In this document: positions 1 through 64,000 of the stretch, piece by piece
How the letters are laid out: each line of letters opens with the position of its first letter
Position numbering within the stretch: the first letter of the stretch is position 1
From: Ostreococcus lucimarinus
Lineage: Eukaryota
Direction: 5' to 3' (one strand)
Length of the DNA stretch: 64,000 nucleotides
Assembly: GCA_000092065.1 (NCBI GenBank)
Contig: CP000581.1
Translations under genes and position numbers: made by a program
The notes under the pieces: generated by a model
The model's database searches: none
Told to the model about the DNA's origin: nothing
What the model saw: the letters and a program-made list of their open reading frames with translations, nothing else

Positions 1-156
1 TCGCGGCGCGATCGACCGGGCTCGACGCGAGACTGACGACGCGCGCGCGTGCGATCGGTGATTACGAAGGTTTTACTCTGGTCCGTGGTTCTCGTGCCCG
101 GGCGAACGTCGGGGGCGTGGAACGACGCGGCGAGAGCGTACTACACGCGCGAGACG

Positions 157-338
157 GTGCGTCAACGTTCGACGCGTTTGGCGCGCGATTTGACTTGACT
201 CGATTCGACGACGCGCGGTTGACTTTGAGGCGACTTTTGAGCGTTACGAGGCGATGGAGCGATGGAGACGGAAGCGCGCGCGATGGAACGCGATGGATCG
301 ACACTGACGGGCGCGAACGCGGGATTTTGAACGCACAG
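157..338 (+). other. Putative spliceosomal intron in the 5' leader upstream of the mitochondrial-carrier gene
   Basis: GTGCGT at 157-162 preceded by G; ACTGAC at 303-308; CAG at 336-338, 30 nt after the branch motif. This is the same donor, branch and acceptor grammar as the 13 homology-verified introns. There is no ATG in 1-156, so the upstream exon is probably non-coding. Confidence 0.4.
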
Positions 339-732
339 GTGAACTTGTCGAGCGCGTACGGAGCGAGCGTGCGCGTGCCCATTCCGGCGATAGACTTGAG
401 GAGTCTAGCGCTCGCGTGGAGACAAGAGAGTTCTTGGCAACAGAAAGCGTTGTCGGTTGTATCTACTGCGCTATTACCCAGTAAAGCGCAGCAGACGAAA
501 CAATCGCTACAGGCACGTCTTAGACATCTAGACGAGCAGCTTTTGATCGGCGGAACGGCCGAGTCGGGGGCGAGCGAAGCGGCTGCCGCGAACGCAAAGG
601 TTTTTTCTCTCTCCTTTTAGAGAGTGTATTCTTTGTGTATCGCTATATTGCTTTCGCTAGTCATTGACTCTAGTTTCTACAAGACAAGAACTCTTTCGTT
701 CGTTCACGCGAACGACGAGAAATAAAACAACC

Positions 733-1998
733 ATGGGGAAGAAGGAAGTGTCCGCGACGACGCTGCTCGGTAGACGTGGACGGTTGACGAGACCTCGGCG
801 ACATGGAGAGGAATATGTCGAGGTTTCTATGGCAACCGCAGCGCAATCAAGCGCATTAAAGGACATCGGACGATTTGTCCCAGTGAAGGATATCATCGCC
901 GGTGGTTTGGCTCGAGCGGCGAGCCAAAGTACGATTCATCCTTTGGACACCGTCAAGGTGCGCATGCAAGCCACGCTCAAGGGCGTCGCCGGCGCCGCGG
1001 CGCCGACGCCTCCGAGCGTTGGTAAGTACGGAGTCGGCCTGAGTGCGGTCTCCAACGGCGCGGTCAGCCTCGGGAAGAGGTCGTTGGCGTCAGCGGCCAA
1101 GGCTGGGGCTACCAAGTTTACTTCTGAAGTAGGCATGATGTACAAGGGATGTTTCGGCGCCGCTACGGGTGCGGGCATCGCCATCGGCGCATACTTTGCA
1201 TTTTACGGCACGGCGAAGAAGCTGCTCCAAGAGAAATCCGACATGCCAGTGTCGCAGATTGCGTTTGTGGCGGGTGGTATCGGTGCCCTTGGATCTTCCA
1301 TCGTCAAGGTACCCGCCGCTGTGTGCATTCGCTCGGTACAAGCCGGTGTGTACCCGAACGTCATCGCCGCCGGCCGCAGAATCACCGCGGCCGCCGGTCC
1401 CCGGGGTTTGTTCACCGGTTACATTCCAACGCTCCTTGAAGACGTGCCCGACATGGCCGTCAAGTTTGCAGCGTATGAGACTCTTCGAACGATGCATCGC
1501 TCGTTCATGAAGAAGAGCAAGGATGAAAGTAGCACGGGTGCGGACATCGTGATGGGTCTCATCGCGGGTTCCGTCGCCGCTGCCGCGACTACTCCTTTGG
1601 ATGTGGTGAAAACCCGGATGATGTGCAATGCCTCATCTCGACCCAGCTTCGGTGGCGCCATCATGGGCGTTTGGAAGGACTCGCCTCCGGGCGTCGGTCG
1701 CGTCCGAACGTTCTTCACCGGCGTTCGCCCGCGAGCAGTCTCCAACGGTATTAACTCCGCCATCTTCTTCTGCTTCTACGAAGCTCTCCGCTCCGGTTTG
1801 GTCAAGGCCGAAACCGAACGCGAACAACAGCGTCTGCAGGAGATCAACGCGTCGAATGCGGCGATGAAGAATTCCCGCCGCGCTTACAGCGGCGTTTCTG
1901 TTGACGCCGTTCATTACTCCACGCCGTCTCATGTGGGACGCGTTACGGAGGCGAGCATGACGCTCGCGCTCGCCAAGAAAAATAGAAAGAATGCCTAA
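733..1998 (+). CDS. Mitochondrial carrier family protein (solute carrier, three repeats)
   Basis: The ORF 664 start is a TTG. The first true ATG is at 733 in an aaccATGG context. Px[DE]xx[KR]xR-type signatures are present (PLDTVKVRMQ, PLDVVKTRMM), with glycine-rich transmembrane helices and a three-fold repeat layout. Confidence 0.8.
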   Translation: MGKKEVSATTLLGRRGRLTRPRRHGEEYVEVSMATAAQSSALKDIGRFVPVKDIIAGGLARAASQSTIHPLDTVKVRMQATLKGVAGAAAPTPPSVGKYGVGLSAVSNGAVSLGKRSLASAAKAGATKFTSEVGMMYKGCFGAATGAGIAIGAYFAFYGTAKKLLQEKSDMPVSQIAFVAGGIGALGSSIVKVPAAVCIRSVQAGVYPNVIAAGRRITAAAGPRGLFTGYIPTLLEDVPDMAVKFAAYETLRTMHRSFMKKSKDESSTGADIVMGLIAGSVAAAATTPLDVVKTRMMCNASSRPSFGGAIMGVWKDSPPGVGRVRTFFTGVRPRAVSNGINSAIFFCFYEALRSGLVKAETEREQQRLQEINASNAAMKNSRRAYSGVSVDAVHYSTPSHVGRVTEASMTLALAKKNRKNA

Positions 1999-2037
1999 GT
2001 ACGGTTGGCATGCTTTCTCGACCAGTTTTGTCTTGTG

Positions 2038-2043
2038 AATAAA
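2038..2043 (+). promoter_or_regulatory. AATAAA-like poly(A) signal about 40 nt after the carrier stop codon
   Basis: gtgaataaaaattg lies in the AT-richer 3' flank of the 733-1998 CDS. Confidence 0.3.
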
Positions 2044-2206
2044 AATTGAAGAGCTCTTCATGAAATGTTTTTCGTTTGATCCTTCTGCTCGACGCGCGGC
2101 GAGCCACTCGTTGTTATAAAGTTCTCGTTTCGATAATTGACAAACTAAGATGGACTACTATCGGGCGCGTCACTCATGGGATATGAACGCGACGTTCATT
2201 GCGTTT

Positions 2207-2923
2207 TCACTTGATCGGCGCATCTTGCGTCGAGTTGGCGAGCGACAAAGCCTCGGCGTGCTGGCGCGCCATGGAGGCTCGCGTGGCGTCGACGTAGTTT
2301 AAGATTTTCAATCTTGGGCCAGGAGGAATCCGCACTTCTTGCAACGCGCTGTCGTTCAGCAACAACAGCGTGTCATCCGTCAACAGCCCTTTCCGAAAGT
2401 TCTTTTCATACTTTTCCAACCCGAGCGTCGCGAGCATGTTATTCGCGTGCGCGTAGTAGTGATCCTGCGCCGCGTCCTTCCCGCTAAACATTTGTCCAAC
2501 CTTCATGAACGCCCCATTCAACAGCGCAAATAACGCACCGGTGCGCACCGCATCCGTCGCCACGCCAGCCGCGTCCTTCGGCGCTTCCCCGCCCATCGCC
2601 CCCGTGGACGACCCCGTCGCCGCGCCGACGAGGCTCAACGCGCTCCCCGCGCCGAACATCGCCATCATGGAGCCTTGAATATCCTCCACGCCGCCGCGGT
2701 ACTTTTTAATCGCCAGCGTCAATCCACCCTGCACCGCGGAGAACACCGCCAAGTTCAACGCGAGCACCTTGGGCGGTCCACTAAACGATCCTTGCGCCGC
2801 CATCGGGGGTTTATTCGGCATCGTCGCCGCCTGCGCCTCGAGCGACTTGTTCATCATCCCCAAGCCGTAGCCCAGCACCGAGCCTTGCAGCGCACCGCCC
2901 GCGGCCGTGATCCCGACCTCGAC
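2207..2923 (-). CDS. HP30-like PRAT (Tim17/Tim22/OEP16 family) protein with C-terminal SAM domain, exon 2
   Basis: Gly-rich four-helix Tim17-like core (GYGLGMM...GAGSALSLVGAATG) followed by a SAM domain (LATLGLEKYEKNFRKGLLTDDTLLLLNDSALQEV). The ORF-track start MRTRAQ at 2941 is intronic: ACTGAC at 2960-2955 and gcgcgcag acceptor at 2926-2924 on the minus strand. The exon begins VEVGITAAGG. Confidence 0.75.
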   Translation of the reverse strand, partial: VEVGITAAGGALQGSVLGYGLGMMNKSLEAQAATMPNKPPMAAQGSFSGPPKVLALNLAVFSAVQGGLTLAIKKYRGGVEDIQGSMMAMFGAGSALSLVGAATGSSTGAMGGEAPKDAAGVATDAVRTGALFALLNGAFMKVGQMFSGKDAAQDHYYAHANNMLATLGLEKYEKNFRKGLLTDDTLLLLNDSALQEVRIPPGPRLKILNYVDATRASMARQHAEALSLANSTQDAPIK

Positions 2924-3090
2924 CTGCGCGCGAGTTCGCATCGTCGCATCTTTCGTCAGTTTACGCCCGCATCGCGTCGCGTCGTCGCCTCATCGCGTCA
3001 TCGCGCGTCGCTTTCTCGACGGCGGCGATCCAATCATCGTTCGACAATCATCATCGCGCGCCGTCGACGCGCGCGTCGCGTCGCGCGCAC

Positions 3091-3165
3091 CGGGTCGGAC
3101 TGCGCCTTGAGCCACGCGTCGAAGCTCTCTTTCTTCGCCGCGAGCGTCTTGCCGAGGTCGCTCAT
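3091..3165 (-). CDS. HP30-like PRAT/SAM protein, exon 1 (MSDLGKTLAAKKESFDAWLKAQSDP)
   Basis: ATG at 3165-3163, 25 codons, ending CCG|GTGCGC (donor at 3090). FDAWLKAQSDP-VEVGITAA resembles the Arabidopsis HP30 N-terminus as recalled from memory (FKTWLSKQSIPVEAAVV), which needs an alignment to confirm. The intron 2924-3090 is 167 bp. This exon is absent from the ORF track. Confidence 0.6.
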
Positions 3166-3313
3166 CGCGCGCGTCGTCGGACCCGCGCGCGCGCGAGTGT
3201 GCGGCGATCGTCCCGAGCCGCCGGCGCCGTCCAGAGGGCCGCGCCGCGACGCGGCGGTTTCGTCGTTAATGTTACACCCCGCGCGCGAGGAAACGCGGCG
3301 CGGGCGCGAAAAG

Positions 3314-3835
3314 CTACTCGCGCGTCGAAATGGCTTTTTTACGTCGCTTCTTCGCGCGGCGACCGTCGTCGTCGTCGCGCGTCGCGCCCCGGACGCGCGG
3401 CGCGGCGTCCGCCTCGGCTTCGGCTTTGGCTTCGGCGCGCGCCGCGCGCTCGCGTTTCAATCGTTTACGCTCGGCTTTGCTCATGTGCCGCTTCTCGGGC
3501 GCGAGCGCGTCGGTCGGGTGCGCTCGAGCGCGCGACGCGCGTTCGACCGCTTTTTGCGCGACGAGCGCGGCGCGACCGCTCGAGGACGCGTCGGCGTTCG
3601 CCGTCGCGCGCGGCGTCGACTCGGGCGCGCGCGAGAGCGCGCGCGCGTCGGGCCGCTTCGTCGCCCCGAGCAGGGATTCCGCGGTCATCGTCGCGCGGAG
3701 ATGTTCGAGGAGTTCTTTCTCTCGCGCGTCGACCGCTCTGGGCGCGCGCAGGCGCTCGGCCTCGGCTTCCTGACGCTCGAGCGCGGCGCGGTTGGCGGCC
3801 GCGACGGCGATTCCGGAATACTTGGCCGTGCTCAT
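3314..3835 (-). CDS. Hypothetical small basic, Lys/Arg/Ala/Glu-rich protein
   Basis: True ATG at 3835. 173-aa ORF with KAERKRLKRERAARAEAKAEAEA-type charged low complexity and no recognisable domain. It could be spurious in this GC-rich context. Confidence 0.25.
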   Translation of the reverse strand: MSTAKYSGIAVAAANRAALERQEAEAERLRAPRAVDAREKELLEHLRATMTAESLLGATKRPDARALSRAPESTPRATANADASSSGRAALVAQKAVERASRARAHPTDALAPEKRHMSKAERKRLKRERAARAEAKAEAEADAAPRVRGATRDDDDGRRAKKRRKKAISTRE

Positions 3836-4022
3836 GGCGCGCGCGCGACGACGCGCGCGCTTGGTGGACGCGCCTGGTGGACCGGACGCGCGCGCGGCGG
3901 AGTGGCGCGCGGCGGCGTGGAGTGCGCGAGTCGAGCGCGGCGCGAGGGCGAGTCGTCGTCGTCGCCGCTCGGCGATGGATTTACAAAGGCGCGCGATGCG
4001 CGCGACGGTGCGCTATGAGGGT

Positions 4023-6839
4023 CTAAAAGTTCCAATAGTAATTCTTTCCGGAGGATTGCCTGTTGACGCGAGGCTTTGAACGGCGGGAATTCGGGGACAT
4101 CCACGGCGCGTCTTGGCCGAATTGGAAATCGTTCGGCGTCGGCGCGGACCAGGTGTTTGATCTCGTGAAGGAGCGTTCGTAGCTCGCGTGTCGCTCTCGT
4201 TGGGCGCGAATGCGTTCAGTTTCGTCGTACACGCGACGAAGTGCCTGGTCGCTCAACTGCGCGTTGGTTTCGCCGATGAGCTTGAAGAGACGGTCGGCGT
4301 CGTCGTGAAGTTCAGACGCCGGAGCCCACGACGGCATGTTCCGATTCGCCTTGTCTGGGTGATACTTCAGCGCCAACGCGCGATACGCCTTCTTAATATC
4401 CGTTTGCGTCGCCTTGTCTTTCAGCTCATCCAAACCGAGGATTCGATACATGTCAACCTGCGAGTTCGCCTGCGTGGTTTTGGTCGTTTCGAGCCTTCGA
4501 AGGCGATCCGTCGCCATCGCCAGAGCGTTTTTGCGCTCCTGAGCCGTGGCGAATAAGTCATATTGCGCGTTTCCGGCGATTTCGACGTACGAACGCAAGT
4601 CTCGGATCGCATCGTCCCAGCATCGAATGCTCTCGTGCAACGTCGCGCGTCTGCTCAGCGCCTTGATGTTCCAAGGATTTAACGCCAACGCTCTGCCGCA
4701 ATCGGCCAAGGCGTTGAGAAACTCGTTCAAACCTTGATACGCGGCGGCACGATTACCGAGCACGATTGAACAATACGCGGCGGCAACTGGCACCTTACCC
4801 GCGTCGAACGCGAGAGTGTAAGATGCGACGGCTTCGGCGTATTTCTCCGCGTTGAACATCTTATTGCCGTCCTCTTTACCTTTGAGCATCGTTCGCGCCA
4901 TTTCGATTGCTTCCTCGTCGACGTCGCATTCCGACACGCTTTTGACGTACTCACACGCGGCATGTGGATCCCCTTTACCCAGTAGAGCTGAAAATGTGAA
5001 CTCGGGCACCCAACCTTCCTTGGATAGGCCGAGCGTTTCGATTTCCGAGATGAAAGCGCTCGCCTCGTGGTACGCGCCGCACGCGATTAGCAGTGCCGCC
5101 TTGGCTTCGACGAACGGCTTCCCAAACTCACTCGATGAAAGCAGCGGATAACTCGACAACGCCGCGACGCTCTTGACGACTGATTCGTACGTCTCATCGA
5201 GCTTTCGCGCGCGACTGTCGCTGTAAAGCCTAGGAAGACCAGGCACACACGCTCGAAGTTTGAGCGAAGCGCCGAGCACCTTCGACAAATGTTCGGAAGC
5301 GGCTTTCGCTTCAATCTTCGCATTCTCGACATCAGCGTCCTCAGACGTCGAAAGCACCTCCAGAAAATCCATCGCGGTACCAAAGCTACCTAATTTCATG
5401 TGACACGCGGCCACGCGAAGTTGAGCACGAGTGTACGACGCATCCGCGCGAACGGCTCGCTCGCAATCGGTGAGCGCTTTGAGTATAAGAACGCGATACT
5501 CATCGTACGGCGTAGACTCGTTCGGAATCATCATCCTCGCCGCCGCTCTGTTGGTCAGTAATACTGCCGCGTCGCGACCGACAAAGGTGTCGATTTGCAC
5601 CCCCAGAGGGCTCTCGTCGCCCTTACCGGCGTTGGTTCGAGGCGCAGAGGCGAACACCATAATCGCTCTGCTATACATCTCGTCCGCTTCAACGTACTTC
5701 TCCTCGCGGTACAGCGCGTTACCTAATTGCCTGAGCCTTTCAGTCTCTTCGGAATCGCGTGAGTGAAGCGACATCTGCGATGCGGCTTGCTCGATATCCC
5801 CGACACTCACGCTCGGGCTCTCCGTCGCCGCGGCGATCGGCGGGCGTCTGTCCCGTCCGGCGCGTTGCGCGTACTTGAAACTTCGGCTGTGCTTGGCGAG
5901 CGCGGGAGAGTCATCCGCGCCCATCTTAAAATCGCCGCTCGACTTTTCCGCAGATCGCGTCGCTCGCACCGTCGGGGTCGTTTTCGTCGGCGGTGGTGCG
6001 GTGAACGTAAACTGCCTCGGCGTCGGCGCCTCAAAAATTGGCGATTGCGGTGACGTACCGAACACGCTCGCGTCACTCTTCGTCGACGCCGGCGTCTCCA
6101 CGCGTTCTACCGCGGCCTCCACGCGTAACGCACTCGCTCTACTTCTAAACGACGCGCTCTTCTTTGTTCCACTCGTCGAAGCGGCGCCCATGGTGAACGT
6201 CCTCGGCGGCGTAAACCGCGCGCCTTCGCTCGCCTCTGAATCATTCGGTGAATCCACCACCATAGGTTCCGGCGACGTCATCGGATCCGGTGACCGCGCC
6301 GGTTCCGACGCCGTATCCTTTTCAAACTCCGCGTCCAACGATCTCGCCGCTCGCGGCGCCCCCGAGTCCTCTCGCGTCAAATTTTGCTGGCTCGCGCTCC
6401 GCGCGCGCCCCGGACTCTTCTCCGGCATCGCCCGCAGCTCGAACGTCTTCACCGGGCTCTCCCGCCCCGACGACGTCGCCTCTCGTTCCAACTTCTCCGC
6501 GAACGCCCCCCAAGTCGCGCGTTCATCGCCCCCTCCGCGCTCGCTCCTCGCCGCGCTCGCCCTCGGCGTCCTCGCCGCGCCGTTCGCGCGCGCGCGAAAA
6601 CTCCGTCCCCTCTCCACCCGCGCCCGACCCGCGTCGCCCGCGCCGAGATTAAACCGCGTGAACCCATCCTCGACGTCTTTCACCGCGTCTCGCCCGCTCG
6701 TCGCCGCGCCGTCGCGCTCGGGCGCCGCGTTTTCGTCCGTCGTCGTCCCGCGGCTGGCGCTGCTTCCCCTCTCGCGTTCGTCCGTCCCTCGCGCGCGCGC
6801 GTCGACGTCTCGCGCGGGCGCGTCGCGCGGCGCGGACAT
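4023..6839 (-). CDS. TPR-repeat co-chaperone with C-terminal J domain (DNAJC7/TPR2-like) and long S/T/P-rich disordered N-terminus
   Basis: Multiple TPR units (LGNALYREEKYVEADEMYSRAI..., GNKMFNAEKYAEAVASYTLA..., NIKALSRRATLHESIRCWDDAIRDL) followed by a J domain (DMYRILGLDELKDKATQTDIKKAYRALALKYHPDKA) with an intact HPD motif. The ORF 6971 start is TTG; the first real ATG is at 6839. An unrecognised 5' intron is possible. Confidence 0.75.
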   Translation of the reverse strand: MSAPRDAPARDVDARARGTDERERGSSASRGTTTDENAAPERDGAATSGRDAVKDVEDGFTRFNLGAGDAGRARVERGRSFRARANGAARTPRASAARSERGGGDERATWGAFAEKLEREATSSGRESPVKTFELRAMPEKSPGRARSASQQNLTREDSGAPRAARSLDAEFEKDTASEPARSPDPMTSPEPMVVDSPNDSEASEGARFTPPRTFTMGAASTSGTKKSASFRSRASALRVEAAVERVETPASTKSDASVFGTSPQSPIFEAPTPRQFTFTAPPPTKTTPTVRATRSAEKSSGDFKMGADDSPALAKHSRSFKYAQRAGRDRRPPIAAATESPSVSVGDIEQAASQMSLHSRDSEETERLRQLGNALYREEKYVEADEMYSRAIMVFASAPRTNAGKGDESPLGVQIDTFVGRDAAVLLTNRAAARMMIPNESTPYDEYRVLILKALTDCERAVRADASYTRAQLRVAACHMKLGSFGTAMDFLEVLSTSEDADVENAKIEAKAASEHLSKVLGASLKLRACVPGLPRLYSDSRARKLDETYESVVKSVAALSSYPLLSSSEFGKPFVEAKAALLIACGAYHEASAFISEIETLGLSKEGWVPEFTFSALLGKGDPHAACEYVKSVSECDVDEEAIEMARTMLKGKEDGNKMFNAEKYAEAVASYTLAFDAGKVPVAAAYCSIVLGNRAAAYQGLNEFLNALADCGRALALNPWNIKALSRRATLHESIRCWDDAIRDLRSYVEIAGNAQYDLFATAQERKNALAMATDRLRRLETTKTTQANSQVDMYRILGLDELKDKATQTDIKKAYRALALKYHPDKANRNMPSWAPASELHDDADRLFKLIGETNAQLSDQALRRVYDETERIRAQRERHASYERSFTRSNTWSAPTPNDFQFGQDAPWMSPNSRRSKPRVNRQSSGKNYYWNF

Positions 6840-7197
6840 GGCGCGACGCCGCACCGTCGACGCGCGTCGCGCGCGCGCTCGGCGCGCGTCGCGGTGTTGT
6901 GCGGACCCGCGGGCGCGCAGCGGCGCCGTAACGGCGCGAGCGCGCTGCGCCGCCGCGATAACCGCATTCAATAGTAGCGCCCGCGCCCGCGCGTCTTCGA
7001 GAGCGCGCGACGACGAGGTCGTTCATTCATTCGTTGATTATCACAGTGATCGCGCGATGTGGTGCTACATAGGTCGTGAAGCGAACGAGCGCGGATTCCG
7101 CCGCGGCTTCGTTCGCACAACCGTCTCGAATCATGAACGCTCTTCGCGTCATGTTCGATTCGGTGGATACAATCGACAGATTCGATCGGCGCGGTGA

Positions 7198-8145
7198 TCA
7201 AAGATCCATAATCACGAGGCGACCGAGGGAGTCCTTCGCGAATCCCATGCCCGAGGGCATGAGATGCTTTTTTGTGCCGTCGAGACCGAGAAACGGTTTC
7301 GTCGCCGACGGCGGCAACAGCGCAAAAAACGGCGTCGATTTCAGCTGCTCCTGACGGCGCGCGTGATCGATCTCGAGAGCCTGGCGCTTGTTCGACTTTG
7401 GTCGCTTCTCGAAGATTCGCATCTTTTCGCAGAAGCGCGCAAGAGGGTCGTAACAGTCCATCTGGTCGCCACCGAACTCGCCCCCCTTGGCCAAAAATCG
7501 ATTCACCGGCGCACCCGGCTGAACCCCCGTGGCGCACTCCGCCGCTCTCGCGAGTTCGACGCTTGAGAATTTATACCGTCGATTCAAATCACTGATTTCC
7601 TTTCTAACCTCACCCGGCGTGAGCCAGGTCTCGCCGTCGATCTCCACGTCCGAGACGTCTGGCAGCTTCCCGCGCGAGTTCGCCTTCGCGTTCGCCGCGC
7701 CGCACGAATCTCTCGCCGGAATCACCGCGCTGTTCGGCAGCCCTCCGACGTGTCGATTCATCGTCGACGCCAACGGCGATCGCGCCGAAATCCCACTCGA
7801 GCCCGCGCCCGCGTCTCGCGCCCGCAGCGTCGCCCCGACGCTCTGACTCTTCATCTTCTTCTCGCGCCAGAAAAAGTAATCCGCCGCCGCGTACGTCCCG
7901 TTTTCCATCGCGCGCCACTTATTCTTGTAATGCCCCGCCATAAACTTCCCGAACGAGTTCGAATTCACGCCCAGGAGCGCCTGAAAAGACGTCACCGAGA
8001 CGTCGAATTCCGCCAAAAACTTTCGAATCTTCGTTCGCAGCGTCGTCGGATTCGTCGCTCTCACGCCGCGCGTCTCGTCGTCGTACGCGTCCAAGAGATC
8101 GTCGTACCCCGGCGGGCGCGCGACGGCGTTTCGGTTTCGCGGCAT
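7198..8145 (-). CDS. Hypothetical protein (no recognised domain)
   Basis: Amino-acid composition is non-repetitive and protein-like (YDDLLDAYDDETRGV..., FQALLGVNSNSFGKFMAGHYKNKWRAMENGTYAAADYFFWRE). The ORF 8211 start is TTG; the first ATG is at 8145. Confidence 0.5.
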   Translation of the reverse strand: MPRNRNAVARPPGYDDLLDAYDDETRGVRATNPTTLRTKIRKFLAEFDVSVTSFQALLGVNSNSFGKFMAGHYKNKWRAMENGTYAAADYFFWREKKMKSQSVGATLRARDAGAGSSGISARSPLASTMNRHVGGLPNSAVIPARDSCGAANAKANSRGKLPDVSDVEIDGETWLTPGEVRKEISDLNRRYKFSSVELARAAECATGVQPGAPVNRFLAKGGEFGGDQMDCYDPLARFCEKMRIFEKRPKSNKRQALEIDHARRQEQLKSTPFFALLPPSATKPFLGLDGTKKHLMPSGMGFAKDSLGRLVIMDL

Positions 8146-8361
8146 CGCACGTTCGCGCGAGTCGACGCGGAGTGTCGACGCGGGCGCGCGCCGTCGTCGT
8201 CGCGCGTTCAAATTTTGAAAACGGATTTAGGGTTTATGTCTAGCGCCGTCGGTCGCGCGCGTCGCGGCGCGTTAGGTCTCCCGCGGCGTTGAATGCGTCG
8301 CGACGCGCGCGCGACGCCGCGCATCGCGAGGCGGCGCCGCACACCTCGACGCCGCGCGACG

Positions 8362-8646
8362 ATGAAGTACGTCGTCGTCAGCGGTGGCGTCGTCAGCGGC
8401 CTGGGCAAGGGCGTCACCGCGTCCTCCATCGGCGTCCTGCTCAAGGCGTCCGGGCTGCGCGTCACGAGCGTGAAGATCGACCCGTACATCAACATCGACG
8501 CGGGGACGATGTCGCCGTTCGAACACGGCGAGACGTACGTGCTCGACGACGGCGGCGAGAGCGATCTCGATCTCGGGAACTACGAGCGGTTCGTGGACGT
8601 GTCGCTGACGAGAGATCACAACATCACGACCGGGAAGGTGTACCAG
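8362..8646 (+). CDS. CTPS: CTP synthase, exon 1
   Basis: [28 protein letters not shown]...NITTGKVYQ is the canonical CTP synthase N-terminus. 95 codons, then G|GTGCGC donor at 8647. Confidence 0.9.
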
Positions 8647-8803
8647 GTGCGCGAGACGACGGGCGAGGCGAGAGGGACGATTTGTTTTTTCGTCGTTGTT
8701 TGAAAATGAACAACAGCTCCGAGGCGCGAACGCGAACGCGAACGCGAACGAATGGTCGGCGCGAGACTGACGGTGCGGTGACGCGGGTTCGATGTGAACG
8801 CAG

Positions 8804-10282
8804 AGCGTGATATCGAAGGAGCGCGAGGGGAAGTATCTCGGGAAGACGGTGCAGGTGGTGCCGCACATCACGGATGAGATTCAAGACTGGATCGAGCGCG
8901 TGGCGCACGTGCCGGTGGACGGGACGGATAACGTGCCGGACGTGTGCGTGATCGAGCTGGGGGGGACCGTGGGTGATATTGAATCGATGCCGTTCATCGA
9001 GGCGCTTCGACAGTTTCAGTTTCGAGTGGGGACGGAGAACTTTTGCTTGATTCACGTGTCGCTCGTGCCCGTCGTCGGCGCCGTCGGAGAGCAAAAGACC
9101 AAGCCGACGCAGCACTCGATCCAGGCGTTGCGTTCGGCGGGGTTGTCGCCACACATGCTCGCGTGTCGCTCAAAGCACCCGCTCGAGCAAAGCGTCATGG
9201 ACAAACTCGCGCTGTTCTGCCACGTGAACCCGAAGTGTATCATCAACTTGTGCGACGTGAGTAATATTTGGCACGTGCCGCTGGTGATGCTCGAGCAGGA
9301 CGCGCTGAGGAATATCATGTCCCAACTGCAGCTTCCGTACGCTGATCCGGACATGCAGCAATGGGAGTACCGCGCGAAAAAGTGGGACGCCGTCACGACG
9401 CCCGTCACCATCGCACTCGTCGGAAAGTACACTGGTTTGGGCGACTCGTACTTGTCCGTCACCAAGGCTTTGCTGCACAGCTCCATTGCGTGCGATCGTA
9501 AACTCGACTTGTTGTGGGTCGAAGCGAGCGATTTGGAGGAGGAAACGAAGAGCGAGGATGTGTCCAAGTACGAAGCGGCTTGGGAGAGCGTCAAGAAGGC
9601 GCAAGGCATCTTGGTTCCGGGTGGTTTCGGCGGTCGCGGTACCGAAGGGAAAATGATCGCCGCCAAGTACGCGCGCGAGAACAAGGTTCCGTACCTCGGT
9701 ATCTGCCTCGGGATGCAGTGTATGGTGATTGAGTACGCGCGCAACGTTCTCGGTCTGTCGGACGCGCACTCAACGGAGATGGAACCGGAAACGAAGAACC
9801 CGGCCGTCATCTTTATGCCCGAAGGGAGCAAGACGCACATGGGCGGCACGATGCGTCTCGGCAGTCGAAGAACCATCTTCCAAACGCAGGATTGCATCTC
9901 CTCTCGCTTGTACGGATCGGTGCCGCACGTTGACGAGCGTCACCGTCATAGGTACGAAGTGAATCCGGAAATGGTGCCTCAGCTCGAGGCGGCTGGATGC
10001 AAGTTTGTCGGCAAGGACGACACGCAGTTGCGCATGGAGATTTGCGAAGTCGACGGCCATCCGTTCATGGTTGGCTGCCAGTATCACCCCGAGTACAAGT
10101 CTCGTCCTGGACGACCCTCTCCGCTTTTCATGGGGCTCATCCTCGCCGCGAGCTCTCAACTCGGTGAGTACAACTCGGACGAGGCGATCGCCGTTCGCAA
10201 GAGCGCAGCCTATAGCGAACACAACTCCGTGCTCACCAGTCCACTCAAGGTGCTCCGACAGAACGTCTCCCCATCCAAGTAG
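8804..10282 (+). CDS. CTPS: CTP synthase, exon 2 (synthetase and glutamine amidotransferase domains)
   Basis: The acceptor cag at 8801-8803 is followed by SVISKEREGKYLGKTVQVVPHITDEIQ, which continues the CTP synthase alignment in frame. A GATase domain (GICLGMQ, ...HPEY) follows. The 157-bp intron contains ACTGAC 32 nt before the acceptor. Confidence 0.9.
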   Translation, partial: SVISKEREGKYLGKTVQVVPHITDEIQDWIERVAHVPVDGTDNVPDVCVIELGGTVGDIESMPFIEALRQFQFRVGTENFCLIHVSLVPVVGAVGEQKTKPTQHSIQALRSAGLSPHMLACRSKHPLEQSVMDKLALFCHVNPKCIINLCDVSNIWHVPLVMLEQDALRNIMSQLQLPYADPDMQQWEYRAKKWDAVTTPVTIALVGKYTGLGDSYLSVTKALLHSSIACDRKLDLLWVEASDLEEETKSEDVSKYEAAWESVKKAQGILVPGGFGGRGTEGKMIAAKYARENKVPYLGICLGMQCMVIEYARNVLGLSDAHSTEMEPETKNPAVIFMPEGSKTHMGGTMRLGSRRTIFQTQDCISSRLYGSVPHVDERHRHRYEVNPEMVPQLEAAGCKFVGKDDTQLRMEICEVDGHPFMVGCQYHPEYKSRPGRPSPLFMGLILAASSQLGEYNSDEAIAVRKSAAYSEHNSVLTSPLKVLRQNVSPSK

Positions 10283-10521
10283 ACATCGACATCGTACACT
10301 AATCGCCTCTGAAGTAAGTACTAGGAACTTATACGTTGTAGTTGGCTCATCGTTACACAAATCTATGAACGACTTTCCCTTGAAAGTTTCTCCGCGCCGC
10401 GCGTTCGCCTCTCAGCGCGCGGCGTCCACGCCCGCACACCCAGACCGCGCGCGCGAACGCACCGCTCTCGGTCGTCGACGGCGACGATCGGTGCGCGAGC
10501 GTCCTCAGACGTCTCGCGCGC

Positions 10522-13086
10522 ATGTCGCGCGACGACGCGCGTCGACGGCGCCACCGCGCGTCGTCGCGCGTCGTCTCGACAACGGTCTACTCAAAGGCCG
10601 CGGCATGTTTCATCGTCGCGCTCTTCGCCGTCATCGCGCGCGCGCAGCGACTGCCGACGTACGTGCAGCCGCCGTACTTGCAAAGCATATCGCCGGACAC
10701 GGGGCACGTCGTGGGAGGAACGACGGTGACGATATACGGGGGGGGATTCCAGAATCACGCGGGACTGGCGGCGCGGTTCGCGTATTACGACTCAAACACC
10801 GGGACGGCGGAGGTTGACGTGGTTCGGGCGACGTACGTCGATTACGGCACCATACGAGTGGTGACACCGCCGAGAAAATTTGCGGCGAGCGTGCACGTGA
10901 CGGTGACGAATAACGGGATTGGATACAGCACGACGCCGTTGAATACGGATGACGCGGGGACGTACGCGTTGTTTGAGTACAAATCCAACGCGCCCGCGGG
11001 AAGTTGGACGGTGAAAAACGCCACAGGGCACGCGTTCGGCGGGGCGGTGGTGGAGATTACGAATCCGTCGCACACGACGAGCACGAGATCGACGGATAAT
11101 AATTTTCTCCCCGGGGTGCACCTGCGATGTAGGTTTGGAAATCCATCAGACGCGTCGGCGACGACAAATTTGACGATCGGCACGGCGACGAAGACGGCGG
11201 AACATCCATGGTTCGGGCGTGGTGGTAATATCGGGTACACAGTGACGTCGAACCGCTTGAATGGTGGTTCCGCGATGGAAGGTCCGTCGTTTATTTTACG
11301 ACGAGGAACGACGTACACGTTTACGGTGAGTTCGACTGGACATCCATTTTATTTATCTTCTGTAGAGCCATCCATGTGGGAAAAAAGCAACACGCCAACG
11401 GCCACGCTCACGACGGCGACAGATAGCGGTTCGGTGACCTTCGCGCCGGATTCTAACACGCCAGATTATGTGTTTTATCACAGCACTAGCGGAGCGTTCA
11501 TGGGCGGTATGATCACCGTCGTAGATTCAGGCGCGGCAGATTTCGAGACTGGTGCTGCCAACGCGAATACGGTACGCGCGGAATGGGTTTCATACAACAA
11601 AATCCGCTGTATCGCCCCAACGTCGGTGAGCGCGCTGGACGACAACGCGGATCATGGCGGAAATCAAGTGACAATCTTTGTCTCAAACGACGGCGTATCG
11701 TACCACAGCGGGCAGGGCGGCGCCGACTCGGCAACACCCACTGATGCAGGTACTGGGTCCACGTTCACCTACTTCGGCAACACGGCGTTTACAGACGTTC
11801 CTCTGTATTTTCTTGGGTCTGGCGCTTCGTACAGCGGAGGTGTCGCTCTTGAGTTAACGTCGTCCAAGCACGCCGTGAGCACAATTTACGCTCAAGACGG
11901 CACGAAGGACGGCACTGCGGCGACGGCGTATGCAAGCGCGAAAACATCGCATGCGACGGAAGCGTCACTCGTAGTAGGTTCTGGTAACGCGGACGACCTC
12001 GTGGTAGAGGGAACTTTTACAGGAAACGGAATCGCGTGGTTCGAAATCGTCATCGACGACGCAACAAGTGGCGCTGAAACATTTAGATGGCGACTGCACG
12101 CGGGCGTCGGTTCGAACGTAGCCTGGGTCGAAACCGCCCGAGCAATTCCTGTCGGTGTTTTCGGGGGCACCATATCCCCATCGGGGTTATTGAGTGACGG
12201 AATAAGCATTCGTTTCACGTCTTCCGGAGGCCATCATTTGCTCGGCGACCGCTGGATCGTAAGAGTATACGGTGGCAATCCCAACGTTATTTCCGCACGA
12301 ACAACGCACGAAGAAACGACGTACGCGGCGAGAGGGCCATTCTTTGGAAACACGGAAATCACCATCATCGGTGAATCCTTCTTTCCATCGAATGGTATGT
12401 GGTGCAAGCTATACGATAGCGACACCACCGTCACGCATACCGTGCCGGCGTATTTCGACAACATGAAACGAGTGCGATGCATAACGGAAAAGCATGAGCC
12501 TCGCTCGGGTGGTGAAGTTCCAGGGACTTTTCGACCTTGCTTCTACAAGAATATTCAACTGAGTTTGGATGATAAGTCGACGTTCAGCGTGGTGAAGTCA
12601 GACGTGAAGTTTCTCTACTGCGACATTTACGTTTCAAAATCTGGTTCAGACGCGTACGGTGATGGTACGCCAAACGCGCCGTACCTCACGCTGCAGCGCT
12701 CGATTGAAGCTGCTCTCGGCGAAGCACGGTCGTATGACATTCGTTATAACCTAGACGACCCCGACACGGGCATTCGGCTTCCTTCAGAACATCGCAACGT
12801 CAAGTTTGGCACGGCTTCAAAGATTCCCGTCAATAAAGGCTTTGGTTACTTTGTCAACCGCGACAAGGTGCGCGTCAAGACTGGAACGTACGCTGGAGCG
12901 GGGAACGTAGGATTACACCCTCTCGGTAAGATGCTCGAGGCGGAGGCGAAAGATGGAGCCGTCACTATCGATTGTGGGGCTGAGGGGTACACGGGAATGC
13001 TCGTCAACGGCGATCGTCATGGTACAGAAGAAGTCACGAATTCCGGGAGCGTGTCGTTCTTTGGAATCACTCACGTTAATTGTTAA
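10522..13086 (+). CDS. Large secreted or membrane-anchored protein with IPT/TIG-like Ig-fold repeats
   Basis: True ATG at 10522. A hydrophobic signal-anchor follows (AAACFIVALFAVIARAQ). Repeated P..I.P..G...GGT.VTI.G.GF motifs are present (PYLQSISPDTGHVVGGTTVTIYGGGF). The protein is Thr/Gly/Ser-rich, typical of an extracellular protein. Confidence 0.6.
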   Translation: MSRDDARRRRHRASSRVVSTTVYSKAAACFIVALFAVIARAQRLPTYVQPPYLQSISPDTGHVVGGTTVTIYGGGFQNHAGLAARFAYYDSNTGTAEVDVVRATYVDYGTIRVVTPPRKFAASVHVTVTNNGIGYSTTPLNTDDAGTYALFEYKSNAPAGSWTVKNATGHAFGGAVVEITNPSHTTSTRSTDNNFLPGVHLRCRFGNPSDASATTNLTIGTATKTAEHPWFGRGGNIGYTVTSNRLNGGSAMEGPSFILRRGTTYTFTVSSTGHPFYLSSVEPSMWEKSNTPTATLTTATDSGSVTFAPDSNTPDYVFYHSTSGAFMGGMITVVDSGAADFETGAANANTVRAEWVSYNKIRCIAPTSVSALDDNADHGGNQVTIFVSNDGVSYHSGQGGADSATPTDAGTGSTFTYFGNTAFTDVPLYFLGSGASYSGGVALELTSSKHAVSTIYAQDGTKDGTAATAYASAKTSHATEASLVVGSGNADDLVVEGTFTGNGIAWFEIVIDDATSGAETFRWRLHAGVGSNVAWVETARAIPVGVFGGTISPSGLLSDGISIRFTSSGGHHLLGDRWIVRVYGGNPNVISARTTHEETTYAARGPFFGNTEITIIGESFFPSNGMWCKLYDSDTTVTHTVPAYFDNMKRVRCITEKHEPRSGGEVPGTFRPCFYKNIQLSLDDKSTFSVVKSDVKFLYCDIYVSKSGSDAYGDGTPNAPYLTLQRSIEAALGEARSYDIRYNLDDPDTGIRLPSEHRNVKFGTASKIPVNKGFGYFVNRDKVRVKTGTYAGAGNVGLHPLGKMLEAEAKDGAVTIDCGAEGYTGMLVNGDRHGTEEVTNSGSVSFFGITHVNC

Positions 13087-13152
13087 GCACATTGATTAGC
13101 TTTAGAATACAACAATGCGTCGTGCGAATGTATTAGTTGCACGTGCCTCCTC

Positions 13153-14457
13153 TCATGTTTCACCATTTTTTTCCTCGGGGGCCGTCTCGCCGGACGCGAC
13201 GAGAAGCGTCAAGTCCGTCCACGATCCGCGTCGGTCTGACTTGCTCAAGCCACCCTTCTTCGGCGAAGACACACCAGCGTGTACTAAATCAGTAAGACTT
13301 CCTTTTCTCGCGTTCTTAAGGTCACCGAACGAGGCAACCTTGACCATATCACTCAGCAAACCCGTACGGCTCGGCACGCGATCCAGCGCAAAATCTCGCT
13401 GAAGGTGCTCAGCTTTGCCCATACCCACGGCTGCGAGCGCGTTGGCACCATCCATGCGCACCATACCAGTCATATTGACGCCACTAGCGATGCGTTTGAT
13501 CGCGGCGTGCGCGGTCTTGATGGCCACCGCTTCCGCCTGCCTGTGATCGTCTTCGGTACCGGGTTCGCTCTCCTCGACTTCTTGAGCGCGTTCGTGGGAT
13601 TCGTATTCGTGTCCACCATCCAAATCCTCGAGTGCGCGTTTTCGATCGTCGCAGAGCACTTCTTCGCGCTCGAAATCCACGGACGATCGTCCGTCGACGC
13701 TCAAGCGAGCCGTGACGTTGAGAGAGCGGCGCGACTTTACGTTGAGTCCACGAAGCGCGCGCTCGGCGGCGGCGGCGGCGGCGGCGAGCTCTGAACTCTT
13801 CTCCGCGATCGTCTTCGCGAAACGATTCGGACTGATGCTTCGATGCCCGTAAATGTAACACCCAGGGGGCACTTCGCTCATCGAGCGCTTGCTCGGTAGT
13901 AGCTCGCTCGCGCCGTCAAAGTTGGCGACGATTACGGTGCCGTCGTCGTCGCGAGTGTACTTCAACTCGTACTCTCCGCTCACGTCTCGAGCCGCGAACA
14001 CGCGCACGCTCTTGGAGTCAAACACGACGAACGCAAACCTTCCGCGAAGTTTCGGCAGCGCCTTGGTGCCGAACGTCTTATACAAGTGACACACCAGCTC
14101 AGCTTCGTAGCACCGTCCGCCGACGAGCTGCCTCGCCGCCTCGAGCGCCGACGGCGCGGTATCCCCTCGTCGTCCCTCGTCCGAGAACAACCGCCACGCC
14201 AAGTAATCAACATTCGTCAGGTGTCCCACGAACGACACGATGAGCTCGTTATCCGTGAACGCCTGTATCCCCGGCCCGACGCTTATCGCCACGCCGCCCC
14301 CGTCCAGCGCGCTGCTCGACTTTTTAAACTCCAGCGCGTTCAGCGCGTCCTCCAGCGCGTCCTCACCGCCCTCGCGCGCCGCCGATCCCGTCTCCCGATT
14401 CACCCGCAGCGTTTTCGGCGGCACGACGCACAGAAACTTCCCCACGCGGTCTCGCAT
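13153..14457 (-). CDS. DUF3700 / Wali7 / AILP1-family protein (asparagine-synthetase-like class II amidotransferase fold) with long C-terminal extension
   Basis: True ATG at 14457. GRFAFVVFDSKSVRVFAARDVSGEYELKYTRDDDGTVIVANFDG and VPPGCYIYG match the plant Wali7/TSJT1-type domain. The C-terminal roughly 200 aa is low complexity with unclear status. Confidence 0.6.
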   Translation of the reverse strand: MRDRVGKFLCVVPPKTLRVNRETGSAAREGGEDALEDALNALEFKKSSSALDGGGVAISVGPGIQAFTDNELIVSFVGHLTNVDYLAWRLFSDEGRRGDTAPSALEAARQLVGGRCYEAELVCHLYKTFGTKALPKLRGRFAFVVFDSKSVRVFAARDVSGEYELKYTRDDDGTVIVANFDGASELLPSKRSMSEVPPGCYIYGHRSISPNRFAKTIAEKSSELAAAAAAAERALRGLNVKSRRSLNVTARLSVDGRSSVDFEREEVLCDDRKRALEDLDGGHEYESHERAQEVEESEPGTEDDHRQAEAVAIKTAHAAIKRIASGVNMTGMVRMDGANALAAVGMGKAEHLQRDFALDRVPSRTGLLSDMVKVASFGDLKNARKGSLTDLVHAGVSSPKKGGLSKSDRRGSWTDLTLLVASGETAPEEKNGET

Positions 14458-14670
14458 CGTCCCGTCGCGCGACGACGTGCCCCGCGCGCGCTTCGCCGCG
14501 AGCGATCCCGCGCGCGCCTCGGTCCCGTCGCGCCGGCGTCCGCGTCGCCGTCGTCACCGCCGTCGTCGCCGTCGCTCGCGCGCGCGTCGTCGCTCGCTCG
14601 CGCGTCGCTCGCGCGCGCGTCTCGCGTCGTTATCGTCGTCGCGCGCGTCGCCACGTCAGCGCGCGCGCCC

Positions 14671-14781
14671 GCGATCGCGCGCGATCGATCGCGATCGATC
14701 GATCGATCGATCGCGCGCGATCGCGGCGCCGCGATCGATCGACGACGCGCGATCGATCGCGATCGATCGCGCGCGATCGCC
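14671..14781. repeat. Palindromic (CGATCG)/(GCGATCGC) microsatellite array in the intergenic region between divergent genes
   Basis: gcgatcgcgcgcgatcgatcgcgatcgatcgatcgatcgatcgcgcgcgatcgcgg...gatcgatcgcgatcgatcgcgcgcgatcgcc. It sits between the DUF3700 gene start (14457, minus) and the Nup98-like start (14964, plus). Confidence 0.8.
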
Positions 14782-14963
14782 GACGTCGCCGTCTCGTCTC
14801 TCGTATACAAACACTCCAGATCGCCGTCGCGCGTCGACGCGAGGCGCGTCGACGCGCGTGATAAATTAAGTAAATCACACGCGCGCGGCGCCGACGCGTG
14901 CGATTTTCGCCGCGCGCGAGAAATCGCGACGCGCGCGTCGGCACGTCGCGACGCGCGGTCGCG

Positions 14964-17900
14964 ATGGCGTTCGGTGGATTCGGTGGGTTCGGCGCGGCGC
15001 AGCAGCCGCCGTCGCCGTTCGGCGCGGCGCAGCAGCCGCACAGCGGCGCGTTCGGCGCGACGGGGGCTCGACCGGCGACGACGGGCGCGTTCGGCGGTGG
15101 ATTCGGGGGGCAGGGCGCGGCGAGCGGGGGGTTCGGGAGCGCGATCGGCGGCGCTGGGAGCGGCGCGCCGGGCGCGGCGCGGGCGGTGGCGGACGCGTGC
15201 AAGTTTTGGAACCGCGGGAGCTGTAAATTCGGGGCGCGGTGTAACAATAAGCACTGCTGTTCAAAGTGCGGATCGACGGCGCATCGCGCGGTGAGCTGCT
15301 CGATGACGCCGGGGGTGAGCGGATATCGAGCGACGCGGGTGATGGATAAGGAGCTGTTGACGCCGGGGACGTCGTACGCGATGGTGCACTCGATCAGCGC
15401 GATGCCGGAGAATTTGGGGAAGAGCGCGGAGGAGATTCGGGCGGCGGCGTACGCGAGCGCGGATCAGCCGGCGACGAGCGCGGGTGGGTTCGGGGCGCCG
15501 GCGGCGACGAGTCCGTTCGGGGGGACGACGGGGGGAGGAAGCGCGTTCGGGGGGGCGAGCGGGGGAGCGTTCGGAGCGAGCGCGACGCCGGCGAGTCCGT
15601 TTGGGGCGCCGAGCGGGGGTGCCTTCGGAGCGTCGACGTCGACGCCGGGCGGTTTCGGGGCGTCAGCCGCGCCGAGCGCTTTCGGCGCACCGTCGGGAGG
15701 CGGAGCGTTCGGATCATCGCCCACGGGTGGGTTCGGGGCGCCCGCGGCGGCGCCGAGCCCGTTTGGCGGCGCCGCGACGCCGTCCGCTTTCGGAGCGCCC
15801 GCGAGTTCGGCGCCGAGCGGCGGTTTGTTCGGGTCCACGACAGGCGGTTTCGGCGCTTCTCCGGCGTCTTCCGCGTTCGGGGCGCCGTCGACCACGAGCG
15901 CGTTCGGGGCGAGCGCGCCGACGCCGGGTGCTTTCGGCGCCACGCCGTCGGCGAGTCCGTTTGGGGCGGCGCCTTCGACGCCGGGCGCGTTTGGGGCGCC
16001 GGCTTCGACGCCCGCTTTCGGCGCATCGGGCGCGTTTGGCGCCGCACCGACGCCGAGTGCGTTCGGAGCGCCGTCGTCTACGCCCGCGTTCGGTGCAGCG
16101 CCCGCGTCTAGCCCTTTCGGCGCCGCGCCCGCGGCGGCGAGTCCGTTCGGCGCGGCGCCGTCGACGCCGGCATTCGGTGCGGCGCCGACACCGGGCGCGT
16201 TCGGCGCGGCGCCATCATCCGGTGGCGGACTGTTCGGCGCGGCGCCTTCGACGGGTGGTGGTTTGTTCGGTGCGTCTGCGCCTTCCACTCCAGGCGCGTT
16301 CGGCGCGAGCACGCCCGCGCCCGGAGGATTTGGCGCTCCAAAGCCCGCGGGCGGGCTGTTCGGCGCTGCGCCGTCGACGCCAGCGACTGGGGGGCTGTTT
16401 GGTGCTAGTACAGGTGCAACCACTCCTGGCTTCGCCGGTTCAACGCCAGGGTTCGGCGCAGCACCGTCCACGGGTGGTTTGTTTGGCGCCTCGGCTCCGG
16501 CAACCGGAGGCGGCGGTTTGTTTGGCGCCGCGCCGTCTGCGGCGGCGACGCCTGCGTTCGGTGGATTTGGCGCGTCTGCGGCGACACCCGCGTTTGGTGC
16601 ATCTTCTGCGGCGTCCGGTGGTTTGTTCGGTGCATCCGCGCCGACTTCTGCGCCAAGCGGTGGACTGTTTGGCGCCGCGCCGACGTCTTCGCCCGGCGGC
16701 GGTTTGTTCGGCGCTTCGGCACCGGCGACCGGCGGTGCCTTCGGTGGCGGACTTTTCGGTGCCGCGAAGCCCGCGAGCGGTGGACTTTTCGGCGCCGCCC
16801 CGACGACCGGAGCTGCTCCTGGTGGCGGACTGTTTGGTGCGTCGGCTCCGACGTCGGCGCCGAGCGGCGGTTTGTTTGGCGCGGCTCCGACGGCGGGTGG
16901 TGGATTGTTTGGCGCTTCCGCACCCGCCGCTGGAGGTAGCATTTTCGGCGCAGGGGGGCTTGGAGCCTCGCAGCCGGCGATGGGTGCGCTCGTACCTTTC
17001 GGCGCTCAGCCTGCCGTTGCGTCCACTCCGTACGGGTCACCACTTCAGCCTCCGCAGCTCGCGCTGGCGACGACGGACCAAGCCCAAGCGAAGAGATCTT
17101 TGCTCGGTAAGATGCAAAGCCCAGCCGCTGGTGCCGCGGCGACGGCATTCCCAGTGCGTTCGCTGACGCCACGCTCTCCTTGGCTCACGAGCCGCGGTGG
17201 GTTAAGCCGCGAACCGAAGCCGCGTGGCGGCGCGTCTTTGCCGTCTCCTGGAGGCGCGGCACAAGCCATCGGAACACCCACTTCGGCTGCTCGCCCTGGG
17301 AGCGCGGTGTCCGTGGCCACGCCATCGAGTGGTGGGTGGTTGTTCAAGCCACGCGAGAATCCTCGCGCGCTCTTCATTCGCCCAGAGGGTGTTTCTGCTT
17401 CGCCAGCGCCGTCAGTCGCGCTCGCGGTTTCGCCGACGCGCGCAGATCAAAGCCCGGAACGTCGTCAAGTCCATTTCGCAGAGGACAAAGAAAACACTCC
17501 GGGTAAAGGCGCACCGGTTAGTCACAATATCATCATGCCGAAGCTCACTTCTGAAGGCTACAGCATGAACCCGACGCTTGAACAAATGGAAAGAATGTTT
17601 GAGCGCAGCGGCGACGACGCCCTCGCGGCGGTGGACAACTTTTCTGTGTCGAACGAAGCTTTCGGTCGCGTAAAGTGGCTCGAGCCCGTCGATGTTCGTG
17701 GCTTGGATCTCGATAAAATCGTGTCTTTCGAGCAGGCGTGCTTGTGCCTGTACCCCGAAGATCAAGGTATCGAGCCGCCGGAAGAGGGTGAAGGTTTGAA
17801 GAAGCGCGCCGAGGTAACGCTGTACGGAATCTTGCCGAAGAAGTCTGGCACCGCCGCCAAGGAAAAGTATCGCGAGAAGATTGTGAAACAAACCGAAAAA

Positions 17901-17966
17901 GCGGGCGCCGAACTCGTAGAATACAACCCAGATACAGGGATTTGGAAATTCATCCTGCAACTTTGA
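14964..17966 (+). CDS. NUP98: GLFG-repeat nucleoporin, Nup98-like, with N-terminal CCCH zinc finger and C-terminal Nup98 autoproteolytic-type domain
   Basis: ATG at 14964. C-x7-C-x5-C-x3-H finger (CKFWNRGSCKFGARCNNKH). More than 40 FG or GLFG repeats (GGLFGAAP...). The C-terminus (GLKKRAEVTLYGILPKK...EYNPDTGIWKF) aligns to the Nup98 autoproteolytic domain (GLNRKAEVTLDGVWP...EYRPETGSWVFKVSHF) but ends ILQL* without the HF|S cleavage motif. Confidence 0.8.
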   Translation: MAFGGFGGFGAAQQPPSPFGAAQQPHSGAFGATGARPATTGAFGGGFGGQGAASGGFGSAIGGAGSGAPGAARAVADACKFWNRGSCKFGARCNNKHCCSKCGSTAHRAVSCSMTPGVSGYRATRVMDKELLTPGTSYAMVHSISAMPENLGKSAEEIRAAAYASADQPATSAGGFGAPAATSPFGGTTGGGSAFGGASGGAFGASATPASPFGAPSGGAFGASTSTPGGFGASAAPSAFGAPSGGGAFGSSPTGGFGAPAAAPSPFGGAATPSAFGAPASSAPSGGLFGSTTGGFGASPASSAFGAPSTTSAFGASAPTPGAFGATPSASPFGAAPSTPGAFGAPASTPAFGASGAFGAAPTPSAFGAPSSTPAFGAAPASSPFGAAPAAASPFGAAPSTPAFGAAPTPGAFGAAPSSGGGLFGAAPSTGGGLFGASAPSTPGAFGASTPAPGGFGAPKPAGGLFGAAPSTPATGGLFGASTGATTPGFAGSTPGFGAAPSTGGLFGASAPATGGGGLFGAAPSAAATPAFGGFGASAATPAFGASSAASGGLFGASAPTSAPSGGLFGAAPTSSPGGGLFGASAPATGGAFGGGLFGAAKPASGGLFGAAPTTGAAPGGGLFGASAPTSAPSGGLFGAAPTAGGGLFGASAPAAGGSIFGAGGLGASQPAMGALVPFGAQPAVASTPYGSPLQPPQLALATTDQAQAKRSLLGKMQSPAAGAAATAFPVRSLTPRSPWLTSRGGLSREPKPRGGASLPSPGGAAQAIGTPTSAARPGSAVSVATPSSGGWLFKPRENPRALFIRPEGVSASPAPSVALAVSPTRADQSPERRQVHFAEDKENTPGKGAPVSHNIIMPKLTSEGYSMNPTLEQMERMFERSGDDALAAVDNFSVSNEAFGRVKWLEPVDVRGLDLDKIVSFEQACLCLYPEDQGIEPPEEGEGLKKRAEVTLYGILPKKSGTAAKEKYREKIVKQTEKAGAELVEYNPDTGIWKFILQL

Positions 17967-18078
17967 TGAACGGGATGAACGATTTGACACGTCGCGAAAA
18001 ACGGACCGCGCGAAGGAAAGATCCTTCCTAAGCCACCACGGTGAGCGACAAATAAGCACAACATCATTTAGTAGGTTT

Positions 18079-18083
18079 TGTAA
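18079..18083 (+). promoter_or_regulatory. TGTAA green-algal-type poly(A) signal downstream of the Nup98-like gene
   Basis: ggttttgTAATAAgag lies in the AT-richer 3' flank, about 110 nt after the stop. Confidence 0.35.
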
Positions 18084-18117
18084 TAAGAGACGAATGATCT
18101 CACTACATATGAATGAA

Positions 18118-19077
18118 CTAACGATCGGCAGCTGGTAAGTACACGCCACCCTTTCCGACGACCCAACGCGCGCCGCATTCGGACAGTTTCGCGAACGCTT
18201 GGGCAAACTCGAAGAAGAACGCGTCTTGGTCGCGAGCGTAGCGCATAAAATGCGGTGCGAATCCGGGATCGGTATGTAAGACGCGATCAGTGCTCAACCA
18301 TAAAAGATTTTTGTCATCCGATCCACCCTCGGTGAAGTACGAGTTGTCGAATTTCAGCCAGCAAGAGGTCCACGACGCCCCACCCGGCATGCCGAAATCG
18401 CCGTCTCCATCACCCTTTGGACTAAACGGACACCCGCCCGTGTACTTCGTCGCATTCTTCACCCCGTACCCGTACTCCGTCGTCCCACTTCTTTCCTTAA
18501 ACGCCCTCCCGATCGTGTGCGCCCCGCTCAGCGCCACGATTTCTCTGTCGTCGAATCCGAGTCGCCCGAATACTCTTCTCAAATGTTCCCCGGGCGTCTT
18601 CGACCCATCGCCGAACGGCGCCTCCGCGTCCGGTAGATTCCCCTCCCTCGCCGGTTCGTCGGAATCCTTCCGTCCGTACTTCATCGGAATCCGTGGTCCG
18701 CCCGCGCTTTCGATCGCGCACGCGCCGCACAGCTGAATCGCGTCCGCGTGGCTCAGCGCCGGAAACCGCTCGACGATCTCTCGCGCGTAACCCAACGCCT
18801 TCTTCAGGCCCGCGTTCGCGCCGTGCGCCAACTCGGCGTCGAACCTGATCGACCCGTTCGCGCCGCCGCACCTCGGCCACGCGTCCGCCGCCGTCGCGTC
18901 GAACGTTCCCGCGTCGTGCCACGCCAATCGCACCATGATTGGATGGCACTTTCGCGCGTCGAGCATCGCGAACGCGGCCTCGCGCGCGCCCTCGAGCGCG
19001 CGGCAGTACTCCCGCGCGTCGTCGTCGATGAAGTGCTCGCGCACGGCGCCGACGCGTCGCGCGGGGGCGGTGGACAT
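18118..19077 (-). CDS. APX: Class I plant-type heme peroxidase (ascorbate peroxidase / cytochrome c peroxidase family)
   Basis: IMVRLAWHDAGTFD distal-His motif and ...LSGAHTIGRA proximal-His motif. Start placed at the internal ATG 19077 (MSTAPARR...), which gives an APX-like length. The ORF's longer read-through to 19866 overlaps the SDR gene on the other strand and is unlikely to be coding. Confidence 0.8.
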   Translation of the reverse strand: MSTAPARRVGAVREHFIDDDAREYCRALEGAREAAFAMLDARKCHPIMVRLAWHDAGTFDATAADAWPRCGGANGSIRFDAELAHGANAGLKKALGYAREIVERFPALSHADAIQLCGACAIESAGGPRIPMKYGRKDSDEPAREGNLPDAEAPFGDGSKTPGEHLRRVFGRLGFDDREIVALSGAHTIGRAFKERSGTTEYGYGVKNATKYTGGCPFSPKGDGDGDFGMPGGASWTSCWLKFDNSYFTEGGSDDKNLLWLSTDRVLHTDPGFAPHFMRYARDQDAFFFEFAQAFAKLSECGARWVVGKGGVYLPAADR

Positions 19078-19129
19078 CGCCTCGCGCGTCGACGGGCGGC
19101 GAAAAGTGTCGTCACTTCGCGCCGACGTC

Positions 19130-19981
19130 ATGACGGCGCTCGTCACGGGCGCGACGGATGGGATCGGCCTGCACACCGCGCGAAGGCTCGCGGCGAGCGG
19201 GCGCGACGTGCTCGTGCACGGACGAGACCGCGAGCGCGTGCGAAGCGCCGTCGAGGCCGTGCGGAAACACGCGCGCTCGGAAAAACAAGTCATCGAAGGC
19301 TTGACGCGAGACCTCTCGTCGTTGGAAGACGTGCGCGCGCTCGCGCGCGACGTCGTGGACGGACGCGGGGACGTGTCGATGCTGTTCAATAACGCGGGGG
19401 TGTACTCGACGAAGGAGACGCGGTGCGCGAACGGGCACGAGATGACGTTCGCGGTGAACGTGCTGGCGCCGTTCGCGCTGTGCGGGTTACTGTTACCGAC
19501 GCTCGCGGCGAACGCGCGGCGAACGGGGACGAAGTCGAGCGTGTTGAACGTGGCGTCGATTTCGGCGGCGCCGGCGATTGATTTTGACAACTTGCGGTGC
19601 GAAAAGATGTTTTCGCCCCACGGGTCGTACGCGCAGAGCAAGGCGTGCATGAAGGCGTTCTCGTACGAGCTGTACGATAGATTAGCGAGAGGAGCGCTAT
19701 CCGGGGCGAGCGTGGAAGATTTAAACGTGTTCTCGTGCGATCCAGGGACCGTGAACACGAAAATGCTGTTGGCGGGATGGGGTCGGTGCGGTATCGAAAC
19801 GTACGAAGCGAACGATGAATTTACAATCATGGTGGACGACATCGAAAGGAACGGCGCGAAACACAACGGGGCGTACTTTGTTAACGCCGCACCGCAACCT
19901 CGTCGAAGCGAGGCCGGTGATGTAGACCAGGCGAAACTCTGGCGACTCCTCGAACAAGAAACGGGCGTCGTCTACGCCTAA
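19130..19981 (+). CDS. Short-chain dehydrogenase/reductase (SDR, retinol-dehydrogenase-like)
   Basis: Start MTALVTGATDGIGLHTARRLAASGRDV carries the TGxxxGxG NAD(P)-binding motif. It also has NNAG and a catalytic YxxxK (YAQSKACMKAF). It is divergent from the peroxidase gene with only about 52 bp between the start codons. Confidence 0.8.
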   Translation: MTALVTGATDGIGLHTARRLAASGRDVLVHGRDRERVRSAVEAVRKHARSEKQVIEGLTRDLSSLEDVRALARDVVDGRGDVSMLFNNAGVYSTKETRCANGHEMTFAVNVLAPFALCGLLLPTLAANARRTGTKSSVLNVASISAAPAIDFDNLRCEKMFSPHGSYAQSKACMKAFSYELYDRLARGALSGASVEDLNVFSCDPGTVNTKMLLAGWGRCGIETYEANDEFTIMVDDIERNGAKHNGAYFVNAAPQPRRSEAGDVDQAKLWRLLEQETGVVYA

Positions 19982-20025
19982 GATGAACTGTTGATGAACT
20001 GTATTTCTACTACTATCGCTATCTA

Positions 20026-21747
20026 TCATCTACGAACGACGACATAATGGCGCGAACGCCGGCGCGCGCGACGTTTTAGCGCTAATCGAATACGAACGAC
20101 ACAGAACAAGAGCGTCGAGCTGATGAGAAACGCGTGCCAATACGTGTACCATCCACTTTCGTCGTCGGGCGTCGTCGCAAAGTCTTTTTCGACTGCTCGC
20201 AACGGTTCGTCCTCCCGTGCGTCCTCGAAAGAGTGGAGTTCGTCTTCAACCTTGTCGTCCCGGACAGTCGACGCTCCATCATTCATAGGCTTGTTTAAAT
20301 CATTCTGAGTTTCCGTCTCCTCCTTCACCGCTTCTTTCTCAGGCGGACAACAACGAGACTCGCATCGCACCGTACACGTGTCGCAAGATCGCGGACAACT
20401 TTGCAGCATAAACGACGGGTTCTTCTCGCATTCACCGTCGTGCGCCCATCCGCAACACATATCATTCGTGTCTCGACATTCTTCTTCGTCGTCGTCACCG
20501 CCGCCGCCGCGAAATGTGTCGTCGGTGTTCTTTCGCTCGCTGCACGACAACACGCCGCGAGCGTCCTTTGAACAAGAGTAATGTATCTTGCGAGTATCGA
20601 TCGGATTCGCGATACCGCATCGCTCTATCGCGTACTGGCGCGTCGCGTTGTACAAACCCCACGCGCACACTAATGCGACCTCGTCACGCCGACGTTGAGG
20701 GCCTTTGCTTCGCAATTCGGCGAGCGTTGGCGGCCGTTGAAACAACTCTGGGGTCGGACATCCGAGTACAGATCTGTGAAACCATTGCTTATCGAACGCG
20801 TAATCTTGGACGTTGAACGTCAAGCCGTAGTGCAAAACGACGGGAAATCTAGAATCACTCGGTGGATCGTACCCAGGATACAGCATGAAGTCGTCATGCA
20901 CTTGAAACGTGATGCCCACCTCCGCCGCGGCGAAGACGTACCCGTACATTTCGGATATCCACGGCGGACCGTATTTGCCGTTCGCGTTGTATATGTCTCC
21001 GGTGTTAGCCCAAGAGTCCGGGTCCTGACGCACTTCCTCGGTCCAATACAGCCATCTCGGCGCGAGTTTGCGCATATCCTCCCTGTGCATCACCGTGAAA
21101 CCGCCCACTTGCTGCGCCTTTTCCACGTTCCGCACGCGCGCCTTCACTCCCATGTGACTCTCCGGTTGGGTCCCGATCAAGTACCCATACTTCGCGCTCA
21201 CCGGCGCCCCTCTTCGCACACCGAGTAAATCCACCGTCATCGGCGCTCGAAAGATCATATCCGCGTCTAACACGATTATAAAGTCCGCCGTCACCTCGGC
21301 GTTCGTCAACCAGTGATGAATACTAAACGGCTTGTTATACGCCGTGTACGAATCCTTCGTCACCGGATGCGTGGCGTAATTAGGATGCACGTGCGTGTCC
21401 GGAACCACTCGCAAACTCGGCGAGTTCTCGTCGTCGCACGCCATGAGTCGAGTGAATTTACCCCTCTGTCCGACGCGTCGCCAACTGTCGTACAACCCGT
21501 ACGACTGCCAATCAAAGTACCCGTTACACTCCGTGCTGAACACCGTGTGCATGCTCGCGCCGTCGCGCGCGTCCGCGACGCCGCGATCGTCGCCCGCGTC
21601 GCCTCCGAGCGCGTCGGCTTCGCTCGAGATCGCCGCGACGCTCGCGAGCGTCGCGCACATCGCGCGCGCGAATCCATTCGTCCCGACGCCGCGCCGCGCC
21701 GCGCGCCGTCGACCGGCGCGTCGCGCGCGCGCTTCGTCGCGCGCCAT
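20026..21747 (-). CDS. Nucleotide-sugar-dependent glycosyltransferase (HPAT/SGT1-like, GT95/GT96-type) with a ShK-like Cys-rich module and C-terminal TM segment
   Basis: True ATG at 21747. DxD-type motif IIVLDADMIF. Conserved block WLYWTEEVRQD...GDIYNANGKYGPPWISEMYGY. ShK-like pattern CRDTNDMCCGWAHDGECEKNPSFMLQSCPRSCDTC. The family assignment is tentative. Confidence 0.55.
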   Translation of the reverse strand: MARDEARARRAGRRRAARRGVGTNGFARAMCATLASVAAISSEADALGGDAGDDRGVADARDGASMHTVFSTECNGYFDWQSYGLYDSWRRVGQRGKFTRLMACDDENSPSLRVVPDTHVHPNYATHPVTKDSYTAYNKPFSIHHWLTNAEVTADFIIVLDADMIFRAPMTVDLLGVRRGAPVSAKYGYLIGTQPESHMGVKARVRNVEKAQQVGGFTVMHREDMRKLAPRWLYWTEEVRQDPDSWANTGDIYNANGKYGPPWISEMYGYVFAAAEVGITFQVHDDFMLYPGYDPPSDSRFPVVLHYGLTFNVQDYAFDKQWFHRSVLGCPTPELFQRPPTLAELRSKGPQRRRDEVALVCAWGLYNATRQYAIERCGIANPIDTRKIHYSCSKDARGVLSCSERKNTDDTFRGGGGDDDEEECRDTNDMCCGWAHDGECEKNPSFMLQSCPRSCDTCTVRCESRCCPPEKEAVKEETETQNDLNKPMNDGASTVRDDKVEDELHSFEDAREDEPLRAVEKDFATTPDDESGWYTYWHAFLISSTLLFCVVRIRLALKRRARRRSRHYVVVRR

Positions 21748-21848
21748 CCCTCACGAGTTCGCGCGTCTCCAATCCATGCGTCGCCGCGCGTTAAAGTGAG
21801 AAAACTGTTGTTACAACGTCGTTCGACGATTCGTTCCGACGCATGCGT

Positions 21849-21890
21849 CATTCATTCATTCGTTCGTTCGTTCGTTCGTTCGTTCGTTCC
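21849..21890. repeat. (CATT)n(CGTT)n microsatellite
   Basis: cattcattcattcgttcgttcgttcgttcgttcgttcgttcc immediately 3' of the 21908-22333 minus-strand ORF. Confidence 0.8.
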
Positions 21891-21907
21891 GTCGCGCCTC
21901 ACGAGCG

Positions 21908-22333
21908 CTACGTCGGCCCGATCCGCCAAAACGCCCGCGCCTTCGCCTCCGCGCTCGCCGTCGCGCCTCGCGCGTCGTCCATCGACGCGCGTCTCGACGC
22001 CGCGTCCTCGTCGCCGCTCGCCCTCGGCTCGCGCGTCTCGTCGACGCTCGCGCGTCGTCGCCTCGCCTCCGCCGCCGCCGCCGCGAACACGTTCCCGGCG
22101 CAGTCCCCGTAGGGGTCCTCGCCGAGAAACGTGACGTCTTCGTCCGTCCACGACATCATCCATCGATCGGCGAACGTCGACGGCGCGCGCGACGCGTCGT
22201 CGGCGGCGTCGGCGGTCGATCCGCGCGGTGCTGACGCGGCGCGTCGGCGCGATGCGTCGGCGTCGTCGCGTCGCGTCGTCGTCGACGCGGGCCCGCGCGC
22301 GGAGTAGAGCTTGCTCGCGAGGTCGCGAAACAT
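21908..22333 (-). CDS. Hypothetical protein (weak)
   Basis: The ORF 22438 start is TTG; the first ATG is at 22333 (MFRDLASKLYS...DPYGDCAGNVF...). Low complexity in places and no domain. Confidence 0.2.
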   Translation of the reverse strand: MFRDLASKLYSARGPASTTTRRDDADASRRRAASAPRGSTADAADDASRAPSTFADRWMMSWTDEDVTFLGEDPYGDCAGNVFAAAAAEARRRRASVDETREPRASGDEDAASRRASMDDARGATASAEAKARAFWRIGPT

Positions 22334-22563
22334 CGAGGTTCGGTCGGCGCGCGCGTCGGACGTCGTCGTCGGCGCGCGCGTCGCGGTGTCGCGTCGGCGG
22401 TCGGGGTCGGTGCCGAGGCGTTCTTTTTGTATGCGCAAACAGTCAGACGACGCGTTTCCCGAGGCGCATCATCGCGCGCAGAGTCCCCCGCCGGCGCGAA
22501 TCGTCGCGACGCGGATTCGGCGCGTCGCGCGCGGCGCATCGCGACGCGCGCGTCGCGGTCGAG

Positions 22564-23376
22564 ATGTCGCGCGCGACGTCGCTCGCGCGCGCGATCGCGC
22601 CGCGGGCGCGCGCGCGCGACGCGACGCGACGGCGAACGGGCCGGGTCGCGGGACGCGACCGGCGTCGCGTGCGTCGCGCGGTCGTCGCGCGCGCGACGGG
22701 GGAGGACGCGACGCGTCGACGCGCGATCGACGCGAGCGATGCGAACGCGGTGGCGCGCGCGGCGGCGGCGCTGCGACGCGGCGGCGTGATCGCGGTGCCG
22801 ACGGATACGATTTATGGATTCGCGGCGAGCGCGGCGAACGGCGACGCGGTGCGGCGGTTGTACGAGATCAAGGGGCGACGCGCGGGCGTGCCGCTGGCGA
22901 TCGCGGTGGGAGACGTGCGCGACGTGGGGACGTACGGTGACGATGGACACCTGAGAGAGGGCGCGCTGGCGCGGTTGCTGCCGGGACCGACGACGGTTTT
23001 GTTGCGGCGACGGCGCGGCGACGCGGGACGCGCGACGCCCGAGTTGAATCCGGGGGTGGATTTGATCGGGATTCGCGTGCCGGCGCACGATTTCGTGCGC
23101 GAGGTGTGTCGCGCGCACGGCGGAGCGATCGCGCTGACGAGCGCGAATAGATCTGGGGAGACGAGCGCGACGGCGGCGGAGGAGTTCGCCGAGCTCTGGG
23201 ACGCGTGCGACGAAGTCTTCGACGGGGGGGCGATTCCGGCGAAGCGTTTAGGAAGCACGATCGTGGATTTGAGTTCGCGCGCGAATGATTTTGCCATCGT
23301 TCGCGCGGGCGAGCGCTGCGACGAGCTCGTTCGCGTGCTCGAGGGCGAGTTCGCGATGACGCGGCGAGACGCGTGA
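22564..23376 (+). CDS. YRDC: YrdC/Sua5-family threonylcarbamoyl-AMP synthase with Arg-rich, presequence-like N-terminus
   Basis: YrdC signatures GGVIAVPTDTIYGFAASAANGDAVRRLYEIKGR and IGIRVPAHDFVREV...ALTSANRSGE. Start taken at ATG 22564. The ORF-track 5' read-through is Arg-rich and not in an ATG context. Confidence 0.8.
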   Translation: MSRATSLARAIAPRARARDATRRRTGRVAGRDRRRVRRAVVARATGEDATRRRAIDASDANAVARAAAALRRGGVIAVPTDTIYGFAASAANGDAVRRLYEIKGRRAGVPLAIAVGDVRDVGTYGDDGHLREGALARLLPGPTTVLLRRRRGDAGRATPELNPGVDLIGIRVPAHDFVREVCRAHGGAIALTSANRSGETSATAAEEFAELWDACDEVFDGGAIPAKRLGSTIVDLSSRANDFAIVRAGERCDELVRVLEGEFAMTRRDA

Positions 23377-23546
23377 CGCTCGGCGGCGCTCGGCGGCGCG
23401 TCGCGCGCGTTCGCGTTCGACGTTCGATTCGCGACGACGCCGTCGTCATCGCGCGCTTTTCGTGTGATTACGCGCGACGCGTGGCTAGCTAGAAATAAAC
23501 GATCGTCCGATCGTCCGATCGTCCGACCGCGCGACGCGCGCGTTCG

Positions 23547-23996
23547 TCACAAATCCTTCCCTCGCACCTTCCCGTCCTCGGCGTCCTTGAACGCCCCCCA
23601 CGTCCGTCGAAACAACCACGCGTAATCCCTCGGCCTGCACGCGTTCAGGTCCGCGCGCACGTCCTCGGGGTTCGTGTACGCCACCGCGAGCGGCACGCAC
23701 GCCGCGAGATACGCGACGCCGAACGTGGGAAACAGCGCGAACGCCACCGGATGCCCGCGCGCGACCTCGGCGTGCGCGAGCGCGCATCCGCCGGCGAACG
23801 CGAGCGTCGCGCACGCGAACGCGGCGATGATCGAACGCGCGAGGTCACCGGTGGCGACGCGCGCGCGCGCGCGGTCGCCGCGCGCGACGTCGAGCACGCC
23901 TCGAGGCATGCGAGCGCGAGAGTGACGCGACGCGGACGACGACGACGGACGACGGGTCTTCGAAGGGTCTTCGAAAGCGAGCGGTGTGGCGTTCAT
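23547..23996 (-). CDS. Hypothetical small membrane protein (2-3 predicted TM helices)
   Basis: True ATG at 23996. Hydrophobic segments IIAAFACATLAFAGGCALA and FALFPTFGVAYLAACVPLAVAY. No homology recognised. Confidence 0.3.
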   Translation of the reverse strand: MNATPLAFEDPSKTRRPSSSSASRHSRARMPRGVLDVARGDRARARVATGDLARSIIAAFACATLAFAGGCALAHAEVARGHPVAFALFPTFGVAYLAACVPLAVAYTNPEDVRADLNACRPRDYAWLFRRTWGAFKDAEDGKVRGKDL

Positions 23997-24034
23997 GGTT
24001 CGTGCGATGCGTCGAGTCGGGTCGGGTCGGGTCG

Positions 24035-25183
24035 TCAGCGATCGGAGGAAGACGCGTCGTCGGCGTCGACGGCGGCGCCGCGCTGGTGGAGGAGCATGCG
24101 GCGAAGGACGACTCTGCGGAGCTGGGATTCGCTGACTTCGACGTCGGCGTCCGAGGCGTCGTCGACGTCGGCGTCGACGCGAGGCGAGCCGGCGCGAGGG
24201 CGCTTGCGCGCGTCGTCGGTTCGGGGATGCGGCGACGCGCTCTTGGCGTCGGCGCTCGGCGAACGCGAACGCCGGGGACGATCGTCGAAGCGCTCGGGCG
24301 GAACGACGAAGGTCGGCGGCCTCGAGGCGAGCGCGGCCAATAAATTCGCCTGCGTGGTCATGATGTCCGTGATCATGGACTTTAAGCGCTGCACGTCTCG
24401 CGCTTCCTCGTCTCGCATCGATTCGAGCGCTCGAACGCGGCGCTCGACGGAGACGAACGCGTCTCGCGACATCGGCGTTTCCAAATCGGCGTCGCGCGAG
24501 ACCGGCGCCATCTCCGGCGATATCCGATGCGCTCGCGCGACGTTCTGCGACGACAGGCGAAGCGCACTCGGCGCGCTCGCGTCGAGCGTCGGCGTCGACC
24601 CGCTCGCCACGCGTCCATCGCGTCGTCGATTATCGAAGCCCGCCAGCGGCTGCGATCTCGGCTGCGATTCGCGCGGCGTCCCGCGCGCGTCCATCGCGCC
24701 GCTCTCGACGATCCCCAATCCCTGCCCCCACCCCCCGACGCCGTAAATCCCCTCCTGCGACGATCCACCGACGGCGAGGTACGCGGGCGCGCGCTCCGGG
24801 TGCGCCTTCCCGTTCGTCCCGTCCGCGCCGCCGATCGCGCCTCCGCGCCGCGTCTCGACGCGCGCGTCCCCGTCCCCATCCTCCGCGCCGCCTCGCGCCC
24901 GATGTTCTCGCGCGCGCGCGTCCATCGTCGCCTCGCGCCTCGCGCATCGCGCGCGTCCGTCGTCCGCGAGCGCGTTCGCGCTCGGAAACGGCGGTAAGCG
25001 CGTCGTCGACGCCGCGCGTCGTCGCGATGCGTCGCCCGCGCCGTCGCTCGCGCGCGCGTCCGATCGCGCGTGCGCGTCGCGCGCGCGCGCGGCGTCGGTC
25101 CACCCGTCGCGGGCGAACGCGTACGCGGTTTCGTACGCGCGCGGTCGCGTCGCGCGCCTCGGCGGCCACGCGCGGTCGTCCAT
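24035..25183 (-). CDS. Hypothetical disordered protein with C-terminal coiled-coil-like segment
   Basis: True ATG at 25183. Mostly Ala/Arg/Asp/Gly low complexity. The C-terminal part (VERRVRALESMRDEEARDVQRLKSMITDIMTTQANLLAAL) looks structured. It could be an artefact. Confidence 0.25.
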   Translation of the reverse strand: MDDRAWPPRRATRPRAYETAYAFARDGWTDAARARDAHARSDARASDGAGDASRRRAASTTRLPPFPSANALADDGRARCARREATMDARAREHRARGGAEDGDGDARVETRRGGAIGGADGTNGKAHPERAPAYLAVGGSSQEGIYGVGGWGQGLGIVESGAMDARGTPRESQPRSQPLAGFDNRRRDGRVASGSTPTLDASAPSALRLSSQNVARAHRISPEMAPVSRDADLETPMSRDAFVSVERRVRALESMRDEEARDVQRLKSMITDIMTTQANLLAALASRPPTFVVPPERFDDRPRRSRSPSADAKSASPHPRTDDARKRPRAGSPRVDADVDDASDADVEVSESQLRRVVLRRMLLHQRGAAVDADDASSSDR

Positions 25184-25326
25184 CGTCGCGTCGGCGAGTG
25201 CCGGCGACGCGCGCGGTCGATCGGTCGCGATTCCGCGCCGGTTCGTCTTCCCGAGGCGCGCGCGCGGCGCACCGCGACGCGCGCGCGAGATCGACGGCGA
25301 CGAGGACGACGACGACGACGGGACGA

Positions 25327-25917
25327 ATGCGAACGCGCGCGCGCGCGCGAAGCGTCGGCGTCGCCGTCGCGGCGAGCGTCGCGCTGCTCGCGGGAAGGGC
25401 GCGCGGCGACGCGCGCGCGAGGCTGGAGGGGACGCGCGACGACGCGGTCGCTATGCGCGTCGCGGCGTTCGCGCCGTGCGAGGAAACGAACGCGCGAACG
25501 CGCGTAGAGATGTGTTTTGAACACGACATCGCGAGTGGGGACGCGGCGTGCGCGATCGGCGAAGGGACGATTCGACGCGCGCGCGACGGGACGGAGGTCG
25601 GGGATTCGTGCGGCGCGATGGAGATCGCGGACGGACGCGTCGTCGTTCGATTGCGAACGGGCGAGCGTTCCTGCGCGGTGCGCGAGGGCGATGCGTTCAG
25701 AATCGAGGCGTATTACGAGTGCGCGAGCGATGGACGACTGTTCCCGTATTCGACGCTCTTGCTCGGCGAAGTCGTGGCGTTGGCGGATTCGGCGATTTAC
25801 TTGGCCGAAGCCGCGCACGAGCTCGAACAAGCCGTCGAGACCCAAGATGAAGAACGGGAACACGAAGAAGACGACCGCGCGACGTCTTTCACAATCTACT
25901 GGCCAGCATCTTTTTAA
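25327..25917 (+). CDS. Hypothetical secreted Cys-containing protein (predicted signal peptide)
   Basis: Internal ATG at 25327 gives MRTRARARSVGVAVAASVALLAGRARG, which is signal-peptide-like. 8 Cys in the mature part and an acidic tail. Confidence 0.35.
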   Translation: MRTRARARSVGVAVAASVALLAGRARGDARARLEGTRDDAVAMRVAAFAPCEETNARTRVEMCFEHDIASGDAACAIGEGTIRRARDGTEVGDSCGAMEIADGRVVVRLRTGERSCAVREGDAFRIEAYYECASDGRLFPYSTLLLGEVVALADSAIYLAEAAHELEQAVETQDEEREHEEDDRATSFTIYWPASF

Positions 25918-25939
25918 ATGGCGGGATGGTTTTTACAAT

Positions 25940-28900
25940 TCATCGACCCTTAAAGTCGCTATCTGATTCGCCGCTATCGCTCGGGTCGTCCTCGTCGAAG
26001 TCGTCGTCTGAGATTTTGTAATCGTCAGCGTCCTCTTCTTTTTTCTTTTTATCTACCACGTCCATGCCATCGGCGTCATCTTCATCATCCATGTCGTCGT
26101 CGTCGTCGCCGTCGTCGACACGATCGTCGTCGTCGTCGAAATCCGTCGCGGGGCGCGACGCGGGGAATCGGTCCATCGGATCAGTCGACGCGTCGATGAC
26201 TATGCCGAGATTTTCGATCATTTCAGCGCTGGTCAGGTACTTTTCCAACGGGAATAGGCATTTTTCGTAGTACTTTCTCATGGCAAACGACGCGCTCGTT
26301 TGCGTACTCAAATCACGGCCGAGCGTACGCGCAACCACTTTCCAAAACTTGCAGCGCGTGACTTGTTCGTATCCTCCGAGGTGCATGGCTTCTATGAACA
26401 CGCGGTGCAGATTCATCTGCGCGCCGCAAAATATCGGGGCTTGAGGAATAACACCACCCGCGAAGGCTTCTGCGCGGAACTTGTCGAAATCCCTGCGGTG
26501 GTCGCCCGAAGGCCATCCCAGTCGTCGCGCGATGGCTTTGCACTGTGCGATGAGAGTCATGTCTTCGGGAGACAGTTCCCTTTCGTGATCCACGGGAGCG
26601 GGGCCTTCGTGCACGGGATCGTGGTACTTTTCGGGTGCCGCGATTATTTCCCAAGGCGAGACCCACATGTAGTCTTCGGGATCACTATCGAACACGACCA
26701 TGACGGTTTCCCAACGATCAGGGCTCGAACGGACTTTCCGCACGCGACCAAGGTAATAGACGCAGCCATCGACAGACACGATCCCGCGCGCTTCGTTTTC
26801 CGCATCGACGCCCTCAAAGTGCATAATGATGCGACTTCCGCCGTCCCAAGGTTTCTCATCGACTTCCTGGTACTTCGACCATGGTAAAACGTACTCGGCA
26901 ATGTCTCCTCCGGCGTAAAGAGGCGCTATGATGAGTCTTCGTTCATCCTTTGCTTCCTTTGCGTCGGCTTGCTCTGCGTCGGCACTTTGTCTCCGCGTGC
27001 TCGGGAACTGACTTAACTCAGGATCATCGAGAAGTAGACACATCAACCAAGCGCAAGGCGGCGTATCGCCATCACTTGCAGCGTTGCGCCGCGGAGCTTC
27101 GCTTCCTCGATACGCCGTTCCGAGCACCACACACCGCTCGACCGGTCGCAGCGTATTCACATCAATCCAGTTTCGTGGACGCGACTTCTTGTCAACGTAT
27201 CGGTTATACGTCTTCACCAAACCTCTTTTGATGACAGCGACGACTTCGCCGGTATTAATTGCACCAACGCCGTGGGAAACGCCGGTGCACATTTGAAACG
27301 CGCCTTGCGACATTCGTTGAGGATCTTGAACGAGAAATCTCAGAAACTGATTCACCAAGTTTGCCGCGCGGCGGACTGTTAGAGGAGGTAACGGATCCAG
27401 TAACTCTGGCGCGGCTAAAATATCGTTTATTCCCGGAATAGGTTCCGATACTTCAGGAGCAGCGGTTGTCCCTTCAAGCTCCGCCTCTGTTCTCGGTCCG
27501 AAAACGTAATACCGCAGCTGCGCCAACCAAGTGGGTTTAGCATCTGGCCAGGCGACGTCATCCATCAAACCCGCTTGCGCGCAGACAATTTCTATCCCGG
27601 GCAAAACCTTCAAAAGTCTTACGAGAGATTGCTCAGATGCATTCAGCGCGCTTTCAAAATGTGTGCACGTTCTAATGAAACGATCTATCCAACGCATATC
27701 TCCAGTCCGCCAAAACGGTGCGGAGTGGAGAATAAACTTGACGGCGTTGAAAAGTCGAGACGTCAACTTCGCATCGTCGACAGAACCCAGAGCGACGTCA
27801 TCAAGATTCGCATAACCGTCCATCGCCAAAGTTTCGGACAATATTTCAACCTTTTTCCTTCTATCATCGTCGCTCAGTTCTGGCGCATCGGCGTCTCCGT
27901 CGACGGCGTGCGACATGAGTCGATGGAGTTTTGTGATGTATCGCTCGTTGTCATACTTTGGGTTGCACCAATAGCTCAACGCGTCATACTCTACAGTTCC
28001 TGGGGTGTACACGCCCCATCTTGAAGCACACTCTACTAGACCGGAAACGTTGCGCCGGCAATCTGGTGTATTCGCAGCGTCCTCTGAAAACGGCGCATCT
28101 TCGACTGGTGGACCAGCCATTGGTTGTTTGGGATACTCTACGCCGTCGATGACTTGCGACGATGCGGCGTCTTCGTCGCCATCGTACCATCCCAGTGGAG
28201 CAGTTTCGACAAACAGACGCCCCGCGTTGTTCGTACCGCCGAGGGCAAAGTATCTCCTACCCTGCTCGTCCACAGCGACAGGCTTACCTCGCGAGATGAC
28301 TGCGCGCTCGACGGCTTCAGACTTCCACTTCATCAGCTGCTCACGGCGATAGTCGGCAAGAGTGGGTGGTTTCACCAGTTCTTCGCTCGCGTCCGTTTCA
28401 TCGACTTCCATAGACACCGATTCGTCAGCATCATCTACGACCTCGGGATTCTCATCCTTTACGTTGATCTCTTTGCTGGTTTCCTTCTTTTTCTCCTCCG
28501 TCGGTTTTGGAACCTCGGTCGCGAGCGTGGGCGGGTTGCTGTGAAAATCGCCTGTTCTCCGCCGCGCGCGCACGTCATCGTAAATCTCCGTGAAGTATTC
28601 CCGGATGGTTTCACTCTCTAAGGCGATAGAACTAAGTGCAACCGCCAAAGCTATTCTGTGGACGGGCGAAAAACTCTCTAAAACTTCGCCCTTGTCCAAC
28701 TTTGCCACTGCCTCCAGCGCGGGCTTTCGCATTCGCGCGTTGACGCCCATTTGAAACTCAACAATCAAGTTATTCGCTCTATCTTGCCAATCCAACTCCC
28801 CGATGTCGTTCAACCCAAGAACGGGAGCGTCCCACCAACGCGCGCGCGTAGGCGCTGATCTAATCGTTTCTTGATCGATCGAATCTATGCGGCCCTCTGT

Positions 28901-30148
28901 GACGCGCAAACAAGACACCATGAAATCGCGCAATAGCGTCGCCTCTGCAGCTCCAAGATCACTACCGAAGAATGCTTTCGCGAAACGCTCAAGCGTCGAG
29001 CGTGGGCAGTACATGACGCTTGCAAACACTTGTGCGAAATCCCAAAGCGTGAGCAGCTCTGCCTGCAGATGTGGGCCGATGTGCGAATACTCGGGAAGAA
29101 TCGGCGACGCGGGCGGCGGAGGCTCTAGTCTCGGCACTCGAGGCTTGCTTTCCGATTCCTTCTCGGCCTTCTTCTCAGCCCTCAACTTTTCGCGCCTGGC
29201 GCGATCACGCTCTAGTCGCGATGCCTTCGTCGCGGAACCCAGCTGGTGTTTCTCTGTCGTCCACGTTTGCAAAGCTGTCAAAAATTGCGGCGCCGGGACG
29301 TCGGCTTCTTCGCTCGCCGTCGGCGGTCGCAGCGCTTTACATCTCACCAAAGTCTCGATTTGAGACACGATGAAGAATCCATCACCAACGATGTCCGCGT
29401 GCGTGTACTTGTACGCGCTGGTATCCTTCGATTCGCGTATCTCCTCTTCCGTGCACCCGTTCAACGCGGCTTCCTTTTGCGCCTCCGCCGTGGTATCGCC
29501 CAACATCTTCGCCGCCTTCGTCGGCGTTTTCACCGCCACCGGTACATCATGCGCCACGACGGGCACACCAAGAATGATATCTAAGCCTTCCTCCAGCGAC
29601 AATTCCCAGTTCTTCACCAATGCTCGAACGATCGCGTTGGTGAAGTTTGCGCGACGCGTCGTAACTGTCACGTACTTTTCAAACCTCGGAGCCGGGTTCA
29701 ACAGCTTGTACCACGCCCGCGGCGTCACGAGCCACAACTCGGGCTCGTCTCCACCGTACTTAATCGTCCAATCGTGCACCTCCATGAGCTTTAACGCGTG
29801 CGGAGGTTTGTCCTGCGGCGTCAACGGCGCCGCCAAGACCTCGCTCGGCAACCCGTGCTCGCCGCCCTCCAACTTCCTCGCTCTTCCCAGCACGAGCACC
29901 CGGTTCGGTCTCGACCCGTGCACGCTCACCGCTTTACCCTCCGCGAACTTATCCCTGAATTCGTACTCATCCAGCACGCGCATCGGCAGCGTCTGTCCCT
30001 CGACCTCGGACGGCGCCGTCGCGTCCCTCGCCGCCGCCGCCGCCTCCGCCGCCGCGCCGTCGCCCTCGTCGCCCTCGCGCGTCGCTCCGCGCGTCGTATC
30101 GCGCGCGACGGCGTCCTCGTCGTCGACGTCCGCGCCCGCCGTCGCCAT
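25940..30148 (-). CDS. Chromatin protein with DDT domain, WHIM-like motifs and C-terminal ARID DNA-binding domain
   Basis: DDT-like block ELLTLWDFAQVFASVMYCPRSTLERFAKAFFG. WSD/WHIM-like RRYFALGGTNNAGRLFVE. ARID at the C-terminus (PIFCGAQMNLHRVFIEAMHLGGYEQVTRCKFWKVVARTLG...FAMRKYYEKCLFPLEKYL). Start taken at ATG 30148 (MATAGADVDDED...); the ORF's Arg-rich 5' read-through to 31063 is rejected. Confidence 0.75.
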   Translation of the reverse strand: MATAGADVDDEDAVARDTTRGATREGDEGDGAAAEAAAAARDATAPSEVEGQTLPMRVLDEYEFRDKFAEGKAVSVHGSRPNRVLVLGRARKLEGGEHGLPSEVLAAPLTPQDKPPHALKLMEVHDWTIKYGGDEPELWLVTPRAWYKLLNPAPRFEKYVTVTTRRANFTNAIVRALVKNWELSLEEGLDIILGVPVVAHDVPVAVKTPTKAAKMLGDTTAEAQKEAALNGCTEEEIRESKDTSAYKYTHADIVGDGFFIVSQIETLVRCKALRPPTASEEADVPAPQFLTALQTWTTEKHQLGSATKASRLERDRARREKLRAEKKAEKESESKPRVPRLEPPPPASPILPEYSHIGPHLQAELLTLWDFAQVFASVMYCPRSTLERFAKAFFGSDLGAAEATLLRDFMVSCLRVTEGRIDSIDQETIRSAPTRARWWDAPVLGLNDIGELDWQDRANNLIVEFQMGVNARMRKPALEAVAKLDKGEVLESFSPVHRIALAVALSSIALESETIREYFTEIYDDVRARRRTGDFHSNPPTLATEVPKPTEEKKKETSKEINVKDENPEVVDDADESVSMEVDETDASEELVKPPTLADYRREQLMKWKSEAVERAVISRGKPVAVDEQGRRYFALGGTNNAGRLFVETAPLGWYDGDEDAASSQVIDGVEYPKQPMAGPPVEDAPFSEDAANTPDCRRNVSGLVECASRWGVYTPGTVEYDALSYWCNPKYDNERYITKLHRLMSHAVDGDADAPELSDDDRRKKVEILSETLAMDGYANLDDVALGSVDDAKLTSRLFNAVKFILHSAPFWRTGDMRWIDRFIRTCTHFESALNASEQSLVRLLKVLPGIEIVCAQAGLMDDVAWPDAKPTWLAQLRYYVFGPRTEAELEGTTAAPEVSEPIPGINDILAAPELLDPLPPLTVRRAANLVNQFLRFLVQDPQRMSQGAFQMCTGVSHGVGAINTGEVVAVIKRGLVKTYNRYVDKKSRPRNWIDVNTLRPVERCVVLGTAYRGSEAPRRNAASDGDTPPCAWLMCLLLDDPELSQFPSTRRQSADAEQADAKEAKDERRLIIAPLYAGGDIAEYVLPWSKYQEVDEKPWDGGSRIIMHFEGVDAENEARGIVSVDGCVYYLGRVRKVRSSPDRWETVMVVFDSDPEDYMWVSPWEIIAAPEKYHDPVHEGPAPVDHERELSPEDMTLIAQCKAIARRLGWPSGDHRRDFDKFRAEAFAGGVIPQAPIFCGAQMNLHRVFIEAMHLGGYEQVTRCKFWKVVARTLGRDLSTQTSASFAMRKYYEKCLFPLEKYLTSAEMIENLGIVIDASTDPMDRFPASRPATDFDDDDDRVDDGDDDDDMDDEDDADGMDVVDKKKKEEDADDYKISDDDFDEDDPSDSGESDSDFKGR

Positions 30149-30370
30149 CGCGCGCGCGCGTCGCGCGCCGTCACCCGCCCGTCGTCGGTCGGTGCGGTGC
30201 GTTGAAGATCCGCGACCGCCGCCGCGCCGCCGCGCGCGCGCGATTCGCGTCGCGTCGCGCGCGTCGCGTCCGCGCCGGCGATTCGCGTCGCGCGTCGCGC
30301 CGCGTCGCGCCGCGTCGCCGTGCGCGCGCGGGTGTGCGCGCGCGTCGTCACATCTCGACTCGTCCCGTCG

Positions 30371-31783
30371 ATGACGCCGCGACGCCGCGTCGCGCGCGCG
30401 CTCGCGGACGCGCTCGCGGACGCGCGCGCGCGCGCGTCGCCCGCGCTCGAGCGCGCGGACGCCGCGCCGTCGCCGCGCGCGCGCGCGTCGCCGCGCGCGA
30501 CGACGACCGGTCGACGCTTCGCGACGGCGGCGCGAGACGACGGCGACGACGACGACCGGGCGCGGGCGACGACGGCGCGGACGACGGGAACGCCGTCGTA
30601 CGCGTTCGCGTCGGCGATGTCGCGCGCGACGTCGCTCGAGGACGCGGTGCGAGCGTGCGCGCGAGACGTCGCGCGAGGGCTCGGTCGAGGTCGGGACGCG
30701 ACGTGGGCGCAGTTGTTCGTCTGCGGTGACTACGACGAGGACGCGGTCGCGCGCGCGGGCAAGCTGACGCGTGAATTGCTCGGTGGAACGTCGGTGTCGC
30801 TCGTGGGAGCGGTGGTGCGAGGAGGGGTGGGCGCGGAGGGGATGACGGAGTCGGGCGTGGCGTTGACGGCGGCGGCGATGCCGGGGACGACGACGGCGAC
30901 GTTTCGAGCGACGAAATCGGCGCTTCCGGCGATCGACGACGGGAGCGCGTGCTCGTGGGTTGATTTGGCGAAGAGTTGCGAGAACGAGGGCGAGACCGTG
31001 GGGGTGACGGTGTTCGCGGATGCGTCGTTCGAGCACGTGGGCGAGCTGCTGACGCGCTTGCACGTGGCGATGCCGAACAGCGTCGCGCTAGGAGGGGTCG
31101 TGGACGAGGGGAGTCTCATGTTTTTGAACGATGACGTCGTGCGACGAGGAGCTGTCGCTTTGCTCATTCGTGGTGAGTTCGAATTGGACACGCACGTCGC
31201 GCACGGCGCGCGACCGGTGGGACCCGTGATGTCGTTGACTCACGCGCACGACAACGCGGTGTTGGAGCTCGACGATTCGCCCGCACATCCGCTGCTGTTG
31301 GAAACCCTCGAGCAGTTGCCAGAGAACTCTAAATCGCTGCCCGTCATGCTCGGACTCGGGGTGAGTGGCTCTAAAGGTCCGTTCGTGTGCCGCGATATTT
31401 TATCCGTGGGCGAAACCGGGGGCGTGGAAGTCGCGTCGATGGCTTTGCAAGAGGGCGACGTCGTACAATTACACGTGCGCGACGGGAACTGGGCGAAAGA
31501 GCACGCGAATCGCGTGATTGAAAAGTGTGCCGATAGTGCGAAAAAAGTGAGTAGTGAGGAGTTGGGGTCAGAGAACTCGACAGGTGCCATGATATTCGCG
31601 TGTGGCAACGGCAACCGAATGCACGCCAGCAATTTTCGCGAACGCGTTCCGGGGACGCCCCTCGGCGGCGCGTTCTTGCGCAGCGAAATCGCGCCCCTTG
31701 CAAAAGGTCGTGCGAGTAACGTGCTGTCACACACGAGCACGATAGGAATTTACCGTAAACGTAAGAAATCGGTGTCGATGTAA
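30371..31783 (+). CDS. FIST-domain protein (FIST_N and FIST_C-like sensory modules)
   Basis: The ORF 30320 start is GTG; the first ATG is at 30371. Motifs LFVCGDYDEDAV...LVGAVVRGGVG and C-terminal MIFACGNGNRMHASNF...GGAFLRSEIAP resemble the FIST_C signature (...yGEI.P). The assignment is tentative. Confidence 0.5.
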   Translation: MTPRRRVARALADALADARARASPALERADAAPSPRARASPRATTTGRRFATAARDDGDDDDRARATTARTTGTPSYAFASAMSRATSLEDAVRACARDVARGLGRGRDATWAQLFVCGDYDEDAVARAGKLTRELLGGTSVSLVGAVVRGGVGAEGMTESGVALTAAAMPGTTTATFRATKSALPAIDDGSACSWVDLAKSCENEGETVGVTVFADASFEHVGELLTRLHVAMPNSVALGGVVDEGSLMFLNDDVVRRGAVALLIRGEFELDTHVAHGARPVGPVMSLTHAHDNAVLELDDSPAHPLLLETLEQLPENSKSLPVMLGLGVSGSKGPFVCRDILSVGETGGVEVASMALQEGDVVQLHVRDGNWAKEHANRVIEKCADSAKKVSSEELGSENSTGAMIFACGNGNRMHASNFRERVPGTPLGGAFLRSEIAPLAKGRASNVLSHTSTIGIYRKRKKSVSM

Positions 31784-31806
31784 CGCGCGCTCTATGTATA
31801 TTAAAT

Positions 31807-31954
31807 TCAATCTCGATCAGAAACTTGCGCGTCGACGTCGATAGTATCTCCCGCTGAGCCACCCCCGTAGCTTTTACGACCACCACCCTGCTGACCACCC
31901 TGCTGAGCGCCGCCCATGCCGCCCATGTCGCCCATGCCGCCCATACCGCCCATA

Positions 31955-31986
<32 letters not shown>

Positions 31987-32631
31987 TCGAGCGTTCATCT
32001 GTTCCTGCGCACGTCGCTGCATGTTTTGGACTTGATCCGTAATCAACGACGGCATGAACATGTTCACCAAAAATGTCGCCGTGAGACCAAAGTACAACAA
32101 GTTCCAAAAGATCCCGCTCGTGAAGAGCCAGATCCAAAACATGAAATTCGCGAACTGACCGACCGGGGTGTTTCGCACCTTGGCGTATTGATCCATCGCC
32201 TTCGGCACGTTCGTCTTAAACCACTTCGTGACGCCCATCTTATCATCTGCACTCTTCACCTTTCGGCGCGCGTCCTCGAGCATGGACTTCGCCTTGTTCC
32301 CGGTACCGTACTTTGCGTTCACTCGATTCGCCTTCTCTCGAACGCTCGACCAAATCGAGTTCAAGCTCATCCGTTCCTTGATCGCATCGATCGATTCCTT
32401 AAAGAACCGTCGCGCGTTCGTAAACGCCATCGAATCCGCCGTCTTCTCTTTCGCAGATTTCGTCTCACGCGTCGATCCGGAATCCTTCGCGTCGTCCGCC
32501 GTCGCCCGCGTCGACCCCGCGCCGTTCGCCTTCATCGCCGCGTACTTCACCTCTAAATCCGCCCGCTCGAAGCAATCGGACACGTCCACGCCCGCGTCCA
32601 CGAGCGCGCGTTTCATCTCCGCCGCGCGCAT
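31807..32631 (-). CDS. Hypothetical membrane protein with two TM helices and C-terminal (GGM)n repeat
   Basis: Internal ATG at 32631 (alternative ATG at 32829). TM segments FANFMFWIWLFTSGIFWNLLYFGLTATFLVNMFM. Tail GGMGGMGGMGGMGGMGGMGDMGGMGGAQQGGQQGGG. The ORF's 5' part overlaps the CS-domain gene on the other strand and is rejected. Confidence 0.45.
31910..31986. repeat. Tandem 9-mer (gccgcccat)n in coding sequence, encoding the (GGM)n tail
   Basis: cgcccatgccgcccatgtcgcccatgccgcccataccgcccataccgcccatgccgcccatgccgcccatgccgcc is about 8.5 near-perfect copies. Confidence 0.85.
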
Positions 32632-32956
32632 GCGCGGCGCGCCGCTCTCGTCGTTCACCGTCGCGCGAATCCTTCGCGACGCATCGCCTTCGCGACGTCT
32701 CGATCGCGTCACCGACGCGCGTTCGACCGCCGCGCGCGCGCGCGCGACGACGCGCGCGCGCGCGCGTCGATCCACGCGCGCCGTCGCGCGCGACGACGCC
32801 GTCGCGCGCGTCGCGAGCGCCGTCGACATCGCGCGTTCGAGCGTCGATGAATGATGACGAATCTCTCTCGCGCGCGTCTCGACGGCATCGCTCGACGCGC
32901 GCTCGACCGCGCGCCGCGACGCCTCGCTCGAACCGCGCGAACGCCTCGCGCGCGCG

Positions 32957-34015
32957 ATGTCGGACGACGAACCGCTCGACGCGGACGCGCGCACGGCGTG
33001 GCTTCGCTCGAAGGGCGTCGTCATCGAAACGCGCGAGGACCGCGAAGCCGCGCGCGCGGCGGCGCGGCGCGGCGACGGCGCGGCGATCGAGCGCGACGGG
33101 CCGACGCGGAGTTTTACGTACGTGAAGATCCCGTGCGACGACGACGAGGCGCTCGAGGAGCGGACGCTGACGATCGGGGAGGGGCAACCCGGGGACGCGC
33201 TGCCGGCGGCGCTGCGGACGGCGTTCGCGGGCGGCGGCGAGGTGGACGCGGAGAAAGCGAAAGCGGAGGCGGTGCGAGCGCTCGGTGCGCGAGGGATGGG
33301 GATATCGAGCGAGGCGATCGCGCGGGAGACCGCGGGTGGGTCGACGGAGACGTTCGCGTTGGTGCGGCCGAGCGAGGCGAACGGGTGGCGCGGCGTGTAC
33401 CTGTACCTGGACGAGGTCGGAATGTTGAAGGGATTGCCGATCAATCGAAGAGCGGGACGATTGGCGCAGGAGTGCGGATTCGATGGGGTGAACTTCCACG
33501 GCGATATGTTCATCGGTCGCGTGCAAACGAAGCCCGAGCCCATGCGAAGCGTTGATTTTCCTTTGAGCGATTTGGACTCGAGCGCGCAGTGGATGCGCAT
33601 GGCGACGATGGAAAACGTTGAATATAGCAAAGGATTGAAAGAGTTAGAGGCGGCGATGGGTAAAAACGGTGGATTGGAGAAGATTAACATGACTGGCGAC
33701 GCGTCCGACGTGGCGTCGACCGGAAACGGCATGCCGAGCGGTAAGGGAGTAAACTACCGCTGGTCGCAAACCGAAGACGAAGTCGAAGTCTCCGTCGACG
33801 TCGCCCCGGGCACGGTTTCTAAATCCGTCCGCGTCCTATTCAAACCCTCTCAATTCATCGTCAAAGTTAACGACGAGGTGGTGTGCGACTTGAGCGGTCT
33901 TCACGCCCCGATTCGTCCCGACGAGTGCACGTGGACGATGGGCGTCGACGAGGTCTGCGTCTCGCTCGCCAAGCGCGACGACGAGCGTTCCTGGCGCGCC
34001 CTCGTCGGCGCGTGA
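32957..34015 (+). CDS. CS (p23/HSP20-like) domain co-chaperone-like protein (possibly PIH1/NudC-type)
   Basis: ATG at 32957. C-terminal CS-domain pattern YRWSQTEDEVEVSVDVAPGTVSKSVRVLFKPSQFIVKVNDEVV...LHAPIRPDECTWTM..DEVCVSLAKRDDERSWRAL. The N-terminal region is conserved-looking but unassigned. Confidence 0.55.
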   Translation: MSDDEPLDADARTAWLRSKGVVIETREDREAARAAARRGDGAAIERDGPTRSFTYVKIPCDDDEALEERTLTIGEGQPGDALPAALRTAFAGGGEVDAEKAKAEAVRALGARGMGISSEAIARETAGGSTETFALVRPSEANGWRGVYLYLDEVGMLKGLPINRRAGRLAQECGFDGVNFHGDMFIGRVQTKPEPMRSVDFPLSDLDSSAQWMRMATMENVEYSKGLKELEAAMGKNGGLEKINMTGDASDVASTGNGMPSGKGVNYRWSQTEDEVEVSVDVAPGTVSKSVRVLFKPSQFIVKVNDEVVCDLSGLHAPIRPDECTWTMGVDEVCVSLAKRDDERSWRALVGA

Positions 34016-34070
34016 TCGTCGATCCCGCCGCGCGCGCGCGCTGAATCATTTTTTAACATCATTCGCTCCG

Positions 34071-34103
<33 letters not shown>

Positions 34104-34110
34104 TCTCGTC
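34071..34110. repeat. (GTCCTC)n hexamer repeat in CDC48 5' flank
   Basis: cgtcctcgtcctcgtcctcgtcctcgtcctcgttctcgtc lies about 115 nt upstream of the CDC48 ATG. Confidence 0.8.
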
Positions 34111-34223
34111 TTTTCCCGTCTCGCGCTCGCCTCGCCGTCGCGACAGTTGCCCGCGCCCGCGTCGTTCAGATCTGATGATTTCTCCATCGGCGTCACTCAC
34201 GCGCGCGCGTTCGCCCTCGCACC

Positions 34224-34782
<559 letters not shown>

Positions 34783-34823
34783 TGACGAACGAACGTTGGG
34801 TGCGATTTTCGCGCGAAAACTAG

Positions 34824-36911
<2,088 letters not shown>

Positions 36912-37115
36912 GGGTAGCTCAATTTTTGCGACGAACACAAACAAACACTCCGAACTTTAGTGATACATTCAATTTTTAATGAACGCAAGAAGATGACGAC
37001 GACTCCCACTCCCACTCCAATTATGTTTACATTTTCAAAAGCTAGGTCTACACCGCATCGGCGCTCGCGAGACAACGCTCGCGCGTCCGCGTCGGAAATC
37101 TTCTTTCCGAACCGC

Positions 37116-37965
37116 TTACTCCTTGGATTCAAGAGAACTCGCACCCGAGATAATCTCGATCAACTCGGTCGTAATCGCGGCTTGACGCGTACGGTTGTAA
37201 AGCAAAGTGAGCTTTTGAAGCATGTCACTCGCATTCTTACTCGAGTTCTCCATCGATTGCATGCGCGAGCCCAACTCAGACGTGTTGTTCTCCAACATGG
37301 CGTTGTACAACAACGCGCCCATCTTGAACTCGGAGAGATCGAGGAGGAACTCCGATCGGTCGGGTCCTTCGATTTCATAAGAATCAAACTCATTCACACC
37401 CTCTTCCGCCGCCTTCTCGAGCTCTTCGCTGGACAAGACAGTCGCAACCGTAGGCTTGAAGGAAATCGCAGAGGCGAAGCGGTTGAACACCAGCTGTGTC
37501 TTCGGCGCGTTTTGCGCCATAATCTCGTCAGCGATCGCGGAAGCGGTTCCAAAAGTTAACGGCTGCTTCGTCGTGTCCACAACGACGTTGTTGATTCGAT
37601 CCGGGTAAAGCCTGTTGAGCTGCGCTCGCGCCTTGTCGCCGACGACGTTGATTCTCGCCCCCGGACTCATCGCGTTCAAAACGGTCGAGTACTTAACCAC
37701 GGCGGTGTTAATACCACCACACAAACCCTTATCGGACGAGATCGGCACGACGAGCGTGCTGTCCGTTTCAGTCCCCGGGGTATCCCCGAGCAAACGCACG
37801 AACGGATTCACGAGCGCGCGCGACTTCTCGCACTTCGTTTGCGCCCCCTTGAGGCGAGACGCGGCGACCATCTTCATCGCCTTCGTAATCTTTTGAATAT
37901 TCCCGACCGATCGCATTCGAATCGCCACCGCTTGCAAAGAGACGGTCCTCACGTTCGCCGGCACC
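37116..37965 (-). CDS. ATPC: Mitochondrial F1-ATP synthase gamma subunit, exon 2
   Basis: RMRSVGNIQKITKAMKMVAASRLKGAQ...LTLLYNRTRQAAITTELIEIISGA is the canonical gamma subunit. The ORF-track M at 37964 is a GTG. Minus-strand ACTGAC at 38001-37996 and cgtag acceptor at 37968-37966 show that an intron ends here. Confidence 0.8.
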
Positions 37966-38176
37966 CTACGTTCGTTTCGCGCATCCGCGCACCACCGTCA
38001 GTCGTCGTCCTTCGCGCCGACCTCCAGGTCCCAGACCCCGATCGCGCCGACTTCAAAGGTCCGTCCCTCGTCGCGTCCCGATCGCGTTTTCGCGCGTCCG
38101 CGCCCATCATCGCGCGCGCACATATATCCCCCGCCATCTCGCGTTCGCTCGCGCGCATCGCGTCGCTCGCGCGCAC

Positions 38177-38313
38177 CCTTCGCTCGCGTTGACCATCGTC
38201 CCCGCGCGCGGCGCCGTCGTCGATTTCGGCGTCATCATCGTCCCTCGCGCGCCCTCGCGCATGGCGCATCGCACCGCGAGCGCGGCGTTTCGACGCATCG
38301 CATTCGTGGACAT
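38177..38313 (-). CDS. ATPC: Mitochondrial F1-ATP synthase gamma subunit, exon 1 (presequence); start could instead be the internal ATG at 38196
   Basis: ATG codons at 38313 and 38196 are in frame. The exon ends ...AGC GAA GG|GTGCGC (donor at 38176). Joining to exon 2 gives ...MVNASEG-VPANVRTVSLQAVAIRMRSVGNIQKI, an Arg-rich presequence followed by the mature N-terminus. Intron 37966-38176 is 211 bp. Confidence 0.5.
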
Positions 38314-38711
38314 CGTGCGCGCGATCGTTCGCGCGCGGCGTGCGGTCGTGCGCGCGACTGTGCGGCGTCGCGCGCGCGCGCGAACGATCGCGACGCGCTG
38401 GGTTTACGTCGCGCGCGGTTCGTCGCGCGGTACACGGGGCTCGAGGTGCGCCGAATACGGGGCGCGACACATCACGACGCGCGCGCGTCCGGTTCGCGCG
38501 CGACGCGGCCTCGCGCGCGCGCGACGCGCGACGCGCGACGCGCGATCGTCGGTTCGCGCGCGCCGGCCTCGCGCGGCGCGCGCGCGCTCGAGGACGTCGG
38601 ACGCGGGGCGCGCGCGCGGTGCGGGGCGCGGATTGACTGATTGGACGCGATCGAACGCGGTCGCGCGAGCGACGCGCGCGCGAACGAACGCGAGGGCGCG
38701 CGCGCGAGACC

Positions 38712-41579
38712 ATGGTGCACGCGAACGCGCGAGGGGCGATGCACGAGGCGGTCGTGCGCGCGGTGCACGGGTTCAAGGGAGGGATGGCGGCGGCGGCGGC
38801 GGCGGGGCGAGACGCGGCGGCGCGCGCGGCGAAGGGGCTCGCGCGCGATGAGGACGTGATGAGCGTGAAAGAGGTCGTGGCTTACTTGAATATGGTGATG
38901 TTTCCGAGGCAGAGCGAGGAGGATGTGTTTTGCGCGCGTCCGGGGTTTGTGATGATGTACGATTTGACGCCGTTGAAGCGCGCGGCGCCGACGACGAAGA
39001 AGCCGCCGGCGAGCAAGTTTGAGGGAGATAATGGTCGCGTGAAAGTTGATCGAGGGCCTTCGGCATCCGCGAGTGGGGCGTCGACGGACGGTGGGGATCG
39101 GAGTGCGGCGCCGGCGCCGTCTGGGGCGGTGACGGCGCCGCGCGCCACGGCGACGAGCGGCGCCACGATTTCGCCGCACATGGAAAAGCTCGAGTTGGCG
39201 CTTCAGGAGACGATGGATAGCGCTTTGCTCGCAGAAGAAGCGCAGTCAAAACTAGAAGCACTGTTGGCGAAAGAACAGAAGTTACAGAGCGAGTTGGCCG
39301 CGACAAAGGTTCCACAGGTAAAGCTCGACTTTTCTGACATGCCGAGCTTCGAACTGGACGCTGAGGCGAGGGAATACAAGGGAGATCCCGACGACAGACG
39401 AGAAATTTTAGCGCATAGGAAGCGAATTGAGAAGGAAAGCGACCGTTTGGCGGTCGCCAAAGAAAAATGGATCGCGGGTAGAAGGAAGGAGGCGAAGCAG
39501 GCGGCGAAAGTACAAGCGAATGCGACGAGGAACGTGAAGCTGAGTGCTCTCAGAGGAGAAATCGCGCAGGCGAAAAAGGCAGTGCAGCAAACATTTTCCG
39601 TGGCGACTTCTCACGCGAAAAAGTTAGAGCGCCTTCGTTCGAGAGCAACTGCAGCACAGCAGCATGAAGCCGAGCTGGCGAGCAGAAAGAGAGAAGCTGA
39701 AGCCTACCGTGCGCAGCAGCAGCAGGAACGAGCGGCGAAAAAGTCAAAGATTCAGCTCGAACGCGAAGCTCAGAAGTTACAAGACGCCGAACGCAAACTC
39801 AAAGAGGCGGAGCAGCGAGCCAAAGTGAGAGCAGAGGCGGCTCGCTACCCTATGGATGATAACGAGCTCGTCGCATACGACGCGGCGCAAGCGAAAGAAC
39901 AAAATCGCGACCCTTGGCCCGCCGTCGCGAACGGGACGGCGTGGAAGCCATCCGCGGTAGATGTCTCGCAGATGCAAATTTGCGAATTCTTTAGCACATT
40001 TGGACGTATTCTAAAACCGAGCGTGGACGAATTCGGGGTAGAGTACCTGAACACTATTCTGGATGATTCCGACTTGACAAAACTTTCGAAGTTGTACGTA
40101 TCCTTGCTTCGAGTGGCCGTGACGACGACGACGTACGGAATCGAGGCCCTCGTGAAGACGTGGTCGGACGCTTTGGAGTTTAGTGGTACTTTCCCTGAAA
40201 TCATGAAGCAATTTGCCAAGGAAAAGAGCCGGGTTGGACAGATCGATGCCGTTACGCTGAGTACGATTAACGCGCTCACAGAGAAGCGAATAGGCATGTT
40301 CACGCCTGAGGAGCACACGCGCGTGCTCGATTGGTTGTGTGGTGAATGTTTTGAGGCGCCGGAAGTCAACAAAGAAGTCAATCGACGCGTAAAGGCGCTT
40401 GAAGATTTGTCGAAGGAAAAAGAGAGTGATAAGGCGATCGAAAATGCATTCGAGAAAGAGTACAAGAAACTTGCGCCACAATTACGCGATGCGAACGCGC
40501 TCGTCAAAAATGCATCCGACGAGCTCATCCAAAAAGTTCAGGCTCACGAAGCTTTGATAACTCTACCGCAGTCTGACGTCGAAGTGCCAACCGAGTTGCA
40601 ATCTGATGTTCGCGCATTCCTTGAGGCGCGATCGCTTCTCAAAGAGACGGAGGCGAAAAAGAATGAAATAGCGGCCCAGGCTGCTAAACGTCGTCGACAG
40701 TTTCAAGAAGAACGCATTCGATCGAATTGTTTGGGTCAAGACCGCAACGGCACGAAGTATTACTGGAATCTATCGTATAGCTCGGGCGCATTGCTTGCTA
40801 TCCATGTCGATGGTACCTGGTCAAAACTTACTACAGAGCAGCAGCTACGTGAATGGAGCAAATCCTTGAACACAAAAGGTATTCGTGAGCATCGACTACA
40901 CAAGAACGTAGCTGAGATTCGCGCCGAACTCGTCGCCGCGTTTAGGCAGGCTGAATTGGAAGCCATGAACGCCTTCCCAAAGTCGAGTCAGCGAACGAAA
41001 GTTGAGAGATGGAACGAAATCGCTGCGCGAGAGACACTTTCGATGGAAGGTGCGAAGAGGATCATCCAACTGTTAATGGCTGATGTGGTAAATTGCGAGG
41101 TATCCGCGCCCGACGGCACCATGTCTGGATGGAGAATCTGGGGCAGAGAGTTGGAGAAAACCACAGAGCTTACTGAGATGATACGATACTTGATGCAAAT
41201 CGAGGAGGCAATGGTCGAAATGTGCGATCTCCCTAGAGACGTTACCGCGAAGGATGCGAACGGTTCGGCGATCAACGCATCGAACGAGCGTCTCATGGCG
41301 AGCCACGAGTGGTGGGAGCTTATCATTCCGTCGGATGAGAAGAAGGCGGGAAAACGGCTGTGGCGCACAAATCAAGAGCGCGCCATCTGGCAAGAGGCCA
41401 TGTCCACATCTGACACGTATGCACGCATTGCTTACGGCGCCGCAATGCTGGAATCGTATTCTAGACCACTTTTTGAATTTCTCGAGAACATCAAGAAGAG
41501 AGCGAAACGCGAATCCAGTCGATTCGCCGATTACACATCATACGACGATGGCTATGATTCTTACGGACAACGCACGTAA
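38712..41579 (+). CDS. DDT-domain / WHIM-motif chromatin protein (BAZ/RLT/DDP-like accessory subunit of ISWI-type remodellers)
   Basis: ATG at 38712. DDT-like block VSQMQICEFFSTFGRILKPSVDEFGVEYLNTILDDSDLTKLSKLYVSLLR. Long coiled-coil region. WHIM2-type motif RIRSNCLGQDRNGTKYYWNLSYSSGALLAIHVDGTW. Confidence 0.65.
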   Translation: MVHANARGAMHEAVVRAVHGFKGGMAAAAAAGRDAAARAAKGLARDEDVMSVKEVVAYLNMVMFPRQSEEDVFCARPGFVMMYDLTPLKRAAPTTKKPPASKFEGDNGRVKVDRGPSASASGASTDGGDRSAAPAPSGAVTAPRATATSGATISPHMEKLELALQETMDSALLAEEAQSKLEALLAKEQKLQSELAATKVPQVKLDFSDMPSFELDAEAREYKGDPDDRREILAHRKRIEKESDRLAVAKEKWIAGRRKEAKQAAKVQANATRNVKLSALRGEIAQAKKAVQQTFSVATSHAKKLERLRSRATAAQQHEAELASRKREAEAYRAQQQQERAAKKSKIQLEREAQKLQDAERKLKEAEQRAKVRAEAARYPMDDNELVAYDAAQAKEQNRDPWPAVANGTAWKPSAVDVSQMQICEFFSTFGRILKPSVDEFGVEYLNTILDDSDLTKLSKLYVSLLRVAVTTTTYGIEALVKTWSDALEFSGTFPEIMKQFAKEKSRVGQIDAVTLSTINALTEKRIGMFTPEEHTRVLDWLCGECFEAPEVNKEVNRRVKALEDLSKEKESDKAIENAFEKEYKKLAPQLRDANALVKNASDELIQKVQAHEALITLPQSDVEVPTELQSDVRAFLEARSLLKETEAKKNEIAAQAAKRRRQFQEERIRSNCLGQDRNGTKYYWNLSYSSGALLAIHVDGTWSKLTTEQQLREWSKSLNTKGIREHRLHKNVAEIRAELVAAFRQAELEAMNAFPKSSQRTKVERWNEIAARETLSMEGAKRIIQLLMADVVNCEVSAPDGTMSGWRIWGRELEKTTELTEMIRYLMQIEEAMVEMCDLPRDVTAKDANGSAINASNERLMASHEWWELIIPSDEKKAGKRLWRTNQERAIWQEAMSTSDTYARIAYGAAMLESYSRPLFEFLENIKKRAKRESSRFADYTSYDDGYDSYGQRT

Positions 41580-41656
41580 TGATGGTATTATATTAGAAAT
41601 AGAATGGGAATAGAACGAACTGTAAAGATACGGCGAGAAATTCAGTTACAACAGTT

Positions 41657-43591
41657 CTAAGCCACTGTGAGATGCGACTTGAACTCCGACATCGTGAGCG
41701 CGGCCGCGTTGAGCGCCTCGACGCGCTTGCGCGTCTGCTGGCGCATCGCAGCTATTTCAGGATCCTCAGCGAGTAGGTTCCGCATGATACCAGGCTGATA
41801 CAACTTGCCGATCAAGTGCTGTCTCAATCCTCGACTGATAGAGTTCACCAAGAAGTGCATCACAGCCTTGGGCACCATGTCCGCGAGGATGCCACGAGAG
41901 ATGCTAAAGTAGCTCTCGAGCAACGTCCGCGTCACCATAACTTGTAAAAACTCTTCCGGAGTCTCGCATTGGTGCGCGTTGAGCTTTTTCGGCGGAGATT
42001 GAAGCTTGACCGTACCGTTTTCGATGCTATAATGTCGCTTTGATGGGCTCAACATGCCACTAATCCACTGTCCGGTCTTTTCCATCGTCGTAGGTTTCGC
42101 GCCGACGTTTTCCTTGTCGGCGCCCTTCTTCTTGTTCTTGTCCTTTCCGGGAACGTCTGGCGCCTCTTCGTCTTCCTCTTCTTCGCCGGCGCGTCTCTTC
42201 AAAGCCTTTTGCGCGAGAATCAACGCATCTGGTCCACCGATAAAATCTGGGTGAGATGTGTTGATGTGCGCCAACTGGCACTCCACGAGATTTACGATCA
42301 TGTCCAGCGCAGGTCGCAAGCCTTGTCTCAAATACTCCTTGCACGATTGCTCCAACGCTTGTCCGAGACGCGGGTACACGCTGGTCACATCCTTCGTCAA
42401 GTTTGCCAATGCCATGCTGCACAGTTCGTCGTGAACCAATGACGCACACTGCTTGCATGGTTCCAACATCTTCTCGATGCACTGTCTCGCGAGTTGTTCA
42501 AACGGTTCCTCCGGGACGAGGAGTACGGCCTTCGTGCCGGCAGTGTTCTGAATCTTGGTACGAATGTGCTCATCCGTCATGGATGCCGTAGGGTTGAGTT
42601 CAAGTAAACCCTTTACGAAAATCTCTTGCAAAACGTAGTGAATGCGCGCACCACCCTCTAACACGTCGATGCTCAGCTTTGCGCTACGCCCCTCGACGGC
42701 GGCTTGTAAGCCGGCGGCGTACTTTTCGAGTTTCGCAAGCACGAGAGCTGCGCGTTCCGATTCACTTTCGGGCGCGTCTGGTCCAAGCAGTTCTAACTCC
42801 TTTTCAGCCTCCGATCTTTCGCGCATGATGCGAACTTGTAAATCCGGCAACAAAGCGGCGATGTGGTCGGCCAGCAAGCTGCTTACGTTTTTACTCAACG
42901 AATGAACGCCACAGTTTTTGATGACCTCCTTGTATTCGGGCTTTGACGCGAAGAACTCGGCCTCCAGCTTTCGAGCGTGGTGAATCGTGCGACGCTCCGC
43001 GATGTCTGCCTGACATCGGTTCACGACACCGACGTATCCCAAACGCAAAGGTACGACTTCGCCTTTCAAATACTTGACGGCGTTCGTGCCTCGGTCCATG
43101 ATGTCGAGCTTGGTGATGACGCCGAGCGTTCGCTTACCCTCCGGATCCACTTGCTTCGACAGCGTCAACGCATCACTGTTCGCGAGATCCGAGTTCGCGG
43201 GCGTCACCGCCAAAATCAAGCACGTTTCCTTCTTGATGTAGCTCAAAATCATGTTGCGAATCTGCGTCTCAATGTCCTCCGGCTGGTCGCCCACGGCGAC
43301 GCGCGTAATTCCAGGAAGATCGACCAACGTCATCGTCAGCACGTTCGGCGAGCAAATCTTCAGCCGGATTTGCTTGTTACTCACGCCTTTGTTGTTTCCC
43401 GTCGTTCTGTCAGTCTCAGCCTGAATCTCCTCTCGAATTTCCTCAAAATCCGTGTACGTTCGCCCGGGCTGGTGCAAAAACTCGCCCCATTCCTCTGGTT
43501 CGCCGCGAACCGCCGGCGTGTGCACGAGCTGCAGCAAAAGCGGTCGTCGCGTGCAAATATCCGGTCCACGCGGCAAGAAATCTCGTCCAAC
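41657..43591 (-). CDS. DRP1: Dynamin-related GTPase (Dnm1/DRP1-like), exon 2
   Basis: Begins V GRDFLPRGPDICTRRPLLLQL, continues through G2-G4 motifs (LTMTLVDLPGITRV, TKLD), the middle domain and a GED (IAAMRQQTRKRVEALNAAAL). The acceptor cag (plus ctg at 43592-43594) follows a 128-bp intron. Confidence 0.85.
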   Translation of the reverse strand, partial: VGRDFLPRGPDICTRRPLLLQLVHTPAVRGEPEEWGEFLHQPGRTYTDFEEIREEIQAETDRTTGNNKGVSNKQIRLKICSPNVLTMTLVDLPGITRVAVGDQPEDIETQIRNMILSYIKKETCLILAVTPANSDLANSDALTLSKQVDPEGKRTLGVITKLDIMDRGTNAVKYLKGEVVPLRLGYVGVVNRCQADIAERRTIHHARKLEAEFFASKPEYKEVIKNCGVHSLSKNVSSLLADHIAALLPDLQVRIMRERSEAEKELELLGPDAPESESERAALVLAKLEKYAAGLQAAVEGRSAKLSIDVLEGGARIHYVLQEIFVKGLLELNPTASMTDEHIRTKIQNTAGTKAVLLVPEEPFEQLARQCIEKMLEPCKQCASLVHDELCSMALANLTKDVTSVYPRLGQALEQSCKEYLRQGLRPALDMIVNLVECQLAHINTSHPDFIGGPDALILAQKALKRRAGEEEEDEEAPDVPGKDKNKKKGADKENVGAKPTTMEKTGQWISGMLSPSKRHYSIENGTVKLQSPPKKLNAHQCETPEEFLQVMVTRTLLESYFSISRGILADMVPKAVMHFLVNSISRGLRQHLIGKLYQPGIMRNLLAEDPEIAAMRQQTRKRVEALNAAALTMSEFKSHLTVA

Positions 43592-43719
43592 CTGCGCGCG
43601 TATCATCGTCATCACCATCGTCAGTCATCCTTTTCCGCGGCGCGTCCGTTCGTATCTTCCCCCCGCGCGCGCGTTCGCATCTTCCGTCACCCTCGCCCCG
43701 CGTCGCGCGTCGCACGCAC

Positions 43720-43920
43720 CAGCGCCTCCAACACGCTCGATTTCCCACTCGACTGCGAGCCGACGACGGCGATGCAGGGCAAATCGACCAGTTTCGAGCC
43801 GCGAACGCCCGCGCTCGCGAAGATGTCTTGTAAACGGTTGACGAGCGGGACGAGACCGGCGCCGAGCGTGTGCTCGCGCGCGCCGCTCGAGCGCATCGAC
43901 GCGCGCGCGTTGAGCGACAT
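43720..43920 (-). CDS. DRP1: Dynamin-related GTPase, exon 1 (P-loop)
   Basis: [67 protein letters not shown], then |GTGCGT donor. The junction restores the dynamin sequence ...[16 protein letters not shown]. The intron has ACTGAC 28 nt before its acceptor. Confidence 0.85.
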
Positions 43921-44139
43921 AATGCGTTCGTTCGTGCGTGACTCGCGTTCGCGACGACTGGGGTCGATCGCGGTCGACGAGCGTCGCGATGTCGCGAAGG
44001 ATTGGGACAGGTGTCGAACTAGGGGTAAGAACTGAACGCGACACGTGGCGCGTTCGCGAAGCGCGACGCTTCGGACGCGCGCGCGCGAATCGAGGGATGC
44101 CGCTGGGATGAATACAATGCGGGTATAATGAATGATGAA

Positions 44140-45780
44140 TCACGTCAGGACGATGGCGAGACGCTGCCCGTCGATCGGGGCGAACGCGGCGAGAGGTTCG
44201 AAGTCGGGCTCGAGGGAGACGCGCGAGGCGTCCGGAGCGACGAGGAAGATCTCGGCTTGGGAGACGTCGAACTTGAACAGCTTGGCGCAGAATAGCTTGA
44301 GCTTTGCGATCGCCGTGGTCTTGGGGAGCTTTTTAGTCATCGTTTGGCCGGTGGATTCGAGGCAAAGGACGAGGTCGACGGAGGCGCTCGCGAGCGTGCC
44401 CGAGCCGGGCGCGCGCGCGGCGTGTGTGACCAAATCACCATGCTTCGCCACAAGCGCGTCGACTCGAGGATTCTCCTCAGTCACGCGTACCCGGGCGCTG
44501 TCGCCCTCGATTGATACTTCCTTGAGCTGTTGAAGCACGCGACGCAAATATCGAATCTCGGAGTCTTTGCGCTCGGCGGTGGAAACCGTGGACCCGTTCA
44601 GCGCGACGAGCTTGTCCACGCGGGCGATTATTTCGTGCCGCGATGACGACGCGCTCGCGAACGGGTTGCCGCTCAGTCGCACGTCCTCGAGCTTGGGGAA
44701 CGCATTCAGCGCGTCGACGGATGACCACGCGCTCAGCGCGTTGTCGCCGAGGAGCAACGTCTTGAGCGCCGAAAACGCGCGCGACGGTCGGATTTCCGCC
44801 AGCGCATTCTGCGACGCGTGCAGTTTCTCAAGCCAAGGTAACTGTCGTCCAAGCTCTTCGATCTCACTCCAGTCGCTCAGGGCGTTCCCATCGACGCTCA
44901 GCTTTCGCAACTTTGGAAAGACGTTCGCGCCGTCGTCGATGTCCATCGCGAACGAAGAAATATTATTTCCGTTCAAGTGCAGTTCCTCGATTTCGGGCAT
45001 CAACGAGCTCAACGCTCGCACATCCCGCCACTTTACCATCGAATCATTCAACACGAGCACTTTCAACTTCTCGAAACGCGCGCACATCGACGACGCCTTC
45101 GTCCAGTCGCCGAGCCGAATCCCGCTCAAATCCAACGCCTCCAACGTCGGGAACTCTTCCCCTATCCTCGCGACGTCCTCCACGGACGTCAACAGACTCC
45201 CCGCTAAACCTAACACTCGCAGCGCCCCCGCGCACGCGCTCGCCTCGCCTCTCGCCCCCATCGTCTCCACTCTCGCGTGATCGACGTACGCGCGCGTCAT
45301 CGATTTCAACCGTCTCGCCGTCGCCGCCGCGTCCATCGTCGCCTCTTCCTCCGTCTCGCACAGCTCCACGCGCATCACTCGCCCCCTCGCCGTCCGTATG
45401 CACATATCGTCCCCTCCACCGTTCCCATCGCCGCCGCGTTCGCCGTCATCCGCGCTCGCGTCGTCTCGCGCGTACCGTCCTCGAAGCGCCTCCGCGAACG
45501 TCCTTCCTCGCGCGATCTTGTGCGCGCGCACCATCGACGCGCGCCGCGCGCCCCTTCCGTCGTCCGCACCGCCCGCGCCCGCGTCCTCGTCGCGCGCCTC
45601 GCACGAAAAGTACCGCACGCCGTCGACGACGCCGTCGTGCCGCCCGCGGTCGTCGTCGTCAAACTCGACGCCGATCCACGTCCCCGCGCGTTCGCCCACC
45701 GCGCCGACGTACCGCACGACGCCGCGCGCGCCGTCCTCGCCGAGTTCCACGCGCGCGCCCACGCGCGGGATCGACGCCAT
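44140..45780 (-). CDS. TBCE: Tubulin-folding cofactor E (CAP-Gly, LRR, ubiquitin-like domain)
   Basis: Internal ATG at 45780 (MASIPRVGARVELGEDGARGVVRYVGAVGERAGTWIGVEFDDDDRGRHDGVVDGVRYF is a CAP-Gly domain). LRR block LDLSGIRLGDW...LHLNGNNISSF...LSVDGNALSDW. C-terminal UBL. The ORF's Arg-rich extension to 46605 is rejected. Confidence 0.75.
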   Translation of the reverse strand: MASIPRVGARVELGEDGARGVVRYVGAVGERAGTWIGVEFDDDDRGRHDGVVDGVRYFSCEARDEDAGAGGADDGRGARRASMVRAHKIARGRTFAEALRGRYARDDASADDGERGGDGNGGGDDMCIRTARGRVMRVELCETEEEATMDAAATARRLKSMTRAYVDHARVETMGARGEASACAGALRVLGLAGSLLTSVEDVARIGEEFPTLEALDLSGIRLGDWTKASSMCARFEKLKVLVLNDSMVKWRDVRALSSLMPEIEELHLNGNNISSFAMDIDDGANVFPKLRKLSVDGNALSDWSEIEELGRQLPWLEKLHASQNALAEIRPSRAFSALKTLLLGDNALSAWSSVDALNAFPKLEDVRLSGNPFASASSSRHEIIARVDKLVALNGSTVSTAERKDSEIRYLRRVLQQLKEVSIEGDSARVRVTEENPRVDALVAKHGDLVTHAARAPGSGTLASASVDLVLCLESTGQTMTKKLPKTTAIAKLKLFCAKLFKFDVSQAEIFLVAPDASRVSLEPDFEPLAAFAPIDGQRLAIVLT

Positions 45781-46254
45781 GCGGGCGTCGCGCTGTGCCG
45801 TCGCGTTGACCGACGCGACGCGTCGATGCGATCGATCGATCGATTCAATCACAAAACGAGCGACGCCGCGCCGTCGCGCGCGCGCGACGCGTCGACGCGT
45901 CGACGCGTCGGTCGGCGCGATCACGCCGCGCGCGACGCGAGCGCGTCGACGCGCGCGGCCGCGTCGCGGAGCGCGTCGTCGAGCGCGCGCGCGGCGTCGA
46001 GCGCGCACTCGCACTCGAACGCGCGCGGCGAATCGTCGCGCGCGGAATCCTCGCGCGCGAGCTCCACGCGCAGGACGCCCGCGACGTCGTCGCGCGCGTC
46101 GACCGCGTCGCCGTCGTCGCGCGCGCGGCGCGCGAGGACGTGCTCGACGCGCGTCGTCGCGCGCGCGAGCGCGGGCGTCGCGGACATTCGCGCGTCGCGC
46201 ACTGACGACGCGACGCGACAGCGCGACGCGACGCGGCGACGCCGAGCGCGCGCG

Positions 46255-47382
46255 ATGCGGGTCGTGGTGTTCGGCTCGGGGTCGTTCGGCACCGCGATGG
46301 CGAGCGTCGTGGCGAGGAACGCGCGCGAGGTGGTCATCGTGACGCGACGCGAGGACGTCGCGCGCGGGATAAACGACGCGCGCGCGAATCCGAGCCATCT
46401 GAGCGCGTTCGAGCTCGCGGCGAACGTCACGGCGACGACGGACGCGGACGAGGCGCTGCGAGGGGCGGACGCGATCGTGCACGCGATACCGATGCAGGGG
46501 ACGGAGGAATTCTTGATTGGCGTGCGGGACGCGGTGCGGGCGAGCGGCGCGCTCTTCGTGAACACGAGCAAGGGACTGCGCTCGGACACGCTTGAACTCA
46601 TGCACGAGGTGCTGGAGCGAGTGCTAGGGAGGGAACATCCGTGCGCGTTCTTCGGAGGACCGACGTTCGCGACGCAGTTGATGGACGGGACGCCGAGCGG
46701 CGGCGTCATGGCGGCGAAGGATTTGGCGCTCGCGAAACGCGCGGCGGCGTTGTTTTCGGGACCGAAGATGCGGGTGTATCCGAGCACGGACGTCGTGGGC
46801 GTGGAGATAGGCGGTGCGTTGAAGAATGTGATCGCGATCTTAGCGGGAGGGCTGGAGGGGATGGGGTTGGGGGTGAACGCGCAGACGTTGTTGGTGACGC
46901 GCGGATGCCGAGAGATGACGCGCCTGGGCGTCGCGATGGGGGCGAAGGAACACACGATGGCGGGGCTTTCGGGGATCGGTGACTTGATGCTGACGTGCTT
47001 GGGCGATGCGTCGCGCAATAAAGCCGTGGGAATCGCGTTCGGGCGAGGGAAGAAGATTCAAGATATTCTCAACGAACGCGCGCAGTCGCTTCAAGGCGTC
47101 GCCGAGGGCGTCGCCACGGCGCCCGCGGCGGAGCGCCTGGCTGAAAAGCTCGGTGTTTCGGCGCCCATGATGTCCACGTGCGCGCAGTGTCTACGCGGCG
47201 AACTCGACGCGAAGGGTGCGTTGGAGCAGTGCATGTCGCTGCCCATCAAGGAGGATGCACCGCTCGAGGAGAGAAAAAGCCTGTCGGAAAAGGCACGGCC
47301 GTTCGCGTCGCACGTCGTCGCCGCGCTCGCGGGCGCGCTGACGGCGACGGTTATGGGCGCAGGCAGGCGGCGCCGATCGTGA
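46255..47382 (+). CDS. GPD1: NAD-dependent glycerol-3-phosphate dehydrogenase (GpsA/GPD1 family)
   Basis: MRVVVFGSGSFGTAMASVV (GxGxxG Rossmann motif), GALKNVIAILAGG and LGDLMLTCLG signatures. An in-frame upstream ATG at 45826 would add a 143-aa Ser/Ala/Arg-rich transit-peptide-like extension; that is unresolved. Confidence 0.8.
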   Translation: MRVVVFGSGSFGTAMASVVARNAREVVIVTRREDVARGINDARANPSHLSAFELAANVTATTDADEALRGADAIVHAIPMQGTEEFLIGVRDAVRASGALFVNTSKGLRSDTLELMHEVLERVLGREHPCAFFGGPTFATQLMDGTPSGGVMAAKDLALAKRAAALFSGPKMRVYPSTDVVGVEIGGALKNVIAILAGGLEGMGLGVNAQTLLVTRGCREMTRLGVAMGAKEHTMAGLSGIGDLMLTCLGDASRNKAVGIAFGRGKKIQDILNERAQSLQGVAEGVATAPAAERLAEKLGVSAPMMSTCAQCLRGELDAKGALEQCMSLPIKEDAPLEERKSLSEKARPFASHVVAALAGALTATVMGAGRRRRS

Positions 47383-47437
47383 GTTACGAATTGCGAGTTG
47401 TGTATCAAGTATCATTGCTATCCCCTATCAACTAATT

Positions 47438-48487
47438 TCATTTGTCCTCGAGCGTTTTCATCGAAAAGATCTTCGTGAGCACCTCGTGAGCGTCGTCGAC
47501 GACGCGCAACGTAGTCTCCGTGCCGAGACCGCCGTCGCTCGCAAAATCTAAGAGATATTCGCACACGCGTGCGACATCGGCTCGATTCTCTGGAACCATG
47601 GTCTTGAGCGTACGAAGGTGACTCGACACGCGAGACATTGACTCGGTCATCGCGCGGGTATCTTTTTGATAATTCTTCAGCTCGGCGATGACAGCCTCGT
47701 CATCTGCATCTTTGATCGCGTCTGCGGCGGCGTACGTGTTCAACTTCATCACACGCACGGAGCATGCGACCGAAAGGCGCAATATAAGCGCTCTCAAGGC
47801 CATGCAACGGAAGCTAAAGTCGGCATTCCGTCCCATTTCAGTCGCGTAGCACGTCGAGCAAACCTTTTCGACAAACAAGGCGAAATCGACGTCGCCGCGA
47901 TAGTTCATCTTCTTCTTTTCCTGATCGCTTGTTCGCGCCGCCGCCTCAACGAAACTTATCACGCTCTCGGCGTACGTCTTCATCATGCGCAGCTTTGTCG
48001 CGGGATCATTCTTCTCCTTTCTCGCCGCCCACAAACCGTCCGCAAACTTTTTCAACGCCTTCGCATCTGCGTGCGGATTTCCATTGCCACCCATCCCACT
48101 TTCGATCCCACCCCCAACGCGTTCGCACGCGACCATGTTTTCGTTCTGGTCGCTACTTTTCGTCGCGCTCGGCGTCGGTGCGCCATCTCGCGTCACCGCG
48201 TCGTCCCGTTCCGACGTCTCCGGCGTCGTCTTCTTCGCCACTCGCCCTCGTCCCCACGACCCGTACGAGCTCGCGCTCGGCGTGCTCGCGCCGTGCGCTC
48301 CCGGCGGCGTGGATTGATTCTCTCGCTCGTCGTCGTCGTCGTTGCCGACGTCATCGCCGCAGCACAGCTCGCCCTCTTCCATCGGGCGTCGTCGCTTTTG
48401 AATTTTGAATCCACGAGATTTTAAATCCATCGCGCGCGCGTCCGCGTCGAGCGGCGTCGCGAGCTCGACGAGCGCTGCGGACGACAT
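47438..48487 (-). CDS. Hypothetical protein (conserved-looking C-terminal half, no domain recognised)
   Basis: Internal ATG at about 48487 (MSSAALVELATPLDADARAMDLKSRGFKIQKRRRP...). The C-terminal region is compositionally normal (KALKKFADGLWAARKEKNDPATKLRMMKTYAESVISFVEAA...). Confidence 0.4.
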   Translation of the reverse strand: MSSAALVELATPLDADARAMDLKSRGFKIQKRRRPMEEGELCCGDDVGNDDDDERENQSTPPGAHGASTPSASSYGSWGRGRVAKKTTPETSERDDAVTRDGAPTPSATKSSDQNENMVACERVGGGIESGMGGNGNPHADAKALKKFADGLWAARKEKNDPATKLRMMKTYAESVISFVEAAARTSDQEKKKMNYRGDVDFALFVEKVCSTCYATEMGRNADFSFRCMALRALILRLSVACSVRVMKLNTYAAADAIKDADDEAVIAELKNYQKDTRAMTESMSRVSSHLRTLKTMVPENRADVARVCEYLLDFASDGGLGTETTLRVVDDAHEVLTKIFSMKTLEDK

Positions 48488-48617
48488 GTTATTTCGTACG
48501 CGCGATCTGTTCGCGGTCGCGGCGCGCGCGTGCGTCGGGCGCGCGCGGGTGTGGCGAGGCCCGTGGCGTCGAGCGCGACTGTAACTGTCTGCGGCGCTAA
48601 ACTCAAATACGCTATAG

Positions 48618-49430
48618 TCAAATCCCGCCGCTAAGCGCGCGCATGGAGCCGTGGAGCTCATCGATGAACGCCAGCCACGATCGACACTTGTCGACGTCGG
48701 TTTCATCGCGCAGAGCGCCGCGAGCCTGCGCGAGTTTTTCTTCCAGGGCGCGAAGCGTCCTGAGCGACGACTCCTCGATTTCGTCGTCCACGCGCGATTG
48801 CCTACCGACGCGACTCTTTCCGTCGCGCGCGGCCGCCGTACCCGGAGGTGGTTTTGGCGCCGAAACCGTCGCCCCCATCGCGCGCGTCGCGCTCTCGCCC
48901 TTTCGAACGAACATTTCGTGGCGAACGCAAAACGATTCGCCCGCCCGGTTCCGCACGAGCGGCGCCGAGCACGACGACACCGGGCACACATCGTTCGTCA
49001 GCGTCCAACCCATGAGCATTTTCTCCGCGACGCGTCCCGACACGTCCACGACGCCGTCGCGCAGGACCAAGCCGTCGATCCCGCCGTCGATGCGCGTCGC
49101 GTCCTCGCGCGCCGACGGCGACCTCGCGTCGTCCGCGTCGCCGTCCTCCTCCTCCGACGTCCCGACCTCGCGCGCGCGCGCGCCGTCGCGATCACGCGCG
49201 TCCTCGTCCTCGTCGCTCTCCGCCTCCCACGCGTCCACCGCGCCGCTCCGCGCGCCGTGCTCGACGTCGTCGAGTCGCACCGACGCGTCGCCACCGGCGC
49301 AGTAAAACGTCGCGTCCGTCGCGCGCTCGCGCATCAGCGGCGTCCCGCACCGGGCCACCGGGCAGCGCTCTGCCGTGAGCGTCCATCCGCGCAGCAGTCG
49401 CGCGGCGATGCGCGCGGAGGCGTCGCTCAT
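48618..49430 (-). CDS. Zinc-ribbon protein with two Auto_anti-p27 (SSSCA1-like) repeats
   Basis: True ATG at 49430. Two copies of the p27 signature are present (LLRGWTLTAERCPVARCGTPLMRER..FYC and MLMGWTLTNDVCPVSSCSAPLVRNRAGESFCVRHE). Confidence 0.5.
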   Translation of the reverse strand: MSDASARIAARLLRGWTLTAERCPVARCGTPLMRERATDATFYCAGGDASVRLDDVEHGARSGAVDAWEAESDEDEDARDRDGARAREVGTSEEEDGDADDARSPSAREDATRIDGGIDGLVLRDGVVDVSGRVAEKMLMGWTLTNDVCPVSSCSAPLVRNRAGESFCVRHEMFVRKGESATRAMGATVSAPKPPPGTAAARDGKSRVGRQSRVDDEIEESSLRTLRALEEKLAQARGALRDETDVDKCRSWLAFIDELHGSMRALSGGI

Positions 49431-49471
49431 CCGCGACTCGAACTGCCGTCGCCGTCACTCGCGCGCGCGAG

Positions 49472-49546
49472 ATGCGACCGTCGTTGTGGCTCGTCGCGCT
49501 CGGCGCGAGCGCGCTCGGCGCGCCGCGAAGGGAGTACGATCACCAG
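49472..49546 (+). CDS. Phospholipase-D-family (HKD) protein, exon 1 (signal peptide)
   Basis: ATG at 49472 encodes MRPSLWLVALGASALGAPRREYDHQ, a classic signal peptide. Then CAG|GTGCGC donor. This exon is in a different frame from the ORF-track 49375 ORF. Confidence 0.6.
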
Positions 49547-49662
49547 GTGCGCGAGCGACGCGCACGACGCGCTCGAGCGACGCGCGCGCGCGCGCGCGCG
49601 GCGCGGATTCAAAAGTGAGCACCTCTCGGTGTCTCTCGGAACTGACGACGACGCGCGCGCAG

Positions 49663-50910
49663 AACGACACGTACGCGCCGCGGTTCCGCGAGTTCGTCGC
49701 GGCGGCGGACGCGCGCGTCGGATTGACGCCGTTCTTTTCGCCGGACACGAGCGCGGACGCGAGCGCGTCGCTCGTGCGCGAGGCGAGGGAAAGCGTGGAC
49801 GTCTTCGCGCCCGCGGTGGAATCGTGGAGCGGGTGCGGCGCGACGAAATCGGGGTGCGCGGGATGCGCGCCGGACCGCGTTCGCGCGAACGAAGCGTTCG
49901 TGTTGTTTCGAGAGCTGCTGAACGCGGCGCATCGAGGCGTGCGGGTGCGGTTGTTGACGAATCGGTTCGATAGCGTTCGAGAGTGTGCGGGCGCGGTTTC
50001 CGTGCTGAGCTACTTCGCGGAGAATTTCGACGTGCGCACGTACACCAGTACGACGTTCATGCACGCGAAGGCGATGATCGTCGATAATAACGTCACCGCG
50101 ATAAGCTCGGTAAACTGGTCGAAGTCGAGTTACTTGGAAAACAGAGAAGCCGGCGTCGTCGCGAGAAGTAAGAGCGTCGCGGAATTCGCGGGCGAGGTGT
50201 TTGAATACGACTGGAGCGTAGCCGAAGTTTGGCGAATGCCGGCAAACGATGGAATCAGCGAGGATGAGATTCAACGAATGAAATCGAGCGAGTGGCTCGA
50301 GCCTTTTCCGATACCATCGAGAAACATCTCCGCGCCGCATTACTCGCCGAAGAAACTGCGTGAGACGTGGTGTAAGGGCGCCGCGGTCAAGGTGAGTGTG
50401 AGCCCAGACGCAGGCGCGGCGACCATGCTCGAGGCGATGAACGCAAGTGCGACGCTGGACATTTACACATACCAAATTACGGACGATTTCTTCGCGTCAA
50501 GGCTATTGAAACTGGCTGATGCCGGCGTAATCGTGCGAATCGTGTTGTCGCGCGCCATCTTTTCCGACGTCGATAGAAAGCTATCCGCAAGTCTCGTCGA
50601 CAAGATGCGCGAGAATGAAAAAATCGTATTTCGCTCATCGCCGCGATATTATCGTTACGCACATTTGAAGATTATGATCGTGGATCGTGGACGCGAGGGT
50701 GAACGCGTCGTCTTGGCGACGGGAAATTTGTCGCCAAGCGATTTGCCGCTCCCAGTCCGTCCATTTCTCCCGTTGCACAAGGGCGGTGCATCCATCAACC
50801 GTGACTTCGAGATCGTGATGCACGACGCAAATATTGTGGAACAGTTTCAAAACTTATTCGACGGAGATATGGCGTACACCTCGCCGTATCGCCGACCGTC
50901 GAAGTTCTGA
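49663..50910 (+). CDS. Phospholipase-D-family protein, exon 2 (two HKD motifs)
   Basis: Acceptor gcgcgcag at 49660-49662, 16 nt after ACTGACG at 49641. Two HxKxxxxD motifs (FMHAKAMIVDNNVTAISSVNWSKSS and YAHLKIMIVDRGREGERVVLATGNLSPSD). The 116-bp intron removes the apparent overlap with the p27-like gene. Confidence 0.7.
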   Translation, partial: NDTYAPRFREFVAAADARVGLTPFFSPDTSADASASLVREARESVDVFAPAVESWSGCGATKSGCAGCAPDRVRANEAFVLFRELLNAAHRGVRVRLLTNRFDSVRECAGAVSVLSYFAENFDVRTYTSTTFMHAKAMIVDNNVTAISSVNWSKSSYLENREAGVVARSKSVAEFAGEVFEYDWSVAEVWRMPANDGISEDEIQRMKSSEWLEPFPIPSRNISAPHYSPKKLRETWCKGAAVKVSVSPDAGAATMLEAMNASATLDIYTYQITDDFFASRLLKLADAGVIVRIVLSRAIFSDVDRKLSASLVDKMRENEKIVFRSSPRYYRYAHLKIMIVDRGREGERVVLATGNLSPSDLPLPVRPFLPLHKGGASINRDFEIVMHDANIVEQFQNLFDGDMAYTSPYRRPSKF

Positions 50911-51019
50911 GGAGAAAGTTTTAGTACGGTTTTAGTACGCCTAAACACGTAGTAACAATCAATGCTGCGGTTGTAGCTATGCGCAGCGACTATAGAAATG
51001 GTAAAATACAGCAACGACA

Positions 51020-51655
51020 TTATGACGACTTGACCGCACGCTTCTCCCTCTCCTCCATCTTATGCATCACTTTGCGCGTAGCAATCAACCCGATAATCAA
51101 CCCACACCCGACGACGAGCAACCCTCGGCTCCCTCTGCTAACCTTGCCTTCGACAATTCCAGCCCCCAAAGCGCTCTTCACGGACGACACCGTGTTCGAC
51201 TTTGCCGCTCTCCTCGCCGCGAGTAACTCTTCCAGCGTCTGATGCGCCTCAGCGTCGAACGCCCGTCCCGACGCACGCCGCTGCGTCCCGCTCGCCGCCG
51301 CGTTGATTTCATTCCACTCCCTCGCCGGTGCTACCCCGGACGACTTCATCGCGCTTCGCTCACGCCACGCTCGCGCGGCATCTAACCTCGCGCGCATCCC
51401 GGGGCCGTAGACTTCGTCTTGAGGATCCGCCTCGGCGCCGCGACGTTTCAAAAGTGCTTCATAGGCAGCCTTGAGGGCGTGAAACTCTTCCTCCGTCGTG
51501 GTGCCGTCGCTCGTGTCGGGATGAAGCACGCGCGCGCGCGCGCGAAACGCCTTTTTTATTTCATCCACGGCTGCGCCTTTGGCGACGCCGAGGACGACGT
51601 GGGGGTCGTCCGCCTTCGGCATAGCGCTCCGGGCAGTGACGCGCGGGAGCGACAT
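51020..51655 (-). CDS. Tail-anchored J-domain protein
   Basis: True ATG at 51655. J domain DPHVVLGVAKGAAVDEIKKAFRARARVLHPDTSDG (HPD present). C-terminal TM (LLVVGCGLIIGLIATRKVM). Confidence 0.7.
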   Translation of the reverse strand: MSLPRVTARSAMPKADDPHVVLGVAKGAAVDEIKKAFRARARVLHPDTSDGTTTEEEFHALKAAYEALLKRRGAEADPQDEVYGPGMRARLDAARAWRERSAMKSSGVAPAREWNEINAAASGTQRRASGRAFDAEAHQTLEELLAARRAAKSNTVSSVKSALGAGIVEGKVSRGSRGLLVVGCGLIIGLIATRKVMHKMEEREKRAVKSS

Positions 51656-51794
51656 CGGGCATCTTCCGAATCATTCGCGTCGATCCTGACGACGTTGAAG
51701 AGGACGAGTTGCTAACGAGTATAATCCAAAGTGTCTAATCCTAATCCTAGTCGCGCGCGCTGAGTCGCGCGCGATGTCGCCTTAAACGAACTCT

Positions 51795-52730
51795 CTACAG
51801 AGCGCTCATACCGAAACGCTCGCGCAAATATTCGGCGACGACGAACGTCACCACTGTTTGCGGTCCGAGTCGCATGTAATTCGCGCTGAAGCCCCTAAAT
51901 AATCCAAACGGGCCGTACCGAGCGAGAACGTCGACGAGCGTGCCTCTGACCGTCGGCGCGTTCGCGCCGCCGCTTGCCGCAGCGTTCGCGACGTACAGCC
52001 GCGTCTTCAGCATATCCACTGGATTCGTCGTCGCCGTCGTCACCACCCCCGTCAACATCGCCACCGCGAAGTGCAATCGCCACTTCGCGCCGTCGGCGTC
52101 GACGAGCCCGAGGTCGACGACGCGACGTTTCACCTCCCCGTACGTCGCCACCTGCGTCGCCGTGAGCACCGCGGACCTCATCATCGCCAACCCGCTCCCG
52201 CGCCAAAGCCCACCCACGCCGCCCTCGCGCACGACCGCTCGCAAGTGTCCCACCAACGTCGTCGACGCCCCCGCCTCGGTCTGCATGCGCGTCTTGAGCA
52301 ATTCCGTTGGATTCAGCGCCGCCGCCGCGAACGCTCCGCTCGCCGCCCCCGCGAGCAGTCTCGTCGCCACCCTCGGCGCGCCCTCGCGCTCGCGCTCCAC
52401 CGCGGGCGCCACCACTCGCAGCATCGGATCGTACAGCCCCAATCGGCACCCCCCGTACAGCGCCGCGCGCGTCAGCGCCGGCGAAATCCCTCGCCAAAAC
52501 GTCCCCAGTCCCTCCCTTCGCCCGACGTCGAGCGCCGTCCCCACGAGCGCGCCCGCGCGCCTTCGCGCGCTCGTCTGCATGCGCACCTTGATCACGTCCA
52601 GCGGGTTCGTCACCGTCGTCGCGCACATCACCGCGACGCCGCTGACGGCGACGTTCGCGGCGACGCCCGGCTCGACGCCATCGCGAGGCCGCATTGTGAC
52701 GCGTCGCGTCGCGCCGCCGCGCGCCGCCAT
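51795..52730 (-). CDS. Mitochondrial carrier family protein (UCP/dicarboxylate-carrier-like)
   Basis: Internal ATG at 52730 (alternative ATG at 52694). Carrier signatures PLDVIKVRMQ, PTELLKTRMQ and PVDMLKTRLY in three repeats. The ORF's 5' read-through overlaps the GCNA-like gene and is rejected. Confidence 0.75.
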   Translation of the reverse strand: MAARGGATRRVTMRPRDGVEPGVAANVAVSGVAVMCATTVTNPLDVIKVRMQTSARRRAGALVGTALDVGRREGLGTFWRGISPALTRAALYGGCRLGLYDPMLRVVAPAVEREREGAPRVATRLLAGAASGAFAAAALNPTELLKTRMQTEAGASTTLVGHLRAVVREGGVGGLWRGSGLAMMRSAVLTATQVATYGEVKRRVVDLGLVDADGAKWRLHFAVAMLTGVVTTATTNPVDMLKTRLYVANAAASGGANAPTVRGTLVDVLARYGPFGLFRGFSANYMRLGPQTVVTFVVAEYLRERFGMSAL

Positions 52731-55353
52731 GTCGGACCTGTTCGCCAGGCTCAGCGCGCAGAAACCGCGCGAGCGCGCGCGTCGCGCGTCCGGCGCGCTC
52801 TCGCGATCGACGCGCGAAGCGGCGCGCGACGGCGGCGACGCGACGGTTGATGTCGAAGCGACGCCGTCGGCGTCGACGCGAAAGCGCGCGCTCGGACCGT
52901 CGGTGTCCATCGTCGGCGACGCGCCGTCGGACGAGGTGGTGTCGAAAGCGGTGCCGGTGCCGCGAACGGCGTCGACGGGGCGACCGCCGCTGCGAGCGGT
53001 GGGCGTGAACGGACGGACGAGCGCGGGGACGACGCGCGAGGGGAACAAACGCGGCGACGCGAGGAGCGAGAGCGAGAGCGACGGGGAGACGAGCGGTGAT
53101 TTGATGTTCGACGCGGAGAGAAGCCGAACGTCGTCGATGTCCGCGGGATCGACGCGCGAGGAGGAGGATCGAGCGACGGAACCGCTGCCGAGGAAGACGA
53201 ACGCGAGGCGGACGACGCGAACGCCGGTGACGACGGCGCGGTTCGACGAACAGTTGAAGCTCGCGGAGGCGACGAAACGGTGCCTGAGGGAGACGATGGT
53301 TTCTATTCGTGCGAATGGTCTCGATCCAGCGCGCGTGTTCGCGTCGTTGGCGAAACAGACGCCGGGAGGTGGTGGTTCGTTCGAGGCGTTGGCGCGCGCC
53401 ATCGACGCGCTGTCGCCGACAAAGCCGACGAAGGGGAAGCGCTTGAGCTTTTCTACGGCGGAGACGCAGACGCCGGTGACAGTGATGCGAGACGCGGCCT
53501 GTGATGTGAGCGAAGATGCCAGTTTTGATTCGGCGGGCGAAAGTTTCGAGGCGACGGCGGAAGAAGAGGAAGTTGTCGAAGAGGAAGGGACTTTTCCGAC
53601 GTGCGATTGCGGCGCGGCGGACTGTACTTTGGTGAAAATGCACGCGCGCGGCGGGCCTTTCGCGCTCTTAGATCACACTCGAACGGTTTCGTCGATCGAG
53701 TCCGAATCCATCGCGGAGACGGATGACGAAAACGACGCCGACGACGAATCGGTGGCTGGAACGGAGGTCGACGACTTGGACGATTTAGACGACGCCATGG
53801 ACGCGCTCGATTTGAACACTCGAAAGGATGACCTCGACGAAGATCAGACGGCTTTGACTGAGTCAGAAGTCGTTGAAGATGAAACGATCGAACCCATCGT
53901 GAAGTTCGGGACGCATATACGATTCGACGATTCGATCGTCGTCGATTCACCTCAAGTTGCCGGTGGTCGCGACGAAGTTGAAGCTTTGAAAGGTGAGCCG
54001 GAGTTGCCTACCGCGAAGATCGAAAATCACGTTCGATTCGAAGATTCAACTGCTTCAGATTCACCTGCCGTCGCTAGCGTTCGTCGTCCACGAGCGCGCG
54101 AGAGACGGCGCAAGGTTATTCTTGACAGCGACGCCGAGGACGAGAGCGAGTCGGACGAAGTCACGCTCAACGACGACGACAATGATGACGATGAAGCATC
54201 GGAAGAAGATCAGGACGCACCCGTGGTGAATACGCGACCACGCCGCATCGCAGCGCGGAAGCCACTCGTGCCTCGCAACGCTTTCGTGGACGATGATTTA
54301 TCCGGAAGTGAAGATTTTGATGACATCGATGACGAACTTCACTCTAGCGACGATGATTTCATCGACGACGACGACGACTCGTACGCGGATGATGATGCGG
54401 TGGAATACGACAGTGACGAAGAAAACGTGACACCAGTGCCGCGAAAGCCATCAAGTAAGATTGACGTGGCTAAGGAAATGAACGATAAGCTCGTCATCGA
54501 CGAGTACAGCCCGTCGAATCTGCACACGCCGACGCCACCAAAGGAGCTCTCGCCGACGTCTGCAGTGAAAGCGTTCAGACCACCACCTTCGCACAGTAAG
54601 GCTCTTCAGTCTGCGATTAAGAGCGTGACCAAGAATGGTGTTCAAAAGTTGAACTTTAATCGAGACAAGGACGCCATCACCGCTGCGCTATTCGCAGAGT
54701 TCAACGAAAAGGTGTTCGATGCCGAGCTTCCGTCGGACTTTGAAGTGACGTGGAACAAGAAGCTGCTGACCACGGCGGGCCTGACACATTACAAACGTTC
54801 AACGAAATCTGGTGAGACAACGTACAGCGCGCGCATCGAACTATCCAACAAGGTGCTGGACACAGTTGAAAAACTCGAATCCACGTTGCTCCACGAGATG
54901 TGTCACGCCTCCGCTTGGCTCGTCGACAAGACCGCGAAACCACCTCACGGGCCGGTGTTTAAGAAGTGGGCTAGTCAAGCGATGAAAGTTTATCCCGAGA
55001 CGAACGTCAGTACGTGCCACGCGTACACGATCCATCAGCCGTACAAATGGCGTTGCACCAGAGACTGGTGTCAACAAGAGTACGGCCGTCACAGCAAGTC
55101 AATCGATATCACGAAAAAGGCGTGTGGTGCGTGCGGGGGGAAGTTGGAGTACCTTGGCAAGTTCAAGAAGAATGGGGACGAAGTAGCCGCTCGAGCACCG
55201 ACGGCTTTTTCGTTGTTCGTGAAGGAGCACTTCAAATCCACCAAGAACGCTCTCGGCGCTTCGACTCCGCACAAAGACGTCATGAAACATTTATCACAGC
55301 GATGGAAAAATGAAACGGGCAAAGACGAAGTGATTGAACTCACCGACGAATGA
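52729..55353 (+). CDS. GCNA: GCNA/ACRC-like protein: long acidic disordered region, SprT-like zinc metalloprotease domain, zinc finger and C-terminal HMG box
   Basis: SprT motif STLLHEMCHASAWL (HExxH). C4-type finger ...CQQEYGRHSKSIDITKKACGACGG. HMG-box-like tail PTAFSLFVKEHFKSTKNALGASTPHKDVMKHLSQRWKNET. About 700 aa of Asp/Glu/Ser-rich disorder precedes the domain. ATG at 52729. Confidence 0.7.
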   Translation: MSDLFARLSAQKPRERARRASGALSRSTREAARDGGDATVDVEATPSASTRKRALGPSVSIVGDAPSDEVVSKAVPVPRTASTGRPPLRAVGVNGRTSAGTTREGNKRGDARSESESDGETSGDLMFDAERSRTSSMSAGSTREEEDRATEPLPRKTNARRTTRTPVTTARFDEQLKLAEATKRCLRETMVSIRANGLDPARVFASLAKQTPGGGGSFEALARAIDALSPTKPTKGKRLSFSTAETQTPVTVMRDAACDVSEDASFDSAGESFEATAEEEEVVEEEGTFPTCDCGAADCTLVKMHARGGPFALLDHTRTVSSIESESIAETDDENDADDESVAGTEVDDLDDLDDAMDALDLNTRKDDLDEDQTALTESEVVEDETIEPIVKFGTHIRFDDSIVVDSPQVAGGRDEVEALKGEPELPTAKIENHVRFEDSTASDSPAVASVRRPRARERRRKVILDSDAEDESESDEVTLNDDDNDDDEASEEDQDAPVVNTRPRRIAARKPLVPRNAFVDDDLSGSEDFDDIDDELHSSDDDFIDDDDDSYADDDAVEYDSDEENVTPVPRKPSSKIDVAKEMNDKLVIDEYSPSNLHTPTPPKELSPTSAVKAFRPPPSHSKALQSAIKSVTKNGVQKLNFNRDKDAITAALFAEFNEKVFDAELPSDFEVTWNKKLLTTAGLTHYKRSTKSGETTYSARIELSNKVLDTVEKLESTLLHEMCHASAWLVDKTAKPPHGPVFKKWASQAMKVYPETNVSTCHAYTIHQPYKWRCTRDWCQQEYGRHSKSIDITKKACGACGGKLEYLGKFKKNGDEVAARAPTAFSLFVKEHFKSTKNALGASTPHKDVMKHLSQRWKNETGKDEVIELTDE

Positions 55354-55597
55354 TGACATGATGACTCAGAAATTCGCTCGCGAGCACAGAGCGCGCGACA
55401 GGTGTCCGTTCGTTGTAGAACACGAGCGTAGAGGGTCGGCGCGGAATGATAGCGTGAATAGCATTCGATAAACATTGAAACAAAGATTGATAATCAAGCA
55501 TCCAGGTCCTCGTAACACGTAAGGTACCACATCGGAGCATCGGATGCAACATGAATGAATGGCGTCTAGTGGAGCGCTCTAATAAAAGAATCTATGA

Positions 55598-56191
55598 TCA
55601 CATCGCCGGAACTTGGAAGTCTGACGCGTTCGGCGGCACGGCGCGACGAGTGACGGTTTGGATAACTTGACGAAGCATTTGGTTCTCTCTTTCCAGAGTC
55701 GTCACGCGGTTTTCCAACTCGTGCAATCGGTTCGCCTTTTGCGCCTCCGTTTGTTCCAAAGACGCGAGATACGCCTTTTTCCGTTCTCGCGCTTGCTGCG
55801 CCGACACGCGGTTTCGCAACAAACGCTTGAGCCGTTTTCTCTCCTTCTCATCCGTGATCGTGTTCAATCGTTCCTCGTCCGCCTTCACGCTCAGCGCCGT
55901 GTTCCCGTGCGGAATGTGCATCGAGTTTCGTCCGACGTACCCCATCCCGAACCCACCCTGATTCGCCGCCGCCCGTCCCCCTCGCGCCGTCGGCTTGCTC
56001 ACCGCCCCGCTCGGCGGCGTCCCGCTCCCTCGCGCCCCCGCCCCCGCGCGCTTCGCCCGTCCGCTCCCGCCGCTCCCCGCCGTCATTCCGGTCGACGTGC
56101 TCGCGCTCGACGTCTGATTCACCGCCTGAAACGTCTGAAACGTCGACGTGAACGCGCTCCGCTCCGTGCTTCGCGCGCCCACCAGTGGCAT
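55598..56191 (-). CDS. HY5: bZIP transcription factor, HY5-like
   Basis: True ATG at 56191. Basic region and leucine zipper [63 protein letters not shown], close to the HY5/HYH basic-region consensus. Confidence 0.7.
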
Positions 56192-56392
56192 TTACGTGCG
56201 CGTCCCGCGCGCGTCGTCGCGTCGTCGTCGCGTCCGCCGTCGCGCGTCCGTCTTTGCGCGCGTCGAGGCGAGCGCGCGTTCGCGTCTTTGCGCGCGTCGA
56301 GGCGCGCGTGCGGGCGCGCGTCGGTCGGCGCCGCGCGTCGTCGTGTGCGCGCGTCGCGCCGAGGGCGTGACGTCATCGCGCGTCGACGTCGC

Positions 56393-56412
56393 GAGATCGA
56401 GATCGAGATCGC
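56393..56412. repeat. (GAGATC)n short tandem repeat upstream of the HY5-like gene
   Basis: gagatcgagatcgagatcgc at 56393-56412. Confidence 0.7.
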
Positions 56413-56594
56413 GACCGGGATGGGAGACGGGACACCTCCGGGGTCCGCGAAACAGTGTTTAGATTACAGGCTATGAAGGACGCGACGCGCGCGAACGAGC
56501 GAGGACGCGCCGGAGACGCGATGGTCGGCGGGTCCTCGCGCGCGCGCGCGCGAGGACGTCGAGGGCGGGAACTAGAGTGGGACGCGCGAGACGC

Positions 56595-57029
56595 CTAGTA
56601 GGCGGCGACGCCGTAGATTGGGCCTCGAATGCGTCGAGCGAGCTGCAAATCCTTGGGCATGATGGTCACGCGCTTGGCGTGAATCGCGCAAAGGTTGCAG
56701 TCCTCGAAAAGATGCACCAAAAAGTCCTCCGTGGCCTCCTGTAACGCTAACAAACTCTCCGCCGTGTAACGCAACGGTTCGGGCGAGAGCTCGTTTGAAA
56801 TCTCTCGAACCTGCGAGTCGAGGGGAAAGCGAGGTTCGTCAGTGTCTGAGAGCGCGTCGGTCGAGCGCGGCGAGACGACGTTCGAATCGTTTACACCGTC
56901 TCGCGCGATGAAACGCACCAATCGCGCGAACGGCATCTTCCGAATCAACAAATCCGTCGTCTTCTGAAACCTCCTAATCTCCTTTAGCGCCAACGTCCCC
57001 GGGCGATAACGCCGCTTCTTCTTGTCTAA
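56595..57029 (-). CDS. CENH3: Centromeric histone H3 variant (CENH3/CENP-A-like), exon 2 (histone fold)
   Basis: [33 protein letters not shown]...[31 protein letters not shown] is an H3 fold, with a roughly 35-aa expanded loop 1 typical of CENH3. Minus-strand ACTGAC at 57073-57068, then gcgcagag acceptor at 57032-57030. The ORF-track MGKDELRF... start is a GTG inside the intron. Confidence 0.7.
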
Positions 57030-57475
57030 CTCTGCGCGCGAGGGAAAACGCGCATCACGCACCGCAGTCAGTCTTACGAACACTTCGCGCGCGCGCGCGC
57101 GCCGTCGGGACGCGCCGCGCGCGGCGACGAGGCGAACGAGCGCCGTCGCGGACCCTTCGGACTCCAACAGCCATTGAAATTTCAAAAATCTCAATTCATC
57201 CTTTCCCACGCGTGCGCCTTCTCAACGCCCCCACGCGCGCGCGCGTCGACCCCGAACGTCACATACCTTGTCGCTCCGCGCCATCCGCGCCCGATAATCG
57301 CCGCTGCGGCGCCTGCGTCGCGCAAAGTCACATAAATCGTCAGCGCGTTTCAAGTTTGAAAATCGCATTCGCCACCGCGCCTCGCCGCGCCCCTCTCCGC
57401 GCGTCCGCGTCGCCGCGCACCGCCGCGGAGGTTTCAAGCGTCACCCGCGCGCCTTCGCTCGCGTCGCTCGCGCAC

Positions 57476-57508
57476 CTTGAACCGTTTCCCGTGGAGTCGT
57501 CGCGCCAT
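57476..57508 (-). CDS. CENH3: CENH3-like histone, exon 1 (MARRLHGKRFK; an upstream ATG at 57619 would extend the tail)
   Basis: ATG at 57508 encodes an H3-like N-terminus (MARRLHGKRFK) ending AAG|GTGCGCGAG (donor at 57475). A phase-0 junction to exon 2 gives ...[16 protein letters not shown]. The implied intron, 57030-57475 (446 bp), is the longest in the window. Confidence 0.45.
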
Positions 57509-57627
57509 ATCGGCGCGAGTCGTCGAGTGCGGCGCCGCAGACGCGCGCGCGCGACGCCTCGATCGCGCCGCACGCCCCGCACGCGCGCGAGAATCGGTGA
57601 ACGGGACGAAGGAAGACATCGCGCGCC

Positions 57628-57681
57628 ATGGCGAACGCCACGGATCCGCTGGCGAAGACCGTGCGCGGGATGGACCCGCAG
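57628..57681 (+). CDS. PRP38: PRP38 pre-mRNA splicing factor, exon 1
   Basis: MANATDPLAKTVRGMDPQ matches the PRP38 N-terminus as recalled from memory (MANRTDPLAKNIHGTNPQ). Ends CAG|GTGCGT. Confidence 0.8.
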
Positions 57682-57808
57682 GTGCGTCGCGCGCGGCGGC
57701 GCGGATTCGCTCGAAACGACGCGCGAAACGCGCGAAACGCGCGTTCGCGAGGCGACCAGAGACGCGAGACTGACGATGCGATTCGCGCGCTCGTTTTCGT
57801 CGACGCAG

Positions 57809-58855
57809 AATATCATGGAGCGCATCACGCGCGATAAGGTGTACGCGATGACGTACTGGAAGGAGAAGTGTTTCGCGGTGAGCGCCGAGGCGCTCGTGGA
57901 CTTGGCGGTGGATTTACGCGCGGTGGGGGGAATATACGGCGGGAACAATCGAGCGACGGAGTTTCTGTGTCTCACGCTGAAGCTGTTGCAGATTCAGCCC
58001 GAAAAAGAGATCATATTGGAGTTCATAAAGAACGAAGACCACAAGTACGTGCGGTTGCTCGGGGCGTTTTATCTGCGCTTGGTCGGAAAGCCGACGGATG
58101 TATACCAGTATCTCGAGCCTTTATTGAACGATTACAGGAAGGTTCGGTATCGCAGCCGAGATGGCAAGTACGTGCTGACGCACGTGGACGAGTTTGTGAA
58201 CAACTTGTTGACGAAAGATATGTTTTGCGACGTCGCGTTGCCGCGGGTGCCGCATCGACAGGCGCTCGAAGCCGCGGGATCGCTCGAACCGCGCGTGAGC
58301 GCGTTAGAAACCGACGTGAAAGATTTAGAAGAGCAGTTGGAGAATGCGGTGGAGGAGGCGATCGGGCGCGAGATGCGGATGGACGTCGACGGGGACGACG
58401 ACGAGTTGGACACGACGGCGACACGAGACGCCGCCGGTAAGCGCCCACGTGAGGAGGATGAAGAGGGCGAGCTAGCGAACGCCTCCACGCCAGCGGCCAA
58501 AGTGAACCGGCGGCAACCAGTCGATCTTCACGATGAAGGAAACGCGCGCCATCGTTCGAGGTCGCCGCAGCGTCGCGGCGGCGGTGGCGACTACGGCGAG
58601 CGTCGCGGCGGCGGCGTGAGAGGGTTGTCGCGAGATCGCGGCGGAAATCGCGGTGATCGCGGCGAACATGCGCGCCCAGGCGATCATCGCGCTGATTACT
58701 TTCGCGAGTCTGAAAAAAAGGAAAAGAAAGAGAAGAAAGAGAAGAAGGAAAAGAAGGAAAAGAAGGAAAAGAAACCCGCCGCCGAGGTCGACCCAGAAAT
58801 CGCGGAGGCGAACGCCATTCGCGCCAAGCTCGGGTTAAAGCCCGTGCGAGGTTGA
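57809..58855 (+). CDS. PRP38: PRP38 pre-mRNA splicing factor, exon 2 (PRP38 domain and charged K/E/R-rich tail)
   Basis: Acceptor acgcag at 57806-57808, then NIMERITRDKVYAMTYWKEKCFAVSAEALVDLAVDLRAVGGIYGGNNRATEFLCLTLKLLQIQPEKEI..., the PRP38 domain. The 127-bp intron has ACTGAC 34 nt before the acceptor. The C-terminus has (EKK)n. Confidence 0.8.
   Translation, partial: NIMERITRDKVYAMTYWKEKCFAVSAEALVDLAVDLRAVGGIYGGNNRATEFLCLTLKLLQIQPEKEIILEFIKNEDHKYVRLLGAFYLRLVGKPTDVYQYLEPLLNDYRKVRYRSRDGKYVLTHVDEFVNNLLTKDMFCDVALPRVPHRQALEAAGSLEPRVSALETDVKDLEEQLENAVEEAIGREMRMDVDGDDDELDTTATRDAAGKRPREEDEEGELANASTPAAKVNRRQPVDLHDEGNARHRSRSPQRRGGGGDYGERRGGGVRGLSRDRGGNRGDRGEHARPGDHRADYFRESEKKEKKEKKEKKEKKEKKEKKPAAEVDPEIAEANAIRAKLGLKPVRG
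58718..58772. repeat. In-frame (GAAAAG/AAGGAA)n repeat encoding the (KEKKEK)n tail of PRP38
   Basis: gaaaaaaaggaaaagaaagagaagaaagagaagaaggaaaagaaggaaaagaaggaaaagaaa. Confidence 0.8.
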
Positions 58856-58903
58856 AAAACGTGCCAGCGTAGAGCAATAGCCGAGCAGACGTAGCGCGCG
58901 AGT

Positions 58904-58916
58904 TGTAATGATGTAA
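58904..58916 (+). promoter_or_regulatory. Two TGTAA poly(A)-signal-like motifs downstream of PRP38
   Basis: gagtTGTAATGATGTAAatc lies 50-60 nt after the PRP38 stop, in the convergent 3' region shared with calmodulin. Confidence 0.35.
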
Positions 58917-59083
58917 ATCAGACCGATTCATTTTTATTTAAAAGCGTCAAAATTGTCCCGCGACGTCGGGCTTGCGCTCGCTTCGTCCGGTCTCCGCCTT
59001 CGCGAAGACGCCGGCGAAATGAGCAATATAGTGGTAGAGTGCGATGAAAATAGTATAATTCAAGTTTCGTTACGTTGTCCGTC

Positions 59084-59599
<516 letters not shown>

Positions 59600-60089
59600 T
59601 CACTGCGTGTCGCGTCCGTGCGCGTCCGTCCGCGGTGTCGCGGCGCGGTGTGTCGCGCGCGCGTCGTCGCGATCGAGCGATCGCGCCCCGGCCGTCGAAT
59701 TCCGCGCGGGCGCGCGCGTCGACCGACCGACCGACCGACCGCGCCCCGCGATCGAGGTCGACGTCTCGTAGTCGACGCGTCGCGAACGCCATCGCGCGGG
59801 TCAACGCGTCGTGGTCAACGCGTCGAGTCGTGACTCGCGAAATCGACCCATCGATAAAACCACGAAACCCCGTCCCGCGCGCGCGCTCGAACGCGCGATG
59901 ACGTCGCGCGCGCGCGCGCGCGTCGACGCGCGCACACGCGCGCGCGCTCGTCGATCGGTCGACGTCACCGCGCTCGAACGCACGCGCGCGAAGCCTCGCG
60001 ACCGCTCGCGACCGACGCGCGCGGACGAGGCGCGAGACGGCGCGAGGGAACGCCGCGAGGCACGCGCGCGACGCGTGAAAAGGGATAGG

Positions 60090-60725
60090 ATGACGACGAC
60101 GGCGGCGATGCCGACGGCGGCGACGGCGATGAAGGCGCGCGCGTGCGGCTCGCGACGGGCGATCGCGGGTAAGGGCGTCGTCGCGACGACGCGGATCGCG
60201 ACGCCGGCGCGCCGTGGGGGGGTGGCGACGTACGCGGGCAAGGGTAAAGCGGGCGGACGACGCGGAGGGCCGGCGTCGCAGATGCAGCAGCAGGTGGAGC
60301 AGTTCATGCCGCCGATCGATCCGGATAACGAACAATTCGTGATCCACGTGCGCTCGAAGCGAGGGATTAAGGCTTGGTACCCTTTGAACGTGGTCACGGG
60401 CGGGAGCGCGGCGAACACGTTGGTGAAGGGGTTGGACAACGACATGTCCAAGGAGATGGCGCAGAAGTCGCTCTCGCAAAACATCGGCAAGGCCATCTAT
60501 AAGGATATGGCGGCGATCGATAAGGTTGCGCGATCGATGCCGATGTTGAAGCAAGCGAAGGAGATCGAATACGGTTTCAGCGTGCTCGACAAGGAGAACC
60601 CGCGGTCGATGTTCAGCCCGGCGAACGACAAGGTCTGGCTCATCCCGAGCGAAGAGGAGTGCGAGACGCCGGCTGACAAGTTCCAAGAAATGGGCGACAA
60701 CATGAAGAAGATGTTCGGTCAATAG
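60090..60725 (+). CDS. Hypothetical protein with transit-peptide-like N-terminus (possibly plastid-targeted)
   Basis: Internal ATG at 60090. Ala/Thr/Arg/Gly-rich N-terminus (MTTTAAMPTAATAMKARACGSRRAIAGKG...), then a globular-looking domain (FVIHVRSKRGIKAWYPLNVVTGGSAANTLVKGLDNDMSKEMAQKSL...). No confident family assignment. Confidence 0.45.
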   Translation: MTTTAAMPTAATAMKARACGSRRAIAGKGVVATTRIATPARRGGVATYAGKGKAGGRRGGPASQMQQQVEQFMPPIDPDNEQFVIHVRSKRGIKAWYPLNVVTGGSAANTLVKGLDNDMSKEMAQKSLSQNIGKAIYKDMAAIDKVARSMPMLKQAKEIEYGFSVLDKENPRSMFSPANDKVWLIPSEEECETPADKFQEMGDNMKKMFGQ

Positions 60726-60797
60726 ATGCCTCAAATTTGTTCATTCATACACACACAATCAATATCATATCATACGTTACGACACATTTCGTCGCGC

Positions 60798-62462
60798 TCA
60801 CGCGGCGCCCGCGTTGAACTCAAAACGAGGTCCGGGGACGAGCGTAATCTCGCCGAACGGTTCGCTTGCGTCTTGATACGCGGTGAGGTAGTCGGCAGCG
60901 ACGAGAACGAGGGTTTGGTAGAATAATCGCGCAGCTTTTGCCCGAGACAAGTGGTTGCGAACGCACAGATCCGTCACGCTCACGCTCTCCATTTCCGTAT
61001 CCGGTTTCTCAGCGGTGAAGACGGCGCGCGAGAGGAACTGCAACAGATTCAGGGACGCTTTGCCGATTTCGCGTGGCGTCGCGTGCGCGAACGTACCTTG
61101 GTCGTCCGTTTCGAGAAGTGAGGGCTGTTGAGACGGCGTCGTGGTCGTCGTTCGGCGGCGGTGCGATCCAGCTCGTGGTTGTTCGCCGAAATCGATTTCG
61201 CTTCCGAGGATGTGGTCGTAGTTATCCGGAATGGCGAGATCTTCATCGGGGTCTTCGGGAATGAACATGTCAGCAAGTTTCGAACCACTGTCCAAACCCA
61301 AACCAGAGCTGCGCCCTGACTTGTGAAAAGTGGAGGGAGTGATTTTTTCGCGGTTGAAAAATCCAGTCGTAAATCCAGAGCCGGGCGTGGACTTTTTTGC
61401 AGAAAGCACGGCGCGCATCTTTTCTGTCGACCGCACGTTTCCGTGTTCGTCATACATCACATCATGATAGTGATCACGTTCTTCATCACTTTCATACATG
61501 ACTGGTTCTTCACCGATGAATTGCTCAAACGCGAATCGCGCGTTCGGGTTGACGACGAAGAGTTCGAGCGCCGATCGCGCGCAGATCGAAGGATTCACCT
61601 TGAACGCTTCAGAGTGGAAGAAGAAGTCACGCTCTGCTTCTTTGCCTTCGATGACCGCCTCAGCAGTGTCCTCGTCTGGGCGTTGCTGAACGATGTCCCG
61701 CGTGCTGGAGAGCCACGCACGAAAGACATCCGACCCAAGATGAGTCTGGTTATCAAACACGAACACGCGAGTGCGAGCCATCGCGGCCGTACGACGTTTC
61801 TTCGCCTTGGGTTCAGGAAGCGCCATCATTCGCTCAGCTTCGGCTTCGCGCTCGCGCATGCGCTTCAACTGAGTTCCGATGGGTTCTTGTTCAAGTGGTT
61901 CCTCATCCTCCACGGCGAGCGGGAGCGCTTCTTCGAGCGTATCGTCGGCGCGCGCAATTTGATAGTCCATGTATTCTTCATCTTCTTCCTGTATGCTGAT
62001 CCGTCGACCATCGTCGCCGCGCATCGCAAACTCGTACTCGTATTGCTCGTCCATGCGCGCTTGATCTTCGTCCACGGGCATTTGTAACTCGAGAAGGTTG
62101 ATTCTGTCGTCGTCTCGCACGGTGAAGCGATCGCCCGCCGCGCCGCCCGCCACGTCGAACGCGTCCTCCAATTGCTCGCTCGCGACCATGTGAAACGCCT
62201 GCGAGTCGTACGCCTGCGACACATGCATGTGCTCAAATTCAGGTCGCGCCAATATATCACCATCGTACGCCATCGTCATGGTCGCGCGCGCGTCTCTTCC
62301 TCCCTCTGGTTTCTCGGGAAGAAGATTACGATCCTGGCGTTGCGCCCGCGACAACGCATTCAATCGCGACAACGTCTTCATGCAATCTTCATACAAGAAT
62401 CGCACCTTGCGCGCATACACCGCAACAACCCCTCGCATGAGCAACGCGGCCAATCGCAGCGC
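60798..62462 (-). CDS. RAD21: Cohesin kleisin RAD21/SCC1 (Rec8 family), exon 3
   Basis: Begins ALRLAALLMRGVVAVYARKVRFLYEDC, the Rad21 N-terminal domain. The C-terminal winged helix ARLFYQTLVLVAADYLTAYQDASEPFGEITLVPGPRF matches the Rad21/Rec8 C-terminal domain. Acceptor tag (plus cta at 62463-62465). Confidence 0.8.
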   Translation of the reverse strand, partial: ALRLAALLMRGVVAVYARKVRFLYEDCMKTLSRLNALSRAQRQDRNLLPEKPEGGRDARATMTMAYDGDILARPEFEHMHVSQAYDSQAFHMVASEQLEDAFDVAGGAAGDRFTVRDDDRINLLELQMPVDEDQARMDEQYEYEFAMRGDDGRRISIQEEDEEYMDYQIARADDTLEEALPLAVEDEEPLEQEPIGTQLKRMREREAEAERMMALPEPKAKKRRTAAMARTRVFVFDNQTHLGSDVFRAWLSSTRDIVQQRPDEDTAEAVIEGKEAERDFFFHSEAFKVNPSICARSALELFVVNPNARFAFEQFIGEEPVMYESDEERDHYHDVMYDEHGNVRSTEKMRAVLSAKKSTPGSGFTTGFFNREKITPSTFHKSGRSSGLGLDSGSKLADMFIPEDPDEDLAIPDNYDHILGSEIDFGEQPRAGSHRRRTTTTTPSQQPSLLETDDQGTFAHATPREIGKASLNLLQFLSRAVFTAEKPDTEMESVSVTDLCVRNHLSRAKAARLFYQTLVLVAADYLTAYQDASEPFGEITLVPGPRFEFNAGAA

Positions 62463-62557
62463 CTACGAACCGAACGTCTCGCCGCGCGCGCGCCGCGCGC
62501 GGGGGAACCGCCGTCGGTCAGTCTCGGACGCGAGAAACCGCGCTTCACTAAACCTAC

Positions 62558-62665
62558 CAACGGCGTCGGCGGATTGATGATCGTCTCGCACGAATCGCGA
62601 ATAGAGATCGTGTTCGTCTTATTCCTCGTCATTCTGTCCGCCTTCTCCGGCTGATTCGCCAAAAT
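62558..62665 (-). CDS. RAD21: Cohesin RAD21/SCC1, exon 2
   Basis: ILANQPEKADRMTRNKTNTISIRDSCETIINPPTPL aligns to the Rad21 N-terminus as recalled (IAAHLERKLRKNQVADTDIGVSVDSILFPEAPIAL). Flanked by acceptor cgcgcag and donor TTG|GTAGGT. Intron 2 is 95 bp with ACTGAC 54 nt before its acceptor. Confidence 0.7.
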
Positions 62666-62728
62666 CTGCGCGCGCGCCACCGCGTCGTCGTCAGTCTGCG
62701 CGCTCGCGCGCGCGCCGACGTTTAAACT

Positions 62729-62782
62729 TTGGACGCACCCAAATCTGCCCCATCGCGCCTTTCGCGCACAGGAGCTCGCTGG
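62729..62782 (-). CDS. RAD21: Cohesin RAD21/SCC1, exon 1
   Basis: ATG at 62782 encodes MFYSSELLCAKGAMGQIW, matching the Rad21 start as recalled (MFYSQFILAKKGPLGTIW). Then |GTGCGT donor. Intron 1 is only 63 bp but contains ACTGAC 24 nt before the acceptor. Confidence 0.7.
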
Positions 62783-62974
62783 AGTAGAACATTATGCGCT
62801 ACGCGTTCGATCTCGCGTCGTCTCGCGTCGTCGCGCGCGTCGCGCGATCGACCGTCGTCGTTTGAAGTTTCGCCGCCTCGACCGTCTCGGAGGCGCTGAT
62901 CTGTGAGACAGCGCACAACACGGATTTCGAGCGTCGCGCGCGGCGCGCGAGCGCCGCCGCACAGCGCGACGACG

Positions 62975-63056
62975 ATGGCGAGCGCCATGGATGCGTTCCA
63001 GGGAATGCAAAGGAAACTTCAAGAGGAATCTCGCACGTACGAGAGTCTGGCGCAAG
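62975..63056 (+). CDS. PFD6: Prefoldin subunit 6 (beta-type), exon 1
   Basis: MASAMDAFQGMQRKLQEESRTYESLAQ, then phase-1 G|GTGCGT donor at 63057. Confidence 0.65.
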
Positions 63057-63188
63057 GTGCGTCGACGAAGACGCGACGCGCGCGTCGTGATTACGATTTC
63101 GATTGACTTGGGTCAACGAAACGAACGGCGATCGAGCGAGACCGTCGCGAAGACTGACGAGGGAAGACGCGCGCGCGCTGTGTGATAG

Positions 63189-63508
63189 AGATGAACGCGA
63201 ACGTGATCGCGCGTCAGCAAGCGCAGCAACAGCTGAGCGAGAACGAGATGGTGCTCAAGGAGCTGGAGTTGTTGGAGGACGAGGCGAAGGTGTACAAGCT
63301 CGTCGGGCCGGTGTTGATGAAGCAGGACCTCGTCGAGGCGCGAGGGAACGTGGAGAAGCGATTGGATTACATCAGGGCGGAGAATGAACGGTTAGAAAAG
63401 GCGGCGAAGGCGATGCAGAAGAAGCAAACGGAAAAACAAGAGGGAATTATCGCGCTGCAACAGCAGATGATGAAACTCGCCAATCCGAGCGGCGGCGAGA
63501 GCGCGTGA
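63189..63508 (+). CDS. PFD6: Prefoldin subunit 6, exon 2
   Basis: Acceptor tag at 63186-63188. Sequence (E)MNANVIARQQAQQQLSENEMVLKELELLEDEAKVYKLVGPVLMKQDLVEARGNVEKRLDYIRAENERLEK matches PFDN6 as recalled (RQKLEAQLTENNIVKEELALL...FKLLGPVLVKQEL...KRLDYI). The 132-bp intron has ACTGAC 30 nt before the acceptor. Confidence 0.7.
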
Positions 63509-63595
63509 GAAGAGAGATTGTCGTGCGGCATCGTATAAACAATAGAGCTATAGCTAATGATGAAAGAATAGGTAATCAATCATGTCCTAAATGTC

Positions 63596-64000
63596 TCAAC
63601 GCGAGCGGTGCTGAGATCGACCCTTCAGTAGTCGAAGACTCTGGCGCGCCTTGGCGACGCGCTCGCTGTATTCGCGCTTGCGAACAGTTTCTTCGTGCGT
63701 AGTCCGAATGAACTCTATGCGCTTGCGCTCGAGCAGCATGCGTTGCTGCTCTGCAGAGTTCGACACTTCGCGTAAAGTTTTCTCCCGGGCGGTCTGCGCG
63801 GCGAAAATCGGAACCATTTCTTCTTTGTACGCCTCGAACTCGGCGATCGACTTGGAGGCTCGAACGACAAAGTCTTCGTCCTTCACGCTCAACAACTTCA
63901 TGGGAAACGGATCCGGCGCGAGATCGAACTGCTCGAGAAATGTGTGCCTCGGGCGAATGCGTTGATCCAACGAAAGGGAAAAGTACGCGGGATACTTGAC
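63596..64000 (-). CDS. 3' part of an unidentified protein-coding gene whose 5' end lies beyond the window
   Basis: ORF ending at 63596. Its apparent start at 63970 is a TTG, so the reading frame probably continues upstream or via an intron. Charged coiled-coil-like sequence (QTAREKTLREVSNSAEQQRMLLERKRIEFIRTTHEETVRKREYSERVAKARQSL). Confidence 0.3.
   Translation of the reverse strand, partial: VKYPAYFSLSLDQRIRPRHTFLEQFDLAPDPFPMKLLSVKDEDFVVRASKSIAEFEAYKEEMVPIFAAQTAREKTLREVSNSAEQQRMLLERKRIEFIRTTHEETVRKREYSERVAKARQSLRLLKGRSQHRSR

What the first reader, a model, noticed from the sequence alone, without database searches (positions are those of the whole stretch)
2207..3165. Hidden 5' exon of the HP30-like PRAT/SAM gene found from the branch-point motif
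The ORF track starts this gene at MRTRAQ (2941). On the minus strand, however, ACTGAC sits at 2960-2955 and gcgcgcag at 2926-2924, so MRTRAQ is actually the tail of an intron.

A GTGCGC donor at 3090 and an ATG at 3165 give a 25-codon exon 1, MSDLGKTLAAKKESFDAWLKAQSDP. Its joined sequence (FDAWLKAQSDP-VEVGITAA) resembles the N-terminus of Arabidopsis HP30 as recalled from memory (FKTWLSKQSIPVEAAVV), which needs an alignment to confirm.

The encoded protein combines a Tim17/Tim22-like channel core with a SAM domain. That architecture is otherwise known from plant chloroplast-envelope HP30/HP20. Its presence here is a useful marker that this is a green-lineage nuclear genome.
Basis: partly seen in the sequence, partly recalled or inferred. 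Interest (0 to 1): 0.6.

Follow-up and report, generated by a model that had tools for sequence, protein, structure and literature searches.

The report
Annotated 5' exon of Ostreococcus HP30/Tric1

Summary
On the minus strand there is an ATG at 3165, a 75-nt exon 1 (3165-3091), a GTGCGCG donor at 3090, an AACTGACG branch site (2961-2954), a CAG acceptor ending at 2924, and exon 2 from 2923 to the stop at 2207. The joined 263-aa product is identical to XP_001415886.1 of Ostreococcus lucimarinus CCE9901, so the exon is already annotated. Contigs from three SRA runs match the window at 99.9-100% and lack exactly these 167 nt. Transcript-derived orthologues carry the same junction. Four syntenic Ostreococcus loci conserve exon 1, the splice signals and the branch site, while the intron varies in sequence and length. 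The signals match the published O. lucimarinus consensus (GTGCGTG / GACTGACG). The protein is an orthologue of plant HP30/HP30-2 (= Tric1/Tric2). It has an N-terminal helix, a four-helix Tim17/Tim22-type core, and a SAM domain 61% identical to the solved Arabidopsis Tric1 SAM. Novelty: already known. Interest: low.

The parts
3091..3165 (-). Exon 1 coding sequence: 25 codons, MSDLGKTLAAKKESFDAWLKAQSDP. It encodes the N-terminal helix that carries the family-wide F-x-x-W-L-x-x-Q motif.
   Evidence: Sequence read. It is identical to residues 1-25 of XP_001415886.1. W18 and Q22 are at least 90% conserved across 17 Viridiplantae homologues. Exon 1 is 71-72% identical to the O. mediterraneus-type loci L001/L002, against 54-56% for the intron (the contrast is weaker against L005, 68% against 64%), and codon-position differences are 9/3/11. 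AF2 models residues 2-21 as a helix.
2924..3090 (-). Spliceosomal intron, 167 nt, phase 0. It has a GTGCGCG 5' splice site (3090-3084), an AACTGACG branch site (2961-2954, branch A at 2956) and a CAG 3' splice site (2926-2924).
   Evidence: These 167 nt are exactly missing from contigs L010, L011 and L012, which are otherwise 99.9-100% identical to the window. Reading through gives a stop after 43 codons, and the length is not a multiple of 3. Donor, branch site and acceptor are conserved in L001-L003 and L005, while intron length varies (207/205/205/172 nt). The signals match the published O. lucimarinus consensus (PMC2483917).
2939..2941 (-). Spurious ATG inside the intron. It opens the 244-aa 'MRTRAQ...' ORF reported by ORF finders.
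   Evidence: The ORF is listed. MRTRAQ is not conserved: relatives read MERPRAQ, VIRAQ..SLAQ, or start downstream at MAIVSAGG. The ORF-only version sits on 603 contigs called with prokaryote-style gene finders.
2207..2923 (-). Exon 2 coding sequence, residues 26-263 plus the stop codon at 2209-2207.
   Evidence: It is identical to residues 26-263 of XP_001415886.1.
2483..2923 (-). Tim17/Tim22-type (PRAT) four-helix membrane core, residues about 26-172. The modelled helices are 24-58, 76-100, 107-127 and 143-172.
   Evidence: Pfam Tim17 matches residues 31-134 at E 0.005, which is 17.5 bits and below the 32.7-bit cut-off. The same family matches 15 of 17 aligned homologues, best E 1.3e-13. The family profile hits Tim22 (6lo8, 7cgp) at about 9e-4 and Tim17 (8e1m) at 1.7e-3. 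Foldseek on the AF2 model matches Tim17, Tim22 and NDUFA11 with target-normalised TM-scores of 0.56-0.65.
2288..2476 (-). C-terminal SAM domain, residues 175-237 as aligned to the solved Tric1/HP30-1 SAM structure.
   Evidence: Pfam SAM_1 scores E 3e-7. phmmer against PDB 8ucy (Arabidopsis Tric1/HP30-1 SAM) gives E 9e-19. Foldseek gives rmsd 0.5 A and 61% identity.
2111..2206 (-). 3' untranslated region, minimum extent.
   Evidence: Contigs L011 and L012 end at window 2111 and 2152, which is 96 and 55 nt past the stop codon. That these ends are the transcript's 3' end is an inference.

Best explanation
Window 3165-2207 (minus strand) is the two-exon nuclear gene for the Ostreococcus lucimarinus CCE9901 protein XP_001415886.1.

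**Shown**
- A 75-nt first exon is joined to the main exon by removing a 167-nt canonical GT-AG intron.
- That intron carries this genome's strong splice signals: GTGCGYG at the donor, (G/A)ACTGACG at the branch site, and YAG about 30 nt further on.
- The in-frame ATG at 2941 lies inside the intron and is not the start codon.
- The product is the green-algal orthologue of the plant HP30/HP30-2 (= Tric1/Tric2) subfamily of PRAT proteins. It has an N-terminal helix encoded by exon 1, four transmembrane helices of the Tim17/Tim22 fold, a short linker, and a SAM domain very close to the crystallised Arabidopsis Tric1 SAM.

**Inferred**
- As in Arabidopsis, the SAM domains probably oligomerise into a ring on one face of an organelle membrane. 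This would hold several Tim22-like membrane domains together as an import device.
- In Ostreococcus the cargo is more likely proteins without a presequence than tRNA. The sister species O. tauri reportedly needs no mitochondrial tRNA import, and one of the two tRNA-binding lysines of Tric1 is replaced. Location and cargo were not tested here.
For: **Gene model**
- The joined product equals P0120 / XP_001415886.1 exactly.
- Contigs from SRR28369094, SRR28369057 and SRR28369097 are 99.9-100% identical to the window on both sides and lack exactly positions 3090-2924.
- All six contigs that carry the contiguous 263-aa ORF are under 10 kb. The unspliced ORF sits on contigs of up to 1.13 Mb.
- Control: the spliced CTP synthase of the same window is found only on mRNA-sized contigs (under 2 kb) from the same SRR2836xxxx series and from Tara ERR17xxxxx runs.
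- Orthologous sequences span the junction. The MERC sequence P0002 reads ...FDAWLKAQSDA|VQVIV.... The O. mediterraneus protein P0136 equals exon 1 of L002 followed by the start of its exon 2 (seen by inspection).

**Comparison with related loci**
- Exon 1, donor, ACTGACG and acceptor are conserved in L001-L003 and L005. The intron diverges in sequence and length and contains stop codons.
- The same phase-0 position is occupied by an intron in two other Mamiellales loci, L006 and L007.
- The splice signals match the published consensus (PMC2483917).

**Protein identity**
- Homologues include proteins named 'HP30-2-like'.
- BLASTP against Eutrema HP30 gives E 1e-37, collinear from residue 15 to 237.
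- The SAM domain matches PDB 8ucy at E 9e-19 and 0.5 A rmsd.
- The Tim17-family core is supported.

**Function**
- The Tric1 oligomerisation residues G218, G241 and R243 are conserved as G204, G227 and R229, and D235 becomes E221. The tRNA-binding K210 is kept as K196, while K205 becomes T191 (PMC11063897).
Against: - I could not see the SRA metadata. That control came from the same accession series, not from the identical runs.
- For this protein alone the Tim17 Pfam score is below the curated cut-off. The AF2 model has only moderate confidence (mean pLDDT 68), and the Foldseek E-values for the membrane part are weak (0.01-0.06).
- The strict PRAT motif is absent, though it is also absent from the land-plant HP30 sequences examined.
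- The functional part is extrapolated from Arabidopsis, where location and cargo are themselves disputed. The tRNA argument rests on O. tauri, not O. lucimarinus.
Confidence: 0.95

Rival explanations
1. There is no splicing. The transcript starts inside or downstream of the proposed intron, and translation begins at ATG 2941, giving the 244-aa 'MRTRAQ...' protein that ORF finders report.
For: The ORF from 2941 to 2207 is open and starts with ATG. This 244-aa version is by far the most frequent form in metagenome protein catalogues, on 603 contigs.
Against: - Those catalogue entries come from intron-blind gene callers.
- MRTRAQ is not conserved among close relatives. The exon 1 peptide is conserved from Ostreococcus to angiosperms.
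- Intron-less contigs and transcript-derived orthologues show the splice.
- The region between 3090 and 2924 varies in length and sequence apart from the splice signals.
Confidence: 0.02
2. The intron-less contigs are DNA, not RNA. Some natural Ostreococcus strains would have lost this intron, so those contigs say nothing about splicing in the strain of the window.
For: A related Mamiellales genomic contig (L004) does encode the N-terminus with no intron, so intron loss at this site has happened in the group. SRA metadata were not available. L010-L012 span more than one gene.
Against: - The flanks are 99.9-100% identical to the window and the deletion is exact, GT to AG.
- Every contig with the contiguous ORF is under 10 kb, and two end 55-96 nt after the stop codon.
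- A second gene's intron is likewise missing on mRNA-sized contigs from the same run series.
- Even if this rival were true, the annotation, the orthologous transcripts and the comparative data still support the exon.
Confidence: 0.05
3. Functional rival: the protein acts as in the Murcha/Tric model. It would be a mitochondrial outer-membrane component whose SAM ring binds the T-arm of cytosolic tRNAs and imports them into mitochondria.
For: The SAM domain is 61% identical to Tric1 SAM. It keeps K210 (as K196) and the oligomerisation residues G218, G241 and R243. Tric1/2 SAM is required for tRNA import in Arabidopsis (PMC11063897).
Against: O. tauri mitochondria apparently encode enough tRNAs and need no import (PMC3531208). 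Tric1 K205 is a threonine here, and K234 is a glutamine. Another group assigns the same Arabidopsis proteins to import of presequence-less proteins (PMC8151980).
Confidence: 0.35

Closest known systems
XP_001415886.1 / ABO94178.1 / UniRef100_A4RRE6, 'predicted protein' / 'SAM domain-containing protein', Ostreococcus lucimarinus CCE9901
   Same: It lies on a 1,152,508-bp record that also carries the window's CTP synthase.
   Different: Nothing differs at the protein level. The public name gives no hint of the HP30/Tric1 relationship.
Arabidopsis HP30 (At3g49560, = Tric1) and HP30-2 (At5g24650, = Tric2), the HP30 subfamily of PRAT proteins
   Same: The architecture and order are the same: an N-terminal helix with F-x-x-W-L-x-x-Q-S-x-P-V-E, a four-helix Tim17/22-type core, and a C-terminal SAM. 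Identity to the Eutrema orthologue is 37% overall, and 61% within the SAM domain to the Arabidopsis crystal structure.
   Different: - Tric1 K205, K234 and D235 are T, Q and E here.
- The Ostreococcus protein has no cysteine, whereas most streptophyte homologues keep one in the second membrane helix.
- The loop between helices 3 and 4 is longer.
- Gene structure differs. Eutrema has no intron at this position.
- Location and cargo are unknown in algae.
Arabidopsis HP20/HP22 (At4g26670/At5g55510) and OEP16, other plastid PRAT proteins
   Same: They share the Tim17-family four-helix membrane domain.
   Different: They have no SAM domain.
Mitochondrial Tim22 (PDB 6lo8_A, 7cgp_A) and Tim17 (8e1m_A)
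   Same: They are the best non-HP30 matches of the membrane part, both by profile (E about 1e-3) and by fold (target-normalised TM-score 0.56-0.65). HP30 clusters with Tim22 in a published Tim17-family survey (PMC5072337).
   Different: They have no SAM domain, sequence identity is only 16-19%, and the Tim22 cysteines are absent here.
Canonical (non-chromosome-2) spliceosomal introns of O. lucimarinus (Irimia & Roy 2008, PMC2483917)
   Same: The 5'ss GTGCGCG compares with the consensus GTGCGTG, and the branch AACTGACG with GACTGACG. The distance from branch site to 3'ss is constrained (32 nt here; 25-38 nt at other consensus sites in the window).
   Different: There is one mismatch in each motif and nothing unusual.

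Membership tests
HP30/Tric1 subfamily of PRAT proteins | C-terminal SAM domain homologous to Tric1/HP30-1 SAM | tested here: met
   Pfam SAM_1 scores E 3e-7, above the cut-off. phmmer against PDB 8ucy gives E 9e-19. The family profile gives 1e-31. Foldseek gives rmsd 0.5 A, 61% identity and a target-normalised TM-score of 0.89.
HP30/Tric1 subfamily of PRAT proteins | N-terminal four-helix Tim17/Tim22/Tim23-type membrane domain | tested here: met
   For this protein alone the Pfam Tim17 score is sub-threshold (17.5 bits against 32.7). However, 15 of 17 aligned family members match Tim17, best E 1.3e-13. The family profile hits Tim22 at 9e-4 and Tim17 at 1.7e-3. The AF2 model has four long helices, and Foldseek matches only Tim17-family chains for that part. 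Support is at family level and moderate in strength.
HP30/Tric1 subfamily of PRAT proteins | Collinear full-length similarity to land-plant HP30, including the N-terminal segment before the first membrane helix | tested here: met
   BLASTP against Eutrema HP30 gives E 1e-37 over residues 15-237 and crosses the exon junction without a gap. W18 and Q22 are at least 90% conserved in 17 sequences. The N-terminal 47 residues alone against an 'HP30-2-like' protein give E 4e-6.
HP30/Tric1 subfamily of PRAT proteins | tRNA-binding lysines of Tric1 SAM (K205, K210) | tested here: inconclusive
   K210 is conserved as K196. K205 is T191 here (residues defined in PMC11063897).
HP30/Tric1 subfamily of PRAT proteins | SAM oligomerisation residues (D235, G241, plus G218 and R243) | tested here: met
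   G204, G227 and R229 are conserved. D235 is replaced conservatively by E221, and K234 is Q220.
HP30/Tric1 subfamily of PRAT proteins | Location in the plastid envelope and/or mitochondrial membranes, and a role in import | not testable with these tools
   This needs tagging, fractionation and import assays. It is disputed even for Arabidopsis.
PRAT family in the strict sense (Rassow motif) | Motif [G/A]x2[F/Y]x10Rx3Dx6[G/A/S]Gx3G (quoted from my own knowledge of the PRAT literature) | tested here: not met
   A regular-expression search fails in this protein and in all 16 other HP30-type sequences, land plants included. A version with relaxed spacing is present: ALNL...RGGVED...FGAG. This does not bear on HP30-subfamily membership, because the plant members fail it too.
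HP20 subfamily | PRAT core without a SAM domain | tested here: not met
   This protein has a SAM domain, so it is not an HP20-type protein.
Canonical O. lucimarinus spliceosomal intron (outside chromosome 2) | GT-AG ends with a GTGCGTG-type donor and a GACTGACG-type branch site a constrained distance from the 3' splice site | tested here: met
   The donor GTGCGCG matches 6 of 7 positions, and the branch AACTGACG matches 7 of 8. The branch A lies 32 nt from the 3'ss (consensus from PMC2483917).
Canonical O. lucimarinus spliceosomal intron (outside chromosome 2) | Removed from the mature transcript | tested here: met
   There is a precise 167-nt gap in L010-L012, which are 99.9-100% identical elsewhere. 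The CTP synthase control supports an RNA origin. Caveat: the library type was not seen in metadata.

The most novel reading that the evidence does not exclude
Ostreococcus keeps a well-conserved single-exon-plus-leader HP30/Tric1 orthologue with an intact SAM ring interface. Yet its mitochondria (in O. tauri) reportedly need no tRNA import, and one tRNA-binding lysine is replaced. The least ordinary reading is therefore this: the PRAT-SAM fusion arose before chlorophytes and streptophytes split, for a job other than mitochondrial tRNA import, most likely import of presequence-less proteins. tRNA import by Tric1/2 would then be a later streptophyte addition. A minimal, transformable alga would be a clean system to settle the Arabidopsis dispute.
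Probability: 0.4. Interest if true: 0.35.

Novelty: already known. Interest (0 to 1): 0.1.

Why it matters
**Genome annotation.** It matters little, because the exon is already in the public O. lucimarinus gene model.

**Practical value.**
In this window it recovered two annotated introns exactly.
- Public metagenome protein catalogues are full of truncated or intron-read-through versions of this gene. The 244-aa form sits on 603 contigs, and one relative is even filed under bacterial MAGs.

**Biology.** The only open question it touches is what HP30/Tric1-type proteins really do. An orthologue in an alga that apparently needs no mitochondrial tRNA import is a useful comparison point for that dispute.

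Tried and rejected
1. **Unspliced start at ATG 2941.** Rejected on conservation and transcript evidence.
2. **P0006 as independent support for an N-terminal extension.** Rejected. Its 'MVNDARRG...SLAQ' N-terminus is the intron of L005 read through by a prokaryotic gene caller.
3. **Direct look-up of my spliced CTP synthase sequence.** I reached it instead through the listing of cluster members.
4. **Murcha et al. 2016 (PMC5129730).** The paper is not held, so their phylogenetic sampling of algae could not be checked.
5. **Strict PRAT motif.** It fails in the whole HP30 subfamily, so it is uninformative.
6. **Hydrophobic-moment scan of the exon 1 peptide.** It gave no clear amphipathic signal (0.35-0.9 on the Kyte-Doolittle scale), and I drew no conclusion from it.
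7. **Automated pairing of donors and acceptors by open-frame length.** This is unreliable in such GC-rich DNA, where frames stay open by chance. I trust only candidates that have consensus signals and a recognisable protein junction.
8. **Intron age.** The position is not shared with Eutrema or Cymbomonas, so it is not an ancient Viridiplantae intron.
9. **Searches of genome contigs and viral collections.** Not used. Those collections cover prokaryotes and viruses, and this is a eukaryotic nuclear gene.
Full report
**1. The observation.**
I read the minus strand of window 1500-3900.
- ATG at 3165.
- A 75-nt open stretch encoding MSDLGKTLAAKKESFDAWLKAQSDP, ending at 3091.
- GTGCGC at 3090-3085.
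- ACTGAC at 2960-2955.
- CAG at 2926-2924, followed in frame by GTC GAG GTC GGG... (VEVG...).

The interval 3090-2924 is 167 nt. It is not a multiple of three, and reading through gives a stop after 43 codons. The mechanical ORF list does start the long ORF at ATG 2941 with MRTRAQ. ATG 3165 is the only ATG/GTG/TTG in its frame back to a stop near 3459.

**2. Is it more than chance?**
ACTGAC itself is not enriched in the window (22 sites on both strands, about 20 expected). However, 12 of the 22 sit in an intron-like setting, with GTGCG 30-300 nt upstream and YAG 22-43 nt downstream. Simulated sequences with the same dinucleotide frequencies (first-order Markov) give 2.8 +/- 1.7, maximum 8 of 100.

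Several of these sites interrupt unmistakable proteins:
- a CTP synthase: ...[27 protein letters not shown]...
- a CDC48/p97
- a dynamin-like GTPase: ...GKSSVLEAL|VGRDFLPRG...

Splicing the CTP synthase by these signals gives a 587-aa protein identical to XP_001415558.1 of Ostreococcus lucimarinus CCE9901.

The literature explains why this works. In O. lucimarinus, 87% of EST-confirmed introns outside chromosome 2 contain ACTGAC, and 66.5% contain GACTGACG. Their 5' splice sites follow the unusual consensus GTGCGTG (Irimia & Roy 2008, PMC2483917). The intron here has GTGCGCG and AACTGACG, one mismatch in each.

**3. The exon is real, and already annotated.**
A search with the joined 263-aa sequence returned a 90%-identity cluster. 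One member is P0120 = XP_001415886.1 / ABO94178.1 / UniRef A4RRE6, 'predicted protein [Ostreococcus lucimarinus CCE9901]', 263 aa. Its sequence is identical to the joined product. So the window comes from O. lucimarinus CCE9901, on a 1,152,508-bp record, and the public gene model already contains exon 1. The exon is 'hidden' only from intron-blind ORF calling. The 244-aa MRTRAQ form occurs on 603 contigs in metagenome catalogues.

**4. Transcript-level evidence.**
Looking up where P0120 is encoded as one uninterrupted ORF returned contigs from three SRA runs: SRR28369094, SRR28369057 and SRR28369097. BLASTN shows each is 99.9-100% identical to the window on both sides (4665-3089 and 2924-2111, or 3650-3089 and 2924-707). 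Each lacks exactly the 167 nt.

I could not read the SRA metadata, but three things point to RNA:
- All six contigs with the contiguous ORF are under 10 kb, whereas the intron-containing form sits on contigs above 1 Mb.
- Two contigs end 55 and 96 nt after the stop codon.
- As a control, the spliced CTP synthase is found only on twelve mRNA-sized contigs (under 2 kb). These come from the same SRR2836xxxx series and from Tara ERR17xxxxx runs.

Independent orthologous sequences span the same junction:
- P0002, from the MERC catalogue (accession ERR1712159_915953), reads ...KKDRFDAWLKAQSDA|VQVIVTSAGG.
- P0136, the O. mediterraneus UniRef entry A0A7S0KM37, matches exon 1 of locus L002 followed by the start of its exon 2, by inspection. 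From my own knowledge, both catalogues are transcriptome-derived.

**5. Comparative evidence.**
Syntenic loci from other Ostreococcus lineages (L001-L003, L005) share the gene order: a TPR/DnaJ gene, a gene of about 170 aa, this gene, then a convergent mitochondrial carrier gene.
- All have a short ATG-initiated exon ending CCG|GTGCGT, an invariant ACTGACG, and YAG|GTnGAG.
- Exon 1 is 75, 75, 75 and 63 nt in these loci. Their introns are 207, 205, 205 and 172 nt, against 167 nt in the window.
- Between the window and L001, exon 1 is 72% identical and the intron 54%. Second codon positions change least (9/3/11). The contrast is weaker against L005 (exon 1 68%, intron 64%). All introns carry stop codons when read through.

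Intron position beyond Ostreococcus:
- Two further Mamiellales loci have an intron at exactly the same phase-0 boundary (...KPPA|VEIG, ...QPLP|IEVG). These are L006 (GC 48%, Bathycoccus-like, with GTGAGA...TACTAAC...CAG) and L007 (GC 55%).
- Both also have a second, phase-1 intron after AMQ(G). Cymbomonas appears to share an intron there, but its junction was placed only by tblastn. Ostreococcus lacks it.
- Another genomic contig, L004, has no intron here.
- Eutrema's first exon runs to about residue 100.

The intron is therefore Mamiellales-wide rather than ancient, with lineage-specific losses.

**6. What the protein is.**
- **Domains.** Pfam finds SAM_1 (E 3e-7) and a sub-threshold Tim17 match.
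- **Homologues.** All named homologues are Viridiplantae. They include angiosperm proteins named 'chloroplastic import inner membrane translocase subunit HP30-2-like'. One MMETSP hit is Dolichomastix.
- **N-terminus.** A 17-sequence alignment is collinear end to end. W18 and Q22 of exon 1 are at least 90% conserved. BLASTP against the Eutrema HP30 orthologue gives E 1e-37. It starts at F15 (FDAWLKAQSDPVEVGI against FKTWLSKQSLPVEAAV), so it crosses the junction without a gap.
- **SAM domain.** It matches the crystal structure of Arabidopsis Tric1/HP30-1 SAM (8ucy) at E 9e-19 by sequence, and at 0.5 A rmsd with 61% identity by fold.
- **Membrane core.** The family profile reaches Tim22 (about 9e-4) and Tim17 (1.7e-3). 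Pfam Tim17 matches 15 of the 17 members.
- **Model.** An AF2 model of moderate confidence (pLDDT 68) shows an exon 1 helix (residues 2-21), four long helices and the SAM domain. Its membrane part matches only Tim17-family chains: Tim17, Tim22 and NDUFA11.
- **PRAT motif.** The strict motif is absent, but it is absent from every HP30-type sequence tested, including land plants.

**7. How it probably works, and the corrections.**
HP30 (At3g49560) and HP30-2 (At5g24650) are the same proteins as Tric1 and Tric2.
- One group describes them as mitochondrial outer-membrane, dual-targeted components. In this view the SAM domain oligomerises, possibly into a pentameric or hexameric ring, and binds the tRNA T-arm through K205 and K210 (PMC11063897).
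[quoted passage not shown] They also place HP30-2 with TIM22 in the mitochondrial inner membrane (PMC8151980).

PMC11063897 states that Tric1/2 differ from the other PRATs in having the SAM domain.

In the Ostreococcus protein:
- The oligomerisation residues are kept: G204, G227 and R229, with D235 becoming E221.
- K210 is kept as K196.
- K205 is T191.

PlantRNA reports that O. tauri apparently needs no mitochondrial tRNA import (PMC3531208).

My inference is that the protein is an organelle-membrane import component built from a Tim22-like domain and an oligomerising SAM ring. In this alga a protein cargo is somewhat more likely than tRNA. None of this was tested here.

**8. Verdict.**
The feature is an ordinary, already annotated two-exon gene. 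Novelty: already known. Interest: low (0.1). The only mildly interesting angle is that a minimal alga retains a Tric1/HP30 orthologue without an evident need for tRNA import.

Noticed in passing
window 8362-10282 (+), intron 8647-8803: This is a CTP synthase gene with a 157-nt intron carrying the same signals (GTGCGCG ... GACTGACG ... CAG). The spliced 587-aa model is identical to XP_001415558.1 of O. lucimarinus. Spliced mRNA-sized contigs exist in 12 SRA runs.
   Followed up: yes
window 34324-34435 and 34663-34823 (+); 43719-43592 (-): These are consensus-signal introns in a CDC48/p97-like gene (two introns) and a dynamin-like GTPase gene (...GKSSVLEAL|VGRDFLPRG...). I recognised the junctions by eye from the translations and did not check them against annotation.
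   Followed up: partly
window 38176-37966 (-), 62769-62666 (-), 157-338 (+), 57527-57808 (+): Further ACTGAC sites have GTGCG-type donors and a YAG 25-36 nt downstream, so they are candidate introns. The flanking reading frames were judged only by open-frame length, which is unreliable in this GC-rich DNA.
   Followed up: no
L006 1358-2346 (ENA contig k119_876749); cluster member P0145: A Bathycoccus-like orthologue (GC 48%, two spliceosomal introns, mitochondrial carrier gene next door) is deposited in NCBI as 'hypothetical protein CBD41_05305 [bacterium TMED181]' and '[Planctomycetota bacterium]' (MAJ28814.1, OUW44670.1). Picoeukaryote DNA has evidently been binned into bacterial MAGs, and the 281-aa product includes translated intron.
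   Followed up: partly
L006 1540-1680, L007 1560-1672, L009 614-1030; L004 1715-1800: There is intron turnover in this gene. A second, phase-1 intron after AMQ(G) is present in two Mamiellales loci, and Cymbomonas has an intron at about the same place (placed only by tblastn). Ostreococcus has none there. The L004 lineage lacks the first intron as well.
   Followed up: partly
window 3314-3835 (-): A 173-aa Ala/Arg/Lys-rich ORF with no Pfam hit lies between the TPR/DnaJ gene and the HP30-like gene. A gene of 170-172 aa is called at the same syntenic place in L001, L003 and L005. Only 148 nt separate its stop codon from ATG 3165.
   Followed up: no
L011/L012 = window 4665-2111 (-); L010 = window 3650-707: The intron-less contigs run uninterrupted across two or three neighbouring genes, including the convergent mitochondrial carrier gene. 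Either UTRs overlap and transcription reads through in this compact genome, or the assembler merged adjacent transcripts.
   Followed up: no
window 2207-3165 (-), protein residues 1-263: The O. lucimarinus protein contains no cysteine at all. Most streptophyte homologues keep one in the second membrane helix (G-I-x-C-V-M-K-R), which a published survey relates to the conserved Tim22 cysteines (PMC5072337).
   Followed up: partly

Follow-up and report, generated by a model that had tools for sequence, protein, structure and literature searches.

Constrained splice signals in the introns of a 64,000-nucleotide window of the Ostreococcus lucimarinus genome: confirmation and local detail of a published pattern

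Introduction

The closest described counterpart of the introns considered here belongs to the same species. Strict splice signals have been demonstrated genome-wide for EST-confirmed introns of Ostreococcus lucimarinus lying outside chromosome 2 (Irimia & Roy 2008, PLoS Genet, PMC2483917). Among 319 such introns ACTGAC is present in 87.15% and GACTGACG in 66.5%, the donor is GTGCGTG (4.8-bit), the acceptor is CGCAG and the branch-to-AG distance peaks at ~20-35 nt (PMC2483917). Genome-wide, 13% of the confirmed non-chromosome-2 introns do not carry ACTGAC, and the rule breaks down in the half of chromosome 2 that is rich in introns, where a large class of weak-signal introns is found (PMC2483917). 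According to the literature, the Mamiellales as an order favour GYGCGY donors, and U1 is standard in the group, with candidates that carry the standard pairing region.

Here we describe the introns of one window, that is, the whole stretch of 64,000 nucleotides analysed (contig CP000581.1, assembly GCA_000092065.1). Exact protein matches assign it to strain CCE9901 and to a contig of 1,152,508 bp, a size that would suit chromosome 1. The strict splice-signal pattern of these introns is real, but it was already published for the genome in 2008. Compared with the constrained introns of Irimia & Roy (PMC2483917), species and signals are identical and there is no difference of substance. The contribution of the window is thus confirmation and local detail and not discovery, both points having been in the literature since 2008. 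Beyond that study, the window adds a local RNA-backed intron set, an AG-free zone past the branch site and the conservation of the signals between strains.

The introns of the window and the evidence for their junctions

The window contains 15 complete introns and one that is cut by its edge (a slash marks the splice junction):

1..69, plus strand: 3' end of the edge-cut intron, in a small conserved gene of ~159 aa; ACTGACG at 32-38, AAG at 67-69, 33 nt past the branch A
157..338, plus strand: intron of the same ~159-aa gene, 182 nt; G/GTGCGT, ACTGACG at 303, CAG
2924..3090, minus strand: HP30-like Tim17/SAM gene intron, 167 nt; G/GTGCGC, ACTGACG, CAG
8647..8803, plus strand: CTP synthase intron, 157 nt; G/GTGCGC, GACTGACG, CAG
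34324..34435, plus strand: CDC48 intron 1, 112 nt; G/GTGCGT, GACTGACG, CAG
34663..34823, plus strand: CDC48 intron 2, 161 nt; G/GTGCGT, GACTGACG, TAG
37966..38176, minus strand: mitochondrial ATP synthase gamma intron, 211 nt; G/GTGCGC, GACTGACG, TAG
43592..43719, minus strand: dynamin-like gene intron, 128 nt; G/GTGCGT, GACTGACG, CAG
49547..49662, plus strand: PLD-family gene intron, 116 nt; G/GTGCGC, AACTGACG, CAG; minimum branch-to-acceptor distance, 17 nt
56811..56918, minus strand: CENH3 intron 3, 108 nt, in frame and stop-free; G/GTGCGT, CACTGACG, CAG
57032..57266, minus strand: CENH3 intron 2, 235 nt; atypical donor G/GTATGT, GACTGACT, CAG
57313..57475, minus strand: CENH3 intron 1, 163 nt; G/GTGCGC, variant branch GCTGACG, CAG
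57682..57808, plus strand: PRP38 intron, 127 nt; G/GTGCGT, GACTGACG, CAG
62463..62557, minus strand: RAD21 intron 2, 95 nt; atypical donor G/GTAGGT, GACTGACC, TAG; maximum branch-to-acceptor distance, 55 nt
62666..62738, minus strand: RAD21 intron 1, 73 nt, the shortest; G/GTGCGT, GACTGACG, CAG
63057..63188, plus strand: prefoldin subunit 6 (PFD6) intron, 132 nt; G/GTGCGT, GACTGACG, TAG

Eight of the junctions can be matched exactly, as 40-mers, to cDNA-derived contigs. Those of the HP30-like gene (L006, L007), CTP synthase (L001, L002), CDC48 (both in transcript contig L003), ATP synthase gamma (L011-L013), the dynamin-like gene (L004, L005) and the PLD-family gene (L008, L009) belong to this class, and the SMART template-switch adaptor at the start of L008 shows that this contig derives from RNA. 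For seven genes the spliced model equals the reference protein exactly, namely CDC48 (XP_001415566.1), CTP synthase (XP_001415558.1), PFD6 (XP_001415573.1), ATP synthase gamma (XP_001415896.1), the HP30-like gene (XP_001415886.1), PLD (XP_001415569.1) and CENH3. In the dynamin-like gene, splicing restores the conserved stretch ...SSVLEAL/VGRDFLPRG..., and exact matches to the spliced model come from metagenome or transcript sources only. The remaining seven junctions (PRP38, two in RAD21, PFD6, three in CENH3) are placed by homology or reference annotation. Pfam matches run continuously across the PRP38, RAD21 and PFD6 junctions: the predicted spliced N-terminus of PRP38 covers positions 2-171 of the PRP38 profile unbroken, the unspliced ORF starting at 7, that predicted for RAD21 covers Rad21_Rec8_N 1-95 over both junctions, and PFD6 covers Prefoldin_2 1-105. 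An exact look-up of the spliced PRP38 (366 aa) and RAD21 (608 aa) models returned no match, and the reference models for PRP38, RAD21 and dynamin may differ from the spliced models presented here.

The AAG at 67-69 is the sole AG downstream of ACTGACG in the edge intron, the alignment of L018, a cDNA contig from a relative, begins at window position 68, and transcript-derived homologues read ...FICALE/VLLWSVV across the junction. At 157-338, transcript-derived homologues (P0275-P0278) read ...AYYTRET/VNLS..., and L018 skips 160-337 with the same junction sequence; this intron is seen in the relative's cDNA only, contig L010 starting at window position 592 and being uninformative on it. The original prediction had placed 157-338 in the 5' leader of a carrier gene; P0275-P0278 and L018 show that it instead interrupts the coding sequence of a distinct small gene upstream.

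In CENH3 a single intron of 446 bp had been proposed. The interval 57032-57475 (444 nt by recount) in fact comprises introns 1 and 2 around a 46-nt exon. The annotated protein (P0152, 135 aa) begins MARRLHGKRFK/APQRRLSG..., an N-terminus common to the O. mediterraneus orthologue P0154, and its segment ...GADGAERQ/ELDKKK... maps to the exon 57267-57312 and to the exon starting at 57031. Models with one long intron (57032-57475 or 57032-57420) gave implausible N-termini and were replaced by the three-intron model taken from the annotated protein. Intron 3, absent from the earlier list, is placed by the reading ...KMPFARL/VREISNEL... of P0152; ORF callers read through it to produce a 204-aa 'histone H3'. 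Of the 13 introns originally said to share the same signals, 12 are recovered at matching coordinates, eight of them as 40-mers in cDNA-derived contigs, the single CENH3 intron being the exception. The shortest intron is the 73-nt one of RAD21 and not one of 63 bp as had been stated, and the HP30-like and 'leader' introns lie outside the span 8647-63188 that had been given for the set.

The three signals of the introns

All 15 complete introns start with GT and end with AG. They measure 73-235 nt, and each interrupts its gene within the first ~110 codons. Their mean GC content of 0.66 bears out the description of them as GC-rich. The exon position preceding the donor is G in 15/15. The donor G/GTGCGY is found in 13/15 introns and the +7 G of the published GTGCGTG in 8/15; a single donor exception (GTAGGT) had been claimed, but the GTATGT of CENH3 intron 2 is also atypical. 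Each intron carries one CTRAY only, which is always NCTGAC, lies 17-55 nt from the 3' end and provides the predicted branch A. ACTGAC, expected in every intron under the original prediction, is present in 14 of the 15 (GCTGAC replaces it in CENH3 intron 1) and GACTGACG in 8/15, against the published 87% and 66.5%. The acceptor is YAG in 15/15, 17-55 nt past the branch A, which agrees with the expected CAG or TAG for all complete introns and fails for the AAG of the edge intron. Set against the published CGCAG, C occupies -5 in 13/15, G occupies -4 in 12/15 and Y occupies -3 in 15/15, and the median branch-to-acceptor distance of 31 nt compares with the published ~20-35 nt. In sum, the full rule is obeyed by 12/15 introns and NCTGAC plus YAG by 15/15; the three deviating introns (CENH3 intron 1, CENH3 intron 2 and RAD21 intron 2) each depart in one signal.

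The region between branch and acceptor shows two further properties. The acceptor is the first YAG after the branch in 15/15 introns and the first AG in 12/15, and AG is rare past the branch, with 4 occurrences in 433 nt versus 77 in the 1509 nt before it (P = 2e-6). The pyrimidine fraction from branch to acceptor is 0.45 versus 0.42 for whole introns, so that the reported lack of polypyrimidine tracts holds in general, three introns with pyrimidine runs of 7-10 notwithstanding.

Comparison with a strain that has diverged by ~6.5% indicates that the signals are preferentially retained. Signal positions have changed in 1/89 cases versus 59/703 for the remaining positions of these introns (P = 0.005). 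The one substitution is TAG to CAG, and the sequence between the signals diverges with indels while the signals stay fixed. The signals of the PRP38 intron are kept in the diverged strain L014 and those of both RAD21 introns in L014 and L017; the PFD6 acceptor is CAG in L014 and L017, preserving YAG. Even the deviant signals persist: the GCTGACG of CENH3 intron 1 is kept in L014, as are the donor and ACTGAC of CENH3 intron 2, for which the L014 alignment ends before the acceptor.

How the signals may be read

These are almost certainly ordinary U2-type (GT-AG) spliceosomal introns of the 'constrained' class that characterizes the intron-poor chromosomes, meaning all but half of chromosome 2. 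They are defined almost wholly by three signals: the donor G/GUGCGY, a single (G)ACUGAC(G) branch site and the first YAG, usually within CGCAG. From general knowledge of the spliceosome, ACUGAC would first be bound by SF1/BBP and would then pair with the invariant GUAGUA of U2 snRNA through one G-U pair, with the penultimate A bulged as the branch nucleophile. In the absence of a polypyrimidine tract, position probably decides the 3' splice site, the first YAG beyond the branch being taken. A standard U1 snRNA would read the donor in spite of a mismatch at +4, and it is therefore probably contacts made later (U6, U5, Prp8), or proteins, that constrain the donor. We attribute the uniformity of the signals to purifying selection in an intron-poor genome and not to common intron ancestry.

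A more specific proposal is that the strict G/GUGCGY and ACUGACG code is read through a lineage-specific change in a spliceosomal protein (e.g. SF1/BBP, U1C/LUC7 or Prp8) and not through the snRNAs. We consider it doubtful, though worth stating: if it were true, one spliceosome could handle both the rigid introns and the weak-signal introns of chromosome 2. The U1 reported as standard would not by itself account for the preference for G at +3 and C at +4.

Alternative explanations

The uniformity could in principle be circular, if only motif-bearing introns had been found and the true set were far more varied. Two of the three introns that had been missed or merged do deviate (CENH3 intron 1 with GCTGAC and intron 2 with GTATGT), the edge intron ends in AAG, and the genome-wide 13% without ACTGAC (PMC2483917) points the same way. 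We nevertheless judge such a selection artefact unlikely. About 25 kb of the window is colinear with cDNA-derived contigs, and gaps occur only at motif-bearing introns. Within the ~39 kb outside these contigs, a relaxed motif scan revealed no further introns, and the reference annotation gives another four genes a single exon each; extra introns with unrelated signals may exist there. After the additions, the full rule still describes 12/15 introns and NCTGAC plus YAG all of them, and the published 87% rests on ESTs and is independent of the motif (PMC2483917).

A second specialised spliceosome, or snRNAs with compensating changes, could serve these introns apart from the machinery of the chromosome-2 introns, a possibility raised by Irimia & Roy (PMC2483917). 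In its favour, GUGCGY mismatches standard U1 at +4, and one genome combines two classes of introns whose signals differ greatly. Against it, the spliceosomal RNAs of O. tauri have been found as single copies only (cited in PMC2483917), the Mamiellales U1 candidates keep the standard pairing region, ACUGAC conforms to CURAY, the universal branch consensus, and the window introns are GT-AG: U12-type signals (donor [AG]TATCCTT, branch TCCTTAAC 10-15 nt from the acceptor) were found in none of the donors and branch regions of the 15 introns. A separate machinery thus seems very improbable. An Rfam scan of the window gave no matches, and no snRNA gene lies within it.

The signals might also be inherited by common descent, without selection, if the introns were copies of introner-like mobile elements as in Micromonas. 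Thousands of introner elements are known in such related algae, the introns of both are short Mamiellales introns with recognisable branch points, and those of the window resemble each other in size and GC content. However, introner elements form repeat families with high identity throughout, whereas the window introns share splice signals only. All-against-all comparison of the 15 introns yielded matches of 14-23 nt only, mostly CG or GACGCG repeats or the common donor end, with no family-wide similarity. The divergence with indels between fixed signals, and the position of CENH3 intron 3, apparently common to O. tauri (whose annotated protein reads into it), likewise speak against such an origin, which we find scarcely credible.

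Chance expectation and predictive power

Ordinary constrained spliceosomal introns remain the preferred reading, and their signals can be used for prediction. ACTGAC as such is not enriched in the window (22 occurrences versus 20.0 +/- 4.3 in shuffles), but 14 of the 22 fall inside the 15 introns, which make up 1.7% of the strand-sequence (~116-fold enrichment, Poisson P ~2e-18), and one further copy lies in the edge-cut intron. A strict composite pattern (G/GTGCGY followed by ACTGAC and the first YAG after it, all inside 260 nt) matches 13 distinct sites (14 matches, two with a common acceptor) versus 0.7 +/- 0.8, and at most 4, in 200 dinucleotide shuffles. Chance co-occurrence of the motifs in GC-rich sequence, which the unremarkable hexamer count and at least one perfect site that is probably no intron might suggest, is already refuted by this excess and by the eight introns excised in cDNA contigs, and its probability is practically nil.

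The strict pattern finds 12/15 introns; its other matches are a likely false positive and a wrong alternative donor. The former, 17395-17514 on the minus strand, is a perfect match lying antisense in the 1022-codon ORF of Nup98, between the FG repeats and the autopeptidase domain. It is treated as a chance match, the expectation per window being 0.7; with less likelihood, it may mark an unannotated spliced antisense transcript. No hidden intron was evident at the 3' end of Nup98, and GC by codon position did not discriminate between overlapping ORFs. Three other candidates were rejected: 54971-55343 (minus strand), antisense in the SprT gene; 47216-47362 (plus strand), a relaxed NCTGAC match in the GPDH coding region where the cDNA contigs are unspliced; and ACTGAC at 46201 (plus strand) with CAG at 46221 as the end of a GPDH intron. 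Contigs L008 and L009 start at this last site right after the SMART adaptor, and it is the 5' end of the mRNA and not an acceptor. Prediction from sequence alone is therefore good in the window but not perfect, which upholds the earlier expectation for these 12 introns and tempers it by the false positive, the wrong donor and the failure of the rule on chromosome 2 (PMC2483917).

Comparison with other constrained systems

The description of the pattern as a yeast-like, tightly constrained branch and donor code in a GC-rich alga agrees with the published genome-wide analysis (PMC2483917). Hemiascomycete yeasts (S. cerevisiae, GUAUGU and UACUAAC) and O. lucimarinus are both intron-poor, with 5'-biased introns, a near-invariant donor and branch site, and a weak or absent polypyrimidine tract. 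The likeness lies in the degree of constraint and not in sequence: the alga uses ACUGAC, with its predicted G-U pair to U2, where yeast has ACUAAC, and GUGCGY where yeast has GUAUGU; ACUAAC occurs in 0/15 window introns and a GTATGT donor only in CENH3 intron 2. Moreover, the introns of O. lucimarinus are GC-rich and those of yeast AT-rich, and the algal genome also has the weak-signal class of chromosome 2 (PMC2483917). Yarrowia lipolytica, Giardia and Trichomonas likewise place the 3' splice site relative to a strong branch motif and not to a polypyrimidine tract (PMC2483917), but there the branch-to-AG distance is fixed and very short, whereas it spans 17-55 nt in the window.

Implications

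The expectation that ORF-based annotation loses 5' exons is borne out for prokaryote-style ORF calls, which are truncated in CDC48 (692 versus 804 aa when spliced), CTP synthase (491 versus 587 aa), the HP30-like gene (244 versus 263 aa) and dynamin (653 versus 711 aa); it does not extend to the reference annotation, which has spliced models for seven genes. Among the miscalls of these four genes and CENH3, four are each found on hundreds of metagenome contigs and that of dynamin on few. The rule is thus useful in practice, since Ostreococcus is abundant in marine metagenomes and its intron-containing genes are miscalled there; a simple three-signal model would mend most of the truncated or read-through gene calls. 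On the evolutionary side, O. lucimarinus is a textbook example of how intron-poor genomes converge on rigid splice signals, with the twist that the weak-signal introns of chromosome 2 are spliced in the same cell.

Splicing of the predicted introns

Eukaryotic genes are densely packed in the window (Pfam), with a GC content of 54-65%; GC dips to 0.54 at 40001-44000, which holds the 3' part of a WSD-domain gene and most of the dynamin gene, against 0.58-0.65 elsewhere. Gene models assembled by splicing at the signals of the original prediction were compared with the reference proteins of Ostreococcus lucimarinus CCE9901. Every residue was identical for CDC48 (XP_001415566.1), CTP synthase (XP_001415558.1), prefoldin 6 (XP_001415573.1), ATP synthase gamma (XP_001415896.1), the HP30-like SAM/Tim17 protein (XP_001415886.1) and the PLD-family protein (XP_001415569.1), all encoded on a contig of 1,152,508 bp. 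The spliced models of dynamin, PRP38 and RAD21 found no match among NCBI O. lucimarinus proteins, that of dynamin being matched in transcript or metagenome sources only, and the reference models of these three may have different 5' ends. Pfam profiles are continuous over the junctions of PRP38 (profile 2-171), RAD21 (Rad21_Rec8_N 1-95, both junctions) and PFD6 (Prefoldin_2 1-105).

Look-ups with the spliced proteins led to contigs, assembled from sequencing runs, whose coding sequence has no interruptions. These are 98-100% identical to the window and skip the predicted introns exactly, with 40-nt exon-exon junctions found verbatim for CTP synthase, CDC48 (two), dynamin, HP30-like, PLD and ATP synthase gamma. 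One of them, L008, starts with AGTGGTATCAACGCAGAGTACGGG, the SMART template-switch adaptor, and is therefore cDNA-derived. The cDNA contigs are colinear with 3089-8220, 39127-43597, 43718-45639, 46220-49546 and 49660-51645, so that no further introns exist there in those transcripts. Since L008 and a second contig, L009, begin at about 46220, right after the adaptor, the GPDH mRNA begins at this position (start codon 46255), and an ACTGAC at 46201 (+), just upstream of the transcription start, was rejected as a branch site. Single transcript contigs of 5-6 kb (L004-L009) cover three to five adjoining genes, some on opposite strands (2111-8220, 39127-45639 and 46220-51645), indicating that, in this very compact genome, neighbouring transcripts overlap or were merged by the assembler. 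Positions 1-1925 of the transcript contig L003, a methyltransferase and a CTP_transf_1 gene upstream of CDC48, do not match the window, reflecting either a chimeric assembly or another gene order in that strain.

Reassigned introns

Two introns had been mis-assigned. The annotated CENH3 protein (P0152, 135 aa) reads MARRLHGKRFK/APQRRLSGADGAERQ/ELDKK...FARL/VREIS (slashes, exon boundaries) and maps to four exons; the single 446-bp intron first proposed is in fact two introns around a 46-nt exon. Likewise, the intron attributed to the 5' leader of a carrier gene belongs to a small conserved gene, whose transcript-derived homologues (~157-159 aa) run continuously across it (...AYYTRET/VNLSSAYG...), with the same junction in L018, a relative's cDNA contig. 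The same evidence reveals a further intron of this gene, whose 3' end lies at the window edge.

Introns reassigned or added
57313-57475, CENH3 intron 1 (GTGCGC, GCTGACG, CAG)
57032-57266, CENH3 intron 2 (GTATGT, ACTGACT, CAG)
56811-56918, CENH3 intron 3 (108 nt, in frame, stop-free)
157-338, intron of the small conserved gene
1-69, partial intron of the same gene (ACTGACG at 32; acceptor AAG, the sole AG after the branch motif)

Because CENH3 intron 3 is in frame and lacks stops, ORF callers read through it: a 204-aa product (56595-57209 (-)), labelled 'histone H3', is recorded from >600 metagenome contigs. Translated intron also seems to be present in the O. tauri CENH3 as annotated (P0159; …ARLVRIIVLACARVREIS…).

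A uniform set of signals

The window contains 15 complete introns and one partial, the complete ones measuring 73-235 nt (median 132) with a mean GC of 0.66. The last exon base is G in 15/15 and the donor is GTGCGY in 13/15, the exceptions being GTAGGT and GTATGT; ACTGAC is present in 14/15 (GCTGAC in the other) and GACTGACG in 8/15. The claim that every intron shares these signals was over-general. Acceptors carry C at -5 (13/15), G at -4 (12/15) and Y at -3 (15/15), and the branch A lies 17-55 nt (median 31) from the 3' end. Each intron holds exactly one CTRAY, and the acceptor is the first YAG past it in all 15; in 12 no other AG comes in between. There is a strong depletion of AG from branch to acceptor (4 in 433 nt; upstream, 77 in 1509 nt; P = 2e-6), and past the branch pyrimidines make up a fraction of 0.45, barely above the intron average (0.42). 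All introns are confined to the first ~110 codons of their genes (PRP38 after codon 18; RAD21 after 18 and 54; CDC48 after 33 and 109), and such a strong 5' bias is typical of intron-poor genomes.

The motifs are remarkable for their arrangement more than for their abundance. By itself, ACTGAC shows no enrichment (22 sites, counting both strands, versus 20.0 +/- 4.3 in shuffles), and GGTGCGY only a mild one (50 versus 36). However, 15 of the 22 ACTGAC occurrences are preceded at 43-220 nt by a G/GTGCGY (or GTAGGT) donor and followed at 17-55 nt by a YAG, and the strict composite pattern (G/GTGCGY, ACTGAC, then the first YAG, within 260 nt) occurs at 13 distinct sites versus 0.7 +/- 0.8 (maximum 4) in 200 dinucleotide shuffles. 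Fourteen ACTGAC sites sit inside introns, which make up 1.7% of strand-sequence (~116-fold enrichment). Outside introns the motif falls to about a third of the number expected from dinucleotide shuffles (7 versus ~19.7; Poisson P ~0.001); as 2 of the seven are sense, 4 antisense and one intergenic, this scarcity looks compositional rather than a sense-strand avoidance of cryptic branch sites.

Common descent of the introns was weighed against selection on their signals. Compared with one another, the introns have nothing in common but short matches, for the most part CG repeats or the shared donor end, so they are not an introner-type repeat family. When metagenomic contigs (L014, with L017) from a strain ~6.5% diverged were aligned over 57065-64000, 1/89 donor, branch and acceptor sites had changed (TAG to CAG), compared with 59/703 in the rest of the same introns (P = 0.005) and 141/3008 in coding exons.

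Prediction and annotation

The expectation that introns can be predicted from sequence held for 12/15 with the strict pattern, at the cost of one wrong alternative donor (57062) and one probable false positive:
17395-17514 (-), 120 nt, perfect pattern (G/GTGCGC, GACTGACG, CAG), antisense within the Nup98 ORF (14898-17966 +)

As ~0.7 sites are expected per window, this is probably a chance match; an antisense spliced transcript is the less probable reading. Relaxing the branch to NCTGAC gained CENH3 introns 1 and 2 and gave no new candidates in regions without cDNA cover, where the reference annotation gives four genes (TIG, GATase, ARID/RFD, CS-domain) a single exon each. A relaxed candidate in the GPDH coding region, 47216-47362 (+), is unspliced in cDNA contigs and was discarded. 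The Nup98 ORF itself ends directly after the autopeptidase domain (…GIWKFILQL*, 17940-17966 (+)), followed by AT-rich sequence. The HFS cleavage motif is a feature of Nup98-96 proteins; neither this motif, nor a Nup96 part, nor a downstream exon was seen at the Nup98 3' end.

The anticipated losses in ORF-based annotation are borne out for prokaryote-style callers, which leave truncated or read-through products on metagenome contigs (CDC48, 692 aa; CTP synthase, 491; HP30-like, 244; dynamin, 653; ATP synthase gamma, 266; RAD21, 546), most recurring on tens to hundreds of contigs. For seven of the genes, correct spliced models are already present in the reference annotation.

A known code and its possible reading

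The introns are of the GT-AG type and are excised; their three signals are conserved and exceed chance by far, and the original prediction was right in outline about a real, well-supported feature. The code is already known. Under 'The peculiar case of Ostreococcus', Irimia & Roy 2008 (PMC2483917) described 319 EST-confirmed O. lucimarinus introns outside chromosome 2, with ACTGAC in 87.15%, GACTGACG in 66.5%, a 4.8-bit GTGCGTG 5' splice site, preferred CGCAG at the 3' end and a broad peak of branch-to-AG distance at ~20-35 nt; in chromosome-2 introns, on the other hand, the signals are weak. A GYGCGY donor preference extends throughout Mamiellales, with U1 snRNA candidates carrying the standard pairing region (preprint 10.1101/2022.06.08.495308). 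Both the finding and its interpretation, along with part of the proposed follow-up, are therefore already published. U1 pairing does not account for the +3G and +4C of the donor.

On general knowledge of the spliceosome, ACUGAC would first be bound by SF1 and would then pair with U2 GUAGUA through one G-U pair, leaving the branch A bulged. With no polypyrimidine tract, the first YAG past the branch would be the one chosen, which is consistent with the AG-free zone that follows it.

Follow-up and report, generated by a model that had tools for sequence, protein, structure and literature searches.

A two-exon nuclear gene for the mitochondrial F1Fo ATP synthase gamma subunit of Ostreococcus lucimarinus and its truncated GTG-start versions in metagenome catalogues

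The 64,000-nucleotide stretch of DNA analysed here (the window) carries on its minus strand what we regard, with a probability of about 0.97, as a nuclear two-exon gene for the mitochondrial F1Fo ATP synthase gamma subunit of Ostreococcus lucimarinus or a near-identical strain. Its transcript starts at about 38361 and ends at about 37001 of the minus strand, one canonical 211-nt phase-2 GT-AG intron (38176..37966) is spliced out, and translation begins at the first AUG of the mRNA, at 38313. Exon 1 would encode only residues 1-46 of a presequence that is about 53 residues long, carries positive charge and is probably amphipathic, and exon 2 would supply its last seven residues together with the complete mature subunit. 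Following import, the matrix processing peptidase would most likely cut beside Arg52, at about T53/V54, leaving a gamma N-terminus homologous to the ATLK... start of the bovine and yeast proteins.

Direct reading of the minus strand located the elements of this gene. A 282-codon ORF (37964..37116) opens with GTG at 37964-37962. The AG of the splice acceptor lies at 37967-37966 in the context cgtag/G, and the heptamer ACTGACG at 38002-37996 is separated from the GTG by 31 nt and provides, at 37998, a branch A that precedes the intron end by 32 nt. Further upstream, the GT of a donor is found at 38176-38175 in the context GAAGG/GTGCGC, and its reading frame contains both the ATG at 38313 and the one at 38196. 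The original prediction had named the GTG, the motif 31 nt upstream of it, the cgtag/G acceptor, the GG/GTGCGC donor and both ATGs, and each of them was found in place on the minus strand. When the frame of ATG 38313 was followed upstream, an in-frame stop was met 31 codons away, and no start codon was found before that ATG in its minus-strand frame. Joining 38313..38177 to 37965..37116 takes out a 211-nt phase-2 GT-AG intron and leaves a CDS of 987 nt for 328 aa, the junction of which reads ...MVNASEG-VPANVRTVSLQAVAIRMRSVGNIQKI (...MVNASEG-VPANVRTVSLQ...), exactly as had been predicted from the splice. The features of the gene are as follows.

38314..38361, minus strand: 5' UTR of 48 nt without upstream AUG (cDNA contigs L006-L009)
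38177..38313, minus strand: coding part of exon 1, 137 nt, residues 1-45 and two bases of Gly46, putative presequence only (cDNAs; N-terminus of XP_001415896.1)
38194..38196, minus strand: internal Met40, the second ATG candidate, not the start (TGG in L004 and L010; not the first AUG)
37966..38176, minus strand: spliceosomal intron, 211 nt, GTGCGC...CGTAG, phase 2, 69% GC, single copy (absent from L006-L009, present in genomic L003)
37996..38002, minus strand: branch-site motif ACTGACG with branch A 37998 (same heptamer in the CDC48 introns; CTGAC in orthologues)
37962..37964, minus strand: GTG, the codon of Val47, not an initiator (non-start codons in orthologues; internal to the spliced cDNA ORF)
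37116..37965, minus strand: coding part of exon 2, comprising the final base of Gly46, residues 47-53, all of mature gamma (from about V54 on) and TAA at 37118-37116 (ORF, PF00231)
37941..37949, minus strand: predicted cleavage region R52-T53/V54 (invariant Arg; alignment with mature bovine and yeast chains)
37001..37115, minus strand: 3' UTR, about 115 nt; poly(A) site near 37001-37003 (ends of L006-L008)

The intron has the make-up of a U2-type GT-AG intron, with GT at its 5' end, AG at its 3' end and a CTRAY-type branch motif shortly upstream of the AG. Between 38313 and 37966, the GT at 38176 is the sole one from which an open frame leads into the acceptor at 37965, the trivial AT/GT within the start codon aside. 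The splice model goes beyond chance, because 38176 is the only non-trivial, in-frame and stop-free GT donor for this acceptor. Two GT[GA]CG sites, at 38121 and 38274, were tried as donors and rejected, since both break the frame. With the intron retained, translation from ATG 38313 ends after 68 aa, inside the intron. The splice signals also match the local consensus, because the same ones are used by the introns of the convergent CDC48/p97 gene. That gene lies on the plus strand in three exons (34224-34323, 34436-34662 and 34824-36911) encoding 804 aa, and the first 200 residues of its spliced product align without gaps to Arabidopsis CDC48A over both junctions (6hd3_A, 2e-104). Its two introns, of 112 and 161 nt, read GTGCGT...ACTGACG...YAG, with ACTGACG 29 and 38 nt before the acceptor.

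The splice is documented by four independently assembled, spliced cDNA contigs from four samples, L006 from Logan ERR1711966 and L007-L009 from the JGI samples 3300019032, 3300019009 and 3300018913. They were reached through a protein cluster, one member of which, P0133 (346 aa), is encoded on all four of these short contigs by an ORF that runs unbroken across the 5' UTR, exon 1 and exon 2. Alignment to the window demonstrated that each contig matches 38361..38177 and then 37965..~37001, with exactly 38176..37966 (211 nt) missing, and the cDNA junction reads ...GCGAGCGAAGG/GGTGCCGGCGAAC (GAAGG/GGTGCC). Compared with the spliced model, 1148 of 1150 positions are equal. The two differences, 37943 G>A (V54I) and 37761 C>G (D>E), are both present in the genomic contig L003, which carries the intron. 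Since the variants are the same as in genomic L003, the cDNAs can be assigned to a natural strain about 99.8% identical to the window; the contigs represent environmental samples of that strain and not the sequenced culture. The original prediction had pointed to transcript support for the 37966-38176 intron as the way to check it. The four contigs supply this support with the junction exactly as proposed, and neither of the outcomes that had been named as contradicting it was seen among them: no unspliced transcript began near 37964, and no other upstream exon was used.

The ends of the transcript were read from the same contigs. All four begin with ACATGGGG, followed by window sequence from 38361. 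The piece ACATGGGG looks like an adapter remnant of template switching; the SMART template-switch oligo has ACATGGG at its 3' end. Run ERR1711966 and the JGI samples presumably belong to the Tara Oceans metatranscriptome project. The low-input eukaryotic metatranscriptomes of Tara Oceans were prepared with an oligo(dT)/SMART (SMART_dT) protocol, with the result that cDNA inserts begin with adapter sequence (PMC5538240). At the other end, L006 closes with ...GGGAGTC AT followed by 16 A residues, and L007 and L008 carry shorter A runs at the same place (37001-37003). Because of the 5' adapter remnant at 38361 and the 3' A runs, L006-L009 behave as full-length cDNAs, with a 5' end at about 38361, a 48-nt 5' UTR without AUG and a 3' UTR of about 115 nt. 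An exact search of metagenome_contigs with the 26-nt exon-exon junction gave 0 matches, and metatranscriptome records presumably lie outside that collection. No intron-retaining cDNA was present among the contigs found, a set of assembled contigs from which minor unspliced or alternatively initiated isoforms could escape. Public metatranscriptome assemblies can thus give cDNA-level proof of the splice, the 5' end and the poly(A) site for a locus of an uncultured strain.

Translation starts at ATG 38313, and the GTG at 37964 is an ordinary Val47 codon. ATG 38313 is the first AUG of the mRNA, as the cDNAs start at 38361 with no AUG in between. The orthologues in contigs L004 (88% protein identity) and L010 (86%) start MSSNAMRR... 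and MSGNALRR..., respectively, at the ATG that corresponds to 38313, and an MS.N..RR N-terminus is conserved among the orthologues in the Mamiellales alignment. Other Mamiellales proteins, transcript-derived or deposited, start MSGNGLRRTAALL, MASNGFQRTSALL, MTTRGFRRSVALL or MSKRVFRDSISLL, and all of them align with the 38313 start. The choice between 38313 and 38196 had originally been left to an orthologue alignment, which favours 38313 by the conserved MS.N..RR and by the codon at the position of ATG 38196, which is TGG in L004 and L010. Use of ATG 38196 with the same intron would give a 289-aa precursor (MVNASEG...), and this ATG does lie in frame within exon 1. We consider such a start very improbable, since in the mRNA it is preceded by 38313 and four in-frame AUGs (Met6, Met18, Met26 and Met27), the methionine is absent from the two orthologues, a Met40 start would leave 14 residues of net charge 0 before V54, and the conserved MS.N..RR.A... 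N-terminus of the Mamiellales transcripts aligns to 38313 and not to 38196.

The annotation of the GTG as the initial Met, as described in the original prediction, holds for the ORF lister and for prokaryotic callers; it does not hold for the public reference protein, which starts MSTNAM. GTG 37964 looks like a start because it is the first start-type codon after the in-frame stop inside the intron, and bacterial gene finders cannot join exons. What a protein search retrieved were mainly metagenome gene calls limited to exon 2, the best of them 99% identical. The 90% cluster that holds the gene (cluster 1) has 137 members, most of those listed being 251-278 aa long and coming from JGI, ENA, Tara and Logan metagenome assemblies, and the truncated calls start with GTG, ATG or TTG at or just after the acceptor or inside the intron. 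Entries of this kind, and the models that the ORF lister and prokaryote-style callers yield, are what speaks for a single-exon gene starting at GTG 37964 on an unspliced mRNA, with a 282-aa product and no upstream exon. The chance that this is the true gene is negligible: the four cDNAs begin 397 nt further upstream of the GTG and are spliced, the reference annotation is the two-exon model, the codon is GTA in L004, GTT in L010 and GCT in L011, none of them a start codon, and a start only 7 residues before the mature N-terminus leaves no targeting peptide. Moreover, nuclear genes of eukaryotes do not as a rule initiate at non-AUG codons. The truncated GTG-start model is an artefact, limited to metagenome catalogues that rely on prokaryotic gene callers. 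In these catalogues, picoeukaryote genes whose 5' exon is short are reduced to presequence-less proteins with a GTG start, and more than 100 such entries cluster here. The long CDC48 ORF opens with GTG too (34833), in the same pattern as gamma, and metagenome callers split CDC48 in L003 into a separate CDC48_N ORF and a main ORF.

The spliced translation and XP_001415896.1 of O. lucimarinus CCE9901 agree at 328 of 328 aa, including the poorly conserved N-terminal 53 residues. Since the product is identical over its whole length, the gene and its exon structure are the same as those deposited. The same protein is deposited as ABO94188.1, UniProt A4RRG5 and UniRef100_A4RRG5, under the names 'F-ATPase family transporter: protons (mitochondrial)' and ATP synthase subunit gamma, mitochondrial. 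Both the two-exon structure and the start at 38313 are therefore already public in RefSeq and UniProt, and the gene is an ordinary one with nothing new to it. The PF00231 profile scores 236.1 bits (gathering cut-off 39.9), with residues 55-324 covering profile positions 1-285 of 285. Among chains of solved structure, mitochondrial gamma subunits come closest, from Polytomella (7e-85) and from bovine and yeast (1e-40 to 1e-46), whereas chloroplast gamma chains (3e-24 and 6e-21) and bacterial ones (about 1e-21 to 1e-25) match more weakly. By these profile and chain matches, the product is an F-type ATP synthase gamma subunit, nearer to the mitochondrial chains than to the chloroplast or bacterial ones.

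Outside PF00231, the protein carries an N-terminal extension of 53 residues, which we infer to be a mitochondrial targeting presequence. Among residues 1-53 there are 7 Arg and 1 Lys against 2 Glu and no Asp, a net charge of +6, as well as 10 Ala and 10 Ser/Thr. The helical hydrophobic moment over 18 residues peaks at 0.59 at residues 8-25; in the mature part it averages 0.22 and does not exceed 0.50. V54 is the position at which the mature bovine (2jdi_G) and yeast (2hld_G) chains begin when aligned. R52, two residues ahead of (V/I)SLQ, is invariant in 13 of 13 aligned Mamiellales sequences. Under the R-2/R-3 rule of the matrix processing peptidase, an Arg precedes the mature N-terminus, and cleavage near T53/V54 fits this rule because of the invariant R52 two residues upstream. 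The most likely cleavage site is thus predicted at about T53/V54. With this site, exon 1 would encode targeting peptide only, and exon 2 seven more presequence residues followed by the whole mature subunit. The Arg-rich presequence joined to a conserved mature N-terminus, as the original prediction had it, fits these data, with PF00231 beginning at residue 55 and mature bovine and yeast residue 1 at V54.

We then compared the intron across Mamiellales. A phase-2 intron with a GT[GA]CG donor is present in the corresponding position, 8-9 codons ahead of (V/I)SLQ, in the Ostreococcus-like loci L004, L010, L011 and L012, in Bathycoccus prasinos (L013), in L014 and in Micromonas commoda CP001574.1 (L015). 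The phase is 2 in 8/8 loci examined, and the intron length ranges from 172 to 349 nt. The four Ostreococcus-like loci keep the exon 1 ORF (MS.N..RR...), the GT[GA]CG donor and the YAG acceptor, with introns of 222-298 nt. Exon 1 of L004 and of L010 measures 137 nt, that of L011 and L012 131-134 nt, and the phase is 2 in each case. CTGAC occurs 28-33 nt before the acceptor in L004, L010, L011, L012 and L014. When the same splice rule is applied to L013 and L014, the predicted proteins are exactly P0145 and P0020, known from deposited or transcript sequences, and the M. commoda intron was located by comparing genomic CP001574.1 (L015) with the cDNA L016. In L015, an apparent second intron of about 81 nt was noticed at about 1164-1244, in the region of the mature protein; the Ostreococcus gene has none there. 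Nucleotide identity of the window to L004, L010, L011 and L012 amounts to 74-80% in exon 2, 58-75% in exon 1, 50-64% in the intron and 52-62% in the upstream 200 nt. This is the pattern that would be expected of a weakly constrained presequence exon beside a neutral intron.

Introner-like elements, which are repeated near-identical introns, are known from Micromonas. An origin of the gamma intron from such a repeat element was rejected, as BLAST against the 64-kb window returned only the intron itself and CG-rich matches of 36-45 nt. Also rejected was the reading of contigs L001 and L002 (P0009, 72% identity) as an intron-less genome, for L002 has an rRNA-like 5' fusion and the related genomic contig L012 has the intron. 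They are most likely metatranscriptome assemblies of spliced mRNA. In positions 1-90 of L002, a fragment (...CATTAGCATGGAATAATAAGATAGGACC...), presumably of 18S rRNA, is fused to the 5' end of the spliced gamma mRNA of the related species, which makes this contig a chimeric metatranscriptome assembly. P0009 was called from an internal ATG, and its ORF reaches 13 codons further up (MSSNGFRRSTTRL).

The intron position has been kept since before Ostreococcus, Bathycoccus and Micromonas split. We can suggest only tentatively, and rather doubt, that the intron might be needed for high expression or export of an abundant mRNA and does not persist by inertia. Retention of O. lucimarinus introns in relation to expression is an idea put forward earlier (PMC2367439). 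Deep conservation of the presequence intron in very compact genomes is compatible with this idea and is no evidence for it. Another reading, in which the two-exon mRNA gives the main product and the intron is nevertheless regulatory, either by retention leading to the 68-aa dead-end ORF or by enhancing expression or export, seems to us quite unlikely. It could draw on the position and phase common to the three genera, on the enrichment of introns in highly expressed genes of O. lucimarinus (PMC2367439), and on the presence of the intron in L003, though that contig looks genomic. However, none of the cDNAs found retains the intron, an old intron can be conserved without having a function, and the intron sequence is poorly conserved relative to exon 2 (50-64% against 74-80% nucleotide identity). 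A standard two-exon gene with a canonical intron remains the preferred reading.

Several observations were made on the surroundings of the gene. The stops of gamma and CDC48 are 204 nt apart (36911-37116), and the gamma poly(A) site at about 37001 lies about 90 nt from the CDC48 stop; the two 3' UTRs may abut or overlap. In L001, from a relative, gamma and CDC48 are joined in one contig. On the other side, a divergent 955-aa ORF with a WSD domain (PF15613) starts at ATG 38712 on the plus strand, about 350 nt (38362-38711) of 70-75% GC from the gamma 5' end, and this interval is presumably a bidirectional promoter shared by gamma and the WSD gene. The WSD-gene/gamma pair is kept in L012 and in Bathycoccus L013, whereas the CDC48 neighbour is kept only in Ostreococcus-like contigs. 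The heptamer ACTGACG occurs 16 times in the window on both strands, typically 17-38 nt before a YAG and downstream of a GT[GA]CG, for example at 8767, 57770 and 63154 on the plus strand and at 62694, 43624, 17415 and 2959 on the minus strand. By their sequence context, these further sites likely mark more introns in the window. Non-coding DNA (introns and spacers) has 70-78% GC compared with 50-56% in coding DNA (for example 38001-39000, 30001-31000 and 22001-23000), the opposite of the usual pattern, and consists mostly of low-complexity sequence of the CGCG type, in which imperfect inverted repeats are numerous. Neither the Rfam nor the tRNA scan of the 64-kb window gave a match.

Compared with its deposited counterpart A4RRG5/XP_001415896.1, the gene product shows no difference at the protein level, and the environmental cDNAs of the species carry V54I and one D->E. 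The catalogue proteins P0001, P0126, P0128, P0121 and others stem from the same DNA, with exon 2 99-100% identical, and lack the presequence. The proteins of Bathycoccus prasinos (CAL6337774.1, P0145) and Micromonas commoda (XP_002507248.1, P0135) and the MMETSP transcript product P0020 share with it the PF00231 gamma domain, an extension of 35-55 residues at the N-terminus that begins MS/MA..(F/L/M)R, the invariant Arg before (V/I)SLQ and a phase-2 GTGCG-type intron 8-9 codons before the mature N-terminus. They differ from it in sequence (62-71% identity), in exon 1 (80-122 nt) and in intron length (172-349 nt), and the Bathycoccus gene is without the CTGAC motif near the acceptor. Yeast Atp3 (2hld_G), bovine ATP5F1C (2jdi_G) and Polytomella gamma (6rd4_S) are homologous to it end to end in the mature domain, and their mature N-terminus follows a processing site of the R-2/R-3 type, whereas their presequences are unrelated in sequence and their gene structures differ.

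Follow-up and report, generated by a model that had tools for sequence, protein, structure and literature searches.

Does a unicellular green alga possess a genuine member of the GCNA/ACRC family, and what might such a protein do in an organism of this kind? The question is raised by a gene in the 64,000-nucleotide stretch of DNA analysed here (the window). A sequence-only reading had assigned its product to GCNA/ACRC on account of an acidic disordered region, a SprT-like HExxH protease, a C4 zinc finger, and a C-terminal HMG box, and had deduced from it an ancient role of GCNA that is not specific to germ cells. Carmell et al. (2016, eLife; PMC5098910) give a four-domain definition of GCNA that includes algal members, list Ostreococcus tauri XP_003074438.1 and Chlamydomonas Cre01.g003700 among its seeds and orthologues, and place the origin of GCNA in early eukaryotes. 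That this family extends to green algae such as Ostreococcus has been known since it was described in 2016, and the annotation is correct but ordinary. With a probability of roughly 85%, we regard the gene as the green-algal GCNA/ACRC orthologue, that is, as encoding a zinc metalloprotease of the nucleus that belongs to the SprT superfamily, is paralogous to Spartan, and would act on DNA-protein crosslinks.

Gene model and genomic context

The gene comprises an intact open reading frame of 874 codons on the plus strand, which begins with an ATG at 52729 and ends with a stop codon at 55351–55353 (Table 1). There is no space for an additional exon because the end of a convergent bZIP gene is located at 55598. 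A mechanically called open reading frame of 1137 aa (51940..55353) was rejected as inflated, its initial 263 codons being an antisense shadow of the mitochondrial-carrier gene. Exact look-up yielded no record of the 874-aa protein or of the bZIP, DnaJ, and 311-aa carrier models; a carrier model of 299 aa is on record. Contigs carrying the locus at 99.8–100% identity come from marine and seawater metagenomes and, in one case, from a read-archive assembly of unknown sample type; the metagenome copies differ at no more than five bases. The coding sequence itself recurs in identical or 99.8% identical form on the metagenome and read-archive contigs L002–L007, and it occurs in such assemblies only, being absent from named databases. 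Named relatives with about 50% protein identity are mostly chlorophytes among the matches listed. Plant-type genes are found elsewhere in the window, for example one for a hydroxyproline O-arabinosyltransferase. These observations point to a green-lineage eukaryote as the host, probably a picoalga of marine origin, and a bacterial SprT contaminant was rejected given the eukaryotic context.

Table 1. Location of the GCNA/ACRC-type gene, its predicted domains and motifs, and the divergent neighbour.
Feature	Position	Strand	Evidence and remarks
GCNA/ACRC-type CDS, complete	52729..55353	+	874 aa plus stop; open reading frame and translation; no intron apparent
Basic Ser/Thr/Arg-rich disordered part, aa 1-250	52729..53478	+	pI 10.5, net charge +11; mostly pLDDT <50
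Conserved motif SVSIVGDAPSDEVV, aa 58-71	52900..52941	+	Hydrophobic core followed by acidic residues; weak SIM candidate; aligned with TVSIVGNDVDEEIV of P0189
Predicted helical island, aa 169-226	53233..53406	+	pLDDT 72-79, unique within aa 1-620; aligns with a segment of P0189
Strongly acidic disordered region, aa 251-600	53479..54528	+	31% Asp+Glu, net charge -79; charge-hydropathy; pLDDT <50, no secondary structure
Best SIM candidate VILDSDAEDESESDE, aa 463-477	54115..54159	+	Three hydrophobic residues followed by acidic/Ser tail; motif scan
SprT-like zinc metalloprotease, aa 653-764	54685..55020	+	Pfam PF10263, E = 2.7e-25, 88.8 bits (cut-off 25.6)
Catalytic centre H722-E723-M724-C725-H726 (HEMCH) and third zinc ligand H740	54892..54948	+	Invariant in 48 aligned family members
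C4 zinc ribbon, aa 772-807 (C776, C781, C799, C802)	55042..55149	+	Four Cys invariant in 48 relatives
Non-canonical two-helix HMG-like box, aa 822-865	55192..55323	+	Helices 826-842 and 848-863 in the model
C-terminal tail EVIELTDE, second SIM-like motif, aa 867-874	55327..55350	+	Regular expression: VIEL followed by acidic tail
Mitochondrial-carrier gene	51795..52694	-	Divergent neighbour; 299 aa in public records, start at 52694

The folded C-terminal module

The SprT-type protease expected of a GCNA/ACRC protein, with intact HExxH and third histidine, is present. H740 aligns with the region of Spartan that contains the third zinc-binding histidine, and the EMCH core is the same as that described for zebrafish Acrc (PMC13092972). 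The AlphaFold2 model of aa 628–874 has a pLDDT of 91.8. The Pfam matches bore out the domain order claimed from the sequence, i.e., disordered region, SprT protease with HExxH, C4 zinc finger, and C-terminal HMG element.

The C2C2 (C4) zinc finger is located right after the protease, which is characteristic of GCNA/ACRC. Its score against the Zn_ribbon_SprT profile was below the cut-off of 28.1 bits both for the 874-aa query (23.6 bits) and for the C-terminal 247 aa (25.4 bits); the same profile is matched at E ≤ 0.01 by 43 of the 48 relatives. The HMG_box profile yielded 18.2 and 20.6 bits with these two queries (cut-off 25.4), and the match covers just positions 3–45 of the 69 profile positions. 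Moreover, the model shows two HMG helices and no third, and the protein ends 11 residues past helix II. A canonical three-helix, L-shaped HMG box (PF00505, ~70 aa) was rejected given the score below the gathering threshold and the absence of the third helix from the model.

Since Foldseek cannot assess a two-helix element, HMG homology was judged by sequence profile. The family profile matched helices I–II of HMGB1 box B with an E value of 6e-13 and in addition TFAM, HMGB2/3, TOX, and NHP6A. PF00505 is matched by 19 of the 48 relatives, and in most homologues helix II is followed by 0–30 aa up to the protein end. By this profile comparison at the family level, the C-terminal box is homologous to HMG-box helices I–II. 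The C-terminal 45 aa thus correspond to helices I and II of HMGB1, TFAM, and NHP6A but, unlike a full HMG box, they lack helix III, are not L-shaped, and remain sub-threshold in Pfam. According to Carmell et al. (PMC5098910), a truncated two-helix box is the very form that defines GCNA, and a C-terminal element of this type is what the algal protein possesses.

Family placement

By its protease domain the algal protein is a member of the GCNA clade rather than of the Spartan clade. The two clades separated in 300 of 300 bootstrap replicates of a neighbour-joining tree (Poisson distances, protease domain) which contained one literature-anchored GCNA seed and no named vertebrate GCNA. SprT identity ranges from 37 to 88% with GCNA-like proteins versus 24–32% with Spartans. 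Monosiga XP_001744295.1, listed as a GCNA seed by Carmell et al. (PMC5098910), falls into the same clade and was matched in the profile search with an E value of 6e-104 and 44% identity over the folded module. Members of the Spartan clade often carry PF22934, whereas no GCNA-like protein does so among the matches listed (best 120 of 245). PF17283 occurs in many GCNA-clade proteins and PF00505 in some of them too, again among the matches listed.

The assignment to GCNA/ACRC is therefore upheld by the clustering of the SprT domain. The sequence-only reading had proposed profile searches as a check and had named two outcomes that would together speak against it, and the assignment withstands this test. 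Grouping with Spartan or Wss1 was not seen; failure of the HMG profile threshold did occur in the single sequence, with homology detectable at the family level, while the SprT-like profile was matched well above its threshold.

The four components occur in identical order in the algal protein and in the published GCNA members of O. tauri, Chlamydomonas, and Monosiga. The HEMCH sequence, known from zebrafish Acrc, and the SIM-like motifs of the arm are further similarities to GCNA. By contrast, the initial 250 aa of the arm are basic and not acidic as in the GCNA family, and the arm, at ~630 aa, exceeds in length that of most retrieved relatives, although many of these are truncated gene calls. 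Wss1, a WLM protease of yeast and plants, is a SUMO-directed crosslink protease with SIMs, to which the presumed recruitment of the algal protein is analogous. However, Wss1 differs in domain order and lacks an HMG-like box, and a Wss1/WLM identity was rejected because the 874-aa protein has no Pfam match to the WLM/Wss1 domain (PF08325) at E ≤ 1.

The N-terminal arm and SUMO-interaction-like motifs

A large, fast-evolving, acidic disordered region N-terminal of the protease is a trait of GCNA/ACRC which the algal protein shares, apart from its basic first 250 aa. Disorder had been anticipated over ~700 aa, but only about 625–650 aa precede the fold. The description as extremely acidic applies to aa 251–600 only, and the longest of the reported runs of Asp, Glu, and Ser comprises eight residues. 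Identity to relatives is ~31% in the arm as compared with 64–66% in the fold. In the AlphaFold2 model of aa 1–657, calculated from a shallow alignment of nine sequences, 477 of the 657 residues have a pLDDT below 50, and secondary structure is restricted to the island at aa 169–226 and to the residues with which the SprT fold begins. With an alignment of nine sequences such low values are consistent with disorder rather than proof of it.

Arm motifs common to the closest relatives, which are unnamed metagenome proteins, include the helical island, a CDC...C/GGPF motif (aa 292–313), and an invariant DESVAGTE. None of the three is mentioned in those portions of the GCNA literature that were covered. 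One may speculate, as a rather doubtful possibility, that these modules and the SIM-like C-terminal tail are previously unrecognised partner-binding sites, which would make the protein more than a routine orthologue.

The proposed search for a SUMO-interaction motif led to one strict candidate, VILDSDAEDESESDE, and several weaker ones. Putative counterparts in relatives are RVVLSEDDSEDD, VIVDSDDDD, and, in Monosiga, AVLLSDSDGDDDD. Across the N-terminal regions of 93 family members 60 SIM-like motifs were counted, as against 9.9 expected from shuffled sequences, which corresponds to a roughly six-fold enrichment. Tails akin to EVIELTDE are present in P0113 (KVIDVSD) and Helicosporidium (SIVDLSLSD). 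Human ACRC makes use of at least four SIMs, whereas in the algal protein a single motif fits the strict pattern of a SIM with acidic tail. Recruitment of ACRC to crosslinks is reported to be SIM-dependent and GCNA-1 to bind polySUMO (PMC6463212).

Alternative interpretations

Spartan is the only solved structure with a significant match, and one might thus take the protein for the alga's Spartan (SPRTN/DVC-1) orthologue, i.e., for a replication-coupled, ubiquitin- and PCNA-directed crosslink protease. Spartan 6MDW was the sole significant match when the whole model was compared with the PDB by Foldseek (E = 2.4e-8), and phmmer against the Spartan structure sequence gave E = 4.7e-7. Both proteins belong to the same superfamily, share the HExxH...H SprT core, and have DNA-protein crosslinks as their known or presumed target. 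Yet the identity values and the bootstrap split reported above argue against orthology, and so does the layout. In Spartan the protease is N-terminal and is followed by PF22934 and the SHP, PIP, and UBZ interaction motifs through which it is recruited via ubiquitin and PCNA, not SUMO; in the algal protein the disordered region is N-terminal. PF22934, the Spartan zinc-binding domain, has no Pfam match at E ≤ 1, and regular-expression scans of the protein found no SHP box, PIP box, or UBZ finger. We consider this reading extremely improbable. Only slightly more credible, and still very improbable, is a YABBY-like DNA-binding regulator in which the C2C2 finger and the HMG-like helix-loop-helix would make up a transcription factor and the protein would be a relative of the Micromonas 'YABBY-like protein'. 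Plant YABBY proteins have a similar layout of zinc finger and HMG-like helices, Pfam YABBY is matched by two of the 48 family members, and P0070 carries PF04690. A derivation of YABBY from GCNA has been proposed (PMC5098910), and the Micromonas gene is cited in PMC8074164. However, the algal protein has no PF04690 match at E ≤ 1, and its protease is intact, whereas YABBY proteins have none.

A different kind of alternative concerns the relative weight of arm and protease. The protein might work mainly through its disordered arm, as an acidic chaperone or scaffold for histones or chromatin proteins, and not as a crosslink protease. Mouse GCNA has lost its protease and is almost wholly disordered, and two reports describe it as still required for fertility (PMC5098910, PMC13092972); GCNA is also reported to bind histones (PMC10250205), and the algal arm contains several conserved short motifs besides the helical island. 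The invariance of HEMCH, H740, and the four ribbon cysteines in 48 relatives argues for selection on catalysis, and we consider a function mainly through the arm quite improbable. A role of the arm and a role of the protease are not mutually exclusive. Also unlikely is a gene model that is too long, with the true start at a downstream Met (e.g., aa 126, 190, or 253) and the basic 250-aa N-terminus representing an untranslated leader or an antisense shadow of the neighbour gene. Only 34 bp separate the ATG at 52729 from that of the divergent carrier gene, a minus-strand frame is likewise open across the N-terminal part, and the GC3 of ~0.86 in 52729–53290 resembles that of the carrier gene before it drops to 0.5–0.7 further on. 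By contrast, the predicted start is supported by a motif at aa 52–118 which is kept at the protein level and lies equally far from the N-terminus in P0189 (aa 51–119; BLASTP, E = 2e-4). On the closely related contig L001, whose protein P0002 is 99% identical over this motif, a DUF842 gene lies upstream instead and a carrier is not called; the helical island is conserved as well; and public records give the carrier as a 299-aa protein starting at 52694.

Proposed function and significance

The gene is intact, the HEMCH centre, H740, and the zinc-ribbon cysteines are conserved, and the protein is a member of the GCNA clade. As GCNA/ACRC orthologue it would consist of a compact C-terminal module (protease, C4 zinc ribbon, and two-helix HMG-like box) preceded by a fast-evolving, largely disordered arm of ~630 aa with a highly acidic centre of 350 aa. 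By analogy to human ACRC, C. elegans GCNA-1, and zebrafish Acrc, we infer SUMO recruitment, DNA tethering, and crosslink proteolysis. Topoisomerase 2 or DNA methyltransferase trapped on DNA are examples of SUMOylated crosslinks to which the protein may be recruited by SIMs in its arm. The zinc ribbon and the HMG-like helices may then keep it on DNA while the protease cleaves the protein in the crosslink, which would clear the way for replication and for the segregation of chromosomes. In zebrafish, crosslink repair by Acrc is reported to depend on the protease (PMC13092972).

Of the ancient role that the sequence-only reading had deduced, the origin in early eukaryotes was already published in 2016, whereas a role outside germ cells or reproduction was somewhat over-read. 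Enrichment in germ, gamete, or proliferating cells is a trait of the GCNA/ACRC family. In Carmell et al. (PMC5098910), Gcna is reported to be 17-fold up in Chlamydomonas gametes, and presence in a unicellular alga alone therefore does not prove a non-reproductive role. That a marine picoalga keeps all four domains of GCNA together with intact catalytic residues is in line with the published opinion that GCNA is older than animals and germlines.

The locus also illustrates two pitfalls of annotation. Where a genome is GC-rich, the antisense shadow of a neighbour can inflate the longest open reading frame (here 1137 aa), and the Pfam thresholds for HMG box and zinc ribbon under-call the C-terminal elements that define GCNA.

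A haploid picoalga of this kind has no germline, and sex is not known to have been observed in culture. If the arm modules were indeed partner-binding sites, a rather doubtful reading, ordinary mitotic cells would be the place where the gene has to act. In practical terms the gene lends itself to functional studies in a compact alga, and on that same reading an Ostreococcus-type alga would offer a minimal, genetically tractable system in which crosslink repair by GCNA could be separated from reproduction.

Results

The gene at 52729–55353 (plus strand) forms an uninterrupted frame of 874 codons from ATG through stop, as the sequence-only reading had delimited it. A mechanical listing of open reading frames yields a longer one of 1137 aa (51940–55353), whose first 263 codons are antisense to a mitochondrial-carrier gene with three Mito_carr repeats (Pfam E = 4e-53); an exact record of the 299-aa carrier product exists in public assemblies. 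Because the carrier and the upstream extension share third-codon positions, with a GC3 of about 0.88 in the overlap, the extension is a non-coding antisense shadow, and the 1137-aa frame was rejected as the true gene. Position 52729 is the first in-frame ATG past the carrier start. It is supported by protein-level sequence conservation: residues 52–118 align with residues 51–119 of P0189 (E = 2e-4), which together with P0193 is the closest relative among metagenome proteins, and SVSIVGD..DEVV pairs with TVSIVGN..DEEIV. In the related metagenome contig L001 the upstream neighbour of the GCNA-like gene is a different one. Downstream, the convergent bZIP gene ends at 55598, which leaves no space for a further 3' exon. 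The shadowing between 51940 and 53402 is mutual in this GC3-rich DNA: the minus-strand carrier frame reaches 535 aa by running across the GCNA N-terminus, and the two start codons are divergent and only 34 bp apart.

Features of the GCNA-type protein and of its surroundings (aa, residues of the 874-aa product; nt, window coordinates unless stated)
Feature	aa	nt	Strand	Remarks
Predicted helical island	169–226	53233–53406	+	pLDDT 72–79; AlphaFold2 with shallow 9-sequence alignment
Cys-containing motif CDCGAADC..GGPFAL	292–313	53602–53667	+	common to P0189 and P0193
SprT-like domain	653–764			Pfam E = 2.7e-25; 88.8 bits, above cut-off of 25.6
Zn_ribbon_SprT	772–807			23.6 bits (whole protein), 25.4 bits (C-terminal 247 aa); under cut-off of 28.1
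HMG_box	822–865			18.2 and 20.6 bits, under Pfam cut-off of 25.4; profile positions 3–45 of 69 only
C-terminal tail EVIELTDE		55327–55350	+	hydrophobic-plus-acidic, right after HMG helix II
DNMT1-RFD/ARID protein		25940–31063	-	1706-aa ORF; DNMT1 replication-foci domain (E = 6e-32) and ARID DNA-binding domain
DnaJ-domain protein		51020–51655	-	immediate neighbour; hydrophobic segment at C-terminus
Mitochondrial carrier		51795–52694	-	
Small bZIP factor		55598–56191	-	immediate neighbour
H3-fold histone variant		56595–57209	-	Pfam Histone E = 7e-38; divergent N-terminal tail
GCNA-like gene of L001		3261–6789 (contig)	+	201-kb metagenome contig

The locus recurs with the same neighbours at 99.8–100% identity in metagenome contigs from marine or seawater samples as well as in a single read-archive assembly, and the order of the bZIP and DnaJ genes is kept in the metagenome contigs. 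Among the matches listed, named relatives of the protein at about 50% identity are mostly chlorophytes. The source is probably a marine picoalga of prasinophyte type. The window is gene-dense, and its products are of eukaryotic and plant type; among them are dynamin, hydroxyproline O-arabinosyltransferase, the DNMT1-RFD/ARID protein, with a possible role in reading chromatin or DNA methylation, and the intron-bearing H3 variant, a possible candidate for centromeric H3 (CENH3). The frame of the latter meets no stop within a 108-nt in-frame intron (GTGCGT...CGCAG, about 56918–56811), and a second intron (GTAAGA...GCGCAG) apparently lies upstream. In L001, from a more distant relative, the gene caller splits the GCNA-like gene over three reading frames (pieces of 293, 340 and 262 aa), owing either to introns or to frameshift errors of long-read assembly.

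The predicted SprT-like HExxH protease was confirmed by its Pfam match and by the HEMCH residues H722, E723, C725 and H726 as well as H740, all of them invariant in a 48-member family alignment. Equally invariant are the four cysteines (C776, C781, C799, C802) of the proposed C4 zinc finger, although the window protein itself remains under the Pfam cut-off. In the AlphaFold2 model of the C-terminal module (residues 628–874; mean pLDDT 91.8), a protease fold of mixed alpha/beta type is accompanied by a beta-ribbon and, at the C-terminus, by two helices and no more. Human Spartan (6MDW; sequence E = 4.7e-7, fold E = 2.4e-8) is the only structure in the PDB that matches it significantly.

Assignment to GCNA rather than to Spartan or Wss1 rests on several lines of evidence. 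Neighbour-joining on 140 columns of the protease domain separated 13 Spartans, taken from a homologue set gathered with a human Spartan fragment as query, from 20 GCNA-like proteins in 300 of 300 bootstraps; among the latter are the window protein, the Monosiga seed and proteins of Ciona, chytrids and chlorophytes. The window protein shares 37–88% identity with GCNA-like proteins and 24–32% with Spartans, and a motif scan found no PIP, SHP or UBZ motif in it, so that a Spartan orthologue was rejected. A Wss1/WLM protease was likewise discarded because the Pfam scan gave no WLM match at E ≤ 1. The C-terminal-module profile retrieves Monosiga brevicollis XP_001744295.1 (P0125; E = 6e-104, 44% identity), which Carmell et al. 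(PMC5098910) name among the sequences behind their GCNA models, along with Ostreococcus tauri XP_003074438.1 and Chlamydomonas Cre01.g003700. PF22934 is present in many Spartan-clade proteins; among the best 120 of 245 profile matches, PF17283 occurs in many GCNA-clade proteins and PF00505 in some. The GCNA reading thus withstood the refuting test proposed along with it in the sequence-only reading.

The window protein gave no YABBY match in the Pfam scan (E ≤ 1). The YABBY profile matches a few GCNA-like proteins (P0070 and two members of the family alignment), which recalls the proposal that YABBY proteins descend from GCNA (PMC5098910) and the Micromonas 'YABBY-like protein' cited in PMC8074164.

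The HMG box holds at the level of the family, whereas the window sequence alone misses the Pfam threshold and offers two helices only (residues 826–842 and 848–863 in the AlphaFold2 model), the chain stopping 11 residues further on. PF00505 is matched by 19 of the 48 relatives at E ≤ 0.01 (best E = 3.3e-8). A 55-column profile of family C-termini matches HMGB1 box B (E = 6e-13) and also HMGB2/3, TFAM, TOX and NHP6A, always within HMG helices I and II (positions 8–50 versus HMGB1 residues 95–136), and in most homologues the chain ends 0–30 residues past helix II. These profile matches support a homologous yet truncated HMG box.

The N-terminal arm, read from sequence alone as about 700 extremely acidic residues, is shorter (about 625–650 aa) and unevenly charged: residues 251–600 are indeed acidic (Asp+Glu 31%, net charge -79; longest D/E/S run 8 residues), but residues 1–250, in which Ser, Thr and Arg abound, are basic (net charge +11, pI 10.5). 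In the model of residues 1–657, based on a shallow alignment of nine sequences, 477 residues have a pLDDT below 50, and the only secondary structure predicted is in the helical island and where the protease fold begins. Such a model fits a disordered arm but, with so few aligned sequences, falls short of proof. By sequence comparison the arm is fast-evolving, since its identity to P0189 and P0193 is about 31% versus 64–66% in the protease domain. Common to all three proteins are the helical island and the motifs SVSIVGD..DEVV, CDCGAADC..GGPFAL, DESVAGTEVDD, VILDSDAEDESESDE, DDDFIDDDD..VEYDSD, LHTPTPP and PPSHSKAL. The accessible portions of the GCNA papers make no mention of the island or of CDCGAADC..GGPFAL.

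One motif, VILDSDAEDESESDE (residues 463–477), conforms to a strict pattern for a SUMO-interaction motif (SIM), i.e. three hydrophobic residues followed by an acidic/Ser tail, and is thus a candidate SIM; VSIV (residues 59–62), SIVVDS, LVIDEY and the C-terminal EVIELTDE are weaker candidates. Relatives have SIM-like counterparts, the Monosiga GCNA seed carrying AVLLSDSDGDDDD, and a count over 93 N-terminal regions of the family gave 60 motifs of this kind, versus 9.9 expected from residue shuffles. Tails resembling EVIELTDE occur in other algal GCNA-like proteins, including the C-termini of P0113 and P0033 (KVIDVSD, SIVDLSLSD), and may represent a C-terminal SIM.

Discussion

The sequence-only reading correctly annotated the gene as a member of a family whose architecture and algal occurrence were already published. 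The GCNA architecture, the family name, the two-helix HMG box, an origin in early eukaryotes and green-algal members were all described in 2016 (PMC5098910). Chlamydomonas Gcna is reported to be induced 17-fold in gametes (PMC5098910), and presence in a unicellular alga is therefore by itself no proof of a non-reproductive role.

Judged by its sequence, the protein belongs to the GCNA clade, its protease is intact, its catalytic and zinc-ribbon residues are conserved, and it bears an HMG-like tail as well as an acidic, apparently disordered arm with SIM-like motifs. In C. elegans, GCNA-1 interacts with polySUMO and confers protection from formaldehyde and cisplatin (PMC6463212). Zebrafish Acrc is presented as a protease that is essential and repairs DNA-protein crosslinks, and the alleles studied there include one that lacks the catalytic EMCH residues (PMC13092972). 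Alongside the protease role, the arm by itself may also serve as a scaffold or chaperone, as in mouse GCNA. By analogy, SUMO would recruit the algal GCNA, the protein would be tethered to DNA, and the tethered protease would degrade crosslinked proteins; a SUMO-recruited, DNA-tethered protease acting on crosslinked proteins is thus the most likely function of this algal protein.
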